In this document: piece after piece, positions 1 through 64,000 of the stretch | How positions within the stretch are numbered: the first letter of the stretch is position 1 | Layout of the letters: each line of letters starts with the position of its first letter | Source of the DNA: Cyanophora paradoxa CCMP329 | Taxonomy: Eukaryota > Plantae > Glaucophyta | DNA length: 64,000 nucleotides | Reading direction: 5' to 3' | Assembly (NCBI GenBank): GCA_004431415.1 | Contig: QPMI01000693.1 | Coordinates: 33,645-97,644, forward strand | Program-made: the position numbers and the translations under genes | Notes under the pieces: generated by a model | What the model was told of the DNA's origin: nothing | The model's database searches: none | The model's input: only the letters and a program-made list of their open reading frames with translations

Positions 1-206
1 GAGCAAATGGTCCACAACGCCATAGTGGACGCCATGTGGGATAACAGGGGCCGCCTCCCCCACCCATTCCGCTACGTCTCTATGGCCCTCCGCGGCCTCG
101 CCTTCCCGCCCCCCTGCACCGAGCAGCTCAACCAAATCCTGCGCGGTCTGATTCATTACAGACTCGCCTACCCGGCCTGGGCCTGAGCTACACCAAGCTA
201 CGGTGA

Positions 207-385
207 GTCCGACCAAGAGACGTGTCCGGACCCTCCCTACTTTCTTTATAGATTATTGGAAAGGTCCGGACACTAGAGGAGGGAGGGCGTACATAAGTAG
301 TCTGACCAAGAGACGTGTCCCGACCCTTCCAGATCTTTAAATTAATATCTGAGAGGGTCGAGACACTAGAGGAGGGCGTACAACT
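207..385. terminator. Two tandem ~94-bp hairpin units at the YqaJ 3' end (also at ~11918-12096)
   Basis: GACCAAGAGACGTGTCC occurs twice. Stems are GTGTCCGGACC/GGTCCGGACAC and GTGTCCCGACCCT/AGGGTCGAGACAC. The terminator role is inferred. Confidence 0.45.
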
Positions 386-1022
386 TAAACTCGCGCAGCG
401 CCGCCTGCTCCTCGCTGAGGTTCTCTGACTTCATTCGATCGCTGTAGGGCTCGGGCGGCGTGCCCTCCTTGACGTGCATCCAAAATAGATGTAAGCACTT
501 CCTCATGAGCTCGATGTACCTCTCGTCGCGCCTGACGTACCACGTTTGCACGCGCAGAGGAGTGAAGCAAAAAAGTTCGGCCCACTCGCGGCCCGTGATG
601 TCCAAAAGTCCCTGTAATTGAGTCATGTAATAAGTAGGAACTTTATCGTACAGTTCGCCCTTGTACGGGCATTTCACCTCTAAAATTCTATCATTTCCTA
701 TAAGTCCGTCGGGACTACCGGCGAGGAACGGCATTTCTTTATGTTCGTGCAGTCCAGTATGTTTAATGTCCACGTTATTGTTCAACGTTTTGTAGAGAGA
801 GACCGCGAAGGGCTCATAGTCATGCCCATAGGTTAGGGCAGGGTTGTCAAAGTTGTTTTCCTCCGCTATCCCGCTTAGCTCCGCCCAGAGGCGGGCCCTG
901 GATTTCCAGGGGTTTATGCCGCACGCAGCCGCAAAGTTCGAGGCAGTTAGCTTTTCGCGGCGCGCCGCGTGCCACGCCGCGCTCCCCTGTTGCAAAGTCT
1001 CGCAATCTGTATCGGTATGCAT
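366..1022 (-). CDS. YqaJ-like viral recombinase / lambda-exonuclease-family nuclease
   Basis: Motifs QQGSAAWHAARREKLTASNF, YGHDYEP, LAGSPDG, LEVKCPY, YYMTQLQG. Intronless. Confidence 0.9.
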   Translation of the reverse strand: MHTDTDCETLQQGSAAWHAARREKLTASNFAAACGINPWKSRARLWAELSGIAEENNFDNPALTYGHDYEPFAVSLYKTLNNNVDIKHTGLHEHKEMPFLAGSPDGLIGNDRILEVKCPYKGELYDKVPTYYMTQLQGLLDITGREWAELFCFTPLRVQTWYVRRDERYIELMRKCLHLFWMHVKEGTPPEPYSDRMKSENLSEEQAALREFKLYALL

Positions 1023-1072
1023 AGCTTAGCCTCGCAGTAGCGTTTAGAATTTCTTGATGTGTGCAATTGCAA

Positions 1073-1276
1073 ATGTCTGATAATCAGACTACCCTCCCAC
1101 CGCTATCGGGGTACATCCGAGATTACACTAAGCAGGTAAACGGGCTGATCGGCTGGGTGAAAGAAGAGATCCCCAATACAATGCGAGACGGCGGCATGGC
1201 TGCGACGTATTTGCGCGATGTGGCACGCCGAGGCCTCGAGTCCAGGGTAGACATCCGAACGTATGAGCCGCCGGTG
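1073..1276 (+). pseudogene. 5' half of ORF interrupted by the element (also 12782-12984)
   Basis: MSDNQ...RTYEPPV ends exactly on the TSD (CCG GTG = PV). Confidence 0.85.
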
Positions 1277-1572
1277 ACACATAGAGAAAGCCCGCGTTTT
1301 ACCCCTCGGCTTAGTTAAATTAAATTTTGTTAATAATTTACCTATATTTCTTTTATATTTTACGATAATTTAAGTGAAATTTATCTTTTATTGTTGTCTT
1401 TTATGTGTGTATTTCGTATATATTACTATTAAATTGTTACTGAAATTTTTCTTAATTGTAATTCCGATGCAATTCACTCGAATCTATCGTAATCATTTTA
1501 ATCTGAGGTGGATCTTTAACTAATCTAAATTATATCTCGCCTCAGTTTAAAACGCGGGCTTTCTCTATGTGT
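1277..1572. repeat. Terminal cassette bounded by perfect 25-bp inverted repeats (also 12985-13278, 34823-35118)
   Basis: ACACATAGAGAAAGCCCGCGTTTTA at 1277-1301 and its reverse complement at 1548-1572. Confidence 0.9.
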
Positions 1573-1964
1573 GATATTACGCATTATCGTGTATAATTAT
1601 ATGAAAAATATGAATATGCATTTTAACTTTAAATATTTGTAAATTATGTATTAATTTATATTGATAATATGTGTGAATTTATAATGGAGTTCCATGGAAA
1701 AATAATAAAATGTTCCGTGGGATTAAATGCGATGATAATATTAATTTGATATGGTGCGTTTTCTTACGTAAAACAGCTATAAGTCGTCAGACAAGCTGCC
1801 TCGGCTGCGCCTGTGCTGTATGGAATGTGGGGAAATATTAAATATGAACATGTTGAGATTGTATGAATGATATAATGTTTTTGTTATAGGTTCTAAGTGT
1901 AAATGGTGCATTTATTCATTTGAAGGAGACCACCACCCATTTAATTGGAAATTTAAATATTAAC

Positions 1965-2637
1965 ACTGAGTTGCATTATGTCCAATTAAACAGTTGATAT
2001 AATGGGATTCTGTTTTTTACCGTTATAAAATTGTATCTGATGTGCATTATGTCCTTTTAAACAATCATTGAGATTGCTGTGTATTTTGTTGGAATACATG
2101 ATTACTGCATTATGTCCAATTAAACAATTGATAAAATGGGATTCTGTTTTTTACTGTGATAAAATTGTGTCTGATGTGCATTATGTCCAATTAAACAATC
2201 GTTGAGATATCGGATGAAAATAATTCACTCGTTACTGCATTATGTCCGATTAAACAATTGATGGAATATCGGATGAAAATAATTCACTCGTTACTGCATT
2301 ATGTCCAATTAAACAATCGATGAAATATCGGATGAAAATAATTCACTCGTTACTGCATTATGTCGAATTAAACAATTGATGGAATATGGGATGAAAATAA
2401 TTCACTCGTTACTGCATTATGTCTAATTAAACAATTGATAAAATGGGATTCTGTTTTTTACCGTTATAAAATTGTGTCTGTGGTGTATTATGTCCAATTA
2501 AACATTTGAAGAGATTGACGAGATAAAAATAATAAAAAGTGTCACTGAGTTGCATTATGTCCAATTAAACAATTGATAAAATGGGATTCTGTTTTTTACC
2601 GTTACAAAATTGTATCTGATGTGCATTTTGTCGAATT
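1965..2637 (+). repeat. Sub-terminal tandem array, 11 cores GCATTATGTCCAATTAAACAA
   Basis: Cores at 1973, 2044, 2107, 2178, 2237, 2296, 2355, 2414, 2485, 2552 and 2623; periods 71/63/71/59x4/71/67/71. Confidence 0.9.
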
Positions 2638-2689
2638 GCTTGTATTAAACTGTTTTGCTCTTCTATGTATTCGATCTTAATTTAATGTG

Positions 2690-3000
2690 AAGGTTACGTT
2701 AATGTTTAAAAGTTACATGGAGTTACGTGATGGGTTACGTAGAGATTTTACGATTACTAAGACCATTCTCAGTGTTAAAATGGTTGATTTATCGTTATTT
2801 TGTCACTGTGAGTTACGGTTACGCAACTTTTTGAATTCTTTCTGAAAATTTGGCTGGGGGTCTTTTTATAGGTGAAGGTCTAAAACTTGCGTAACCACGT
2901 AACTTGCGTAACCTCTACGACATTATGGTGTCATTTCTCTATTATTTAGGTTACGTAACGTTTTTACTTACGTAACTTGTGTAACCTTAACGTAACCTTG
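2690..3000 (+). repeat. GGTTAC/GTAACC iteron module 1 (copies ~14398-14704, ~33397-33704)
   Basis: A GTTAC cluster, then the conserved GTTACGGTTACGCAACTTTTTGAATTC core, then an inverted GTAAC cluster. Confidence 0.85.
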
Positions 3001-3074
3001 TTATTCTTACATTTAATCATTGTTATACTATGATATCATGATAACTAAAAATGATATATGATAATTGCTTATCT

Positions 3075-3536
3075 TTAACCACGTAGAGATGTTAGATGAT
3101 CACAATCGAACATCTTAAAGATCTTGCATATCTCATTTTCAGGATCGGTGACATACCATAGACGGTGTCGCTTATCAAATAAAGCGCCTTGGTTTTTAAT
3201 GTATTTACGTAATGATGCCTGGGTAAATATACGTTTAGCTTCTATTTCAGGTAGTTTAGTTTTAATGTCACCAACGAAATATAGACGTTTCGGGCGATTA
3301 TGATAATCAGGATCGATAACAGTGGGGTTTATTGTAGGAAAGTGTTTTAAGATTCTATGAAACTTGTGTGAAACAAACCAATACCCTGTGTCATCATCGA
3401 ATTTAACGCCACAATCTTTGATATCAAATATTGATCTGAAACAAGTATTACGGAGGTTGCTTATATCCAATAAGAAAGCGCCGTAGTAATGGTGCGGCTC
3501 GTTTGTGGTGTTTCCGAAATAAATGAATTGATCCAT
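3075..3536 (-). CDS. Protein with two DUF5710-like repeats (frameshifted copy 14780-15240)
   Basis: IKDCGVKFDDDTGYWFV and IKNQGALFDKRHRLWYV resemble the K..GA.(W/F)D....WYV pattern. Confidence 0.6.
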   Translation of the reverse strand: MDQFIYFGNTTNEPHHYYGAFLLDISNLRNTCFRSIFDIKDCGVKFDDDTGYWFVSHKFHRILKHFPTINPTVIDPDYHNRPKRLYFVGDIKTKLPEIEAKRIFTQASLRKYIKNQGALFDKRHRLWYVTDPENEICKIFKMFDCDHLTSLRG

Positions 3537-3614
3537 TTGTAATCAGATGTTAAAAAGATTGTCAATTTTTCATAAATCCTTCTCTGTAAAGTTTTGGTTA
3601 AACAATTGGAAAGT

Positions 3615-3940
3615 TGCGGTTACACAACGGTTACACGGCGGTTACACTTGGTTACGCGGGGTTACAGGTGAGGTTACGTAGTGATTTTTCGATAAACCAT
3701 ACCATTTTCAGTGTGGTAATCGATAAAAATAACCATTTAGATACAGGGAGGTTACGGTTACGCAACTTTTTGAATTCTTTTTAAAAAAATGGCGGGGGGT
3801 CTTTTTATAGGTGGAGGTCTAAAACTTGCGTAACCGCGTAACTTGCGTAACCTGACGAGATTTATGGTGTCTTTTTGGTATTTTTAAGGTTACGTAACGT
3901 TTTTTCTTACGTAACCTGTGTAACCTTAACGTAACCTTAT
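3615..3940 (+). repeat. Iteron module 2 (copies ~15321-15641, ~32458-32778)
   Basis: Same conserved core as module 1. Confidence 0.85.
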
Positions 3941-4093
3941 TATAACATCTAAAATTCATCTGTTATCAAACGGTAGCGGTGTGATACATTTGATCGTGTT
4001 ATGAGAAGCGATAGGATCCACTTGTGAAGCGATGAAAAAATGAAGCAAATCTTAAAACTTAAACAATAAGTGAGATACAGCGGAATATACAAT

Positions 4094-4570
4094 ATGAACG
4101 CGTTCGATATCCTGACCTACATTAAGAGTATTACCCATATTCCCGTTCTCATCGATGCTGAGCTATCTTTAAAGAAGGCAAACCCTAACACTATCTGTAT
4201 TGTGCCGTATGATACTAAATATCGTGCGTATTTCGAAATGTTTCGTAAAAACTCGGGATATTCACCTAATACCCGTTTCGTCTGCTTTCTCACATTAGAG
4301 ACTCACTATATTCTTGTTCCGGTTCTAACTGAAACATCGTGTAAATCGTTTATCTCTAAGATCATCTCTAAATGGTCTGCTAACCTTCCTACTGAATCTA
4401 ATGAAACTAAGGAGTGCGTCATATGTCTCGATGATTGTAAAAGTAAAATACAAATGTCTTGTTTGACATGTTTCGCCAAAATGTGCAACACATGCTATTT
4501 ACAGTTGAAGAGATCAGAGAGCTTTAAATGTCCGATCTGTCGTAATGACATAAAGACGCAACGTGATTAA
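4094..4570 (+). CDS. RING-finger protein 1 (putative E3 ligase; frameshifted copy 15796-16271)
   Basis: CVICLDD...CLTC...CNTC...CPICR at the C-terminus. Confidence 0.8.
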   Translation: MNAFDILTYIKSITHIPVLIDAELSLKKANPNTICIVPYDTKYRAYFEMFRKNSGYSPNTRFVCFLTLETHYILVPVLTETSCKSFISKIISKWSANLPTESNETKECVICLDDCKSKIQMSCLTCFAKMCNTCYLQLKRSESFKCPICRNDIKTQRD

Positions 4571-4610
4571 TGTAAAAATTGATGGAAGATAAAAGTTTTT
4601 CCGCTCTGAC

Positions 4611-4814
4611 ATGAAAGAGAAAATGAATAATGGACATTGGGTGACTTTGGCGACATTGCATAATAAGAAGATTGAGCTTATCCATCGGGAGATTGACCTT
4701 AAACACACAAAAAGACAAGACCATGAAAGACTACAAAATGTTAAACAGTATATTGATGCAATCGATGTAATGATAGATGTAGTGAATACAATCGCTAAAA
4801 TTAAGACCATGTGA
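4611..4814 (+). CDS. Small hypothetical helical protein (copy 16312-16515)
   Basis: ATG start preceded by AAAATTGA at 4575. Confidence 0.5.
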   Translation: MKEKMNNGHWVTLATLHNKKIELIHREIDLKHTKRQDHERLQNVKQYIDAIDVMIDVVNTIAKIKTM

Positions 4815-4832
4815 ATTTCATCGATGTTTTTA

Positions 4833-5132
4833 TTACTTCTGTGTGCGTTTTTCAAGCTTCTGTCTCAATCTGAATGTAATAACGCTACCATCATGTCGTG
4901 CCTTCCCCCTTTGAATCGCTTTCGATATTTCCCTGGGTGTGTTCTCATCGAAATCAATGAATCGGGAAACCTTCTTTTTAAACTCTCTCTGTAAATATCC
5001 GGGTAGTTGGTTGATATTACACCCATCGTTTTTCTTAACAAGATTCTCGTAAATAATGCTACTGCGGTCATCCTGTGATAAATCGGGATTTTGAAGCTGT
5101 TCTATGAAAGCGTCGGGAATCCGTGAAGTCAT
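4833..5132 (-). CDS. Hypothetical protein, 99 aa (copies 16535-16834; 31264- frameshifted)
   Basis: ATG ORF preceded by AAAAATGA and converging on the 4611 ORF. Confidence 0.55.
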   Translation of the reverse strand: MTSRIPDAFIEQLQNPDLSQDDRSSIIYENLVKKNDGCNINQLPGYLQREFKKKVSRFIDFDENTPREISKAIQRGKARHDGSVITFRLRQKLEKRTQK

Positions 5133-5174
5133 TGTAGGTTACACTGTCTATTTTGGCGGGTTGTCATTTTTTGC

Positions 5175-5490
5175 ATCGGTTACATAGAGGTTACAAGAAG
5201 TTACAGATGAGTTACGCAACAGGCTACGTAGATATTTCACAATTGCAAGACGACTTTCAGTGTTATAATACAGGAGATTTAGTATTTTTAACACTGGCGG
5301 TTACGGTTACGCAACTTTTTGAATTCTTTTTAAAAAATGGCGGGGGGTCTTTCTCAGATAAAATAGTGAAAACTTGCGTAACCGCGTAACTTGCGTAACC
5401 TCTACGACATTATGGTGTCATTTCTCTATTATTTTGGGTTACGTAACGTTTTTATCTACGTAACTTGTGTAACCTTAACGTAACCTTATT
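5175..5490 (+). repeat. Iteron module 3 (copies ~16880-17191, ~30910-31218)
   Basis: Same conserved core as module 1. Confidence 0.85.
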
Positions 5491-5508
5491 ATTTAACATT
5501 CATCTTTC

Positions 5509-6045
5509 TTATTCATTTGCATATAACTTAGGCTCTAATGCTTCCATTCCGTCAAAAAATAGCTTAGTTCTACAAACTGAACACTTAGCATTCTCATGTG
5601 ATTCAAGTGAAGAGAGGAAACACTTAGGACAAACTAGTGTATTGCAAACGATACAGCCTTTATTACTTACATTGGTGTCAATGTTTTCAAGACAGATAGG
5701 ACATGTTTCATTCGGACTCTCAAAGTTTTCCCTCGCGAATGATTTAATAATGATTTCTACAAACCATTTGGTGTTCTCGTCATCAAGATATGGGACTAAC
5801 ATGTAACGATGTTTATATGATAATGCAAAACGAATAGGTTGAAGGGCATGATATCCCGCCTTTTCTTTCCATGCATCAAATACCCCTTTATTCTTGCGGT
5901 TCTGTTGAATAAAGTATATAATCTGTCTTTCGTTGGCTTTCATTAAGAATTTCGTATAATTCTTATCATTCAGTTTATCTGATGCATTGACTACGGGATA
6001 TGGCGAAATCGATTCTATAAGTTTCAATATATCGTTTAAATTCAT
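5509..6045 (-). CDS. RING-finger protein 2, paralog of RING 1
   Basis: CPICLE...CIVC...CPKC...CSVCR. N-terminus MNLNDILKLIESI resembles MNAFDILTYIKSI. Confidence 0.8.
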   Translation of the reverse strand: MNLNDILKLIESISPYPVVNASDKLNDKNYTKFLMKANERQIIYFIQQNRKNKGVFDAWKEKAGYHALQPIRFALSYKHRYMLVPYLDDENTKWFVEIIIKSFARENFESPNETCPICLENIDTNVSNKGCIVCNTLVCPKCFLSSLESHENAKCSVCRTKLFFDGMEALEPKLYANE

Positions 6046-6084
6046 TGGGTTGTGCTACTATCTGTTACAGTTTCTTTAATTAAC

Positions 6085-6456
6085 TTAGAGTTTCTCAATG
6101 TCGAACACTCTTTTAAGAACGCCATCAATTCTTACAGCATGTGATTTAATCCCGAAAATGCGCTTAATCACGATTCCGATGGCTGTTTTTGAAATCGGAA
6201 AGTCTATAAGCTCTTCTATTTCAGCATGGATTACATCGGAAGGTGTATAATCACCGTCATTACTTAACCTGTAACTATGCATTAAATACGCTTCCACATG
6301 GGACATCTCATGTTGATATTCGCCCATCTCATGTTGATATTTGCCCATCCCATGTTGATATTCGCCCATCTCATGTTGATATTTGCCCATCTCATGTTGA
6401 TATTCGCCCATTTCCATTTCATCCGTTACAATTTCAATGTATTCGATGCCTTCCAT
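6085..6456 (-). CDS. Stand-alone winged-helix protein with 7-aa repeats (copies 17788-18158, 29942-30312 frameshifted)
   Basis: (E/G)MG(E/K)YQH x5 encoded by 21-bp repeats. The C-terminus aligns by eye to the helicase C-terminal domain. Confidence 0.65.
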   Translation of the reverse strand: MEGIEYIEIVTDEMEMGEYQHEMGKYQHEMGEYQHGMGKYQHEMGEYQHEMSHVEAYLMHSYRLSNDGDYTPSDVIHAEIEELIDFPISKTAIGIVIKRIFGIKSHAVRIDGVLKRVFDIEKL

Positions 6457-6607
6457 GTTACACTTTACTGTTACAGATTGAAAATTTTGTTACAAGTTTT
6501 ACGGTTGATGTCCAAAAATTGACGCTGTAAAACACAGAAAGGTATTTAAGGGTTTGACTTAAAAGAGAAGTGAAAGGGATATTATCTAACTCTTATATAG
6601 AGGAATA

Positions 6608-7057
6608 ATGGCGAATACTCGGAAATCAAACCAAGAGCTTTTCGCTATTCAGAATGGGGAACCTGTCCCACCGGTTGAAAGGAATATAAAGAAGGAAAAA
6701 ACAGGATTGACTGAGGAAGAACGGGAAGAAAAGGCAAGAATAAGAAGGGCAAAAGATGCGGAGAGGAAGCGTGTAAAGTATCAGGAGATGAAACAACAAA
6801 GAATCGCAAATGGTGAGAAAACAGTTAATCCACCGGAGAGATTGGAAAAGATGGCTTTGTATATTCAGCGGCGATATGCGGAGGATGAAAAATTTAGGAA
6901 TAGAAGGAAAGAGATAACGCGGAACTACCAAGAACGGAAACGCCTCGAAAAGGCTTCTAAGGTAACTGAGCAAGAGACGGCAAAGAAAGGGGGACGACCT
7001 CGTAAATACAATACTTGTAATCCCGATGCATCATCGGAAAAAATCGTAGCGAATTGA
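6608..7057 (+). CDS. Basic coiled-coil protein with AT-hook (copy 18310- frameshifted)
   Basis: R/K/E-rich, with KKGGRPRKY AT-hook and upstream AAAATTGA at 6515. Confidence 0.65.
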   Translation: MANTRKSNQELFAIQNGEPVPPVERNIKKEKTGLTEEEREEKARIRRAKDAERKRVKYQEMKQQRIANGEKTVNPPERLEKMALYIQRRYAEDEKFRNRRKEITRNYQERKRLEKASKVTEQETAKKGGRPRKYNTCNPDASSEKIVAN

Positions 7058-7236
7058 TTGGTAGGAGGTGAAAAAATGACGCTTTACTTTCTCTTTTTTA
7101 TAACCTAAGCCAAATCATTAAAGTGCCGTGGGCAACCGAAAAGCATTTAAGGACTTGCTGAGAAGATAAGGTAAAAAGGAATTCATCAATTCCTCGGATT
7201 ATTTTCTTTGAGAAAGTTAAGAACCAATCGCTGAAA

Positions 7237-7700
7237 ATGAACGCTAACACGAAAATCGCAACTCCCTGTGAGAGACTCGGTAACCTGTGCAAATTTACAC
7301 CTGAGAAACATAATTGGGGGTCATTTCTCCATTGTCTCACTCCGAATACTGACAGCGAGACTGTCATAGAGTATTTCGACCATCAGATTACGGAAAGGAT
7401 TAATGATGATTTGAAGAAAGGAAAAAAACCGACCTACGCCGAATGCATTCAGCCAAACGAAATTACCCGTGTCTATCTGGATTATGACGGCTATGTGGAT
7501 CTTAAACCGGATGTTGCCGATAACTACAAGGAAGCCGATGAATTCATCCGTGAGATGCGCAACAGACTACACGAACTCACCGGTGCTACCATTGCTGTTT
7601 CAGTGCGTCATCGTCCTGTCCATTTCGTTAAGGAAGATGTGACCCAATTTAAGGTATCGGGGCATTTCGTCTTTACCGATCTGTGCTGTCGTCATGAAGA
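7237..7700 (+). pseudogene. Truncated 5' part of primase-helicase fused to GC-rich DNA
   Basis: AEP motifs RVYLDYD and SGHFVF, then the junction at 7700. Confidence 0.85.
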
Positions 7701-8575
7701 TGCCCTTGATGCCCAAGATGCCCTTCGCCAGCATCTGCGGGCCGGCGGGGGTCGGCGGGGAGGGGCGGCCGCGGCTGCGCGGGCGGCTGGGGCGCACCTC
7801 GGGCTTGTAGGCCGGGTCCGAGCTGAGCACCAGCAGCCAGAGCAGGTGCCCGGCCGCCTCCGCCATGCGGTTGAAGTAGAACTCCTCCGGGCCCGTCAGC
7901 AGGCCAATCGTGCGCCACTCGCCCTTGGCGATGTGCCGGGCACGGCGCCCATGAGCAGCCGCAGGCGCTGCGCCGCGAACAGCCGGCGGGCGTCGGCATC
8001 GCGCCCGGGCTTCGGCTTGCTCGGCGTGTCGAAGTTCTCCTCCGTCATGTTCAGCGCCGCGTGCATCGCCCGCACGTCCGCGTCCTGCGATGCGCCGCGG
8101 CGCCTCAGCCGCTGCGAGCGCAGAGAGAAAGAGGCAGCGAGCACCTCCGCGAGCCGCAGCCGCGACAGACGGAGTCGATGGAGAACTGCACCGACGGGCC
8201 GGGGGCACCCTCGGCGTTCAAAGTCTGCGCCGCGGCCAGCTTGCGCTTGCGCTCGGCCAGCTCGGTCTTGCGCAGCACATCCTTGCTGTTCGGGCTGAAC
8301 TGCATGCCGTCCTCCAGCGCCCGGGCCTGCGCCTCCTTTGCCTGGTCGCTGATGCCGGCCTCGAAGACCGTCCAATCGATGCCGAAGCTGTCGCCGACGC
8401 AGAGAACGTCGTACAGCGTGTTCCTCGCCAGCTTAGCCGGATCTCCGGAGGGAGCGCGAGCCGAGACATGCCGCCGCCGCTGCTGCTGCCGCCGCTGCTG
8501 CGAGTGCTGCGCGCGGGCTGCGAAGGCTTTGGCGCCAAGTTTCCAGCTGGTTTGAACGAGCGGCTTGCATTGCAT
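7701..8575 (-). CDS. Spliced hypothetical gene, 3' part cut by the duplication junction
   Basis: Coding-like segments (LARNTLYDVLCVGDSFGIDW...; ...GPQMLAKGILGIKGIF) run into the 7700 junction. Confidence 0.4.
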
Positions 8576-8795
8576 CGCCAGAGAGAAAAAGCGAGAAACC
8601 GACGGGGGGTTGCAGCCTGGGGGGTACGCGATTTTGAGGGGGGGAGAAGCGCGCTTCAAGTCTGAGTCTTCGCGAGTTAGGGGGGGGAAGAAGTCAACGG
8701 GGAATAAACCGTGAACGGAATCCGTTGAGACGTTGTTGTGAACCCGCGGGCACTAACAGCTGCGCACGTAGTTCGTTGAACCCGTCTGCCGCACC

Positions 8796-11286
8796 ATGCA
8801 GGCGGCGACCTTCCGCTCTTGCGCGAGGCAGCAGCAGCCCGGCGAGCAGGACAGCATAGCCCGCGATCTCGGCAGCCTATCGGCGGAGGAGGCGCTCAAC
8901 GCGATGACCTACGATAGCGTGTTCAACTCGGCCGGCGTGCCGCGCTTCGAGCCGTTCGGCGGGCTGAAGAAGATCCAGAACACGGACGGCCGCCCGAAGC
9001 GCTTGAAGACCAAGGGCCAGTTCACGCCGGTGAATAAGTTCAACGAGGTTCGCGGTTTCGCCCGCACCGCTTCGGCCCCGGCTCACATGCCCGGCTCGCG
9101 TGCCCCGCGCGCAGATCGTGCCTTTCAGCATTCACGAGCTGCCGGAGTATGTGAAGGCGAAGTACGGCTTCACGCACGGCGATGTGGCGCTGTTGCTGAT
9201 GTCCGACAATACGGCGGCGGCTGCTTCAACAGCATCGCGCTCCATCGCGATTTCCATCCGCGCGCGATCTTCTCCGGCACTCCGGAGCAGAAGGAGTTCC
9301 TCGCGGACCTCAAATCCGGCAGCGGCGGCGCCCACGGGTGAGGGCCCTTCCCTGCGCTCGCGTGCCCGCGCTTGCTCACGCGCGGGCCGCCGCAGCTCTT
9401 GATCGCGCGGGATCAGTGCCTGGCGTCGGTGACGGAGAAGGAGAAGGCCAGCCCGTCCGGCCTCGGCGTTCGGTGCGATTACGTCATCGTCACCAAGCGC
9501 ATCAACCCGACGTACGCCAAGAAGTACGACCTCAACTTCGTCTACGTGAAGGAGGGCCGCCGGCCTCGCAGTACACCGTCACCGTCCAGGCCGCATCTGC
9601 GCCGGTGAGACCATCCAAGGCGCGTACCACGGCGTCGGCACGCTCCCGTCCGGCGGCTTCTTCGACGTCGTTGATCACATGTTCCTCTCCTGCGCCGATG
9701 ACATTTACGTGCGCGAGAGCCCGCCCTTTCCCCTTTCCCCTGCCCCTGCGCGCGCTAAGGTCGCGTCCGCAGGTCGGAGAGAACCCGAGCGCGGAGAGCC
9801 CGCTGGGCTACGCGTACTGGCTGGTCAGCGTGCAGAAGGTGCTCTCCTGCGCGGCCCTTCGGAAGTACGCCAGCGTCTGCGACTCCGGCATGCGCCCCAG
9901 CTCCAGCTTCTCGTGGATCAGGGCCGGAGCGACGAGACCCGCCAGCGCCACCGCGATCTCGCGCGGGCGGCCGTGCTGAAGCTGGAGGAGGTTCTGCGCG
10001 AGGGCCACCCAAACGGGCCGGCCCGCGCCCGTGAGATCCTCTCGGCGGCCATCTCCGTGATCGTCGGCGAGCTCTCGCACACGGTCCGCCGCCGCCCCGC
10101 TTAGCCCGCCTCTCCTCCCTGACCCCGGGCCCTCGGAGCGCAGGAGGAGTCGGACGTTCTCACGGCGCGGGCGGACGAGTTCCAGCGCCAGGCGGAGAAG
10201 ATCAAGTGCTGGTACGAGAAGGTGAAGAAGGCGGAGGAGACGGACCTGCGCGACTGGGGCAGCAAGAGCGGCGACGCCGAATTCGACCGCGACAAGCTCA
10301 AGCGCGTCTTCTACTGGATGCGCATCTGCGCCAAGCTGGAGGCGCTGATGGACGAGTGGCACATCGAGGGCGTCCGTCTGGCGAAGGCGATGATCGCCAT
10401 GGAGTGGGGCCACGGCCACCCGGCGCGCAAGGAGTGCAGCATGCTGGCCAAGGAGATCGGCCGCCGGGGCCGCTACATCAAGGAGGTGGCCTACGGCATC
10501 GAATGTGCGTCCGCCCCGCCCTTGGCCTGCGCCCCCGCCCTTGGCCTGCGCCCCGCGCTCTCCCCGCTCACCCCCTCTCCCGCAGTTACCATCCCGCTCG
10601 TCCAATTCTTCCAGCGCGAGTTTGTGCTGATCCAGGCCTCCATCATCAAGATCGGGTCGCTCCCCTACGACGAGATTGACGAGACAAGGGACGAGGGCCA
10701 GGCGGAGGCGGAGGCGCGCTGGGGCGATGCGGCGTTCAGCGCCGTCTGGGGCGTCGGGGACAACGCGCTCTCGCCCCCCGCCCCGTTCGGCTTCAGCGGG
10801 CGGCCCGCGCTGGCGTTCGACGAGCACGGCCTCCCCGAGCTGGCGGAGGCGGACGCCGTCGGCTTCAACTGGGCGACGTTCGAGGCCCGCATCGACGAGA
10901 AGGCGAAGGAGGCGCAGATGCGGCTGCTGGAGGAGGGCCTCGTCCCGGCGCCGGTGCCCGCGCCCTTCCCCCTTCCTCTCCTCCTCGGCCCCTCTCACCG
11001 CCTCCTCCAGCCCCCGGCGTCCTCGGCTCCGGCGTCCTTGGCTCCGGCGCCCTCGGCCCCGGCCCTCTGCCCCACCTACGGAGAGAGGTGTGCCCACCGC
11101 GCCGATTGCGCCCTCAACGGCTCCCACCTCCTGCCCGCCAAGAAGGCCCGCCTCGGCCTCTTCTCACCCCACCCTCTCAGCCCGGTGAGTGACTCTGAAT
11201 CCTCGGAGGGCTCGGAGGCCTATAGCACGCCCCGCGACCCCGACGCCCCGCCCCACAAGGCCGGCGCCTTCGGCTTCTGTGAGTGA
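8796..11286 (+). CDS. GC-rich spliced hypothetical gene(s); exon structure uncertain
   Basis: Protein-like segments in changing frames are separated by short GT..CAG introns. No recognisable domain. Confidence 0.4.
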
Positions 11287-12076
11287 CGCCCCGCGCAGGC
11301 CCTCTCGGCGCCGCCCGTCGCCAACCGCACCGCCTTCGTCCAGGTGAGTGCCAGGGCTGCCGCGAGTGGCGGCTCGAGAACTTCTCGGCTCAGGTCCCCG
11401 CCACGCAGCAGGCCCGCGCGATCCCGGCCTCGCCGCCCGTCGTCCCCGTCGCCGTCGCCGTGGAGGGCGGCGTCTTCGAGATGGAGCTGGAGCCGGCGCC
11501 CTCGCAGGCCTCGCTCGCCTCGGCGCGCTCGGCGGCCCTCGCCACGCAGGGCTCGCCGCCCGGGCTCGCCGCCGCCGTCGCAGGCCTCGGCCGTCGCCAA
11601 CTCGCCGTACGATGACATGCCGCCGGTGCTCAGCCCGAGGACGACTTCCCGGGCCACTGAACGACACTGAGACGGTGAGCGCAGGCCCGCCCCGCCCTCC
11701 GGCCCCTCTCCGAGCAAATGGTCCACAACGCCATAGTGGACGCCATGTGGGATAACAGGGGCCGCCTCCCCCACCCATTCCGCTACGTCTCTATGGCCCT
11801 CCGCGGCCTCGCCTTCCCGCCCCCCTGCACCGAGCAGCTCAACCAAATCCTGCGCGGTCTGATTCATTACAGACTCGCCTACCCGGCCTGGGCCTGAGCT
11901 ACACCAAGCTACGGTGAGTCCGACCAAGAGACGTGTCCGGACCCTCCCTACTTTCTTTATAGATTATTGGAAAGGTCCGGACACTAGAGGAGGGAGGGCG
12001 TACATAAGTAGTCTGACCAAGAGACGTGTCCCGACCCTTCCAGATCTTTAAATTAATATCTGAGAGGGTCGAGACA

Positions 12077-12731
12077 CTAGAGGAGGGCGTACAACTTAAA
12101 CTCGCGCAGCGCCGCCTGCTCCTCGCTGAGGTTCTCTGACTTCATTCGATCGCTGTAGGGCTCGGGCGGCGTGCCCTCCTTGACGTGCATCCAAAATAGA
12201 TGTAAGCACTTCCTCATGAGCTCGATGTACCTCTCGTCGCGCCTGACGTACCACGTTTGCACGCGCAGAGGAGTGAAGCAAAAAAGTTCGGCCCACTCGC
12301 GGCCCGTGATGTCCAAAAGTCCCTGTAATTGAGTCATGTAATAAGTAGGAACTTTATCGTACAGTTCGCCCTTGTACGGGCATTTCACCTCTAAAATTCT
12401 ATCATTTCCTATAAGTCCGTCGGGACTACCGGCGAGGAACGGCATTTCTTTATGTTCGTGCAGTCCAGTATGTTTAATGTCCACGTTATTGTTCAACGTT
12501 TTGTAGAGAGAGACCGCGAAGGGCTCATAGTCATGCCCATAGGTTAGGGCAGGGTTGTCAAAGTTGTTTTCCTCCGCTATCCCGCTTAGCTCCGCCCAGA
12601 GGCGGGCCCTGGATTTCCAGGGTTTATGCCGCACGCAGCCGCAAAGTTCGAGGCAGTTAGCTTTTCGCGGCGCGCCGCGTGCCACGCCGCGCTCCCTGTT
12701 GCAAAGTCTCGCAATCTGTATCGGTATGCAT
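12077..12731 (-). CDS. YqaJ-like nuclease, second copy (N-terminal 1-bp indels, probably sequencing errors)
   Basis: Matches 366-1022 except homopolymer deletions near 12620 and 12695. Confidence 0.8.
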
Positions 12732-13670
12732 AGCTTAGCCTCGCAGTAGCGTTTAGAATTTCTTGATGTGTGCAATTGCAAATGTCTGATAATCAGACTA
12801 CCCTCCCACCGCTATCGGGTACATCCGAGATTACACTAAGCAGGTAAACGGGCTGATCGGCTGGGTGAAAGAAGAGATCCCCAATACAATGCGAGACGGC
12901 GGCATGGCTGCGACGTATTTGCGCGATGTGGCACGCCGAGGCCTCGAGTCCAGGGTAGACATCCGAACGTATGAGCCGCCGGTGACACATAGAGAAAGCC
13001 CGCGTTTTACCCTCGGCTTAGTTAAATTAAATTTTGTTAATAATTTACCTATATTTCTTTTATATTTTACGATAATTTAAGTGAAATTTATCTTTATTGT
13101 TGTCTTTTATGTGTGTATTTCGTATATATTACTATTAAATTGTTACTGAAATTTTTCTTAATTGTAATTCCGATGCAATTCACTCGAATCTATCGTAATC
13201 ATTTTAATCTGAGGTGGATCTTTAACTAATCTAAATTATATCTCGCCTCAGTTTAAAACGCGGGCTTTCTCTATGTGTGATATTACGCATTATCGTGTAT
13301 AATTATATGAAAAATATGAATATGCATTTTAACTTTAAATATTTGTAAATTATGTATTAATTTATATTGATAATATGTGTGAATTTATAATGGAGTTCCA
13401 TGGAAAAATAATAAAATGTTCCGTGGGATTAAATGCGATGATAATATTAATTTGATATGGTGCGTTTTCTTACGTAAAACAGCTATAAGTCGTCAGACAA
13501 GCTGCCTCGGCTGCGCCTGTGCTGTATGGAATGTGGGGAAATATTAAATATGAACATGTTGAGATTGTATGAATGATATAATGTTTTTGTTATAGGTTCT
13601 AAGTGTAAATGGTGCATTTATTCATTTGAAGGAGACCACCACCCATTTAATTGGAAATTTAAATATTAAC

Positions 13671-14345
13671 ACTGAGTTGCATTATGTCCAATTAAACAGT
13701 TGATATAATGGGATTCTGTTTTTTACCGTTATAAAATTGTATCTGATGTGCATTATGTCCTTTTAAACAATCATTGAGATTGCTGTGTATTTTGTTGGAA
13801 TACATGATTACTGCATTATGTCCAATTAAACAATTGATAAAATGGGATTCTGTTTTTTACTGTGATAAAATTGTGTCTGATGTGCATTATGTCCAATTAA
13901 ACAATCGTTGAGATATCGGATGAAAATAATTCACTCGTTACTGCATTATGTCCGATTAAACAATTGATGGAATATCGGATGAAAATAATTCACTCGTTAC
14001 TGCATTATGTCCAATTAAACAATCGATGAAATATCGGATGAAAATAATTCACTCGTTACTGCATTATGTCGAATTAAACAATTGATGGAATATGGGATGA
14101 AAATAATTCACTCGTTACTGCATTATGTCTAATTAAACAATTGATAAAATGGGATTCTGTTTTTTACCGTTATAAAATTGTGTCTGTGGTGTATTATGTC
14201 CAATTAAACATTTGAAGAGATTGACGAGATAAAAATAATAAAAAGTGTCACTGAGTTGCATTATGTCCAATTAAACAATTGATAAAATGGGATTCTGTTT
14301 TTTACCGTTACAAAATTGTATCTGATGTGCATTTTGTCGAATTGC
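13671..14345 (+). repeat. Sub-terminal tandem array, left arm
   Basis: Copy of 1965-2637. Confidence 0.88.
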
Positions 14346-17211
14346 TTGTATTAAACTGTTTTGCTCTTCTATGTATTCGATCTTAATTTAATGTGAAGGT
14401 TACGTTAATGTTTAAAAGTTACATGGAGTTACGTGATGGGTTACGTAGAGATTTTACGATTACTAAGACCATTCTCAGTGTTAAAATGGTTGATTTATCG
14501 TTATTTTGTCACTGTGAGTTACGGTTACGCAACTTTTTGAATTCTTTCTGAAAATTTGGCTGGGGTCTTTTTATAGGTGAAGGTCTAAAACTTGCGTAAC
14601 CACGTAACTTGCGTAACCTCTACGACATTATGGTGTCATTTCTCTATTATTTAGGTTACGTAACGTTTTTACTTACGTAACTTGTGTAACCTTAACGTAA
14701 CCTTGTTATTCTTACATTTAATCATTGTTATACTATGATATCATGATAACTAAAAATGATATATGATAATTGCTTATCTTTAACCACGTAGAGATGTTAG
14801 ATGATCACAATCGAACATCTTAAAGATCTTGCATATCTCATTTTCAGGATCGGTGACATACCATAGACGGTGTCGCTTATCAAATAAAGCGCCTTGGTTT
14901 TTAATGTATTTACGTAATGATGCCTGGGTAAATATACGTTTAGCTTCTATTTCAGGTAGTTTAGTTTTAATGTCACCAACGAAATATAGACGTTTCGGGC
15001 GATTATGATAATCAGGATCGATAACAGTGGGTTTATTGTAGGAAAGTGTTTTAAGATTCTATGAAACTTGTGTGAAACAAACCAATACCCTGTGTCATCA
15101 TCGAATTTAACGCCACAATCTTTGATATCAAATATTGATCTGAAACAAGTATTACGGAGGTTGCTTATATCCAATAAGAAAGCGCCGTAGTAATGGTGCG
15201 GCTCGTTTGTGGTGTTTCCGAAATAAATGAATTGATCCATTTGTAATCAGATGTTAAAAAGATTGTCAATTTTTCATAAATCCTTCTCTGTAAAGTTTTG
15301 GTTAAACAATTGGAAAGTTGCGGTTACACAACGGTTACACGGCGGTTACACTTGGTTACGCGGGTTACAGGTGAGGTTACGTAGTGATTTTTCGATAAAC
15401 CATACCATTTTCAGTGTGGTAATCGATAAAAATAACCATTTAGATACAGGGAGGTTACGGTTACGCAACTTTTTGAATTCTTTTTAAAAAAATGGCGGGG
15501 GGTCTTTTTATAGGTGGAGGTCTAAAACTTGCGTAACCGCGTAACTTGCGTAACCTGACGAGATTTATGGTGTCTTTTTGGTATTTTTAAGGTTACGTAA
15601 CGTTTTTTCTTACGTAACCTGTGTAACCTTAACGTAACCTTATTATAACATCTAAAATTCATCTGTTATCAAACGGTAGCGGTGTGATACATTTGATCGT
15701 GTTATGAGAAGCGATAGGATCCACTTGTGAAGCGATGAAAAATGAAGCAAATCTTAAAACTTAAACAATAAGTGAGATACAGCGGAATATACAATATGAA
15801 CGCGTTCGATATCCTGACCTACATTAAGAGTATTACCATATTCCCGTTCTCATCGATGCTGAGCTATCTTTAAAGAAGGCAAACCCTAACACTATCTGTA
15901 TTGTGCCGTATGATACTAAATATCGTGCGTATTTCGAAATGTTTCGTAAAAACTCGGGATATTCACCTAATACCCGTTTCGTCTGCTTTCTCACATTAGA
16001 GACTCACTATATTCTTGTTCCGGTTCTAACTGAAACATCGTGTAAATCGTTTATCTCTAAGATCATCTCTAAATGGTCTGCTAACCTTCCTACTGAATCT
16101 AATGAAACTAAGGAGTGCGTCATATGTCTCGATGATTGTAAAAGTAAAATACAAATGTCTTGTTTGACATGTTTCGCCAAAATGTGCAACACATGCTATT
16201 TACAGTTGAAGAGATCAGAGAGCTTTAAATGTCCGATCTGTCGTAATGACATAAAGACGCAACGTGATTAATGTAAAAATTGATGGAAGATAAAAGTTTT
16301 TCCGCTCTGACATGAAAGAGAAAATGAATAATGGACATTGGGTGACTTTGGCGACATTGCATAATAAGAAGATTGAGCTTATCCATCGGGAGATTGACCT
16401 TAAACACACAAAAAGACAAGACCATGAAAGACTACAAAATGTTAAACAGTATATTGATGCAATCGATGTAATGATAGATGTAGTGAATACAATCGCTAAA
16501 ATTAAGACCATGTGAATTTCATCGATGTTTTTTATTACTTCTGTGTGCGTTTTTCAAGCTTCTGTCTCAATCTGAATGTAATAACGCTACCATCATGTCG
16601 TGCCTTCCCCCTTTGAATCGCTTTCGATATTTCCCTGGGTGTGTTCTCATCGAAATCAATGAATCGGGAAACCTTCTTTTTAAACTCTCTCTGTAAATAT
16701 CCGGGTAGTTGGTTGATATTACACCCATCGTTTTTCTTAACAAGATTCTCGTAAATAATGCTACTGCGGTCATCCTGTGATAAATCGGGATTTTGAAGCT
16801 GTTCTATGAAAGCGTCGGGAATCCGTGAAGTCATTGTAGGTTACACTGTCTATTTTGGCGGGTTGTCATTTTTTGCATCGGTTACATAGAGGTTACAAGA
16901 AGTTACAGATGAGTTACGCAACAGGCTACGTAGATATTTCACAATTGCAAGACGACTTTCAGTGTTATAATACAGGAGATTTAGTATTTTTAACACTGGC
17001 GGTTACGGTTACGCAACTTTTTGAATTCTTTTTAAAAAATGGCGGGGGGGTCTTTCTCAGATAAAATAGTGAAAACTTGCGTAACCGCGTAACTTGCGTA
17101 ACCTCTACGACATTATGGTGTCATTTCTCTATTATTTTGGGTTACGTAACGTTTTTATCTACGTAACTTGTGTAACCTTAACGTAACCTTATTATTTAAC
17201 ATTCATCTTTC

Positions 17212-17748
17212 TTATTCATTTGCATATAACTTAGGCTCTAATGCTTCCATTCCGTCAAAAAATAGCTTAGTTCTACAAACTGAACACTTAGCATTCTCAT
17301 GTGATTCAAGTGAAGAGAGGAAACACTTAGGACAAACTAGTGTATTGCAAACGATACAGCCTTTATTACTTACATTGGTGTCAATGTTTTCAAGACAGAT
17401 AGGACATGTTTCATTCGGACTCTCAAAGTTTTCCCTCGCGAATGATTTAATAATGATTTCTACAAACCATTTGGTGTTCTCGTCATCAAGATATGGGACT
17501 AACATGTAACGATGTTTATATGATAATGCAAAACGAATAGGTTGAAGGGCATGATATCCCGCCTTTTCTTTCCATGCATCAAATACCCCTTTATTCTTGC
17601 GGTTCTGTTGAATAAAGTATATAATCTGTCTTTCGTTGGCTTTCATTAAGAATTTCGTATAATTCTTATCATTCAGTTTATCTGATGCATTGACTACGGG
17701 ATATGGCGAAATCGATTCTATAAGTTTCAATATATCGTTTAAATTCAT
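17212..17748 (-). CDS. RING-finger protein 2, left arm (right-arm copy 30352-30887 frameshifted)
   Basis: Same translation as 5509-6045. Confidence 0.8.
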   Translation of the reverse strand: MNLNDILKLIESISPYPVVNASDKLNDKNYTKFLMKANERQIIYFIQQNRKNKGVFDAWKEKAGYHALQPIRFALSYKHRYMLVPYLDDENTKWFVEIIIKSFARENFESPNETCPICLENIDTNVSNKGCIVCNTLVCPKCFLSSLESHENAKCSVCRTKLFFDGMEALEPKLYANE

Positions 17749-18936
17749 TGGGTTGTGCTACTATCTGTTACAGTTTCTTTAATTAACTTAGAGTTTCTCA
17801 ATGTCGAACACTCTTTTAAGAACGCCATCAATTCTTACAGCATGTGATTTAATCCCGAAAATGCGCTTAATCACGATTCCGATGGCTGTTTTTGAAATCG
17901 GAAAGTCTATAAGCTCTTCTATTTCAGCATGGATTACATCGGAAGGTGTATAATCACCGTCATTACTTAACCTGTAACTATGCATTAAATACGCTTCCAC
18001 ATGGGACATCTCATGTTGATATTCGCCCATCTCATGTTGATATTTGCCCATCCATGTTGATATTCGCCCATCTCATGTTGATATTTGCCCATCTCATGTT
18101 GATATTCGCCCATTTCCATTTCATCCGTTACAATTTCAATGTATTCGATGCCTTCCATGTTACACTTTACTGTTACAGATTGAAAATTTTGTTACAAGTT
18201 TTACGGTTGATGTCCAAAAATTGACGCTGTAAAACACAGAAAGGTATTTAAGGGTTTGACTTAAAAGAGAAGTGAAAGGGATATTATCTAACTCTTATAT
18301 AGAGGAATAATGGCGAATACTCGGAAATCAAACCAAGAGCTTTTCGCTATTCAGAATGGGGAACCTGTCCCACCGGTTGAAAGGAATATAAAGAAGGAAA
18401 AAACAGGATTGACTGAGGAAGAACGGGAAGAAAAGGCAAGAATAAGAAGGGCAAAAGATGCGGAGAGGAAGCGTGTAAAGTATCAGGAGATGAAACAACA
18501 AAGAATCGCAAATGGTGAGAAAACAGTTAATCCACCGGAGAGATTGGAAAAGATGGCTTTGTATATTCAGCGGCGATATGCGGAGGATGAAAAATTTAGG
18601 AATAGAAGGAAAGAGATAACGCGGAACTACCAAGAACGGAAACGCCTCGAAAAGGCTTCTAAGGTAACTGAGCAAGAGACGGCAAAGAAAGGGGACGACC
18701 TCGTAAATACAATACTTGTAATCCGATGCATCATCGGAAAAAATCGTAGCGAATTGATTGGTAGGAGGTGAAAAAATGACGCTTTACTTTCTCTTTTTTA
18801 TAACCTAAGCCAAATCATTAAAGTGCCGTGGGCAACCGAAAAGCATTTAAGGACTTGCTGAGAAGATAAGGTAAAAAGGAATTCATCAATTCCTCGGATT
18901 ATTTTCTTTGAGAAAGTTAAGAACCAATCGCTGAAA

Positions 18937-21815
18937 ATGAACGCTAACACGAAAATCGCAACTCCCTGTGAGAGACTCGGTAACCTGTGCAAATTTACAC
19001 CTGAGAAACATAATTGGGGGTCATTTCTCCATTGTCTCACTCCGAATACTGACAGCGAGACTGTCATAGAGTATTTCGACCATCAGATTACGGAAAGGAT
19101 TAATGATGATTTGAAGAAAGGAAAAAACCGACCTACGCCGAATGCATTCAGCCAAACGAAATTACCCGTGTCTATCTGGATTATGACGGCTATGTGGATC
19201 TTAAACCGGATGTTGCCGATAACTACAAGGAAGCCGATGAATTCATCCGTGAGATGCGCAACAGACTACACGAACTCACCGGTGCTACCATTGCTGTTTC
19301 AGTGCGTCATCGTCCTGTCCATTTCGTTAAGGAAGATGTGACCCAATTTAAGGTATCGGGGCATTTCGTCTTTACCGATCTGTGCTGTCGTCATGAAGAC
19401 ATCCCGAAATTCTTAAATGTAATCGGACTAACGCCAAAGGTGGATTATGACCCACTCGTTTATAAGACAAGGCAGGCGCTTGTTTGTCTGGGTAGTTGCA
19501 AGGGTAAATGGTTGGATTCCCAAAACAAGACTAAACGCGATGTTGATAAGGATGTAGTATTTACCAAATTCGTGGATTGTGAAACCATGTATGACAGCGA
19601 CTTTTTCGCGCAATTCACGGATTGCCCCACTGTGCTTATCGATGAATCAAACATGTATATGTTTGATGCTAACCTAACCCAAGATGAGAAAAACGAACGG
19701 TCGGCAAAGGCGGAAGTTGCAAAAGAGCAAATGAAGGAGGAAGGCAAGACTGAAACCAAGAAGGAGACGACCAAGAAGGAGACGACCAAGAAGGAGACCA
19801 CAACAAAGAAGAAGGAGACGGCGACGACAAGCAAAAAAACAACAAAGAAAACGGAGAGTGAAGAGCAGCCGGAGGAGTCTAATAACGTTTCATTTGAGAA
19901 ACTGAGAGAAGTCGTGATGGGTCTTAGTGCTGAAAGATCGGATACATACGAAGGTTGGCTTAATGTTGGTTTCGCAATCGCGAATGTTGGAGAGGAAAAC
20001 AATATACCACCCACGAAACAGGAGGCGCTGTTTCACGAATACTCCGAGAAAAGCCCTAAGTATGATTATGATGAATGCGCGAACAAATGGATGAGTATCC
20101 GCAAAGGCAAAAAATCCGGTTCCGAAAACAAAACTATAACTTTCGGCTCACTTGTGCATTATCTGAGAGAGGATAACCCGGACACGTATTATGGACTGTT
20201 TAAACCAAGCCGACAGTTTGCATTTATCGATGAGGAGGTGTGTATGGATGAGAATGACTATTCCGATGTTAGCGCCATGAATGATAAGATGGCTCAAATC
20301 AAATTAGAAATGGATAAGACGCTATTAAGTCAAGGTCTCCCACTTCCTGTTAGCAAGATCTGTAAAGCATTAATTGGCTACAAAGTGCGGTTTTCACGTG
20401 GTCTGTGGTTGATCCTGAATGAGAAAACCGGATTTTGGAAGGTAGATAATAAGTATGATGGTGGTATGATAACTCTTATCGGTGAGGTTGTCGGGAAAGC
20501 ATACTTAGACCGGAGAACCATTGGGCTACCAAGGCGGCAAAGGCGGAGGAACAGAGCGATAAAAAGGAATTCGCAGTAAAGGCAGCCGCCTGTGCAAAAA
20601 TTGCGCAAAAACTTAACTGTGGAGGTTACACGAAAGGACTTCTTACATATCTCTCTCATGACCTTTACGATGAGACATTTGCCGATAGGTTGGATTCAGT
20701 CGCGAATGTTGTTGGCTTTGACGATGGCGTTTATGATCTTAACACGTTTGAGTTCCGTAATGGTCGTTCTTCTGATATGATGACTAAGACAGTCTGTTAT
20801 AACTATGATATTCCGGTGGATCCTGAGAAGGTCAAACGACTCAATGACTTCTACATGGATATCACAGGTGACAATGTCGAACTTGCAAGATACATTAAGG
20901 CTGTTTATGCCAAGTCTCTAACGGGTAAAAATAACATGCAGTTTTTCTATATGTTTACGGGTATCGGCTCGAACGGAAAGAGCGTAATCGAAAATTTCAT
21001 GCATAAGACATTTGGCGACTACTCACGAAATATGAGCATTGGGATTTTCACGAAGGAGGATAAAGGTAATGGAATGATTCCGGAACTTGCGAATAAGCAA
21101 GGTGTTAGGCTCGTCCATACAAACGAACCAAACACGGGTAGCAAACTGTTGTCGGGACAAATCAAGAATTTCACAGGTTGTGATGAGATCACAGTAAGAA
21201 CCCTTTTCAGAGAACCCATTTCATTCGTTCCGATGTTTGTTATCGTCATCCTCTGTAATAATAACCTCGAATTTGATCAGCCCGACAATGCAGTAGCGCG
21301 CCGCTTCCGTTCTGTTCCATTTCAGCAGGTCTATGCCGTCGAACCTAAGCCCGGACAGAAGAAAGCGGATAAAGACCTTACCGGTTGTTGAATCCCGATA
21401 ATGACGTAAATGGTGAATGGCGCAGGGCAAACATGGAGATTCTCATAGACATGCTTAAAAACCATGATGTTAATCATATAATCGACCATCCGCCAAATGC
21501 ATCCTCGAACATTCCGCTAATTATCTCGCGGACAGCGACCGTATCGGCACATTCCTAAGGGACAACTACGCTTTGGCGGAGGATAACACGAAATACATAA
21601 TATGTGACGATCTGTTTAAGGATTGCTCAAATACGATGAGAGATGTTGATAGAAGAGCAGCGATAACAGGACGAGCTGTAAGCAATAAGGTGATGGAGGT
21701 GTTTAAGATCGGCTCGACTGTAAAAAAGGTTGGTGGAAAATCGAAGCGTGTTTATCTCGGTCTCACAAAGAACCGCGCTAACGATTTTGAAGACGATGAC
21801 GAAGATGTGGAATAA
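18937..21815 (+). CDS. AEP primase-PriCT2-D5N-SF3 helicase (D5-like), ~960 aa, split by four 1-bp deletions
   Basis: DxD (YLDYD), SxH, PriCT-2 (YEGWLNVGFAI...KYDYDEC..KW...ITFGSL), D5_N (GFDDGVYDL), Walker A GIGSNGKS, LVHTNEP, ILCNN. Confidence 0.9.
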
Positions 21816-21887
21816 AACTTATTGGAAAATATACTATTGATATCTTTTTTATGATCATGAACCGTAAGACTCGGTTCTTAATAGAAG

Positions 21888-22198
21888 GTTACTTTAAGGT
21901 TACTCGGAGTTACTCGGAGTTACTCAGAGAGGTTACGTAGCGGTTCCGTTAATTTGTTACCATTTTCAGTATTGATATACCGAATTTCTCTTTATTTCAC
22001 AGCTGTGAGTTACGGTTACGCAACTTTTTGAATTCTTTCTGAAAATTTGGAGGGGGGTCTTTTTATAGGTGAAGGTCTAAAACTTGCGTAACCGCGTAAC
22101 TTGCGTAACCTCTACGACATTATGGTGTCATTTCTCTATTATTTTGGGTTACGTAACGTTTCTCCTTGCGTAACTTGTGTAACCTTAACGTAACCTTC
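21888..22198 (+). repeat. Iteron module 4, candidate replication origin directly downstream of the primase-helicase (mirror ~25902-26212)
   Basis: Same core, about 70 bp after the helicase stop. The origin function is inferred. Confidence 0.8.
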
Positions 22199-22628
22199 TT
22201 ATTAATACATAGATATCACATGTTCTCTCTTGTTATCATTTGTTGGCGTTATAGAATGTAGGTAAGACATCGGAAAAAGTGAAAAAATGACATCTTAACT
22301 ACATATAAGGTTGTTGTGATATATTCATTTGATAATTAAGATGGCTTGCAAACTCCCGAACGCATCGACATGGGTGAATATCTCATTAAAGACCTTCCGG
22401 AAGAGTTAAAACCACTTGCACGCAAGATGGACTTAAAAGGAATACGAGAATACTATGAGAGAACCTACCCTGATTTATACAAGAAAAAACAGCGTGTCGA
22501 ACCATCGGAATGCATCACTGTTAAGGTTCCAAAAGGCGTAAAGGTCAGAATTCAGAGAATCTAACACGCTGAATAATATAAAAACAATTTTAACACATGA
22601 TTAATAGAAACAAAAAGAAACATTTAAA

Positions 22629-22946
22629 ATGAAGATCTTCTACGCTATCAGAGAGCATGACGCCCTTCTTTTTTATACGCGATTCTTTGAGAATCCGGAA
22701 AACAGATGTATGGATAAATTCGAAGACTTTTGTAAAGAGTTTACCCAAATCGCTTATGGTAACACTGAAATACGAAAACCATCAAGGAAGCAAAAATTAA
22801 AAGACCTTTTTCAAAACATGCTTTTGTCATTTGATGCTGATAATAGAAATACTGAATATCATAATACAGTCACGGGATCTGTTAGGGAACGTCTCCAAGA
22901 GAAATTAGCAAAACGAAGAATATCACAATGTGTAACCTCTTGTTAA
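22629..22946 (+). CDS. Hypothetical protein, 105 aa
   Basis: Intact in both arms. Confidence 0.6.
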   Translation: MKIFYAIREHDALLFYTRFFENPENRCMDKFEDFCKEFTQIAYGNTEIRKPSRKQKLKDLFQNMLLSFDADNRNTEYHNTVTGSVRERLQEKLAKRRISQCVTSC

Positions 22947-23392
22947 ACGCACTTTAAAAAGGGTCTTTTTGCAAACCTCACAGAATCGTGTAGGTTTATG
23001 TTTCAATCTACGCAAACAGCTACAATGTCCTGTATAGGTAGTTTTGAGAGTAAAAACTTTTAACAATTTGTTAAACGCACTTTAAAAAGGGTCTTTTTTG
23101 CAAATCTCCACAGAATTGTGTAGGTTTATGTTTCGACCTACGCAACAGCTACAATGTCCGACATGTCGCAAACAGTCCACACATCCATTTATGGTCGAAT
23201 CTAATGATGCTACATATGGATTCGTCGGAAAAGAGAATTAACATAATGCTCATAGAAAAACCTTAATATACTCTCTTTTTCCGGCTTACTAAAATAACAA
23301 ATGCACTTTTGGGGAATATTCCATTTTGTATGTGGAAATATCGCGAGAATTATTTATTTAAAAGAAAACTGATATATAATGGTTAAGCTAAA

Positions 23393-24748
23393 ATGCCTGC
23401 AAGACTCACAAAAGAGATTTTTGTAGAAAGAGCGAAAGCAAAGCATGGCGACAAATACGGATTTGATAAAACCGTTTTTACCAAAGGAACCGAGAAAGTA
23501 AAAATATTCTGCTTTGAATGTAATGAATACTTTGACATTTCAGCTAAGAGTTTTTTAAATAAGAATGGACATAAGAAATGTGGAATTAAAAGAAGAGCTG
23601 ATAAAAGACGTTCAAACTTAAACGCTTTTATTACTTCTGCACAGTCCATACATGGAGATAAGTATAACTACGACAGTGTGGAATATGTTAGTAGCACAAA
23701 TGAGGTTACCATTAAGTGTCTTTCTTGCAATGAAGTTTTTTCACAGACCCCACGAGACCATTTAAGGGGACATGGTTGTAAAGAGTGTGGAAACCGAACA
23801 GCGGGAGATAAAAAAAGAAACACAAAAGAAGATTTTGTGGAAAAGGCGCGAGAAATTCATGGACTAAAATATGGATTTGATAAGGTTGTTTATACGAAAG
23901 CAAGTGAAAAGGTTAATATTTACTGCTCTGAATGTAATGAATACTTCTTAGCGACTCCCAATCATCTGATAAATGGTCGAGGTCATAAAAAATGTGGAAT
24001 ACAGAGAAGAGCCAATAAACGACGCTCTGACATTGCAACTCTTTTAGATTCCGCCCGTTCCATCCATGGTGATAAATATGATTACTCAAAGGTAAAATTT
24101 GGAACTATTGCAAAGAAAGTGATCATAACTTGTAAAAAATGCAATAGTGACTTTTCCCAAACTTTGGGTAGTCACATTGGGAGCAAAACAGGATGTCCGA
24201 AATGCGGACGCAAAACAGTGGGACTTAAAAATAGAAATTCTACACTCGAAGTTATTGAAAGGTTTAAAGAAATTCATGGTGATCTTTTCGATTATTCAAA
24301 TGTCGAATTTGTCACAATGCGAACACCTGTGAAAATAAAGTGTAATTCATGTGAATCCCTTTTCGAAAGAACACCCCACGAACACTGTCGGAGCGGTTGC
24401 CCCAAATGCAAACGTGGTATTTCAAAAGGAGAGAAAGAAGTTCAAAAAGTGTTAGACTCTTTAAAAATAGAATATTCACAACAGTTTTGTTTTAAAGATT
24501 GTCGCCATAAACAGCCTCTCAAATTTGATTTTTATATCCCTTCTTTAAGATTTGGGATTGAATATGACGGAGAACAGCATTTTTACCCAATCGAGCGGTT
24601 TAATGGAGAGGAAGGACTAAGACTGACACAGATAAGAGATGGAATAAAAAACAGATACTGTGAGACCAACAACATTAGACTTTTAAGGATACCATATACT
24701 GAAAAAGACATTAAAGGATGTATCGACAACTTCTTAAAAAACCTCTGA
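23393..24748 (+). CDS. Homing-endonuclease-like protein: five DUF723-like zinc-ribbon repeats plus C-terminal Vsr/EDxHD-type nuclease
   Basis: Five HG(D/L)x(Y/F)...CxxC...G(C/H)xxC repeats, then SKGE...FDFYIP...IEYDGEQH...RDGIKN...LLRIPY. Confidence 0.85.
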   Translation: MPARLTKEIFVERAKAKHGDKYGFDKTVFTKGTEKVKIFCFECNEYFDISAKSFLNKNGHKKCGIKRRADKRRSNLNAFITSAQSIHGDKYNYDSVEYVSSTNEVTIKCLSCNEVFSQTPRDHLRGHGCKECGNRTAGDKKRNTKEDFVEKAREIHGLKYGFDKVVYTKASEKVNIYCSECNEYFLATPNHLINGRGHKKCGIQRRANKRRSDIATLLDSARSIHGDKYDYSKVKFGTIAKKVIITCKKCNSDFSQTLGSHIGSKTGCPKCGRKTVGLKNRNSTLEVIERFKEIHGDLFDYSNVEFVTMRTPVKIKCNSCESLFERTPHEHCRSGCPKCKRGISKGEKEVQKVLDSLKIEYSQQFCFKDCRHKQPLKFDFYIPSLRFGIEYDGEQHFYPIERFNGEEGLRLTQIRDGIKNRYCETNNIRLLRIPYTEKDIKGCIDNFLKNL

Positions 24749-25150
24749 AAAAGCGATATTTCCACATACAAAATGGAATATTCCCCAAAAGTGCATTTGT
24801 TATTTTAGTAAGCCGGAAAAAGAGAGTATATTAAGGTTTTTCTATGAGCATTATGTTAATTCTCTTTTCCGACGAATCCATATGTAGCATCATTAGATTC
24901 GACCATAAATGGATGTGTGGACTGTTTGCGACATGTCGGACATTGTAGCTGTTGCGTAGGTCGAAACATAAACCTACACAATTCTGTGGAGATTTGCAAA
25001 AAAGACCCTTTTTAAAGTGCGTTTAACAAATTGTTAAAAGTTTTTACTCTCAAAACTACCTATACAGGACATTGTAGCTGTTTGCGTAGATTGAAACATA
25101 AACCTACACGATTCTGTGAGGTTTGCAAAAAGACCCTTTTTAAAGTGCGT

Positions 25151-25468
25151 TTAACAAGAGGTTACACATTGTGATATTCTTCGTTTTGCTAATTTCTCTT
25201 GGAGACGTTCCCTAACAGATCCCGTGACTGTATTATGATATTCAGTATTTCTATTATCAGCATCAAATGACAAAAGCATGTTTTGAAAAAGGTCTTTTAA
25301 TTTTTGCTTCCTTGATGGTTTTCGTATTTCAGTGTTACCATAAGCGATTTGGGTAAACTCTTTACAAAAGTCTTCGAATTTATCCATACATCTGTTTTCC
25401 GGATTCTCAAAGAATCGCGTATAAAAAAGAAGGGCGTCATGCTCTCTGATAGCGTAGAAGATCTTCAT
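25151..25468 (-). CDS. Hypothetical protein, 105 aa, right arm
   Basis: Mirror of 22629-22946. Confidence 0.6.
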   Translation of the reverse strand: MKIFYAIREHDALLFYTRFFENPENRCMDKFEDFCKEFTQIAYGNTEIRKPSRKQKLKDLFQNMLLSFDADNRNTEYHNTVTGSVRERLQEKLAKRRISQCVTSC

Positions 25469-25532
25469 TTTAAATGTTTCTTTTTGTTTCTATTAATCAT
25501 GTGTTAAAATTGTTTTTATATTATTCAGCGTG

Positions 25533-25757
25533 TTAGATTCTCTGAATTCTGACCTTTACGCCTTTTGGAACCTTAACAGTGATGCATTCCGATGGTTCGA
25601 CACGCTGTTTTTTCTTGTATAAATCAGGGTAGGTTCTCTCATAGTATTCTCGTATTCCTTTTAAGTCCATCTTGCGTGCAAGTGGTTTTAACTCTTCCGG
25701 AAGGTCTTTAATGAGATATTCACCCATGTCGATGCGTTCGGGGAGTTTGCAAGCCAT
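25533..25757 (-). CDS. Small hypothetical protein, 74 aa (left copy 22341-22564 with indel)
   Basis: MACKLPERID..., preceded by AAAAATGA. Confidence 0.55.
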   Translation of the reverse strand: MACKLPERIDMGEYLIKDLPEELKPLARKMDLKGIREYYERTYPDLYKKKQRVEPSECITVKVPKGVKVRIQRI

Positions 25758-26282
25758 CTTAATTATCAAATGAATATATCACAACAACCTTATATGTAGT
25801 TAAGATGTCATTTTTTCACTTTTTCCGATGTCTTACCTACATTCTATAACGCCAACAAATGATAACAAGAGAGAACATGTGATATCTATGTATTAATAAG
25901 AAGGTTACGTTAAGGTTACACAAGTTACGCAAGGAGAAACGTTACGTAACCCAAAATAATAGAGAAATGACACCATAATGTCGTAGAGGTTACGCAAGTT
26001 ACGCGGTTACGCAAGTTTTAGACCTTCACCTATAAAAAGACCCCCCTCCAAATTTTCAGAAAGAATTCAAAAAGTTGCGTAACCGTAACTCACAGCTGTG
26101 AAATAAAGAGAAATTCGGTATATCAATACTGAAAATGGTAACAAATTAACGGAACCGCTACGTAACCTCTCTGAGTAACTCCGAGTAACTCCGAGTAACC
26201 TTAAAGTAACCTTCTATTAAGAACCGAGTCTTACGGTTCATGATCATAAAAAAGATATCAATAGTATATTTTCCAATAAGTT

Positions 26283-29162
26283 TTATTCCACATCTTCGTC
26301 ATCGTCTTCAAAATCGTTAGCGCGGTTCTTTGTGAGACCGAGATAAACACGCTTCGATTTTCCACCAACCTTTTTTACAGTCGAGCCGATCTTAAACACC
26401 TCCATCACCTTATTGCTTACAGCTCGTCCTGTTATCGCTGCTCTTCTATCAACATCTCTCATCGTATTTGAGCAATCCTTAAACAGATCGTCACATATTA
26501 TGTATTTCGTGTTATCCTCCGCCAAAGCGTAGTTGTCCCTTAGGAATGTGCCGATACGGTCGCTGTCCGCGAGATAATTAGCGGAATGTTCGAGGATGCA
26601 TTTGGGCGGATGGTCGATTATATGATTAACATCATGGTTTTTAAGCATGTCTATGAGAATCTCCATGTTTGCCCTGCGCCATTCACCATTTACGTCATTA
26701 TCGGGATTCAACAACCCGGTAAGGTCTTTATCCGCTTTCTTCTGTCCGGGCTTAGGTTCGACGGCATAGACCTGCTGAAATGGAACAGAACGGAAGCGGC
26801 GCGCTACTGCATTGTCGGGCTGATCAAATTCGAGGTTATTATTACAGAGGATGACGATAACAAACATCGGAACGAATGAAATGGGTTCTCTGAAAAGGGT
26901 TCTTACTGTGATCTCATCACAACCTGTGAAATTCTTGATTTGTCCCGACAACAGTTTGCTACCCGTGTTTGGTTCGTTTGTATGGACGAGCCTAACACCT
27001 TGCTTATTCGCAAGTTCCGGAATCATTCCATTACCTTTATCCTCCTTCGTGAAAATCCCAATGCTCATATTTCGTGAGTAGTCGCCAAATGTCTTATGCA
27101 TGAAATTTTCGATTACGCTCTTTCCGTTCGAGCCGATACCCGTAAACATATAGAAAAACTGCATGTTATTTTTACCCGTTAGAGACTTGGCATAAACAGC
27201 CTTAATGTATCTTGCAAGTTCGACATTGTCACCTGTGATATCCATGTAGAAGTCATTGAGTCGTTTGACCTTCTCAGGATCCACCGGAATATCATAGTTA
27301 TAACAGACTGTCTTAGTCATCATATCAGAAGAACGACCATTACGGAACTCAAACGTGTTAAGATCATAAACGCCATCGTCAAAGCCAACAACATTCGCGA
27401 CTGAATCCAACCTATCGGCAAATGTCTCATCGTAAAGGTCATGAGAGAGATATGTAAGAAGTCCTTTCGTGTAACCTCCACAGTTAAGTTTTTGCGCAAT
27501 TTTTGCACAGGCGGCTGCCTTTACTGCGAATTCCTTTTTATCGCTCTGTTCCTCCGCCTTTGCCGCCTTGGTAGCCAATGGTTCTCCCGGTCTAAGTATG
27601 CTTTCCGACAACCTCACCGATAAGAGTTATCATACCACCATCATACTTATTATCTACCTTCCAAAATCCGGTTTTCTCATTCAGGATCAACCACAGACCA
27701 CGTGAAAACCGCACTTTGTAGCCAATTAATGCTTTACAGATCTTGCTAACAGGAAGTGGGAGACCTTGACTTAATAGCGTCTTATCCATTTCTAATTTGA
27801 TTTGAGCCATCTTATCATTCATGGCGCTAACATCGGAATAGTCATTCTCATCCATACACACCTCCTCATCGATAAATGCAAACTGTCGGCTTGGTTTAAA
27901 CAGTCCATAATACGTGTCCGGGTTATCCTCTCTCAGATAATGCACAAGTGAGCCGAAAGTTATAGTTTTGTTTTCGGAACCGGATTTTTTGCCTTTGCGG
28001 ATACTCATCCATTTGTTCGCGCATTCATCATAATCATACTTAGGGCTTTTCTCGGAGTATTCGTGAAACAGCGCCTCCTGTTTCGTGGGTGGTATATTGT
28101 TTTCCTCTCCAACATTCGCGATTGCGAAACCAACATTAAGCCAACCTTCGTATGTATCCGATCTTTCAGCACTAAGACCCATCACGACTTCTCTCAGTTT
28201 CTCAAATGAAACGTTATTAGACTCCTCCGGCTGCTCTTCACTCTCCGTTTTCTTTGTTGTTTTTTTGCTTGTCGTCGCCGTCTCCTTCTTCTTTGTTGTG
28301 GTCTCCTTCTTGGTCGTCTCCTTCTTGGTCGTCTCCTTCTTGGTTTCAGTCTTGCCTTCCTCCTTCATTTGCTCTTTTGCAACTTCCGCCTTTGCCGACC
28401 GTTCGTTTTTCTCATCTTGGGTTAGGTTAGCATCAAACATATACATGTTTGATTCATCGATAAGCACAGTGGGCAATCCGTGAATTGCGCGAAAAAGTCG
28501 CTGTCATACATGGTTTCACAATCCACGAATTTGGTAAATACTACATCCTTATCAACATCGCGTTTAGTCTTGTTTTGGGAATCCAACCATTTACCCTTGC
28601 AACTACCCAGACAAACAAGCGCCTGCCTTGTCTTATAAACGAGTGGGTCATAATCCACCTTTGGCGTTAGTCCGATTACATTTAAGAATTTCGGGATGTC
28701 TTCATGACGACAGCACAGATCGGTAAAGACGAAATGCCCCGATACCTTAAATTGGGTCACATCTTCCTTAACGAAATGGACAGGACGATGACGCACTGAA
28801 ACAGCAATGGTAGCACCGGTGAGTTCGTGTAGTCTGTTGCGCATCTCACGGATGAATTCATCGGCTTCCTTGTAGTTATCGGCAACATCCGGTTTAAGAT
28901 CCACATAGCCGTCATAATCCAGATAGACACGGGTAATTTCGTTTGGCTGAATGCATTCGGCGTAGGTCGGTTTTTTTCCTTTCTTCAAATCATCATTAAT
29001 CCTTTCCGTAATCTGATGGTCGAAATACTCTATGACAGTCTCGCTGTCAGTATTCGGAGTGAGACAATGGAGAAATGACCCCCAATTATGTTTCTCAGGT
29101 GTAAATTTGCACAGGTTACCGAGTCTCTCACAGGGAGTTGCGATTTTCGTGTTAGCGTTCAT
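26283..29162 (-). CDS. AEP-D5 primase-helicase, right arm, split by three 1-bp deletions at different sites
   Basis: Mirror copy. Combining both arms gives one 2883-nt ORF. Confidence 0.9.
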
Positions 29163-29340
29163 TTTCAGCGATTGGTTCTTAACTTTCTCAAAGAAAATAA
29201 TCCGAGGAATTGATGAATTCCTTTTTACCTTATCTTCTCAGCAAGTCCTTAAATGCTTTTCGGTTGCCCACGGCACTTTAATGATTTGGCTTAGGTTATA
29301 AAAAGAGAAAGTAAAGCGTCATTTTTTCACCTCCTACCAA

Positions 29341-29790
29341 TCAATTCGCTACGATTTTTTCCGATGATGCATCGGGATTACAAGTATTGTATTTACGAGG
29401 TCGTCCCCCTTTCTTTGCCGTCTCTTGCTCAGTTACCTTAGAAGCCTTTTCGAGGCGTTTCCGTTCTTGGTAGTTCCGCGTTATCTCTTTCCTTCTATTC
29501 CTAAATTTTTCATCCTCCGCATATCGCCGCTGAATATACAAAGCCATCTTTTCCAATCTCTCCGGTGGATTAACTGTTTTCTCACCATTTGCGATTCTTT
29601 GTTGTTTCATCTCCTGATACTTTACACGCTTCCTCTCCGCATCTTTTGCCCTTCTTATTCTTGCCTTTTCTTCCCGTTCTTCCTCAGTCAATCCTGTTTT
29701 TTCCTTCTTTATATTCCTTTCAACCGGTGGGACAGGTTCCCCATTCTGAATAGCGAAAAGCTCTTGGTTTGATTTCCGAGTATTCGCCAT
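29341..29790 (-). CDS. Basic coiled-coil AT-hook protein, right arm
   Basis: Intact mirror copy. Confidence 0.65.
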   Translation of the reverse strand: MANTRKSNQELFAIQNGEPVPPVERNIKKEKTGLTEEEREEKARIRRAKDAERKRVKYQEMKQQRIANGEKTVNPPERLEKMALYIQRRYAEDEKFRNRRKEITRNYQERKRLEKASKVTEQETAKKGGRPRKYNTCNPDASSEKIVAN

Positions 29791-31824
29791 TATTCCTCTA
29801 TATAAGAGTTAGATAATATCCCTTTCACTTCTCTTTTAAGTCAAACCCTTAAATACCTTTCTGTGTTTTACAGCGTCAATTTTTGGACATCAACCGTAAA
29901 ACTTGTAACAAAATTTTCAATCTGTAACAGTAAAGTGTAACATGGAAGGCATCGAATACATTGAAATTGTAACGGATGAAATGGAAATGGGCGAATATCA
30001 ACATGAGATGGGCAAATATCAACATGAGATGGGCGAATATCAACATGGGATGGGCAAATATCAACATGAGATGGGCGAATATCAACATGAGATGTCCATG
30101 TGGAAGCGTATTTAATGCATAGTTACAGGTTAAGTAATGACGGTGATTATACACCTTCCGATGTAATCCATGCTGAAATAGAAGAGCTTATAGACTTTCC
30201 GATTTCAAAAACAGCCATCGGAATCGTGATTAAGCGCATTTTCGGGATTAAATCACATGCTGTAAGAATTGATGGCGTTCTTAAAAGAGTGTTCGACATT
30301 GAGAAACTCTAAGTTAATTAAAGAAACTGTAACAGATAGTAGCACAACCCAATGAATTTAAACGATATATTGAAACTTATAGAATCGATTTCGCCATATC
30401 CCGTAGTCAATGCATCAGATAAACTGAATGATAAGAATTATACGAAATTCTTAATGAAAGCCAACGAAAGACAGATTATATACTTTATTCAACAGAACCG
30501 CAAGAATAAAGGGGTATTTGATGCATGGAAAGAAAAGGCGGGATATCATGCCCTTCAACCTATTCGTTTTGCATTATCATATAAACATCGTTACATGTTA
30601 GTCCATATCTTGATGACGAGAACACCAAATGGTTTGTAGAAATCATTATTAAATCATTCGCGAGGGAAAACTTTGAGAGTCCGAATGAAACATGTCCTAT
30701 CTGTCTTGAAAACATTGACACCAATGTAAGTAATAAAGGCTGTATCGTTTGCAATACACTAGTTTGTCCTAAGTGTTTCCTCTCTTCACTTGAATCACAT
30801 GAGAATGCTAAGTGTTCAGTTTGTAGAACTAAGCTATTTTTTGACGGAATGGAAGCATTAGAGCCTAAGTTATATGCAAATGAATAAGAAAGATGAATGT
30901 TAAATAATAAGGTTACGTTAAGGTTACACAAGTTACGTAGATAAAAACGTTACGTAACCCAAAATAATAGAGAAATGACACCATAATGTCGTAGAGGTTA
31001 CGCAAGTTACGCGGTTACGCAAGTTTTCACTATTTTATCTGAGAAAGACCCCCCGCCATTTTTTAAAAAGAATTCAAAAAGTTGCGTAACCGTAACCGCC
31101 AGTGTTAAAAATACTAAATCTCCTGTATTATAACACTGAAAGTCGTCTTGCAATTGTGAAATATCTACGTAGCCTGTTGCGTAACTCATCTGTAACTTCT
31201 TGTAACCTCTATGTAACCGATGCAAAAAATGACAACCCGCCAAAATAGACAGTGTAACCTACAATGACTTCACGGATTCCCGACGCTTTCATAGAACAGC
31301 TTCAAAATCCCGATTTATCACAGGATGACCGCAGTAGCATTATTTACGAGAATCTTGTTAAGAAAAACGATGGGTGTAATATCAACCAACTACCCGGATA
31401 TTTACAGAGAGAGTTTAAAAAGAAGGTTTCCCGATTCATTGATTTCGATGAGAACACACCCAGGGAAATATCGAAAGCGATTCAAAGGGGAAGGCACGAC
31501 ATGATGGTAGCGTTATTACATTCAGATTGAGACAGAAGCTTGAAAAACGCACACAGAAGTAATAAAAAACATCGATGAAATTCACATGGTCTTAATTTTA
31601 GCGATTGTATTCACTACATCTATCATTACATCGATTGCATCAATATACTGTTTAACATTTTGTAGTCTTTCATGGTCTTGTCTTTTTGTGTGTTTAAGGT
31701 CAATCTCCCGATGGATAAGCTCAATCTTCTTATTATGCAATGTCGCCAAAGTCACCAATGTCCATTATTCATTTTCTCTTTCATGTCAGAGCGGAAAAAC
31801 TTTTATCTTCCATCAATTTTTACA

Positions 31825-32301
31825 TTAATCACGTTGCGTCTTTATGTCATTACGACAGATCGGACATTTAAAGCTCTCTGATCTCTTCAACTGTAAATAG
31901 CATGTGTTGCACATTTTGGCGAAACATGTCAAACAAGACATTTGTATTTTACTTTTACAATCATCGAGACATATGACGCACTCCTTAGTTTCATTAGATT
32001 CAGTAGGAAGGTTAGCAGACCATTTAGAGATGATCTTAGAGATAAACGATTTACACGATGTTTCAGTTAGAACCGGAACAAGAATATAGTGAGTCTCTAA
32101 TGTGAGAAAGCAGACGAAACGGGTATTAGGTGAATATCCCGAGTTTTTACGAAACATTTCGAAATACGCACGATATTTAGTATCATACGGCACAATACAG
32201 ATAGTGTTAGGGTTTGCCTTCTTTAAAGATAGCTCAGCATCGATGAGAACGGGAATATGGGTAATACTCTTAATGTAGGTCAGGATATCGAACGCGTTCA
32301 T
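31825..32301 (-). CDS. RING-finger protein 1, right arm
   Basis: Intact mirror copy. Confidence 0.8.
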   Translation of the reverse strand: MNAFDILTYIKSITHIPVLIDAELSLKKANPNTICIVPYDTKYRAYFEMFRKNSGYSPNTRFVCFLTLETHYILVPVLTETSCKSFISKIISKWSANLPTESNETKECVICLDDCKSKIQMSCLTCFAKMCNTCYLQLKRSESFKCPICRNDIKTQRD

Positions 32302-32858
32302 ATTGTATATTCCGCTGTATCTCACTTATTGTTTAAGTTTTAAGATTTGCTTCATTTTTTCATCGCTTCACAAGTGGATCCTATCGCTTCTCATAACACG
32401 ATCAAATGTATCACACCGCTACCGTTTGATAACAGATGAATTTTAGATGTTATAATAAGGTTACGTTAAGGTTACACAGGTTACGTAAGAAAAAACGTTA
32501 CGTAACCTTAAAAATACCAAAAAGACACCATAAATCTCGTCAGGTTACGCAAGTTACGCGGTTACGCAAGTTTTAGACCTCCACCTATAAAAAGACCCCC
32601 CGCCATTTTTTTAAAAAGAATTCAAAAAGTTGCGTAACCGTAACCTCCCTGTATCTAAATGGTTATTTTTATCGATTACCACACTGAAAATGGTATGGTT
32701 TATCGAAAAATCACTACGTAACCTCACCTGTAACCCCGCGTAACCAAGTGTAACCGCCGTGTAACCGTTGTGTAACCGCAACTTTCCAATTGTTTAACCA
32801 AAACTTTACAGAGAAGGATTTATGAAAAATTGACAATCTTTTGAACATCTGATTACAA

Positions 32859-33320
32859 ATGGATCAATTCATTTATTTCGGAAACACCACAAACGAGCCG
32901 CACCATTACTACGGCGCTTTCTTATTGGATATAAGCAACCTCCGTAATACTTGTTTCAGATCAATATTTGATATCAAAGATTGTGGCGTTAAATTCGATG
33001 GTGACACAGGGTATTGGTTTGTTTCACACAAGTTTCATAGAATCTTAAAACACTTTCCTACAATAAACCCCACTGTTATCGATCCTGATTATCATAATCG
33101 CCCGAAACGTCTATATTTCGTTGGTGACATTAAAACTAAACTACCTGAAATAGAAGCTAAACGTATATTTACCCAGGCATCATTACGTAAATACATTAAA
33201 AACCAAGGCGCTTTATTTGATAAGCGACACCGTCTATGGTATGTCACCGATCCTGAAAATGAGATATGCAAGATCTTTAAGATGTTCGATTGTGATCATC
33301 TAACATCTCTACGTGGTTAA
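32859..33320 (+). CDS. DUF5710-like repeat protein, right arm
   Basis: Intact mirror copy with one D-to-G substitution. Confidence 0.6.
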   Translation: MDQFIYFGNTTNEPHHYYGAFLLDISNLRNTCFRSIFDIKDCGVKFDGDTGYWFVSHKFHRILKHFPTINPTVIDPDYHNRPKRLYFVGDIKTKLPEIEAKRIFTQASLRKYIKNQGALFDKRHRLWYVTDPENEICKIFKMFDCDHLTSLRG

Positions 33321-33756
33321 AGATAAGCAATTATCATATATCATTTTTAGTTATCATGATATCATAGTATAACAATGATTAAATGTAAGAATAACAAGGT
33401 TACGTTAAGGTTACACAAGTTACGTAAGTAAAAACGTTACGTAACCTAAATAATAGAGAAATGACACCATAATGTCGTAGAGGTTACGCAAGTTACGTGG
33501 TTACGCAAGTTTTAGACCTTCACCTATAAAAAGACCCCCAGCCAAATTTTCAGAAAGAATTCAAAAAGTTGCGTAACCGTAACTCACAGTGACAAAATAA
33601 CGATAAATCAACCATTTTAACACTGAGAATGGTCTTAGTAATCGTAAAATCTCTACGTAACCCATCACGTAACTCCATGTAACTTTTAAACATTAACGTA
33701 ACCTTCACATTAAATTAAGATCGAATACATAGAAGAGCAAAACAGTTTAATACAAG

Positions 33757-34431
33757 CAATTCGACAAAATGCACATCAGATACAATTTTGTAACGGTAAA
33801 AAACAGAATCCCATTTTATCAATTGTTTAATTGGACATAATGCAACTCAGTGACACTTTTTATTATTTTTATCTCGTCAATCTCTTCAAATGTTTAATTG
33901 GACATAATACACCACAGACACAATTTTATAACGGTAAAAAACAGAATCCCATTTTATCAATTGTTTAATTAGACATAATGCAGTAACGAGTGAATTATTT
34001 TCATCCCATATTCCATCAGTTGTTTAATTCGACATAATGCAGTAACGAGTGAATTATTTTCATCCGATATTTCATCGATTGTTTAATTGGACATAATGCA
34101 GTAACGAGTGAATTATTTTCATCCGATATTCCATCAATTGTTTAATCGGACATAATGCAGTAACGAGTGAATTATTTTCATCCGATATCTCAACGATTGT
34201 TTAATTGGACATAATGCACATCAGACACAATTTTATCACAGTAAAAAACAGAATCCCATTTTATCAATTGTTTAATTGGACATAATGCAGTAATCATGTA
34301 TTCCAACAAAATACACAGCAATCTCAATGATTGTTTAAAAGGACATAATGCACATCAGATACAATTTTATAACGGTAAAAAACAGAATCCCATTATATCA
34401 ACTGTTTAATTGGACATAATGCAACTCAGTG
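33757..34431 (-). repeat. Sub-terminal tandem array, right arm
   Basis: Reverse complement of 1965-2637. Confidence 0.88.
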
Positions 34432-35118
34432 TTAATATTTAAATTTCCAATTAAATGGGTGGTGGTCTCCTTCAAATGAATAAATGCACCATTTACACTT
34501 AGAACCTATAACAAAAACATTATATCATTCATACAATCTCAACATGTTCATATTTAATATTTCCCCACATTCCATACAGCACAGGCGCAGCCGAGGCAGC
34601 TTGTCTGACGACTTATAGCTGTTTTACGTAAGAAAACGCACCATATCAAATTAATATTATCATCGCATTTAATCCCACGGAACATTTTATTATTTTTCCA
34701 TGGAACTCCATTATAAATTCACACATATTATCAATATAAATTAATACATAATTTACAAATATTTAAAGTTAAAATGCATATTCATATTTTTCATATAATT
34801 ATACACGATAATGCGTAATATCACACATAGAGAAAGCCCGCGTTTTAAACTGAGGCGAGATATAATTTAGATTAGTTAAAGATCCACCTCAGATTAAAAT
34901 GATTACGATAGATTCGAGTGAATTGCATCGGAATTACAATTAAGAAAAATTTCAGTAACAATTTAATAGTAATATATACGAAATACACACATAAAAGACA
35001 ACAATAAAAGATAAATTTCACTTAAATTATCGTAAAATATAAAAGAAATATAGGTAAATTATTAACAAAATTTAATTTAACTAAGCCGAGGGGTAAAACG
35101 CGGGCTTTCTCTATGTGT

Positions 35119-35652
35119 CCGGTGTACGAAATCGAACACAGGGACGACATAAGCAGGGTTCGCAATGAACTTCGCAAGCTCTGGTGGGCGTTCGGCTCGC
35201 GCAAGAGCCCTATGACCTACCTACCCCAAGACGTTCAGAGGGTTATACTGGATCTCTTCCTGAATGCGGGCACTCGCATGGAGATCATCAATCGCCCGCT
35301 CAATATTTTGAAGCACTACTTCCAAGGCTTTGTCCACCACGCCAAAAACAAGGAGGATGAATGGGTGGTACCCTATGTCCCCCCATCGGATTTGATCCCT
35401 GAAGGATGGGACGAAGAACAACACAATATGGAAGAACGGTTCAAGAGATACAAGTATAGAAAACTGACGCCTGCCGGCCCACCGTACGGCCCACCGGCGC
35501 CCACGGCGGAGCAGCGCCAAGAGATACTGCGGGAGGGTCAGATTCGCAGGTGGATGGAGTACAGCAATGATCCGACGAGCTGGTCGCCAGACGAGGCCGA
35601 GCTGCGGAAGCGCGCGAGGTTGCCAGGCCCTCGGTATCCCGACCGCGAGTAG
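35119..35652 (+). pseudogene. 3' half of the interrupted ORF (reconstructed ~243 aa; weak F-box-like motif)
   Basis: PV-YEIEHRDD... continues the 5' half in frame and contains TYLPQDVQRVILDLFL. Confidence 0.8.
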
Positions 35653-35689
35653 GGGGTACAGGTAGAAATTCTCAGCGAGCCGCGAGCGA

Positions 35690-36406
35690 ATGTCGTACGG
35701 CGATCAGGAAGCGTGGTTCAAGCTACACCGCCTCTTTCCTGATAAATTCGGCAATGCGCGCTACCCCCTCAACCTAATGACACGAGTCAACCGGCGGACC
35801 AGGGAATTCAAAATCGAAGTGTTTTCATCGTCTCCCGAGAGCGGCCGCTCCGCGGACAACGACTCCATGGCATGGTTATACGGCTTCGTCCAGCCTCGCG
35901 TCGGCAATAAGCCAGCCACCGTCGAAATAGAAAGCTACTACAACGATTACGGGCCGCACGGGGGGTACGGGACGCCCGAGCAGAGGGATTCGATGCGGGG
36001 GGTGGGCAAAATCCTGATGCGGGCCGCTGTAGACGCACTGCAGCGCTCCGGGCTCATTAGCTCGTCGGACCCGGGCGAGCACGCGGTGGAGCTCAGGGCC
36101 CTCCCGGACGCAGTGGAGTACTACGAAAGGGAATTGAACCTGCGTAAGAGAAACCTCGACTATAAGCTGTCCCTAATACCCATGGAGGGTACGGTGCAGA
36201 ACATCATCGACAACACGTACAACGTGGCCGTTCGCTGGCGCAAAGCGGCAGCGGATCTCGTAAAGGGCAACTATAAGGACCTTGCAGACGAAGACAACCC
36301 CGTGGGGGAGTACATGGAACTGGCAAGCGGGAGCATCGTACCCCGCCGGAGGCCCCCAAGGCCCGACCCCGACCTCGAGTGGGGACCGTCGCACTTCGGC
36401 CAGTGA
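35690..36406 (+). CDS. GNAT-like acetyltransferase, intronless
   Basis: MRGVGKILMRAAVD (acetyl-CoA-binding motif A) and VELRALPDAVEYYE (motif B). Confidence 0.65.
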   Translation: MSYGDQEAWFKLHRLFPDKFGNARYPLNLMTRVNRRTREFKIEVFSSSPESGRSADNDSMAWLYGFVQPRVGNKPATVEIESYYNDYGPHGGYGTPEQRDSMRGVGKILMRAAVDALQRSGLISSSDPGEHAVELRALPDAVEYYERELNLRKRNLDYKLSLIPMEGTVQNIIDNTYNVAVRWRKAAADLVKGNYKDLADEDNPVGEYMELASGSIVPRRRPPRPDPDLEWGPSHFGQ

Positions 36407-36643
36407 GGGGGTACAGCATTCAGTTAGAGCCTGAGCGTAGTCAGAGGCCGGGAGGCCCCCCGGGGGGTACGTCGGCTGTTACTCCCCGCGTCGGTTAGTG
36501 CTAGCCCCCCTGTTAGTGCAGCGTGTACCTGATCGCAATATAACACCCGAACCTCCGTGACGCGTGACTCATCGAACCTCCGAGGGTTAACAATGCATTG
36601 ACAGCGAAAGGGCAAGCTCGAGAGCTCGACCTTTGGCAAGAGC

Positions 36644-38221
<1,578 letters not shown>

Positions 38222-41200
38222 GGCTGGCGCGGTCCGACGGTCGGGCCGGGCCGGAGCTGCGCGACGACGTCGACGGGCCGCTGACCGTCGCGAAGAACGC
38301 GTGCAGCGTCCGCGGCTGCGTCGCCGTCTAGCTGCTTGCCCTATATATATATATAGCTAGCCTTGCCCTTGCCCGACGACGCGGCAGGCGCGCTGGATCC
38401 GGAGCTGCTGCTGGCGCCGCTCATGGCGCGTACTTTCAAAGTTTCAAATCGCTGCTGCAGGCTGTCACAGTGTGCACGTGTGTGCTGCAGCTGTGCACAT
38501 TGCAGTGTGCGGCGCCGCGTCTAAGGTGCGCCTAATTATATATAAGGCCCCTGTGGGCTTGAGGCCGGCCAGCCTGGCAGTACTAGTACTAGTCGGGCCG
38601 GCCTGCGGCCAGCCTAGCCGGCCGGCTTGACTCCGGCCGGCCTATCGTCAGCCTAGCGGCTCGTTTCGAATTCAAGAATGTAGGCCATAGGTCCCCCCCC
38701 CGAAAGCATGACGGCCGGCAGGCCGGCCTAGCCGGCGGCCCCTGCCCTAGCCCTAGGGCGGCAGTAGTAGGGCCTAGGGCCTACCGTGTAACCGTTGAAC
38801 ACTTACTAAATTAATTAATGCGCCATTAATTAATGCGTGTAACACTTAATTAATGCGCCGGTACTTAAGTGCCCTACGGTAGGCCGGGCGTCCGACGGTC
38901 GGTACTACGGTAGCTAGCGCTGCTGCCGCCGCTGCAGCTCTGCGCACTGCGCATGCGCAGTGCGCAATGCGCAATGCGCATGCGGCAGCGGCGCAGCTCA
39001 CAGGCTAGTAGCGCTCCTCAGGGCGTACTAGTAGCCGTGTAGTAGGCTACTACTACCCGCCGAGTACCCGGCCTAGCCTAGTAGGTGTCTAAGAGGGCCG
39101 GACGGTCCGGACCTGCTCAAGCTATGGGTCCGAGGCTAATAGTCCTAACAGTCCTAAAACTTGGGTGGCCAAAGCCAGTGAAGCTTTTTAGCCTAGTAGA
39201 AGGGCGTCTGGGACGGTCCGCCGTGACGGTATGGCGCTTCAATTTCTCTCATCACTTTTGCAGCTGAACTTCGGAAGTTTTGCGAGATAAGCCGCTCAGC
39301 AGCACCGATATCTAGTTCGCGCATCCCGCTACAATGCCGACCCTCGACGTCAGCACTGATGTTGGCACTATCAAGCTTCAGGCACAAACAAAAGTAGGTT
39401 CGTATACAAACGAGATATTACGATAACCGATGATCGATCATCGGATCGGTTCACGGTTGCGTGTCTGAGACTGACATTCGAATTTCAAGGATATGACCCC
39501 AATTATCCTTCAAGGCTCTGCTGGACGGTACGCATGTCTCCTAGCGGTAGCGCGAGCGCGCTGGCATTTTAATATGTTCCGTGGATGACATGACCGCATC
39601 ATATGCATGTGCGCAGGGCGCGAACTGCACTGGCGATGCTAAGTATACTACTCACAGCGCGGGCCCCGACTTCTGGAAAGTGTAAGTGGATCTTCGATTC
39701 TTGATTTTTACATATACATGTCCATGCATGTACGTATATACATGTACGTACAGAATTCGGGGGCCTCTATATCTAAATCTCCTGCATGCGAATTTCGAAG
39801 TCAGCTAGCGCCACAAACATAGTCTATCTTTCATAAATATTCATCCGAACTCCGAATTGCAATTTCAAAAGTTTCAACTTCAAACTGACTGGCCATAAAC
39901 GTGTCGAATTCTCATGCACATGCACAGGTGCGCTCTCAACGGCCTCAAGTCCGCGATGGCTCTCACCAACAGGGGAAATGTCTGTTCCAATATCACCGAC
40001 GTCAAGCTCAACCCCACTGCCGTCGCCCTCGCTGAGTTGACCTCAACCATCACCGCCACTGTGTGAGCCCCCCAATGGACTCCGGGACACAACCGTTGAA
40101 CCGATCGATATAAACTGCGACAATCGCATTCTGACTCGGTGAGGATGTGCAGGGCGCAGCTGGACGAGTCCATCGCGGCGGCCGACGAGGCAGAGTTCGA
40201 GGTGCATGCACCCGCGCCGCCCGCGCGCCGCGGCGCAACTGATAATAAGCCCGGGCGCGCGGGGATCGGCTCGCAGGGCGAGGGTCTCGAGTTCGAGGAA
40301 GCGGAGCTGGACCTCGTGGAGGCGACCCTCGCCGCCGACCTCGAGGCCGCCGCCCTCGCCGACGCCTGATCACGGCACTGCGGCACGGCACGGCGGACGG
40401 CACCACTGGCCCACCAGGCCGCGATATCGCCGAGTCGACCGTCGGACCGATCGCGAGGTCGAGCGTCACGATATCGATCAGGGCCTGTTCGTGAACACGT
40501 GCACGTACACGTGTCTCTCCAGCTCACATTTTAGTAAATTATACAATCTGTCCAATACAGATTGCGAAACCCCCGAATACCCCATTAAAAAAAGATCGGC
40601 CCCGCACAAAGGTGTCGCAGCCTCGCATGCGCAGGGATGCAGGAGAGGCCGGCGAGCGCACTGCGGCAGATAAATTGCTAGTGCGGATCCCAGGCCTCGA
40701 TCTAGAACCAACCCTAGCCTCCCGGGGAGGGGTCCAAGGTCGCGAAAAAGGGGTGCCGATCGCGAGGGGTCCAAGGCCGCGGCCGGCGGGGGCCACGCGA
40801 CAGCCAGCCGCTCGAGGTGCGCCAGGGAACGCAGGAGGGGGCAGGCGGCGGCGATCGCCGCGGCGGCCGCCCGGTCGGCGCCGGCGTCGGCGCGAGCGAA
40901 GGAGAGGCTGAGGGAGCGCAGCCGCCCGAAGGGGGCGAGGGCGGCCCGCAGCTCCGCGGCCCGGGGCCAGGGATGCCGCGGGCCGGCGTCGCTGCGCCAC
41001 CTGCCGCCGAACCTGACGCTCAAACTCTCCAGACGGCTGGCGGGCGCCCCTGCCGGCGGCCGAAGCGCCCGCAGAACGCCGAGCAGGGAAGAGCTCGAGC
41101 GCAGGAGATCCTCCGTCGCCAGCCGGTAGGCGTTCAAGACCTTGCTGCTGCTGCTGCTGCTGCCGGGCGCGCGGGAAAGCTCGACGGAAACCTCGCGCAG

Positions 41201-42474
41201 CTGTGTCGGCTCGCTAACGACGCGGTGGATCACAGGCGATGGCGGCCTCGCTCGGGCCGAGGGCGAGCGAGCGCCGCGATCGCGACCTCGCTCGGGCCTC
41301 GCTCGGCTTCCTCCGCTCCCTCGCCCTGGGCCCGCGCGAGGCCGCGGCGCTGGCCGCCCTGGCGCCCCTGGCGCACCTCGAGCGGCTGGCTGTCGCGTGG
41401 CCCCGCCGGCCGCGGGCGGCTCGAGCCCGACCGACGCCGCCGCCGGCCTGGTTCCGTCGTACCCCTCCAGGGGCGTGGGCGGCTCGGCCGCCCTCCGCGC
41501 CCCGCCAAGCTCTTGCCTCGAGCGGCCCGGGCTAGCGCTGGAGCTGGCGCCGGGCGGTCCGCCTGCGCCCCCCGCGCCCCACGCGCCCTCGATCGCGAGC
41601 CCGATCTAAGCCACATCCGCGCAGGCTACAGCTCGAGGACGGGCGGCGTCGCGGCCTTTCTCAAGGGCGCCGGGGCGCGCCGGGCCCCCGCGGACTTGAG
41701 CCTGGCCGCCGAGCGGCCGCTGGAGGAGGCCGAGGCGGAGGCGCCGGCTGCGAGGGGGCAGCCACGCCGCTCAGCCACGCGGAGCCGGCGGAGGGCCGGC
41801 AGGGCGGCAAGGGGCGGGGCCATCGCCGCCCTGCCGTCCGGCCTCCGCCGCCCTTCGAGGTGCCTCCCGGATCAACGCGCCCCGGGCCCCCCTCCCTCCG
41901 CCCCTTCGAGGTACATCCCTTCCCGTACCCGCACAGAAAGCCTCTTCGAAGGCCCTGCGGGCGCTGCGGCGCGAGGCGGCGGTGCGGGTCGAGCTGCACA
42001 GCGCCGACATAGACGACCGGGCCTTCGCGGGCGCCAGGGCGGCCGTCGAGCGCGTGCTGGCGGTGCGCCGGCCGGCCCTGCACCCCGCCCTCGACTCCGA
42101 TCCGGATCCGGCCCCCCGGCGGCGGGCCCGCTGTCCGCGGCTTCGCCCCCACGGCTCCGCTCCGGAACGCAGATCTATATATAGCTCCGGCCCCCCGGCG
42201 CCGGCCGCGGGCCCCGTTGCCCCCGGGCCCTCTCCCTCGCGATCGATGGCTTTCCCCCAGATCTCCAACCCCGCCCTCCCCTCGCCGGCTTCCTTTCCTC
42301 TCCCCGCTTCCCTTTACCTTTCCGATTCGCGCGCTGGTCCCGTGCAGCGGCCCGAAACGCAGATCTAGAGTTCATTATTAAATTGTTAAATATATTATAT
42401 ATGATTAATCTCGGGGCCTGCAACCGGGCAGCTAAGCTTATAATTAAGCCAAGGCTGGGCGGCCGGGCCGGCGC

Positions 42475-43330
42475 CTAGAGCAGGGCGGGCTCCGCCTCGT
42501 CCTCGGCGAGGCAGAGGGCGAGGGCAAGCTCGTCGGCCGCCTCCGCCGCCTCGGCCCAAGCCCCGGCCGCGGGGCCGAAGTCGGTATCGGCGCCGGCGCC
42601 CTCCTCGGCGGGGAGGCCGTCGAGCGCCAGGCCGCCCCCCTCCTCCGGCTCCAGCTGCTGGCCCTCCTCGTCCACCTCGAGCAGCTTCTTGATCAGTTCC
42701 TCTGCGGCGATCATCGCGAGCACGTCGATTTCGGATTCGGAGGGCAGAAGAAGATCTAGAATTCGAAGACGCACGGGCAACGGTCTTGTGCGATGTGACG
42801 ACCGACGGACTCACCCCATCCTTGGTCAAAACCGTAACGATAGTCTGCGTGCGGCGCGGCTGCAGTCAGAGGTCGACCGCAGCCCGTCGCGTGCCTGGCC
42901 ATGGTCGGGCGTCGTGATCATGCGCACCTTGTTGGTCTGGGCGCTCAGCCAAGTCGTCGGCACTTTGCGGCCGATCGTCACCGCGGGCACCGGTCCGTTG
43001 GCGTCCGCGTACGGCGCTTCGGTCTTCAAATATATGTACTTCGTTGGGGTCGACCTACGCAGAGATGTCGATCAGAGGCGGAAGAAGCTTAAGCCGCTAA
43101 ATGTAAGCAGCTGCAGCTGCAGCTGAAGCGCGCGAGACAGGATCCGGAGCTCGAGCGTGCGCAACCAGTTGATGTTCATCCCGTAGGTGGCGAACTTGTT
43201 GGGGTCATTGACACCGGCTAAGAACTCCTGCGCCTGAAGTTTCGAGAACTCCGCCGTGGACGTCGGCACTCCAGGCAGCGCGGCGGAGCACAGCTTCGCG
43301 CCCAAAGTACTCCCCGTGGCAGTGATCGAG
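42475..43330 (-). CDS. Host spliced hypothetical gene fragment with acidic C-terminus
   Basis: Successive coding-like segments on the minus strand separated by intron-like gaps. No domain recognised. Confidence 0.35.
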
Positions 43331-43660
43331 GCGGCCTGGGCAGCGAACAGTGAGTCCTCATTATCGTTCCGAGGCGCGCGCGCGAACTGATGGCCCGGCC
43401 GCGGGCGGCCGGAAAGGGACGACAGGACGACGAATCCGGAGCTTTTATGGGCGCTCTAACTGCCGCGACGGGCGAGGGGCGGCTCAAGCTTCCTCTCGTT
43501 ACCGGCCTTTCCGACGCACCTTGACGTTGGGGTCTTTCAGCAAGAGGCTGCAGTAAGTGGACCAGGTCGTCATCTTTTCCTTTTTTTGTTCATAAGCTTG
43601 TACCCCCCTGGGGTGCGTGCGCCTTGTCTTCCGCCTTCCAGCCTCCCCAGCCTCAGCAGC

Positions 43661-44908
43661 ATGTATCCTGTCGTCGTTGTTGGCGCCTCAGCGGCCCGTA
43701 GCTCAGGTGGCGGGCCCGTCCGCGGCCCCTTGTCATCTCGCCCGACTTTCCAGCCTCCCGCGACGGCGCCCTCGTTCTCCCGTAGGTTCCCTAGTACCGT
43801 TGGGTCCGAGAAATTCCTGATTCGGTCGTCGGACGTGTACCTTTACAGCGTGACCTGGAGATATTTCAGCGTTACGGCCCCTCCTGCTCAGTCCGACGCG
43901 GCCCGCGCGCTCCGCGATGGCCCCAGCAAAGCCCAGATTCGCCGAGATATGACTGATTGCTTGTCTGGCCTCGACCCCGCCCCGGTTGTGACCAACTGGG
44001 GCAAGCGCGCACTTCTGCTGTCGGTTGAAGAGGCGCACACAGATGCAGCCCGCAAGCTGCTCCGTAGGTCGGCGTTGCAGCATTTAGCCAGCTTCGACCT
44101 CACACAGCTCGGGGCCGACAAGTTCAATGCCCCGCCGCCGCCTCCGGATTCGCAGCGCGACTCTGGTTATCGCGATCCCTCGGTCAGCTTCGGCCCTTTC
44201 CGCACAGTGCCCACCAACACTCGTGTCTTCTTCGAGTGGCTCGTCCAGCTCGGCTTCGTCCCGGGCAAGGTGCATGTCATCAAGTCAGCAAGCGTCTGGA
44301 CGAAAGTGTACCTCGACGAGGTCCCGCCCGTCGCCAGTCAGGCTCGCCTGCCTTTCTCTCATCAGTTCGGCAACGAGATCGTTCAGGTCAGCGGCAGCTG
44401 GGCGTTCTGCAATCGGAGGGGCTGCAACAGCGCGCAGCACTCCGAGCACGCCCCGCATACGCGCAAGGGCGTCACAGTCAACGGCCAGTCGCAGTCCGTC
44501 GAGCATTATAGCGGCCCGAACTGGACCGACCAGACCGGCCCCAGTGCCATCGTGCCCAAGGCGAACGACCCCCTCAACTTCGACATCGTCTTTCCGTGGG
44601 CGGAAGACCTGCAGCTCGCTCTGCAGGTTCGCTTCAGCACTTTTAGCTATAGATGGCCCCCTGGGTCTTTCCGGCCTCATAGGCCGCCACTCGCAATCGA
44701 TCCGCTTCTCGAGCTCATTCTCCTCTTTCTCGATCGTGCAGACTGCCGCTGCGTCCACCTCGGGGCAGGTGTGAGGTGCTCCGGGCCCCTGTCGATTCCC
44801 GCTGCGTTTCGCGGCGGGGCTCCTCCTTCGGCCCTCCCCTCGTCCCCGACCCTCGTTTTCTCCTCCAGCTCCCGGGCTCGGGCCCTCGAGCTGCACCACC
44901 CCCCGTAA
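43661..44908 (+). CDS. LINE ORF1 protein
   Basis: Long ORF upstream of ORF2 with a Cys/His cluster CNRRGCNSAQHSEH. Its TAA abuts the ORF2 ATG. Confidence 0.7.
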   Translation: MYPVVVVGASAARSSGGGPVRGPLSSRPTFQPPATAPSFSRRFPSTVGSEKFLIRSSDVYLYSVTWRYFSVTAPPAQSDAARALRDGPSKAQIRRDMTDCLSGLDPAPVVTNWGKRALLLSVEEAHTDAARKLLRRSALQHLASFDLTQLGADKFNAPPPPPDSQRDSGYRDPSVSFGPFRTVPTNTRVFFEWLVQLGFVPGKVHVIKSASVWTKVYLDEVPPVASQARLPFSHQFGNEIVQVSGSWAFCNRRGCNSAQHSEHAPHTRKGVTVNGQSQSVEHYSGPNWTDQTGPSAIVPKANDPLNFDIVFPWAEDLQLALQVRFSTFSYRWPPGSFRPHRPPLAIDPLLELILLFLDRADCRCVHLGAGVRCSGPLSIPAAFRGGAPPSALPSSPTLVFSSSSRARALELHHPP

Positions 44909-47900
44909 ATGACGTTTAGATTTCTTTCTCTCAACGTAGCAGGCAAATTAGATCGAGCTTTTAATGATGTGTTAGGTAAATCTTATCGCTCTTTTCTTTT
45001 TGATTGCCTCCGCGACAGCGCGAGGCATTCGGTTGTGTGCTTGCAGGAGACTCATGTTTCTTCTCCTTCTCTATCTAAACGCCTTGCGCGTGCTTGGGGA
45101 TCGACCCCTTCGTTTTGGTCTCATAACCCTAGCGGTCAAGCTACTCAGGGGGTCGCCACTCTCTTTCCTGGCGATTCCCCTTTTTCGATTCGACTGTTGA
45201 CTCCGGTTGATAGTCCTCGACTACAGCTTTTCGTATTCGAGACCAAATTCGGTCCCATTTATTTGTGCAATGTATATGCTCCTACTGATGATTCCGAGCG
45301 TCGCGGCTTCTATGACACTCTTCTATATACTCTTGAATCCGTGGTTCCCTTCGATGGCCGTCTCATTTTAGGAGGAGATTTAAATTTCCACGAGCTGCCC
45401 TCCGATGCTCCTGGCCCTAGTCGCGGAACCCTTCCCCCTGATGCCTTCGAGTTGATCCGGGCTCGTTATGGCCTTTTTGACGCCGGGCCTCGCGCTAGAG
45501 CTTGTTTTAAAACTTGGAGCCGGCCGCGGCCGGATGGGGGATCGATTGAGTCCCGTCTCGATTATTTTTTCCTCTCGTCCTCCCTCCGCGATTGGGCCGT
45601 CTCGCTAAGTCCGTGGACGGCTTATTCTGCAGTCGGCGAGCCGCGCAATTCTGATCATATTGGCATTTTTCTCACGCTTAAAGCTCCAGGGATTTCGCGC
45701 CGCGGCCCCGGTCGCTGGCGCATGAACTGGGCGGCGTATGGCAAACGGCCTGAGTATGCTGATCTCATTTCTGCTGTAATTCGTGACTGGCGTGCTGAGT
45801 GGCCCTTGGTTACTGATCGCGTCCGCCGATGGGACGCCCTCAAATCAGAGCTCCAGCGTCGCGTACGGGCCTGGGAGCTTGATGAGAAGCGCAGGCAGAA
45901 GGACGCCTACGTCTCTTCTGTTCGAGCTCTCGAAGCTCTCATCCGTCGCCACGCCGCTGGTTCTATTAACGATATCGCTTTCCGCTCACTACGCACCTCC
46001 ATGATGCGTACGTTAAATTCGCTTGTGTCTGACTATGCCAGACAACATTCGCGCAACGAAATTCGTTTCGCCGCGGCGCAAGATGGTCGATCTAGTAAAG
46101 CCTTTTTTGAACACTATTTGCCGGATTCGCATGCACGGTTTACCGAAGGGCTTCGGGCCCCGGACTCCGAAGGCCCGGAGGCCGCGTCGGACGACCCCTG
46201 TACTTTGCTTGAGATTTCTTCTGCCTATTACGCTCATCTATATGACGGTGCCGCAGCTCAGGCCGCGGTTGATCAGTCGCTGGCTGAGCGGACTGGCGTT
46301 GCCCCTCTCTATTCAACCCACCGCCTGCTCCCTACTGAGTCTGCGGATCTTGACTCTGACCTATCGCCTGGAGAGCTGCTTCGCGCTTTTAAGGAGATGT
46401 CTGGCGGCGCCAAGTCTCCTGGCGTCGATGGCCTCCCTGCTGAATTTTACGTTCGCTTTTTTGATGAGATTGGCCCCGACTTCTGTGCTTATCTCAGTGC
46501 TATGTATGAGTCCGGTCAGGCTTCTGAGTCCTTGCGGCACGTCCTTATTACTCCTATAACGAAGCCGTCAACGGACCCTACTTTGATTGCGAATCGCCGC
46601 CCAATCTCTCTATCTAATGTTGAGGAGCGTGCAGTTGAACGCGCCCTTTCCAACCGTTTAACACCACTCATGCCTGGCCTTGTATCCCGCTTTCAATCCG
46701 GCTTTATTCATCGTCGCTCCGCAGTGCACCAGGTCATGCTCGTTTATCTATTAATGCATTACGAGGGCGGTAATCCTGAGCTTGAACAACTTTGCTTCGG
46801 ATTTCTCGATTTTTCAAAAGCTTATGACCGCGTTAACTGGAGCTTCCTTTTTTGGTCGCTTGAACAGTTCGGCTTCGGATCTCAGTTTATCAAGTGGGTT
46901 CGCTTACTTTACTCTGATCTGCAGGGTTCTGTTCACATTAACGGCTGGACCTCGGCCCCTTTCCCCATTCGATGCGGAGTGCGTCAGGGTGGCCCCCTGT
47001 CTCCCTATTTGTATAATTTGTGCACGCACCTTTTAGCCCTTTTGATTAATGCTGACGTGCGTATACGTGGTGTCCGCCTTTCTCCTAACTCCCTATGTAA
47101 GGTACTCCAGTTCGCGGACGATACTGTTCCTTTAATCTCTTCTTTTGCCGAGCTAGCCTTTTGGAAAGAGTGCTTTGATAAATATTGCCGGCTGTCTGGC
47201 GCCCTTATTAATCTCGACAAATCTAACCTTCTTCCGCTCCGCGATATTCCTGCGGACGCGTGGCCTAGCGTCGAGGACTGTCCCTGGCGGCGCCTCCAGG
47301 TGACGGATCTCCCTCCCGCTGAGAAAATCCGCAAGTACCTGGGTTTTCCACTTGAGCCCGATCTGTCTCGCTTCTGGCGTAAGAAAAATGCTGCTCTTGA
47401 TATCCGTGTGCAGCAAGCGAAAACCTATCACATGCCGATGCGCTCCGGCGTGCTTCTTGCATGGGCAGTCTTTATTGGATCCCTTCATTATGCTCTGTAT
47501 TTGCTTGACCCCCCTGATGCCCAGTATTCTGCGTGGCAAGACAAGCTTCGTTCTTTCGCCGGCGTGAGCGGGCAACTTTCGAAGTATATTTCTCCTCTGC
47601 CGTGGCGTCAAGGTGGTCTTAACTGCCCTGATATTCGTGCTTTTTCTCTGTCGCTAAAAATGAAGTGGGTGGCCTTGTTGGCCGACCCGTCCTGCTCGGC
47701 TCCTTGGAAGGAGTACCTCTTGAGCAAACTGGACGCTCAGCTGGCGCCCTTTTCCTACGGCCCCGCCCTTATCTCGCTTCGTCTCCCACTTGACGGTCTT
47801 GACTTGCCTTCTATTTGGAAGCAGGCTTTCTCGGAGTGGTCTCAGCGCCAGGGCGTGTGTCAGCCTCATACCTCGCTCGAAGTTTTATCCCAATTGCAAC

Positions 47901-49081
47901 CTCTTTTCTTTAATCCCCTGTTCGATGCTCCGGGTGCCAAGGTCGACTGGAGTCGTTGTGCACGGTCTGGCTTGCTGCGAGTCTGCGATATCTGGGATTG
48001 TACCACCCGGGGGTTCCGGGCTCCAGCAGCTGCCTCGTCCGCCCTCCATTCCTTTTTCCCTCGTCTGTGCTCCGCGCTCCCGGCAGCATGGCGCCAGGTC
48101 CTTGAGGCCCCTGCCCCGCCACCTCAGCATCTCTGGTGGTCTGGACCGGACGCCTCGGTTGCTCTCCTTCGGGGCCCGAGCGGTACTTTTGTCGCCTTCC
48201 CCGTTCGCAATAACCAGATAATTCCACGGGTGCTGGATTACGTGGCGCGTGTTCCTTGCCGCCCTGCGGCTTCCCACCCTGTGGGCCTATCCTCTAATTC
48301 AATTCTGTCTCGTTTGCTTCCGCTGCACGTTTGCTTTAGCGCTGTCTTTCTCTCTCTACGTCGCGGAACCCTGCCCGGTCTTTTTATTCTAGGAGCAGGC
48401 CCCTCTGCCTTTCTTTCTCTTGATAATCTTGCGTTCACATTTGCTCGTATGCTCCCTCTCCGCCTCTCATCTGTTCGTCGCTTCTACTGCCTTGAGGTCC
48501 AGCGGCTTCGCGATGTGTCTAGCCACGCTCAGATGCCCGATGCTAAGTGGGGGTTTCCCGGCGCCTTGTCTCCGTCCCGTCTTCCTCATCTTGTCGTCCT
48601 TCAGTGTTTCCCGATGCTTTGGATCGATGCTCTTTACCGTTTGCATTTCAAATTGTATCGTTTGGGCGAGCAACAGTCGCCTCGCCGTCGTTTCTGTCGG
48701 GTTTGTAATGACGGATCTGCTCGCTCTCACGCGCACGTTTTCTCTGAGTGCCCGCTTTCTCGTTCGTTCTGGGATTTCATTCGTGAGCGCCTGAATTTCT
48801 GGGCTTCTACTCTTCCACCGGAGGAGCGTGAAGCGGTCGCAGTGCCTGACCTCTCTCTCTCTTCCACATCCTCTCGGTTCCGGATTTATCTGGGCCCATT
48901 TTGCGCAGTAAAGTTAACCCCGCCTTCTGCCTTCGCTCACTTGGAGCGATCCTTGCTGGCGTATTTTCCATCCAACAGGTTGCTCGCGCTCGGTGCGATC
49001 TTGAGGAGGTTGACATTGATGCACCTTCTTACAACCGCGCCGCGCTTGTTGCCGCCTGGGACAGAAATATGTCGTACCTAG
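44909..49081 (+). CDS. LINE ORF2: APE endonuclease, reverse transcriptase, C-terminal zinc knuckle
   Basis: SLNVAG, LQETH, NVYAP, GGDLN, SRLDY, SDH; KSPGVDGLP, DFSKAYDRV, GVRQGGPLSP, QFADD, KYLG; CRVC...HVFSEC. Confidence 0.96.
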   Translation: MTFRFLSLNVAGKLDRAFNDVLGKSYRSFLFDCLRDSARHSVVCLQETHVSSPSLSKRLARAWGSTPSFWSHNPSGQATQGVATLFPGDSPFSIRLLTPVDSPRLQLFVFETKFGPIYLCNVYAPTDDSERRGFYDTLLYTLESVVPFDGRLILGGDLNFHELPSDAPGPSRGTLPPDAFELIRARYGLFDAGPRARACFKTWSRPRPDGGSIESRLDYFFLSSSLRDWAVSLSPWTAYSAVGEPRNSDHIGIFLTLKAPGISRRGPGRWRMNWAAYGKRPEYADLISAVIRDWRAEWPLVTDRVRRWDALKSELQRRVRAWELDEKRRQKDAYVSSVRALEALIRRHAAGSINDIAFRSLRTSMMRTLNSLVSDYARQHSRNEIRFAAAQDGRSSKAFFEHYLPDSHARFTEGLRAPDSEGPEAASDDPCTLLEISSAYYAHLYDGAAAQAAVDQSLAERTGVAPLYSTHRLLPTESADLDSDLSPGELLRAFKEMSGGAKSPGVDGLPAEFYVRFFDEIGPDFCAYLSAMYESGQASESLRHVLITPITKPSTDPTLIANRRPISLSNVEERAVERALSNRLTPLMPGLVSRFQSGFIHRRSAVHQVMLVYLLMHYEGGNPELEQLCFGFLDFSKAYDRVNWSFLFWSLEQFGFGSQFIKWVRLLYSDLQGSVHINGWTSAPFPIRCGVRQGGPLSPYLYNLCTHLLALLINADVRIRGVRLSPNSLCKVLQFADDTVPLISSFAELAFWKECFDKYCRLSGALINLDKSNLLPLRDIPADAWPSVEDCPWRRLQVTDLPPAEKIRKYLGFPLEPDLSRFWRKKNAALDIRVQQAKTYHMPMRSGVLLAWAVFIGSLHYALYLLDPPDAQYSAWQDKLRSFAGVSGQLSKYISPLPWRQGGLNCPDIRAFSLSLKMKWVALLADPSCSAPWKEYLLSKLDAQLAPFSYGPALISLRLPLDGLDLPSIWKQAFSEWSQRQGVCQPHTSLEVLSQLQPLFFNPLFDAPGAKVDWSRCARSGLLRVCDIWDCTTRGFRAPAAASSALHSFFPRLCSALPAAWRQVLEAPAPPPQHLWWSGPDASVALLRGPSGTFVAFPVRNNQIIPRVLDYVARVPCRPAASHPVGLSSNSILSRLLPLHVCFSAVFLSLRRGTLPGLFILGAGPSAFLSLDNLAFTFARMLPLRLSSVRRFYCLEVQRLRDVSSHAQMPDAKWGFPGALSPSRLPHLVVLQCFPMLWIDALYRLHFKLYRLGEQQSPRRRFCRVCNDGSARSHAHVFSECPLSRSFWDFIRERLNFWASTLPPEEREAVAVPDLSLSSTSSRFRIYLGPFCAVKLTPPSAFAHLERSLLAYFPSNRLLALGAILRRLTLMHLLTTAPRLLPPGTEICRT

Positions 49082-52000
49082 AGTTCACTCTTCCGCAGGC
49101 TTCGGCCTTGTTGGAGGAGCGGCGCGCTCGCTTGGCTGCTGCTGACGCTGATGATCAGGATGCCTCGGATGCTGAGTCTGGTGCCGGTTCTCATCGTTCT
49201 AGTTCAAGCTCTGATTCTGACTCGTCCGACCCTCCTTCTTCGGGCGGTGCTGACAACCTCGTCTCTTCGCGTGACATCGATTCTGTCCTCCGGAATCCTG
49301 CGGAGTTCGCCGTTCGTGGGAATGTCCCGTTGGGGATCCCTGGTGGTCGCCCGCCTCCTGCGCCGTCCCCTCCTGCTCTGGCCCCTGTAGTGACCCTTGG
49401 GCCCGTTCCTATTCCTGCTCTCGCTGCCCCTCTCGACGCTCCTTTTCCCCCATTCCCTGCGGTCCCGGTCCCTGTGCTCCTTGGCCCGCTGGCCCCGCCT
49501 CTACCTCCTCCCTCCTTACAACTTGCTGTCACGGGGCCTCTTCACTTGCCTGTTCCCCGGCAGGTCCCTGGTCATCTTGCAGCTCCGTACCCCTTCTTAC
49601 CTCTTCCCCTTGCTCCTCCACTTCCGCCCCGCGTGGCCCTCTTTCTGACGTCCTCCTGGTTCAGCCCCCTCTTCAGCCCATCCTTCTTGCCCCGCTTCTG
49701 CAACTGTGACGCCGGGCGGCACTATCTTTTGCATGCCCTCCCGCCACTACGTCCCCGGTCTCTTTGCGTCTGCATCCACTTTCCCGGGTCCGCTTGCAGG
49801 CCCCTCGCCTCCAGAGCTCGCCATCACTTGGGCCTCCCTCGCCTCCGCTCTCGATTCTCCATACCCTTCGAATAGCCGCCTTCTCTCTCCTCCTCCGCCC
49901 TCCCTCCCCCCCTCGAGCTCCGGGTCCTCGGCCTCTGCCCCGCTTCCGAGTGTTGGCGAGACTGTCCTCTTTTCGGTCTCCCCGTCATTCCGGCTCCCTG
50001 CTCCCCCTTCGGCGCCTCGGGTCCCATCTGCGGGTCCTATCCCGCTTCCTGGCGCTCGTGAGATTCGCCGCCGGCGCCCTCGTCGGGCCCTTGCGCCCTC
50101 GAGCTCGTCTCTCTCTGCGCCGCCCATGACCCCCGTGTCATCTGATCCGGCGCCACCTGACCTTTCTCCTGCTTCGCTGCCCTCTCTTCGGCGCCGGCAG
50201 CGATCCCCGTCACCTGCTCGCGGCCCTTCCCCTGCCTCCGGATCCGACCCTTCCTCGGCTCCCTCCTCGCCTCTTCCGCCTCGTAGGCCTCCGCCGCGTT
50301 CCCGTCGGCGGATCTCTCGATCGACCCTGGACTCTCCGCCTGCCACTGTCTGTGGGGTACCTCCGCCGCCGTGTTCGGCGCCGGCTGTCAGTACTTTGCT
50401 CGGTAGCTCCCCCGTCGTGGCTCCTCGGGGGCCTCTTCGTCGTCGTCGTTCGCTGGGTTCCGGCTCCGGGTCAGATTTCTCGCCGGGCTTACCTTCTCCT
50501 GGCTCTGCTCCTGGGCCCTCAGCTCCGGGACCGACTTCCCCGATCTCCTCCCGGACTCGTGGTCGTACCCGTCGCCGGCTTGCCGAGCCTACGTCTCCTT
50601 CTACTTCCCTCCGGCGGTTTGCCGGGCCGGACCCTCCGGCCTTTGTTCTTGATACCGGACCGCCGCCTTTGCCTTCGTCTTCTGCTTCGCTGGTCGTATC
50701 CCGCCGGCGCCGGCGTACTTCGTCTTATAGTTTAGTTCGGTCTAGTTCGGATTCTGATTGTAGTGTTGATGCTAGAGTTAGTTTCAATACTAGCTATAGT
50801 CCTCATGCTCGACCTGTTGTTCGCCGTCGTTTGCAGTTCGACTGCCCGTCTCGACCCCGGTCGGCTTTAGTGATTCCTTTGACTGTCCTTTTGCCTGCTC
50901 TTGATCCGCCTGCTCCGCCTCCTGTGTCCTCCTCGACCTTGTGCCGTAGCTCTGCCCTTTCGCGTCGTCCTGCTTCGCCTCCGCCTCCGCGTCGTCTTGT
51001 TGTTCCTCTTACTTGTCTGCTTCCTGTTATTTATCTTTCTCAAATTTGTCCTCCGCTTCTTAGTGATGTAATTCCTTCCGATATTGATGGTATCTCTAGC
51101 TCTGGCTCTTCTTCGTGTCAGTCATCCTCTGTCCCTAGATCTGTTCGATTTCTCGTCTCTTCTCGATCTGTCTCGAGCTCTGTGTCTTTTCTTTTTCATT
51201 GTCGATTTTGGCTCTTTGTCTTATCTTTTTTCGTGCTCTTGTCTTAGTTATTTTGCTTTTTTGTCTTTATGCCCCCTGGGCAGCCCCCGCAGTGCTGGTG
51301 TCTAGAGACTGTGGCCGGTAATTCACCAAAAAAAAAGTCATCTTTTCCTTATCTTTCACCACGATCGGCGTACACTATTTAGGTGCGGGTACAGGCGCAT
51401 GCATTCCGGATCCCGGCCCGATATCGATTCCCGGGTCCGGATCATAGAGTCTCGGATCCGGATCCCGGATCCGGCTCCTCCGGTCCTGGGATCCGGAGCT
51501 ATCATGCACACGTGCTTGCGCACGCTAAGTGCTAGCTTAGGGCCTAATATAAAAGTTATATTAGGCTGCTTGCCAGTGCAAGAGGCTGTAAACGCCAGCT
51601 GTAAACGCCGCGCCCGCCCCCGGCCCAACAGCCTGGGCCCGATCGCGAGGCCCCGGCGCGGCGCGGCCCCGGCGCCGCGCGCGGCGCTCATGATCATGAT
51701 CCAGACGAGCAGGCCTAGTCCGGAGTCTGCGATCGCGAGGCTCCGATCCGGACGAGCAGGCCTAGGTGACCGTCGAACGACAAATTCGAAGGCCGCTACC
51801 AAGTGCACTGCGCATATATATGCATGCGGAATGCATGCATGCGCACCGATCTAGATTATTATCATTACCGTTAACGTTATTGCAAGGGGGGAAAGAAGAC
51901 CGAAGGTCTTCCCCCCTTGCTTCCCGTTCCCTCGCTTCAGCCAAAAGTTTTCTATGAGGCCGTTTGCGAGGTCCAGTATGCAACACCAGACAAAAATGGT

Positions 52001-53410
52001 GCTTTATTCGCGTTCCGATTGGCTGGGTGAACCGGTCAGCCCTCGACTTTGGAGCGTCAAACTCGAGGGGAAAAAGTGGTTTTCGAGGGGAAAACCAGCT
52101 TCTGTCTCACGTGTTCTACTGTATAGATCTGGGCTCTCCGGATCCGGGCTTCTCCCTCGCGCGGCGCGGCGCTGCATCATAGCAACCACTTCTCCTTAGC
52201 TGTCTCCTCTAGTTTTAAAAATTCCCCTTCGAATTCCTCGCACTGCGCCGCGTACGCCGCACGGTCCGCTTGCGCTGTTGCCTAGCTACGTATACGCCGC
52301 TGATCGCAGCCGAGCACTGCGGCACGCCCGCTCAGCACGCGGCCGACATCGAGCTGATACGTATATACCGCAGAACCGCGTGCGCGTGCCCGCAGCCGAG
52401 TACGCCGGCCGGGCCGGGCGCGCGCGCAGTCGTGCTGCGCGTGGATGCGCAGCCAAGATTGCCAAGTTGAGTTTGCACCGCAAAACCGCTTGCGCCGCTG
52501 CCAAGCTGCGCCGCTGATCGCAGCCGAGCTTGGCCGGCCGCCGGGGCGTGCAGACTGTACTCTCTTGCTGCGCTCAGCACGCTGCCGACATCGAGTTCAT
52601 ACCGCAGAACTGCTCCTCGACTGCCCGCAGCCGAGCACGCCGGCACAATCTTTCATATACAGTGCGCTGAATCTGGCCTTTCATTCAGGCTTTTCTTTAT
52701 TCGGTTAGATCGCAGCGTCTGCATATCAGCCCTTTTCTATTCTTTTCAATCATATATAATATGTGTCTATCTTTACTACTTCAACCTGCCGCGCGCGCTG
52801 GGCCGGGGTCAATCTACATCTGCCCCGTACATGTTCGTGCCACTACTACTCTTTCATTAGATCCCGATTCCCCCCTTGCACCCCCGGCGCGCCAAACGCG
52901 GCCGGGCCCCTAGTAAATTATTATACACAATACAACGTGCCGCACGCGCAGTACTAGTGCCAGCCCAGTGCGCCCGTGCGCTCGAGCTCAGGAGGAGCAG
53001 GTGACGACGAGGAACTTCGGAAGCGGATGCTCTATTCTAACGTTAACTGGCTACCTGCCGCGGCCGCTGGTCCGCTATAGATCCCCGACATAATTTCGCT
53101 ACAGATCTAGGTCTTGATCATTATCGTTATTGTTATTATACACAGCGTGATTCCCGCCGGCGCTCAGGATGAGCAGGTGACGACGAGGGAGCAGATCGAG
53201 AGGCGTTATTCTATAGCTAACTGCAGTTGGCCACATGGTCCGCTATATATCCCCAAAATGATCTCACTACGTTTACAGATCTAGAAGCTAGCTCCATGTT
53301 TCGCCAGGCACATGCAGATCGATATCTAGCCTGTAGGTCATTATTATTATTATACACAGTCTCCGGGCGCGGGGCCTCCGGGGCCCGGGCGCCGGCGCCC
53401 GAGCTCGAGC

Positions 53411-60865
<7,455 letters not shown>

Positions 60866-61202
60866 GATCCGACGGGTACAGGCTCCACCCAGGTTCTTCC
60901 CCCCGCTGGTCTCCATCGCGTCTCCAGCTCGCGCCAAGCGAGGCTGGAGGCCCCTCGCACAGCTTCTAGGGTCTTGGCACAGCGGCTCGGCGCAGTCGGC
61001 ATCGCGCTCCGACCGCGACCGATCGACTCCGCGAACGGCGCCCCGGCGACCCTCCAGGATCGTTCGGCCGCTGCTCGGAGGCCTTGCTGAGCGCGTTGTC
61101 GTGAACTAGTCCCGATCGCACGGTTTGACCGTTGAGTCCCGATGACCCGTTCCTCCGCTCAGCCCCTGACCCGCCCGGGGGCACAGGGCCTTCTTCTGAG
61201 AG

Positions 61203-64000
61203 ATGAAGAAGGTGACCTTCACACCGAAGAAGGACGCTCCCGCGGCCGAAGGGGCGGAGGAGCTTGAGGCGATTCCCGAGGAAGGGCAACTGAGGACCCC
61301 AGCGCCGACAGCAGCTTTCACGTTCACAGCCGGCGGCGCTGGCCCTTACCGCACGCCTACCGCGGCCCGAACGGCCCCCAGGCGGGCGCCTACGCCGTCT
61401 ACGGCCCGACGCACCCCGGGCTCGCGGATCGGGACGCCGGCGCCGGCTGCAGCTGCGAAAGGCTACTCGGTGCGCAACCCGTCGACCTTCACAGCGGGGC
61501 TGAACCAGTCGCCCCCCGGCGGGCCCCATGGCCCCCCCCCGGGCTCCCCGGGCCCCGGCGGGCCGCGGGCCGCCCCTCCCCCCCTGTACCCCCCCTGTAC
61601 CCCCCCCTGGCCGAACTCGTTTCACAGCTGGGATCTCGTTGGGCCTTCCGTAGGCATTCGCAGAGCGCCCGCGGCCGCAGGGCCGTCCAGTAAGAAGCGG
61701 AAGCTCAACGACGGCGACGTGGTCAAGTCCGAGCGGCGGTGCGGCCGCCGGGCGCTTCAGTGGCGCTCTTTGACCGTTCCCTCGTCCGCCCAGGCCGCAA
61801 GGAGGCCGCCGCGATGCGGAAAACGGCGGCGAGCAGGGCTCCAGCCGCGGCGCCGTCGCCGCCACGCCCCGCCTCGTGCAGCGCAGGCCGCCGGCGACGG
61901 CTCTGAGGCCGGGTCCCGTCGTGAGGTGCGGGTGGCCCGGCCCTCACTGCCTCTCGTCCCCGAATTTGATCGCGGGCCGGGGGCCCTCGCCGCGCAGGAG
62001 GCTCCTTCTGGAAGGCTTCGGCGCCGGGCCGTCCGGCCCGGGGCCCGCGGCCGCGGCCGCCGGCGCCTCGGATCAAATTCGGCTCGCGATCCGGCCCCGG
62101 CCCGTCCGCGAGGGGGACGGGAGGCCGCCCTACGTTCAGTACGATACGGAGAAGTCGCTCTTCGTCGGGAGCGAGCGCAAGGATTTCGAGGGCGCGCTGG
62201 TCCGCGTCCTCGCGCCGGGCGACCCCGCGGTGAACGCGCCCGCGCGCAGCCGGATTCCCGTCCGCTTCCTGAAGCTTGAGCGGGCGCAGGAAAAGCTCGA
62301 GGATTTCCTGCGCGGGGAGCTCACGGCGATCCTGGACGGCCACAACGCAACCGTCTTCTTCTACGGCCAGAGCGGTGCGGCCCGCCCTCCTCCGCGCCCT
62401 CCCCCGCTTCTTTTCCGTCCTTTTCCCGACGCGCCGCTGGGCAGGCTCGGGCAAGACGCACGCGGCGCGGGAGCTGGTGGCCCTCGCCTGCCGCCTCCTC
62501 GAAGAGCGCATGGCCGCGCGGGTCCGAACATCTTAAAGCCGCCCCCCCCGCTCCGCCCATCTTAAAGCCGTCCCCTCGGCAGGATCCGGAGCTGCGGGTC
62601 GAGCTGCGCGTCTCGGCGGTGGAGGTACACTGCGAGACCGCCTACGACGCCCTTGCGCCGCGCTCGGGCCTCGAGAGCGCCAGCCTCACCAGCGGTCCGC
62701 CCAGCCCCGCCCCGCCCCGGGCCCGCGCGCCCCGCCCCGGCCCGTTGCAGTGATGATCACCTGATCGATTTCTGACGACCGCGTGCGGCAGCCATCAACA
62801 GGTTCGGTACCGAGGCGCTGCGCCTCTACCATATTGTGGTGCTCCCTGGGCCTCCTCCTACACCTTCTTTTGCCTGACTTCTGAGACAGCCCAGCGAGCC
62901 GGCGGCGATCGTGGAGGCGTACGACGCGGCGGAGGGGCGGCGCCGGGCGGCGGGGACGGCGCTGAACGCGCGGAGCTCGCGCTCCCACCTGCTCTTCCGC
63001 GTGGAGGCCGACTTCGGGGCCGATCGCGAGGCGGGCGGGGCGGGCGCGGGCGGCGGCGCCCGTGCCCCGTCCTCACGTTCTGCGACCTCGCCGGCTCCGA
63101 GGCCGCCGCCGCCTGCGGTGCGCGCCGCCCGGCCCGCGGCCCAGCCGTTTACTTTAAACCAGTAAGTCATCTGCGTTGCGCGCGCGCAGAGGGCGCGGGG
63201 AAGGAGCAGCGGCAGCGGCTGGCGGGCGAGGGGAACGAGATCCGGCGGGACCTGCTCAACCTGGAGCGGGTCTTCCGCGAGGAGGGCGCCCGCAGGCAGG
63301 ACGGGGTCTTCCGCGGCCGCACACTCACCCACCTCCTCATGGTGCCCGCCCCCGATAGCCCCGCCTCGCCTCGCTTTGCCTCGCCGCTGACGCGGCCGTC
63401 CGTGGCAGGGCCCGCTGCAGAACGGGCGCATCGCCTTCGTCGCCTGCCTCCGGCCCGAGGAGGTCCGCCGAGGGGGCGCGGGCCTTCGGTCTCGAGCCCC
63501 GCTGACTCTGCCGGGGCTCGCAGGAGTTCGCCAGGAGCACCCTGGACGTCCTGAAGGTCCGCCCGCGGCTCGTTCCTGTAGATTGCTCCACCTTCCCGAA
63601 GACCGACGCTCTGCCCTCGCAGTTCGCGAGCAACGTGTCGGGGCAGCGCTTCTCGTCGAGCCCGGCGGCGCTGGCGGGGCCGGCGGCGGCGGCCGCGGAC
63701 GCCGGCGGGGAGGCGGTGGCGGAGATGGCCGCCGGCTGCGCGAGGCGGAGGGACAGTGCCAGCGCGAGCGCGAGCGGCGCGGCGAGCTCGAGCGGCGCCT
63801 GCGGTCCTGGAGGCCGCCGCAGCCGCCTCCGCCACCGGCCGCGTCCGCTCGGTTTCCAGGGTGGACTTCGACGAGGCCGAGCGGCTCGCCCGGCTGGAGG
63901 CGCTCGAGGAGGCCGAGGCGCGGGCCGACGCGCTGCAGGCGCAGGCGTCCGCGCTCCAGGCGCAGCTGGCGGCGGCGCAGGAGGCGGCGGAGCGGGCGCG
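61203..64000 (+). CDS. Kinesin motor-domain protein (multi-exon, runs off window)
   Basis: LDGHNATVFFYGQSG|SGKT, NARSSRSH, FCDLAGSE, FRGRTLTHLL, then coiled coil. Confidence 0.88.

Follow-up and report, generated by a model that had tools for sequence, protein, structure and literature searches.

Palindromic dimers with extended terminal hairpin sequences are known as head-to-head replicative dimers of parvoviruses and poxviruses and as snap-back defective genomes. Among integrated elements, the endogenous virophages and PLVs of Halocafeteria seosinensis have TIRs with terminal palindromes beside the TSD and non-pPolB replicases; genes for D5 primase-helicase, RING and HNH proteins are present among them, and some elements with TIRs and TSDs have no core genes (10.64898/2026.07.28.741278, available part). 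For PLVs and virophages without a protein-primed polymerase, replication by hairpin priming was proposed only recently, in the same report. The AEP-S3H PLVs of cryptophytes combine an AEP-S3H replicase, a length of about 22 kb and a low GC content in their host with the 6-bp TSD that rve typically produces, according to the accessible sections of PMC12220804. Transpovirons are capsid-less and helper-dependent and carry 6-8 genes including one helicase (PMC3671162, as far as available). In the 'end modules' of PLVs a primase-helicase beside inverted repeats has been proposed as origin, and mobile helicases have been tied to homing endonucleases (PMC11296320, in the portion available). The element described here resembles these integrated elements, transpovirons and end modules in the features named. 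We found no published description of its own architecture, in which a near-perfect 10-kb palindrome with a 1.4-kb spacer persists in a eukaryotic chromosome.

The element occupies positions 12985-35118 (22,134 bp) of the window, a stretch of 64,000 nucleotides from Cyanophora paradoxa CCMP329. A preliminary description had presented it as a near-perfect palindrome of about 22 kb, about 94% of it inverted repeat, with a single gene in the loop. Self-BLAST bore this out: the inverted self-match spans 10,376 columns at 99.74% identity with 3 mismatches and 24 one-base gaps, and the arms make up 93.6% of the length. Differences between the arms are nearly all homopolymer indels. The left arm (12985..23344, + strand; 37% GC) measures 10,360 bp and its inverted copy, the right arm (24753..35118, - strand; self-BLAST and inner-arm contig depth), 10,366 bp. 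The loop between them (23345-24752; 1,408 bp) holds one ORF of 451 aa. At the left end a terminal fold-back unit of 294 bp (12985..13278) consists of a 25-bp terminus, an AT-rich spacer and an exact inverted repeat of that terminus; its mirror lies at about 34823-35118. The unit is predicted to form an end hairpin, with a folding z of -7.3 (computed on the duplicate copy at 1277-1575) that comes mostly from the 25-bp stem. A subterminal repeat array is found at 13678..14343, in which 4.5 copies of a 59-bp unit occupy 13883-14150. The inner arm end (22940..23344) is non-coding and contains two direct repeats of ~90 bp, 128 bp apart.

Read support was taken from assembled short-read contigs of five runs (X1, X2, X6, X16 and X20), some of them perhaps from the source strain or sample. 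A 1,468-bp contig (23315-24782) links the loop to the arm on both sides, with 0 differences over its full length in X1, X6, X16 and X20; in X2 the contig is also 1,468 bp long, 143 bp of it aligned. Depth ratios of exact inner-arm contigs to the loop were 1.69-1.95 and 1.94-2.22 in 4 of 4 runs, contig depth being no copy number. The preliminary description had named a fold-back assembly artefact among the outcomes that would refute it. Fold-back long reads or mis-joined repeats would fit arm differences that are almost only homopolymer indels, a duplicate at window positions 1-7700 that has no explanation, and support by contigs rather than spanning reads. Against this, both loop junctions are present in short-read contigs, the inner arms stand at twice the loop depth, and the flanks differ, bear the TSD and rejoin one ORF of which an empty site exists. 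An artefact is therefore very improbable; the element is real and integrated.

The TSD, CCGGTG, lies at 12979..12984 and 35119..35124 (both + strand; flank comparison). It was observed at this one locus, the chance match of a given 6-mer being 1/4096. The interrupted target ORF, noted before together with the TSD, reads through in frame: a 5' part of 68 codons (12779..12984, +; read on the duplicate left flank at 1073-1276) continues into a 3' part of 175 codons (35125-35652, +), giving 243 codons. The empty site is represented by a loose end at 35119 bearing the left-flank letters 12949-12978 in short-read contigs of X1 and X16. The target is itself a high-copy element. It carries a YqaJ exonuclease (12077..12733, -; profile search, E 5.9e-29; intact copy at 366-1022) and a 238-aa ORF (35690..36406, +), which falls into a protein cluster of 8, 7 of which are named Cyanophora paradoxa EukProt proteins. 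Window positions 1-7700 repeat the left flank and 6.4 kb of arm in direct orientation; this partial third arm copy (1277..7700, +) lies behind the duplicate left flank and is truncated within the primase gene. The preliminary description had mentioned neither this duplicate nor the high-copy target, the internal 25-bp inverted copies at the termini or the iteron-like modules.

Each arm encodes a 960-aa AEP-PriCT2-D5N-SF3 primase-helicase (18937..21815, +; mirror 26283-29162, -), recognised by profile searches and motif alignment. Frameshifts fall at different positions in the two arms; short-read contigs restore bases at 27574, 27604 and 28470 of the right-arm copy, and the protein is intact once one-base gaps are reconciled. 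In the alignment the DxD motif and the His are invariant and GxGSNGKS is present. The protein matches ASFV C962R (E 1.3e-4) and is at most 33% identical to anything found. In the helicase tree it clusters with NCLDV C962R-type proteins and has a long branch. Profiles, motifs and tree thus confirm the proposed AEP-D5 enzyme as NCLDV-type AEP-PriCT2-D5; of the suggested phylogeny the grouping with NCLDV stood, in a tree whose taxa include no labelled PLV helicase. Of 80 helicase loci, 0 had further genes of the arm or an inverted repeat of at least 100 bp. The only capsid-named match was to a phage-MCP model and weak (E 0.013; 14.7 bits where the cutoff is 75); it covers residues 192-335 of the primase piece, which are a K/T-rich linker and PriCT-2.

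The other arm genes are small, the longest ATG-started ORF besides the primase having 178 aa (one-base gaps reconciled) and the longest other stop-to-stop stretch 190 aa. A 153-aa ORF (14780..15240, -) with a DUF5710-like stretch (E 1.6e-5, below the curated cutoff) is intact at 32859-33320 (+) and 3075-3536 (-); a homologue search found none. Two RING-finger proteins of 158 aa (15796..16271, +; E 1.7e-5) and 178 aa (17212..17748, -; E 5.8e-4) are paralogues (30% identity, E 1e-15). A 123-aa ORF (17788..18158, -) joins an N-terminus of 21-bp repeats to a DUF3874/Pox_D5-like C-terminus (feature scores 0.91-0.92); BLASTP gave no match between it and the element's own primase C-terminus, and a stand-alone origin-binding domain is a lead only. 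A basic, charged 149-aa ORF (18310..18757, +) has no family match but a GRPRK motif, which we take to be an AT-hook. No function was assigned to the 67-aa (16312..16515, +) and 74-aa (22341..22564, +) ORF calls, and no family match was obtained for the 99-aa ORF (16535..16834, -; Pfam, PHROGs and NCBIfam) or the 105-aa ORF (22629..22946, +; profile searches). Each arm has four iteron-like modules with GTTAC/GTAAC repeats, in the left arm at 14395..14717 (GTTAC repeats opposed to GTAAC repeats, with an AT-rich core between them), 15318..15651, 16835..17202 and 21884..22210, the last 68 bp past the primase stop codon. All 43 of the arm's 43 GTTACG/CGTAAC hexamers lie inside them (expected 4.5, maximum 12 in 100 shuffles). 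The modules are predicted to be an origin or primase-binding site.

The loop ORF (23393..24748, +) encodes a homing-type endonuclease with CxxC repeats and a C-terminal nuclease-like domain (phrog_559, E 2e-106; also phrog_681 and phrog_9084). IMG/VR holds 598 stretches related to it, with 30-43% identity among the 78 loci kept. As described before, capsid, PolB, ATPase, integrase and transposase genes were not found: apart from the weak phage-MCP model there was no family match to capsid, PolB, A32 ATPase, rve, tyrosine recombinase or transposase in Pfam, PHROGs and NCBIfam, and no ORF of at least 300 aa exists besides primase and endonuclease. The element shares TIRs and a 6-bp TSD with Polintons/Mavericks, but no protein-primed PolB was matched and no ORF besides the primase is long enough for one; profiles for rve were negative, and the remaining unannotated arm ORFs have at most 153 aa. 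With PLVs and virophages it shares a replicase of one of their types (pPolB or primase-helicase), here AEP-PriCT2-D5, but family profiles and ORF lengths gave no double jelly-roll MCP, minor capsid protein or A32 ATPase, and profile searches no integrase of its own (rve or tyrosine recombinase). Like transpovirons it has few genes and no capsid, but its helicase is SF3/D5 instead of SF1. A giant endogenous viral element does not fit either: such an element would have several NCLDV core genes (PolB, MCP, A32, transcription genes) spread over a large region, whereas here the D5-like gene is the only one, and the element is 22 kb long with sharp ends. The element has a 6-bp TSD yet no integrase gene, so the inserting enzyme must be encoded elsewhere, in line with the earlier proposal of an integrase supplied in trans.

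Depth data show a small family of diverged relatives, known from partial contigs. At the 105-aa ORF, arm units together reach 8.7-10.4x loop depth (~9-10 units; contig depth). A variant endonuclease end joined to the inner arm end stands at 1.7-2.0x loop depth and a second short endonuclease match at about 1x (1.4-2x by the alternative fit); detected endonuclease units come to about 4, with endonucleases below 85% identity and other centre genes falling outside the counts. Summed depths thus give ~2 arms per endonuclease, as expected if the relatives are palindromic too; in our inferred pairing of variant arms with variant endonucleases, the ratio of variant arm 1 to variant endonuclease is 2.5-2.8, not 2. 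Among the 24 of 36 contig rows listed, no loose end at the inner arm end exceeded 255 nt, each loose end being represented by 30 letters of sequence. The endonuclease-arm joint is ambiguous, since relatives in which a capsid module follows the endonuclease would show it as well.

We give about even chances to the reading that the element is a capsid-less, self-replicating fold-back satellite that descends from PLVs or virophages and was inserted by an integrase acting in trans. One strand would fold into a 10.4-kb duplex closed by the 1.4-kb loop, so that the integrated form would be a head-to-head dimer of one functional unit. The AEP-SF3 protein may load at the GTTAC/GTAAC modules, prime and unwind, a host or helper-virus polymerase would elongate, and the terminal units could act as hairpin ends. 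An rve-type integrase of a host PLV or virophage would then join the ends to new sites, leaving the 6-bp TSD. A single origin by copy-back or arm replacement, deleting the capsid/integrase half, may have been followed by propagation into a small family numbering about four elements, in which the endonuclease would be a central passenger that can be exchanged. A possible helper pool exists in the 366 PLV/virophage-type capsid genes of Cyanophora paradoxa (PMC10120064 Table S4, available part). Of the new giant-virus-associated class proposed in the preliminary description, the real, integrated, capsid-less AEP-D5 element stands, but PLV descent is likelier than an independent plasmid class, since the Halocafeteria virophages and PLVs have matching terminal palindromes, 6-bp TSDs and genes (D5 primase-helicase, RING, HNH-type nuclease) and the host has these capsid genes. 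The case for this descent comes from the gene kit and the ends rather than from phylogeny, where the helicase sits on a long C962R-type branch. More tentatively, and doubtful at present, the element may represent a new class of mobile elements, fold-back replicons without capsid or integrase whose unit is a giant palindrome, with their own NCLDV-type primase-helicase, iteron origins and parasitised PLV integrases; its 10-kb hairpin duplex would open into a dimer for integration.

The main rival derives the element from a full-length PLV or virophage that encodes a capsid and is still in the genome, as a one-off product of copy-back (arm replacement). An inverted duplicate of the replication half would have replaced the capsid/integrase half and been integrated once by the parent's integrase. 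We consider this possible though rather unlikely. The joint of variant endonuclease and inner arm end in relatives is what a parent continuing into further genes would give, and depth at 34470-34917 exceeds that at 32230-33125 in all 4 runs (about 1.3-2.6x, a ratio that overlapping contigs inflate), as with short ordinary TIRs. Replication genes also often lie near one end of PLVs (10.64898/2026.07.28.741278, available part), whose TIRs sometimes reach 7-8.6 kb (PMC12220804 Table S3, with columns inferred from the layout of the portion available). The summed arm units, however, are about twice the detected endonuclease units, no kilobase loose end occurs among the contig rows listed, and a 10.4-kb arm without integrase or virion gene would be an unusual half of a 15-30 kb PLV.

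It is improbable that the element is a linear plasmid of a giant virus, similar to transpovirons and without kinship to PLVs, whose primase-helicase came from NCLDVs and which replicates in viral factories and integrates by chance via a foreign integrase. The C962R type of the primase, the GEVEs reported in Cyanophora paradoxa (PMC12344493) and the small gene set without capsid, as in transpovirons (PMC3671162, accessible part), speak for this reading. Profile searches, on the other hand, recognised no transpoviron SF1 helicase, Zn-ribbon or transposase DNA-binding subunit, to judge by the clean 6-bp TSD the ends are adapted to an rve-type integrase, and neither the terminus nor the iteron motif had a match in IMG/VR or metagenome contigs; the 80 helicase loci gave no similar arrangement either. 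A composite transposon is hardly credible. Here two 294-bp MITE-like units with 25-bp TIRs would move the enclosed DNA via a host DDE transposase; at each end a 25-bp inverted repeat does enclose such a unit, and some DDE transposases generate 6-bp TSDs, as found here. This would leave the inversion of the whole interior unexplained, and 6 of 6 terminal-unit matches in the window belong to arms, with no solo unit bearing its own TSD.

A nearly all-palindromic, intact element in a culturable host, with primase-helicase, iteron-like modules and terminal fold-backs, makes the hairpin-priming model testable. If relatives have the same plan, they would form a hidden layer of satellites of satellites missed by capsid-anchored surveys; a one-off would remain a rare instance of a captured copy-back PLV genome. 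PLV surveys that are anchored on capsid genes and cap TIR length would be blind to such fold-back replicons, and the filter of PMC12220804, in the part available, would exclude this element (TIR up to 8 kb, insert at least 6 kb). The cryptophyte PLVs of that survey are MCP-defined, with TIR medians of about 320-620 bp, a maximum of 8.4-8.6 kb and inserts of at least 5 kb. The Halocafeteria elements encode capsid, ATPase and integrase, and their TIRs average 485-808 bp (10.64898/2026.07.28.741278, available part), whereas the TIRs here measure 10.4 kb and enclose all genes but one, with no capsid or integrase gene found. PLV end modules retain a tyrosine recombinase and morphogenesis genes (PMC11296320, same portion). 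Transpovirons have an SF1 helicase and Sputnik-related genes and are free linear mimivirus plasmids (PMC3671162, as available), in contrast to an AEP-SF3 protein, an inverted duplication of the whole unit and integration with a TSD. ASFV C962R and NCLDV D5-like primase-helicases share the domain architecture and catalytic motifs of the Cyanophora protein, which differs in its low identity and long branch and in belonging to a 22-kb element, not a giant-virus genome. Parvovirus and poxvirus dimers are made by other enzymes, whereas the Cyanophora element has a gene-bearing spacer of 1.4 kb and is stably integrated with a TSD.

In a self-comparison, the arms of the 22,134-bp element (12985–35118) form a single inverted match of 10,376 columns with 99.74% identity between 12985–23344 and 24753–35118, and together they make up 93.6% of its length. 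They differ by 3 mismatches and 24 one-base gaps, the latter located at homopolymer runs. CCGGTG is present at both ends as a 6-bp TSD (12979–12984 and 35119–35124) and the interrupted ORF, consisting of 68 + 175 codons, is in frame through the insertion site. Inverted arms, TSD and split ORF were thus all recovered and the structural part of the preliminary description is accurate. GC content rises from 35–37% within the element to 53–59% in the sequence directly flanking it and reaches 70% in host DNA close by. At the edges of the loop (23345–24752) GCGA is repeated (23342–23346 and 24753–24756). This weakly suggests that the endonuclease gene entered the exact centre of a palindrome that was perfect before, a reading supported by just 2 bases past the inverted repeat. 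The inner arm end was also considered as a degenerate TIR, which was rejected with a best E of only 0.04.

We assessed the palindrome using 20 DNA runs of one organism, perhaps a single strain and perhaps including the source of the assembly, which contain 81–85% of sampled window words. The evidence consists of short-read contigs (k=31) rather than spanning reads. In 4/4 runs compared over 23270–36700, a single 1,468-bp contig comprising the loop together with 30 bp of either arm corresponds to 23315–24782 with zero differences, and a fifth run yielded a contig of identical length. Exact inner-arm contigs showed 1.69–1.95 times the loop depth at 24753–24824 and 1.94–2.22 times at 24886–25022, again in 4/4 runs; such an approximately twofold depth indicates two arms per loop, contig depth not being equal to copy number. 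The empty site, with the letters of the left flank fused to 35119, is present in two of the runs (X1 and X16). In the right arm, short-read contigs restore missing bases at 27574, 27604, 28470 and elsewhere, so the primase frameshifts are assembly errors. The accessible text of PMC6704402 describes a PacBio-based assembly and a probably haploid C. paradoxa. That assembly created the palindrome at this locus is highly improbable; the element is real and unusual. The three inter-arm substitutions were rejected as proof of two physical arms, as 32843 carries the left-arm base in all contigs compared.

After reconciling gaps between the arms, the sole large ORF per arm encodes a primase-helicase of 960 aa (18937–21815), the remaining arm ORFs being small (67–178 aa). 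Profile search revealed PriCT-2, D5_N and DUF5906 domains, the Walker A motif reads GxGSNGKS, and the AEP DxD and His are invariant in an alignment with 17 proteins of the C962R type, the primase-helicase type of ASFV. The protein matches Nucleocytoviricota AEP_C962R clusters at 0.94–0.96 and also ASFV C962R; its closest relatives are at most 33% identical. A D5 phylogeny, for which the preliminary description had called, groups it with D5 proteins of NCLDV type, where its branch is long, in a quick tree of 59 rows (18 of 80 loci submitted; 4 intein-bearing proteins and matches <150 aa left out). As a single query the helicase had no match in metagenome or viral contigs. The AEP-PriCT part had no near-length match, and among 50% representatives only PriCT-region matches were found (328 at E ≤0.001, 4 at ≤1e-10); its predicted model was unusable at a pLDDT of 33.8. 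Apart from this enzyme, the only labelled ORFs per arm are two RING paralogues, a DUF5710-like ORF of 153 aa, for which searches found no relatives, and a second small ORF that we treat as a DUF3874/Pox_D5-like lead. The loop encodes an endonuclease of the homing type, matched by phrog_559 at E 2e-106; IMG/VR contains 598 stretches related to it. Three profile libraries (Pfam, PHROGs and NCBIfam) detected no capsid, ATPase, PolB or integrase in the element, which has no space for such a gene; lack of integrase and capsid folds was judged from profiles and ORF size.

A 294-bp unit forms each end of the element: its 25-bp terminus recurs, inverted and without a mismatch, beyond an AT-rich spacer, and 59-bp repeats follow further inward. 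Every arm further contains four related modules of about 300–370 bp, with an AT-rich core between opposed GTTAC and GTAAC; one lies 68 bp past the primase stop. All GTTACG/CGTAAC hexamers (43/43) fall inside the four modules versus 4.5 expected. By analogy with P4/D5-type replicons, the modules may be origin iterons. Pattern searches of IMG/VR and metagenome contigs for the terminus and the iteron motif returned 0 matches. Variant joints linking 32628 to 31242 and 26146 to 26001 show relatives rearranged at these modules, which suggests shuffling of gene cassettes by recombination between them. Subterminal repeats at 33574–34469 have divergent loose ends and a summed depth of 110–185 times the loop at 34022–34469, a figure inflated by multi-mapping. 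They may be shared with other elements, candidate helper PLVs (polinton-like viruses).

Primase contigs reached 4.9–10.2 times and outer-arm genes 4.5–6.8 times the loop depth, with GC bias varying by run. At the AT-matched 105-aa ORF, the element's own and two variant arm types total 8.7–10.4 times. One variant contig fuses an endonuclease-like end (24640–24666) to the inner arm end (24748–24777) at 1.7–2.0 times loop depth, and a further short endonuclease match lies at about 1 or 1.4–2 times, according to fit. About nine arms per about four endonucleases suit a family of some four palindromic elements with presumed arm-endonuclease pairing, an estimate in which one arm/endonuclease ratio is 2.5–2.8 and divergent centres would escape detection. 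Alternatively, relatives with short ordinary TIRs could explain the higher near-terminus depth. The longest loose end at the inner arm end measured 255 nt among the 24 of 36 listed. Inverted repeats of at least 100 bp occurred at none of 80 helicase loci and at one of 78 endonuclease loci (281 bp, 76%), and the other arm genes were absent from all of these loci. Of 20 exact look-ups, 19 had no match.

The interrupted target element (about 11900–12984 and 35119–36630) is itself high-copy, with one contig at 14–52 times loop depth, and carries YqaJ, a 243-aa ORF and a 238-aa ORF. The ORF at 35690–36406 falls into a cluster of 8 proteins, 7 of them named Cyanophora paradoxa. Both right-hand ORFs stop immediately ahead of GGGGGTACAG, and contigs with a different sequence fused at 35687 and 36406–36407 also occur; the target element is a cassette-like variable gene array. 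Near its left edge, 11915–12075 holds two similar hairpin-like GTGTCC-spacer-GACAC modules. Left flank and 6.4 kb of arm (11712–19399) recur as a 99.8% direct duplicate at 1–7700, which ends inside the primase gene and is followed by GC-rich host DNA, being either a true tandem duplication or a misassembly. Elsewhere in the window, a ~480-bp direct repeat (36743–37215 and 37735–38221, 94% in self-comparison) follows a long (TA)n tract, and an intact LINE ORF2 of 1390 aa with endonuclease and RT lies on the plus strand at 44909–49081.

The element probably belongs to the PLV/virophage mobilome, as an unusual variant. The most likely reading, with about even chances, is a satellite that descends from PLVs or virophages and lacks a capsid. 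A single strand would fold back on itself as a duplex of 10.4 kb capped by the 1.4-kb loop, the element's own AEP-SF3 enzyme would prime and unwind from the iteron modules, and the terminal units could serve as hairpin ends. The rve-type integrase of a resident PLV would then insert the opened dimer, leaving the 6-bp TSD. Available portions of the literature report 366 PLV/virophage-type capsid genes (PMC10120064) and giant endogenous viral elements (PMC12344493) in C. paradoxa, which the accessible part of PMC5294986 does not mention. Less probable is that a PLV with capsid genes gave rise to the element by a single copy-back event. A transpoviron-like plasmid independent of PLVs is unlikely, and a composite transposon is very improbable. 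The element could also be the founding example of a class of fold-back satellite replicons that is itself new, though this is less likely than not.

No description of this architecture was found in the literature covered, bioRxiv supplements and most subscription papers lying outside it. As far as the accessible text of PMC12220804 states, PLV TIRs mostly measure a few hundred bp with a maximum of about 8.6 kb and inserts of at least 5 kb, and the filters of this large survey would exclude the element. Replicase modules close to element ends and homing-nuclease links are described in the available parts of work on EMALEs (PMC8547959) and entomopoxvirus PLVs (PMC11296320); PMC12747079 is a further source for comparison. 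The element does not qualify as a PLV for want of a capsid, as a Polinton for want of PolB and integrase, or as a transpoviron, as portrayed in the accessible text of PMC3671162, for want of an SF1 helicase. It resembles the Halocafeteria virophages and PLVs, for which the available text reports terminal palindromes and non-pPolB replicases (10.64898/2026.07.28.741278), and probably works in a similar way.

What the first reader, a model, noticed from the sequence alone, without database searches (positions are those of the whole stretch)
12979..35124. 6-bp TSD and in-frame restoration of the target ORF support a true insertion
The left flank reads ...TAT GAG CCG CCG GTG (YEPPV) and the right flank CCG GTG TAC GAA (PVYE). 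Deleting the element plus one CCGGTG joins 68 + 175 codons into one ~243-aa ORF. A fold-back read artefact would mirror the flank rather than continue it. A staggered 6-bp cut suggests a DDE/rve-type integrase, yet none is recognisable here, and the ACAC...GTGT ends match neither the Polinton AG..CT nor the retroviral TG..CA consensus.
Basis: partly seen in the sequence, partly recalled or inferred. Interest (0 to 1): 0.75.

Follow-up and report, generated by a model that had tools for sequence, protein, structure and literature searches.

The report
Real insertion of integrase-less palindromic replicon
A 22-kb mirror-image DNA element in the alga Cyanophora paradoxa is a real insertion that split a multi-copy gene and duplicated its target site, and since it encodes no recognisable integrase or capsid it is likely a stripped-down relative of Polinton-like viruses, inserted by an integrase that its family supplies.

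Summary
The insertion is real. Element 12985-35118 (22,134 bp) is flanked by CCGGTG on both sides. Contigs of two public runs carry the empty site, one seen from each side. A C. paradoxa paralogue (240 aa) aligns across the join with no gap. Two corrections. The duplication can be read equally as 4 bp with GACAC..GTGTC ends. The ends are not anomalous: an integrase-bearing Maverick has (AC)3A..T(GT)3 ends and punuivirus has ACC..GGT ends, both with 6-bp duplications. The element is two 10.36-kb arms (primase-helicase, two RING proteins, four iteron-like blocks) around a 1.4-kb endonuclease gene; 0 of 76 ORFs match an integrase or capsid profile. Contig depth suggests further arm copies and an excess of ends. 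Best reading (0.6): a fold-back, non-autonomous derivative of a Polinton-like replicon, inserted by its family's rve integrase. The integrase itself was not found, and no second insertion site was seen. The scan noted similar iteron blocks in other viruses of this genome, but no sequence look-alike.

The parts
12979..12984 (+). left copy of target-site duplication CCGGTG (or 12980-12983 in the 4-bp register)
35119..35124 (+). right copy of target-site duplication
12985..23344 (+). left arm, 10.36 kb, 37% GC
   Evidence: 99.7% identical to right arm, 3 mismatches and 24 gaps by BLAST
24753..35118 (-). right arm, inverted copy of left arm
23345..24752 (.). unique central spacer, 35% GC; one 1468-nt contig without differences in 3 of 3 DNA runs, lowest depth of all bins
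   Evidence: tables 2 and 8
23393..24748 (+). 451-aa protein: 8 CxxC pairs (zinc ribbons, DUF4379/DUF723) and C-terminal nuclease domain; PHROGs endonuclease / homing endonuclease families; relatives in 598 of 605 matching viral stretches
12985..13278 (.). terminal 294-bp unit bounded by a perfect 25-bp inverted repeat (12985-13009 / 13254-13278); mirrored at 34823-35118
   Evidence: fold z = -6.25
13670..14343 (.). subterminal satellite (59-bp and longer units); unit number differs in other copies
   Evidence: joints
14400..14760 (.). iteron-like block 1 (GTTAC run facing GTAAC run); likely origin, inferred
15350..15680 (.). iteron-like block 2
16880..17230 (.). iteron-like block 3
21880..22260 (.). 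iteron-like block 4, directly behind the primase-helicase gene
18937..21815 (+). primase-helicase gene (PriCT-2, D5_N, SF3 helicase; N-terminal AEP domain inferred only from position and recalled DxD / SxH motifs); split in the assembly by single-base indels that read contigs do not share; mirrored at 26283-29162 (-)
   Evidence: table 4, 39, 40, 41 table 4, 47, 98
14780..15240 (-). 153-aa DUF5710-like ORF (intact at 32859-33320 +)
15796..16271 (+). 158-aa RING protein (intact at 31825-32301 -)
17212..17748 (-). 178-aa RING protein, paralogue of the 158-aa one (30% over 161 columns)
18310..18757 (+). 149-aa basic orphan ORF (other orphans: 67, 74, 99, 105, 123 aa)
12782..12984 (+). 5' part of the interrupted target gene (68 codons; intact copy at 1073-1276)
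35125..35652 (+). 3' part of the interrupted target gene (175 codons + stop); C. paradoxa multi-copy orphan family
12077..12811 (-). YqaJ / lambda-type exonuclease frame of the multi-copy target island
35690..36406 (+). 238-aa ORF of the target island; exact match in EukProt, cluster of 8 with 7 named C. paradoxa members on different contigs; weak GNAT lead only
1..7700 (+). direct duplicate of 11712-19399: left flank, left junction and 6.4 kb of the left arm, cut inside the primase gene

Best explanation
This is a true insertion of a 22-kb capsid-less, integrase-less palindrome into a multi-copy gene of Cyanophora paradoxa, and it is likely a fold-back derivative of a Polinton-like primase-helicase replicon that was inserted by its family's rve-type integrase. 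Shown: boundaries, duplication, empty site, gene content. Inferred: (1) the parent is a linear element with ordinary short terminal repeats, one copy of this arm and a second half carrying integrase and probably capsid genes; (2) a template switch just behind the endonuclease gene replaced that second half with an inverted copy of the first, before integration (integrase then came in trans) or after it (integrase lost in place); the data cannot tell these apart; (3) the integrase bound the A-C..G-T ends, made a staggered cut, and repair doubled the site; (4) the primase-helicase and iteron blocks would let an excised copy replicate.
For: Empty site in runs X17 and X2; paralogue P0009 residues 1-58 and 60 onward align to the two halves without a gap (whole join 48% over 195 columns, E 3e-53). 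Clean, symmetric ends with no lost or added base. End motif agrees at 6 of 7 positions with a Maverick motif (PMC8097293); rve integrases give 6-bp duplications in PLVs and tyrosine recombinases none (PMC12220804 section 10); mavirus 5-6 bp, EMALEs mostly 3-5 bp, so either register fits rve. Primase-SF3 fusions and RING proteins are common PLV/virophage cargo, and TIR- and TSD-retaining elements without core genes are reported. C. paradoxa EVEs are in published PLV sets. Depth in X2: centre 23, arm interior 138-164, window-type end 83 plus a variant end contig 264, as expected if other copies have two ends per interior; a contig with foreign sequence inward of 34583 may mark a roughly 540-bp TIR.
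Against: The depth argument rests on single contigs of one run, and the tool warns that depth is no copy number; short end-only relics would give the same excess. A simple fold-back predicts that the spacer is parental and so as deep as the arms, yet it is 6-10 times shallower, so the endonuclease cassette must be private to this copy's lineage. The nearest helicase relative with known context (27% identity) sits among giant-virus-type genes (Rpb5, capping enzyme). No close relative in viral or metagenome contigs.
Confidence: 0.6

Rival explanations
1. Relic of a giant endogenous virus: the arms are its 10-kb terminal repeats and nearly all of the interior was deleted, as for punuivirus relics in Chlamydomonas; integration by the virus's retroviral-like integrase.
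For: Punuivirus has 10.8/14.8-kb TIRs with a variable satellite, ACC..GGT ends, 6-bp TSDs, 48-kb and 5.3-kb relics with intact ends, and sits in an interspersed repeat (10.1101/2024.09.03.611062 passages); GEVEs are reported in C. paradoxa (PMC12344493); helicase relative P0021 lies among giant-virus-type genes; end-only relics would explain the excess of ends.
Against: A primase-helicase with four iteron-like blocks looks like a replicon, not a terminal repeat; ends are ACA..TGT, not ACC..GGT; the spacer is at the lowest depth, so no full virus carrying it is evident; 27% identity does not place the helicase.
Confidence: 0.17
2. Integrase-free homing: the central endonuclease makes a staggered cut in the target gene and the primase-polymerase copies or the host ligates the linear element into the break; fill-in gives the duplication.
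For: The element carries exactly a primase-SF3 gene and a putative homing endonuclease and no integrase; this mechanism is proposed as a hypothesis in 10.64898/2026.10.13.758929 section 13; the target is a multi-copy, probably virus-derived gene.
Against: Precise symmetric ends with a Maverick-like motif are typical of integrase products; most arm copies lack this endonuclease (depth) yet exist; empty target copies far outnumber filled ones; the hexamer occurs 10 times inside the element; cleavage activity untested.
Confidence: 0.1
3. The family is naturally palindromic: a 10.4-kb hairpin-ended linear replicon whose head-to-head dimer integrates; the endonuclease cassette landed on the apex (a 3-bp GCG duplication of a self-complementary apex is possible) and stabilised this copy.
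For: Spacer borders coincide with the endonuclease cassette (48 bp before ATG, 4 bp after the stop); arm depth stays flat up to the inner end; apex letters.
Against: The centre contig starts at 23315, not two bases later as a shared perfect apex would cause; no strand-change joint at the apex was listed (tables partly cut); ends appear deeper than interiors.
Confidence: 0.08
4. The insertion is real but the right arm is an assembly artefact that overwrote a different second half holding the integrase.
For: The assembly has many homopolymer errors and an unverified 11.7-kb tandem duplication; the centre contig has only 30 letters in the arm, one short of the tool's bridging rule, and its 30-letter right overhang was not itself displayed.
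Against: In 3 of 3 short-read runs from three different years the centre is one contig bounded at both arm borders with a 30-letter overhang each side; arms differ by 3 substitutions at which left arm and duplicate agree.
Confidence: 0.05

Closest known systems
Polinton-like viruses / virophages with primase-SF3 replicase and rve integrase (PMC12220804, PMC8547959, 10.64898/2026.07.28.741278, 10.64898/2026.06.19.733378; passages, one full section)
   Same: 15-30 kb, low GC in a GC-rich host, terminal inverted repeats, short TSD, primase-helicase, RING proteins, endonuclease; defective copies that keep TIRs and TSDs are reported
   Different: no capsid module, no integrase; inverted repeats make up 94% of the element and duplicate the replicase
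Mavericks/Polintons of Monopterus albus, end motif 5'-(AC)3A//T(GT)3-3' (PMC8097293, passages)
   Same: end motif (6 of 7 positions), 6-bp TSD
   Different: no pPolB, integrase or morphogenesis genes; protist host
Punuivirus GEVE and its relics in Chlamydomonas reinhardtii (10.1101/2024.09.03.611062 passages; PMC12993054 passages)
   Same: about 10-kb TIRs with a variable satellite, AC..GT termini, 6-bp TSD, insertion into an interspersed repeat, relics without integrase
   Different: no full virus seen; replicase and iteron blocks inside the arms; third base of the end differs
Mobile AEP-SF3 replicases and transpoviron-like elements (10.64898/2026.10.13.758929, section 13 read)
   Same: capsid-less primase-SF3 module next to an endonuclease, bracketed by repeats, no integration gene; one cited example is a C. 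paradoxa contig (QPMI01_83; accession prefix linked to the species)
   Different: here a base-resolved insertion with empty site, and a near-total palindrome; whether QPMI01_83 is related could not be checked (figure not held)

Membership tests
Polinton/Maverick | protein-primed PolB | tested here: not met
   0 of 76 ORFs of 50+ aa in centre and right arm hit a PolB profile; no ORF of that size
Polinton/Maverick | rve integrase in cis | tested here: not met
   unassigned ATG ORFs are 153 aa or shorter
Polinton/Maverick | TIRs with conserved end motif and 6-bp TSD | tested here: inconclusive
   TIR and 6 of 7 match to the (AC)3A motif, but the 4-bp register is equally consistent
Polinton-like virus / virophage | major and minor capsid protein and packaging ATPase | tested here: not met
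   no hits; these libraries are weak for PLV capsids (own knowledge), but all ATG ORFs over 200 aa are otherwise assigned
Polinton-like virus / virophage | pPolB or primase-helicase replicase | tested here: met
   PriCT-2, D5_N, DUF5906, TIGR01613; AEP catalytic domain not confirmed
Polinton-like virus / virophage | integrase (rve or tyrosine recombinase) | tested here: not met
Defective derivative of a PLV | a complete capsid- and integrase-encoding parent with the same ends in the genome | not testable with these tools
   no genome held; only depth hints
Punuivirus-type GEVE relic | 10-15 kb TIRs with satellite and 6-bp TSD | tested here: met
Punuivirus-type GEVE relic | ACC..GGT termini | tested here: not met
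   ACA..TGT
Punuivirus-type GEVE relic | sequence maps onto a full giant-virus insertion | not testable with these tools
   no genome held
Transpoviron (definition partly recalled) | superfamily 1 helicase, about 7-kb linear episome of a giant virus | tested here: not met
   helicase is D5/SF3 type; 22 kb; integrated

The most novel reading that the evidence does not exclude
A family of capsid-less, integrase-less primase-helicase replicons that live as satellites of algal DNA viruses: they replicate from their own iteron origins, form giant palindromes, and insert with precise ends into virus-derived genes, either by a borrowed Maverick-type integrase or by their own endonuclease. This locus, with its empty site known to the base, would be the first direct test case for the proposed primase-plus-homing-endonuclease mobility.
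Probability: 0.18. Interest if true: 0.8.

Novelty: new variant of a known kind. Interest (0 to 1): 0.45.

Why it matters
It removes the artefact objection for an odd 22-kb palindrome and gives a base-resolved pre- and post-insertion pair in a cultured alga. AC..GT ends with a short duplication now appear in a fish Maverick, a green-algal giant virus and a glaucophyte element, which points to one integrase type and says where to look for it. The locus also lets two open ideas be tested: how capsid-less primase-helicase modules move, and whether Polinton-like viruses throw off fold-back defective genomes. The duplication and integration chemistry themselves are ordinary; the architecture is the unusual part.

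Tried and rejected
No whole genome held. Helicase: no related loci in viral contigs (0 of 11 pattern matches confirmed) or metagenome contigs (0 of 99); alignment query too divergent to run. Terminal 20-mer: 0 hits in viral contigs, 2 in metagenome contigs, both chance 21-22-nt matches without further similarity. Word-index protein searches found nothing for the target half or the primase middle part. 9 of 10 window proteins looked up by exact sequence are not in the collection. None of 79 endonuclease loci shares an arm gene, and 1 of 79 has an inverted repeat of 200 bp or more, at 74% identity. Single-sequence fold of the primase N-terminus failed (pLDDT 36), so no fold search was run; no BLAST match of that part to P0021. 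Atlas: no usable hit for the 105-aa orphan; only a weak GNAT lead for the flank ORF. No solved-structure match for the endonuclease. No RNA holder listed; run X21 covered 4 of 30 bins, all in the flank; no inference on expression. Two of the six representative hits to the target half (P0011, P0014) are repetitive proteins of other origin and were set aside. The inner-end continuation and the outer flanks of other copies were the aim but fell among the 34 loose ends not shown. Rejected: tyrosine-recombinase integration (gives no TSD); retroviral TG..CA register (shifting the boundary by 2 breaks the terminal repeat); fold-back read artefact for the junctions. Not-in-print searches: (listings only) showed no description of this element; subscription papers, the journal version of the punuivirus paper and bioRxiv supplements or figures were not visible and could bear on this.
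Full report
Observation. The element runs from 12985 to 35118 (22,134 bp). CCGGTG precedes it (12979-12984) and follows it (35119-35124); it begins ACACATAG and ends CTATGTGT. Such an abutting match of 6 bp or more arose in 0.25% of 200,000 random draws from the flanks. The two halves of the flanking ORF give 243 codons without a stop when the left half is taken from the duplicated copy at 1073-1276; the copy at 12782-12984 is one base short, and contigs of runs X1, X2 and X17 carry an extra G at 12816, so this is one of many homopolymer errors in the assembly.

In run X17 a contig runs through the left flank to 12984 and goes on with letters matching 35125-35154 at 28 of 30 positions. In run X2 a contig on the right flank has, before 35119, exactly 12949-12978. 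Both hold one CCGGTG. A search of 1.84 billion representatives with the right half gave 6 hits; four are C. paradoxa proteins. The best, P0009 (240 aa), aligns by residues 1-58 to the left half at 69% and from residue 60 to the right half at 39%, without a gap at the join. The empty sites are probably paralogous copies: the covering contig differs from the window at three positions and is 14-25 times deeper than the central cassette. No listed contig bridged a filled junction by 31 letters on both sides, but both tables were cut.

Host and target. The ORF downstream of the target (35690-36403) is an exact EukProt entry in a cluster of 8, 7 of them named C. paradoxa genes on different contigs. 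The target gene lies in a small 53-59% GC island with a YqaJ exonuclease frame that is very deep in the runs. It is a multi-copy, probably virus-derived element; I could not identify it further.

First correction: the duplication length is not fixed. The hexamer starts with C and ends with G, so moving both boundaries out by one base keeps a perfect terminal repeat (GACAC..GTGTC), leaves a 4-bp duplication and gives the same empty site. The internal copy of the 25-bp end motif (13254-13278) begins at ACAC and has C, not G, outside it, which mildly favours 6 bp. Only other insertion sites can decide.

Second correction: the ends are not foreign to rve integrases. Mavericks of Monopterus albus have 5'-(AC)3A//T(GT)3-3' ends (PMC8097293, passages); ours agree at 6 of 7 positions. 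The punuivirus insertion in Chlamydomonas has ACC..GGT ends, 6-bp duplications, 10.8 and 14.8-kb TIRs with a variable satellite, and 48-kb and 5.3-kb relics; the preprint found no integrase (10.1101/2024.09.03.611062, passages), and a later review says a retroviral-like one, possibly virophage-derived, was proposed (PMC12993054, passages). In PLVs rve goes with 6-bp duplications and tyrosine recombinases with none (PMC12220804, section 10); mavirus gives 5-6 bp (10.1101/068312, passages) and EMALEs mostly 3-5 bp (PMC8547959, passages). Either register therefore fits rve.

Anatomy. Two arms of 10.36 kb are 99.7% identical (3 mismatches, 24 gaps) around a 1,408-bp spacer. Each arm holds a terminal 294-bp unit bounded by a 25-bp inverted repeat, a satellite, a DUF5710-like ORF, two paralogous RING proteins, small orphans and a primase-helicase with PriCT-2, D5_N and SF3 domains. 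Its N-terminal AEP domain is inferred from position and recalled motifs only; fold and pairwise tests failed. Four blocks of about 300 bp, 81-92% alike, carry GTTAC runs facing GTAAC runs: 56 of 80 such pentamers lie in 1,424 of 11,768 bp, and one block follows the helicase gene directly. Reading them as origins is inference, prompted by earlier unchecked notes on other viruses in this genome. The spacer encodes a 451-aa zinc-ribbon endonuclease of a family widespread in viral contigs. None of 76 stop-to-stop ORFs of 50 aa or more in centre and right arm hits an integrase, recombinase, polymerase or capsid profile, and all ATG ORFs over 200 aa are otherwise assigned.

Is the palindrome real? 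In X1, X2 and X17 the spacer is one 1,468-nt contig with no differences, starting 30 nt inside the left arm and overhanging the other border by 30 nt. That is what two identical arms converging on a unique spacer give in a 31-mer graph (inference), though it is one letter short of the tool's bridging rule and the right overhang was not displayed. The three arm substitutions are shared by the left arm and its duplicate.

Other copies. Long arm contigs are 6.3-9.7 times deeper than the spacer in the three runs and many differ from the window at scattered positions, so several more arms exist without this endonuclease. In X2 the window-type end contig has depth 83 and a variant end contig 264, against 138-164 for the interior and 23 for the spacer. 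Taken at face value other copies have at least two ends per interior, as in ordinary TIR elements; one contig has foreign sequence inward of 34583, a candidate border of a roughly 540-bp TIR. These are single contigs of one run and the tool warns against reading depth as copy number. What follows the inner end in other copies was not displayed.

Mechanism. I favour (0.6) a fold-back derivative of a Polinton-like primase-helicase element, inserted by the family's rve integrase, in trans or before the integrase half was overwritten. Elements that keep TIRs and TSDs after losing core genes are reported in Halocafeteria (10.64898/2026.07.28.741278, passages), primase-SF3 fusions are common PLV replicases (10.64898/2026.06.19.733378, passages; PMC10120064, passages), and C. 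paradoxa EVEs appear in published sets (supplement search). Against it: no parent seen, the spacer is shallower than a simple fold-back predicts, and the nearest helicase with context (27%) lies among giant-virus-type genes. Rivals: giant-virus TIR relic (0.17; GEVEs are reported in this alga, PMC12344493, passages); endonuclease-driven homing with the primase, proposed as a hypothesis in 10.64898/2026.10.13.758929 (section 13 read) (0.10); natural head-to-head dimer (0.08); misassembled right arm (0.05). PMC13692296 (passages) added nothing on integration.

Verdict. Observation confirmed and strengthened; integration chemistry probably ordinary; architecture unusual and not found in the literature searches (listings only). 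It fails membership of Polintons and PLVs on capsid and integrase, but most likely works like their defective derivatives. New variant of a known kind; interest 0.45.

Noticed in passing
window 1-7700 and 11712-19399: Direct duplication (99.8%, 16 gaps, no mismatches) of left flank, junction and 6.4 kb of the left arm, cut inside the primase gene and joined to a 70% GC block; real tandem duplication or assembly error not resolved (window-type end depth in X2 is 3.6 times the spacer, compatible with three ends).
   Followed up: partly
window 23330-23347 and 24749-24767: The arm ends at the spacer can be read as a self-complementary apex with a 3-bp GCG duplication around the endonuclease cassette.
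   Followed up: partly
window 14400-14760, 15350-15680, 16880-17230, 21880-22260 (and mirrors): Four iteron-like blocks per arm, one directly behind the primase-helicase; same layout as noted earlier for PLVs of this genome.
   Followed up: partly
window 12985-13278 and 34823-35118: Terminal 294-bp unit with 25-bp perfect inverted repeats; a deeper variant in run X2 replaces the 118 bp next to the inner repeat.
   Followed up: partly
window 11850-12984 and 35119-36640: Very high-copy island (YqaJ exonuclease, orphan target family, 238-aa GNAT-like ORF, 93-bp tandem repeat, ending at an (AT)54 run); gene neighbours conserved on another contig (tig00020951 g16426/g16427). Identity unknown.
   Followed up: partly
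window 43661-49081: Apparently intact non-LTR retrotransposon: 415-aa ORF followed by a 1390-aa endonuclease-reverse transcriptase ORF.
   Followed up: no
window 36743-37215 and 37735-38221: 494-bp repeat at 94% identity, each copy starting next to a TA run.
   Followed up: no
window 8105-8752 (-) and 10123-11286 (+): Two orphan ORFs in the GC-rich block share a short motif-like stretch by eye; no PHROGs hits.
   Followed up: no
window 18007-18113: 21-bp tandem repeat inside a 123-codon frame on the minus strand (MGEYQHE-like units).
   Followed up: no
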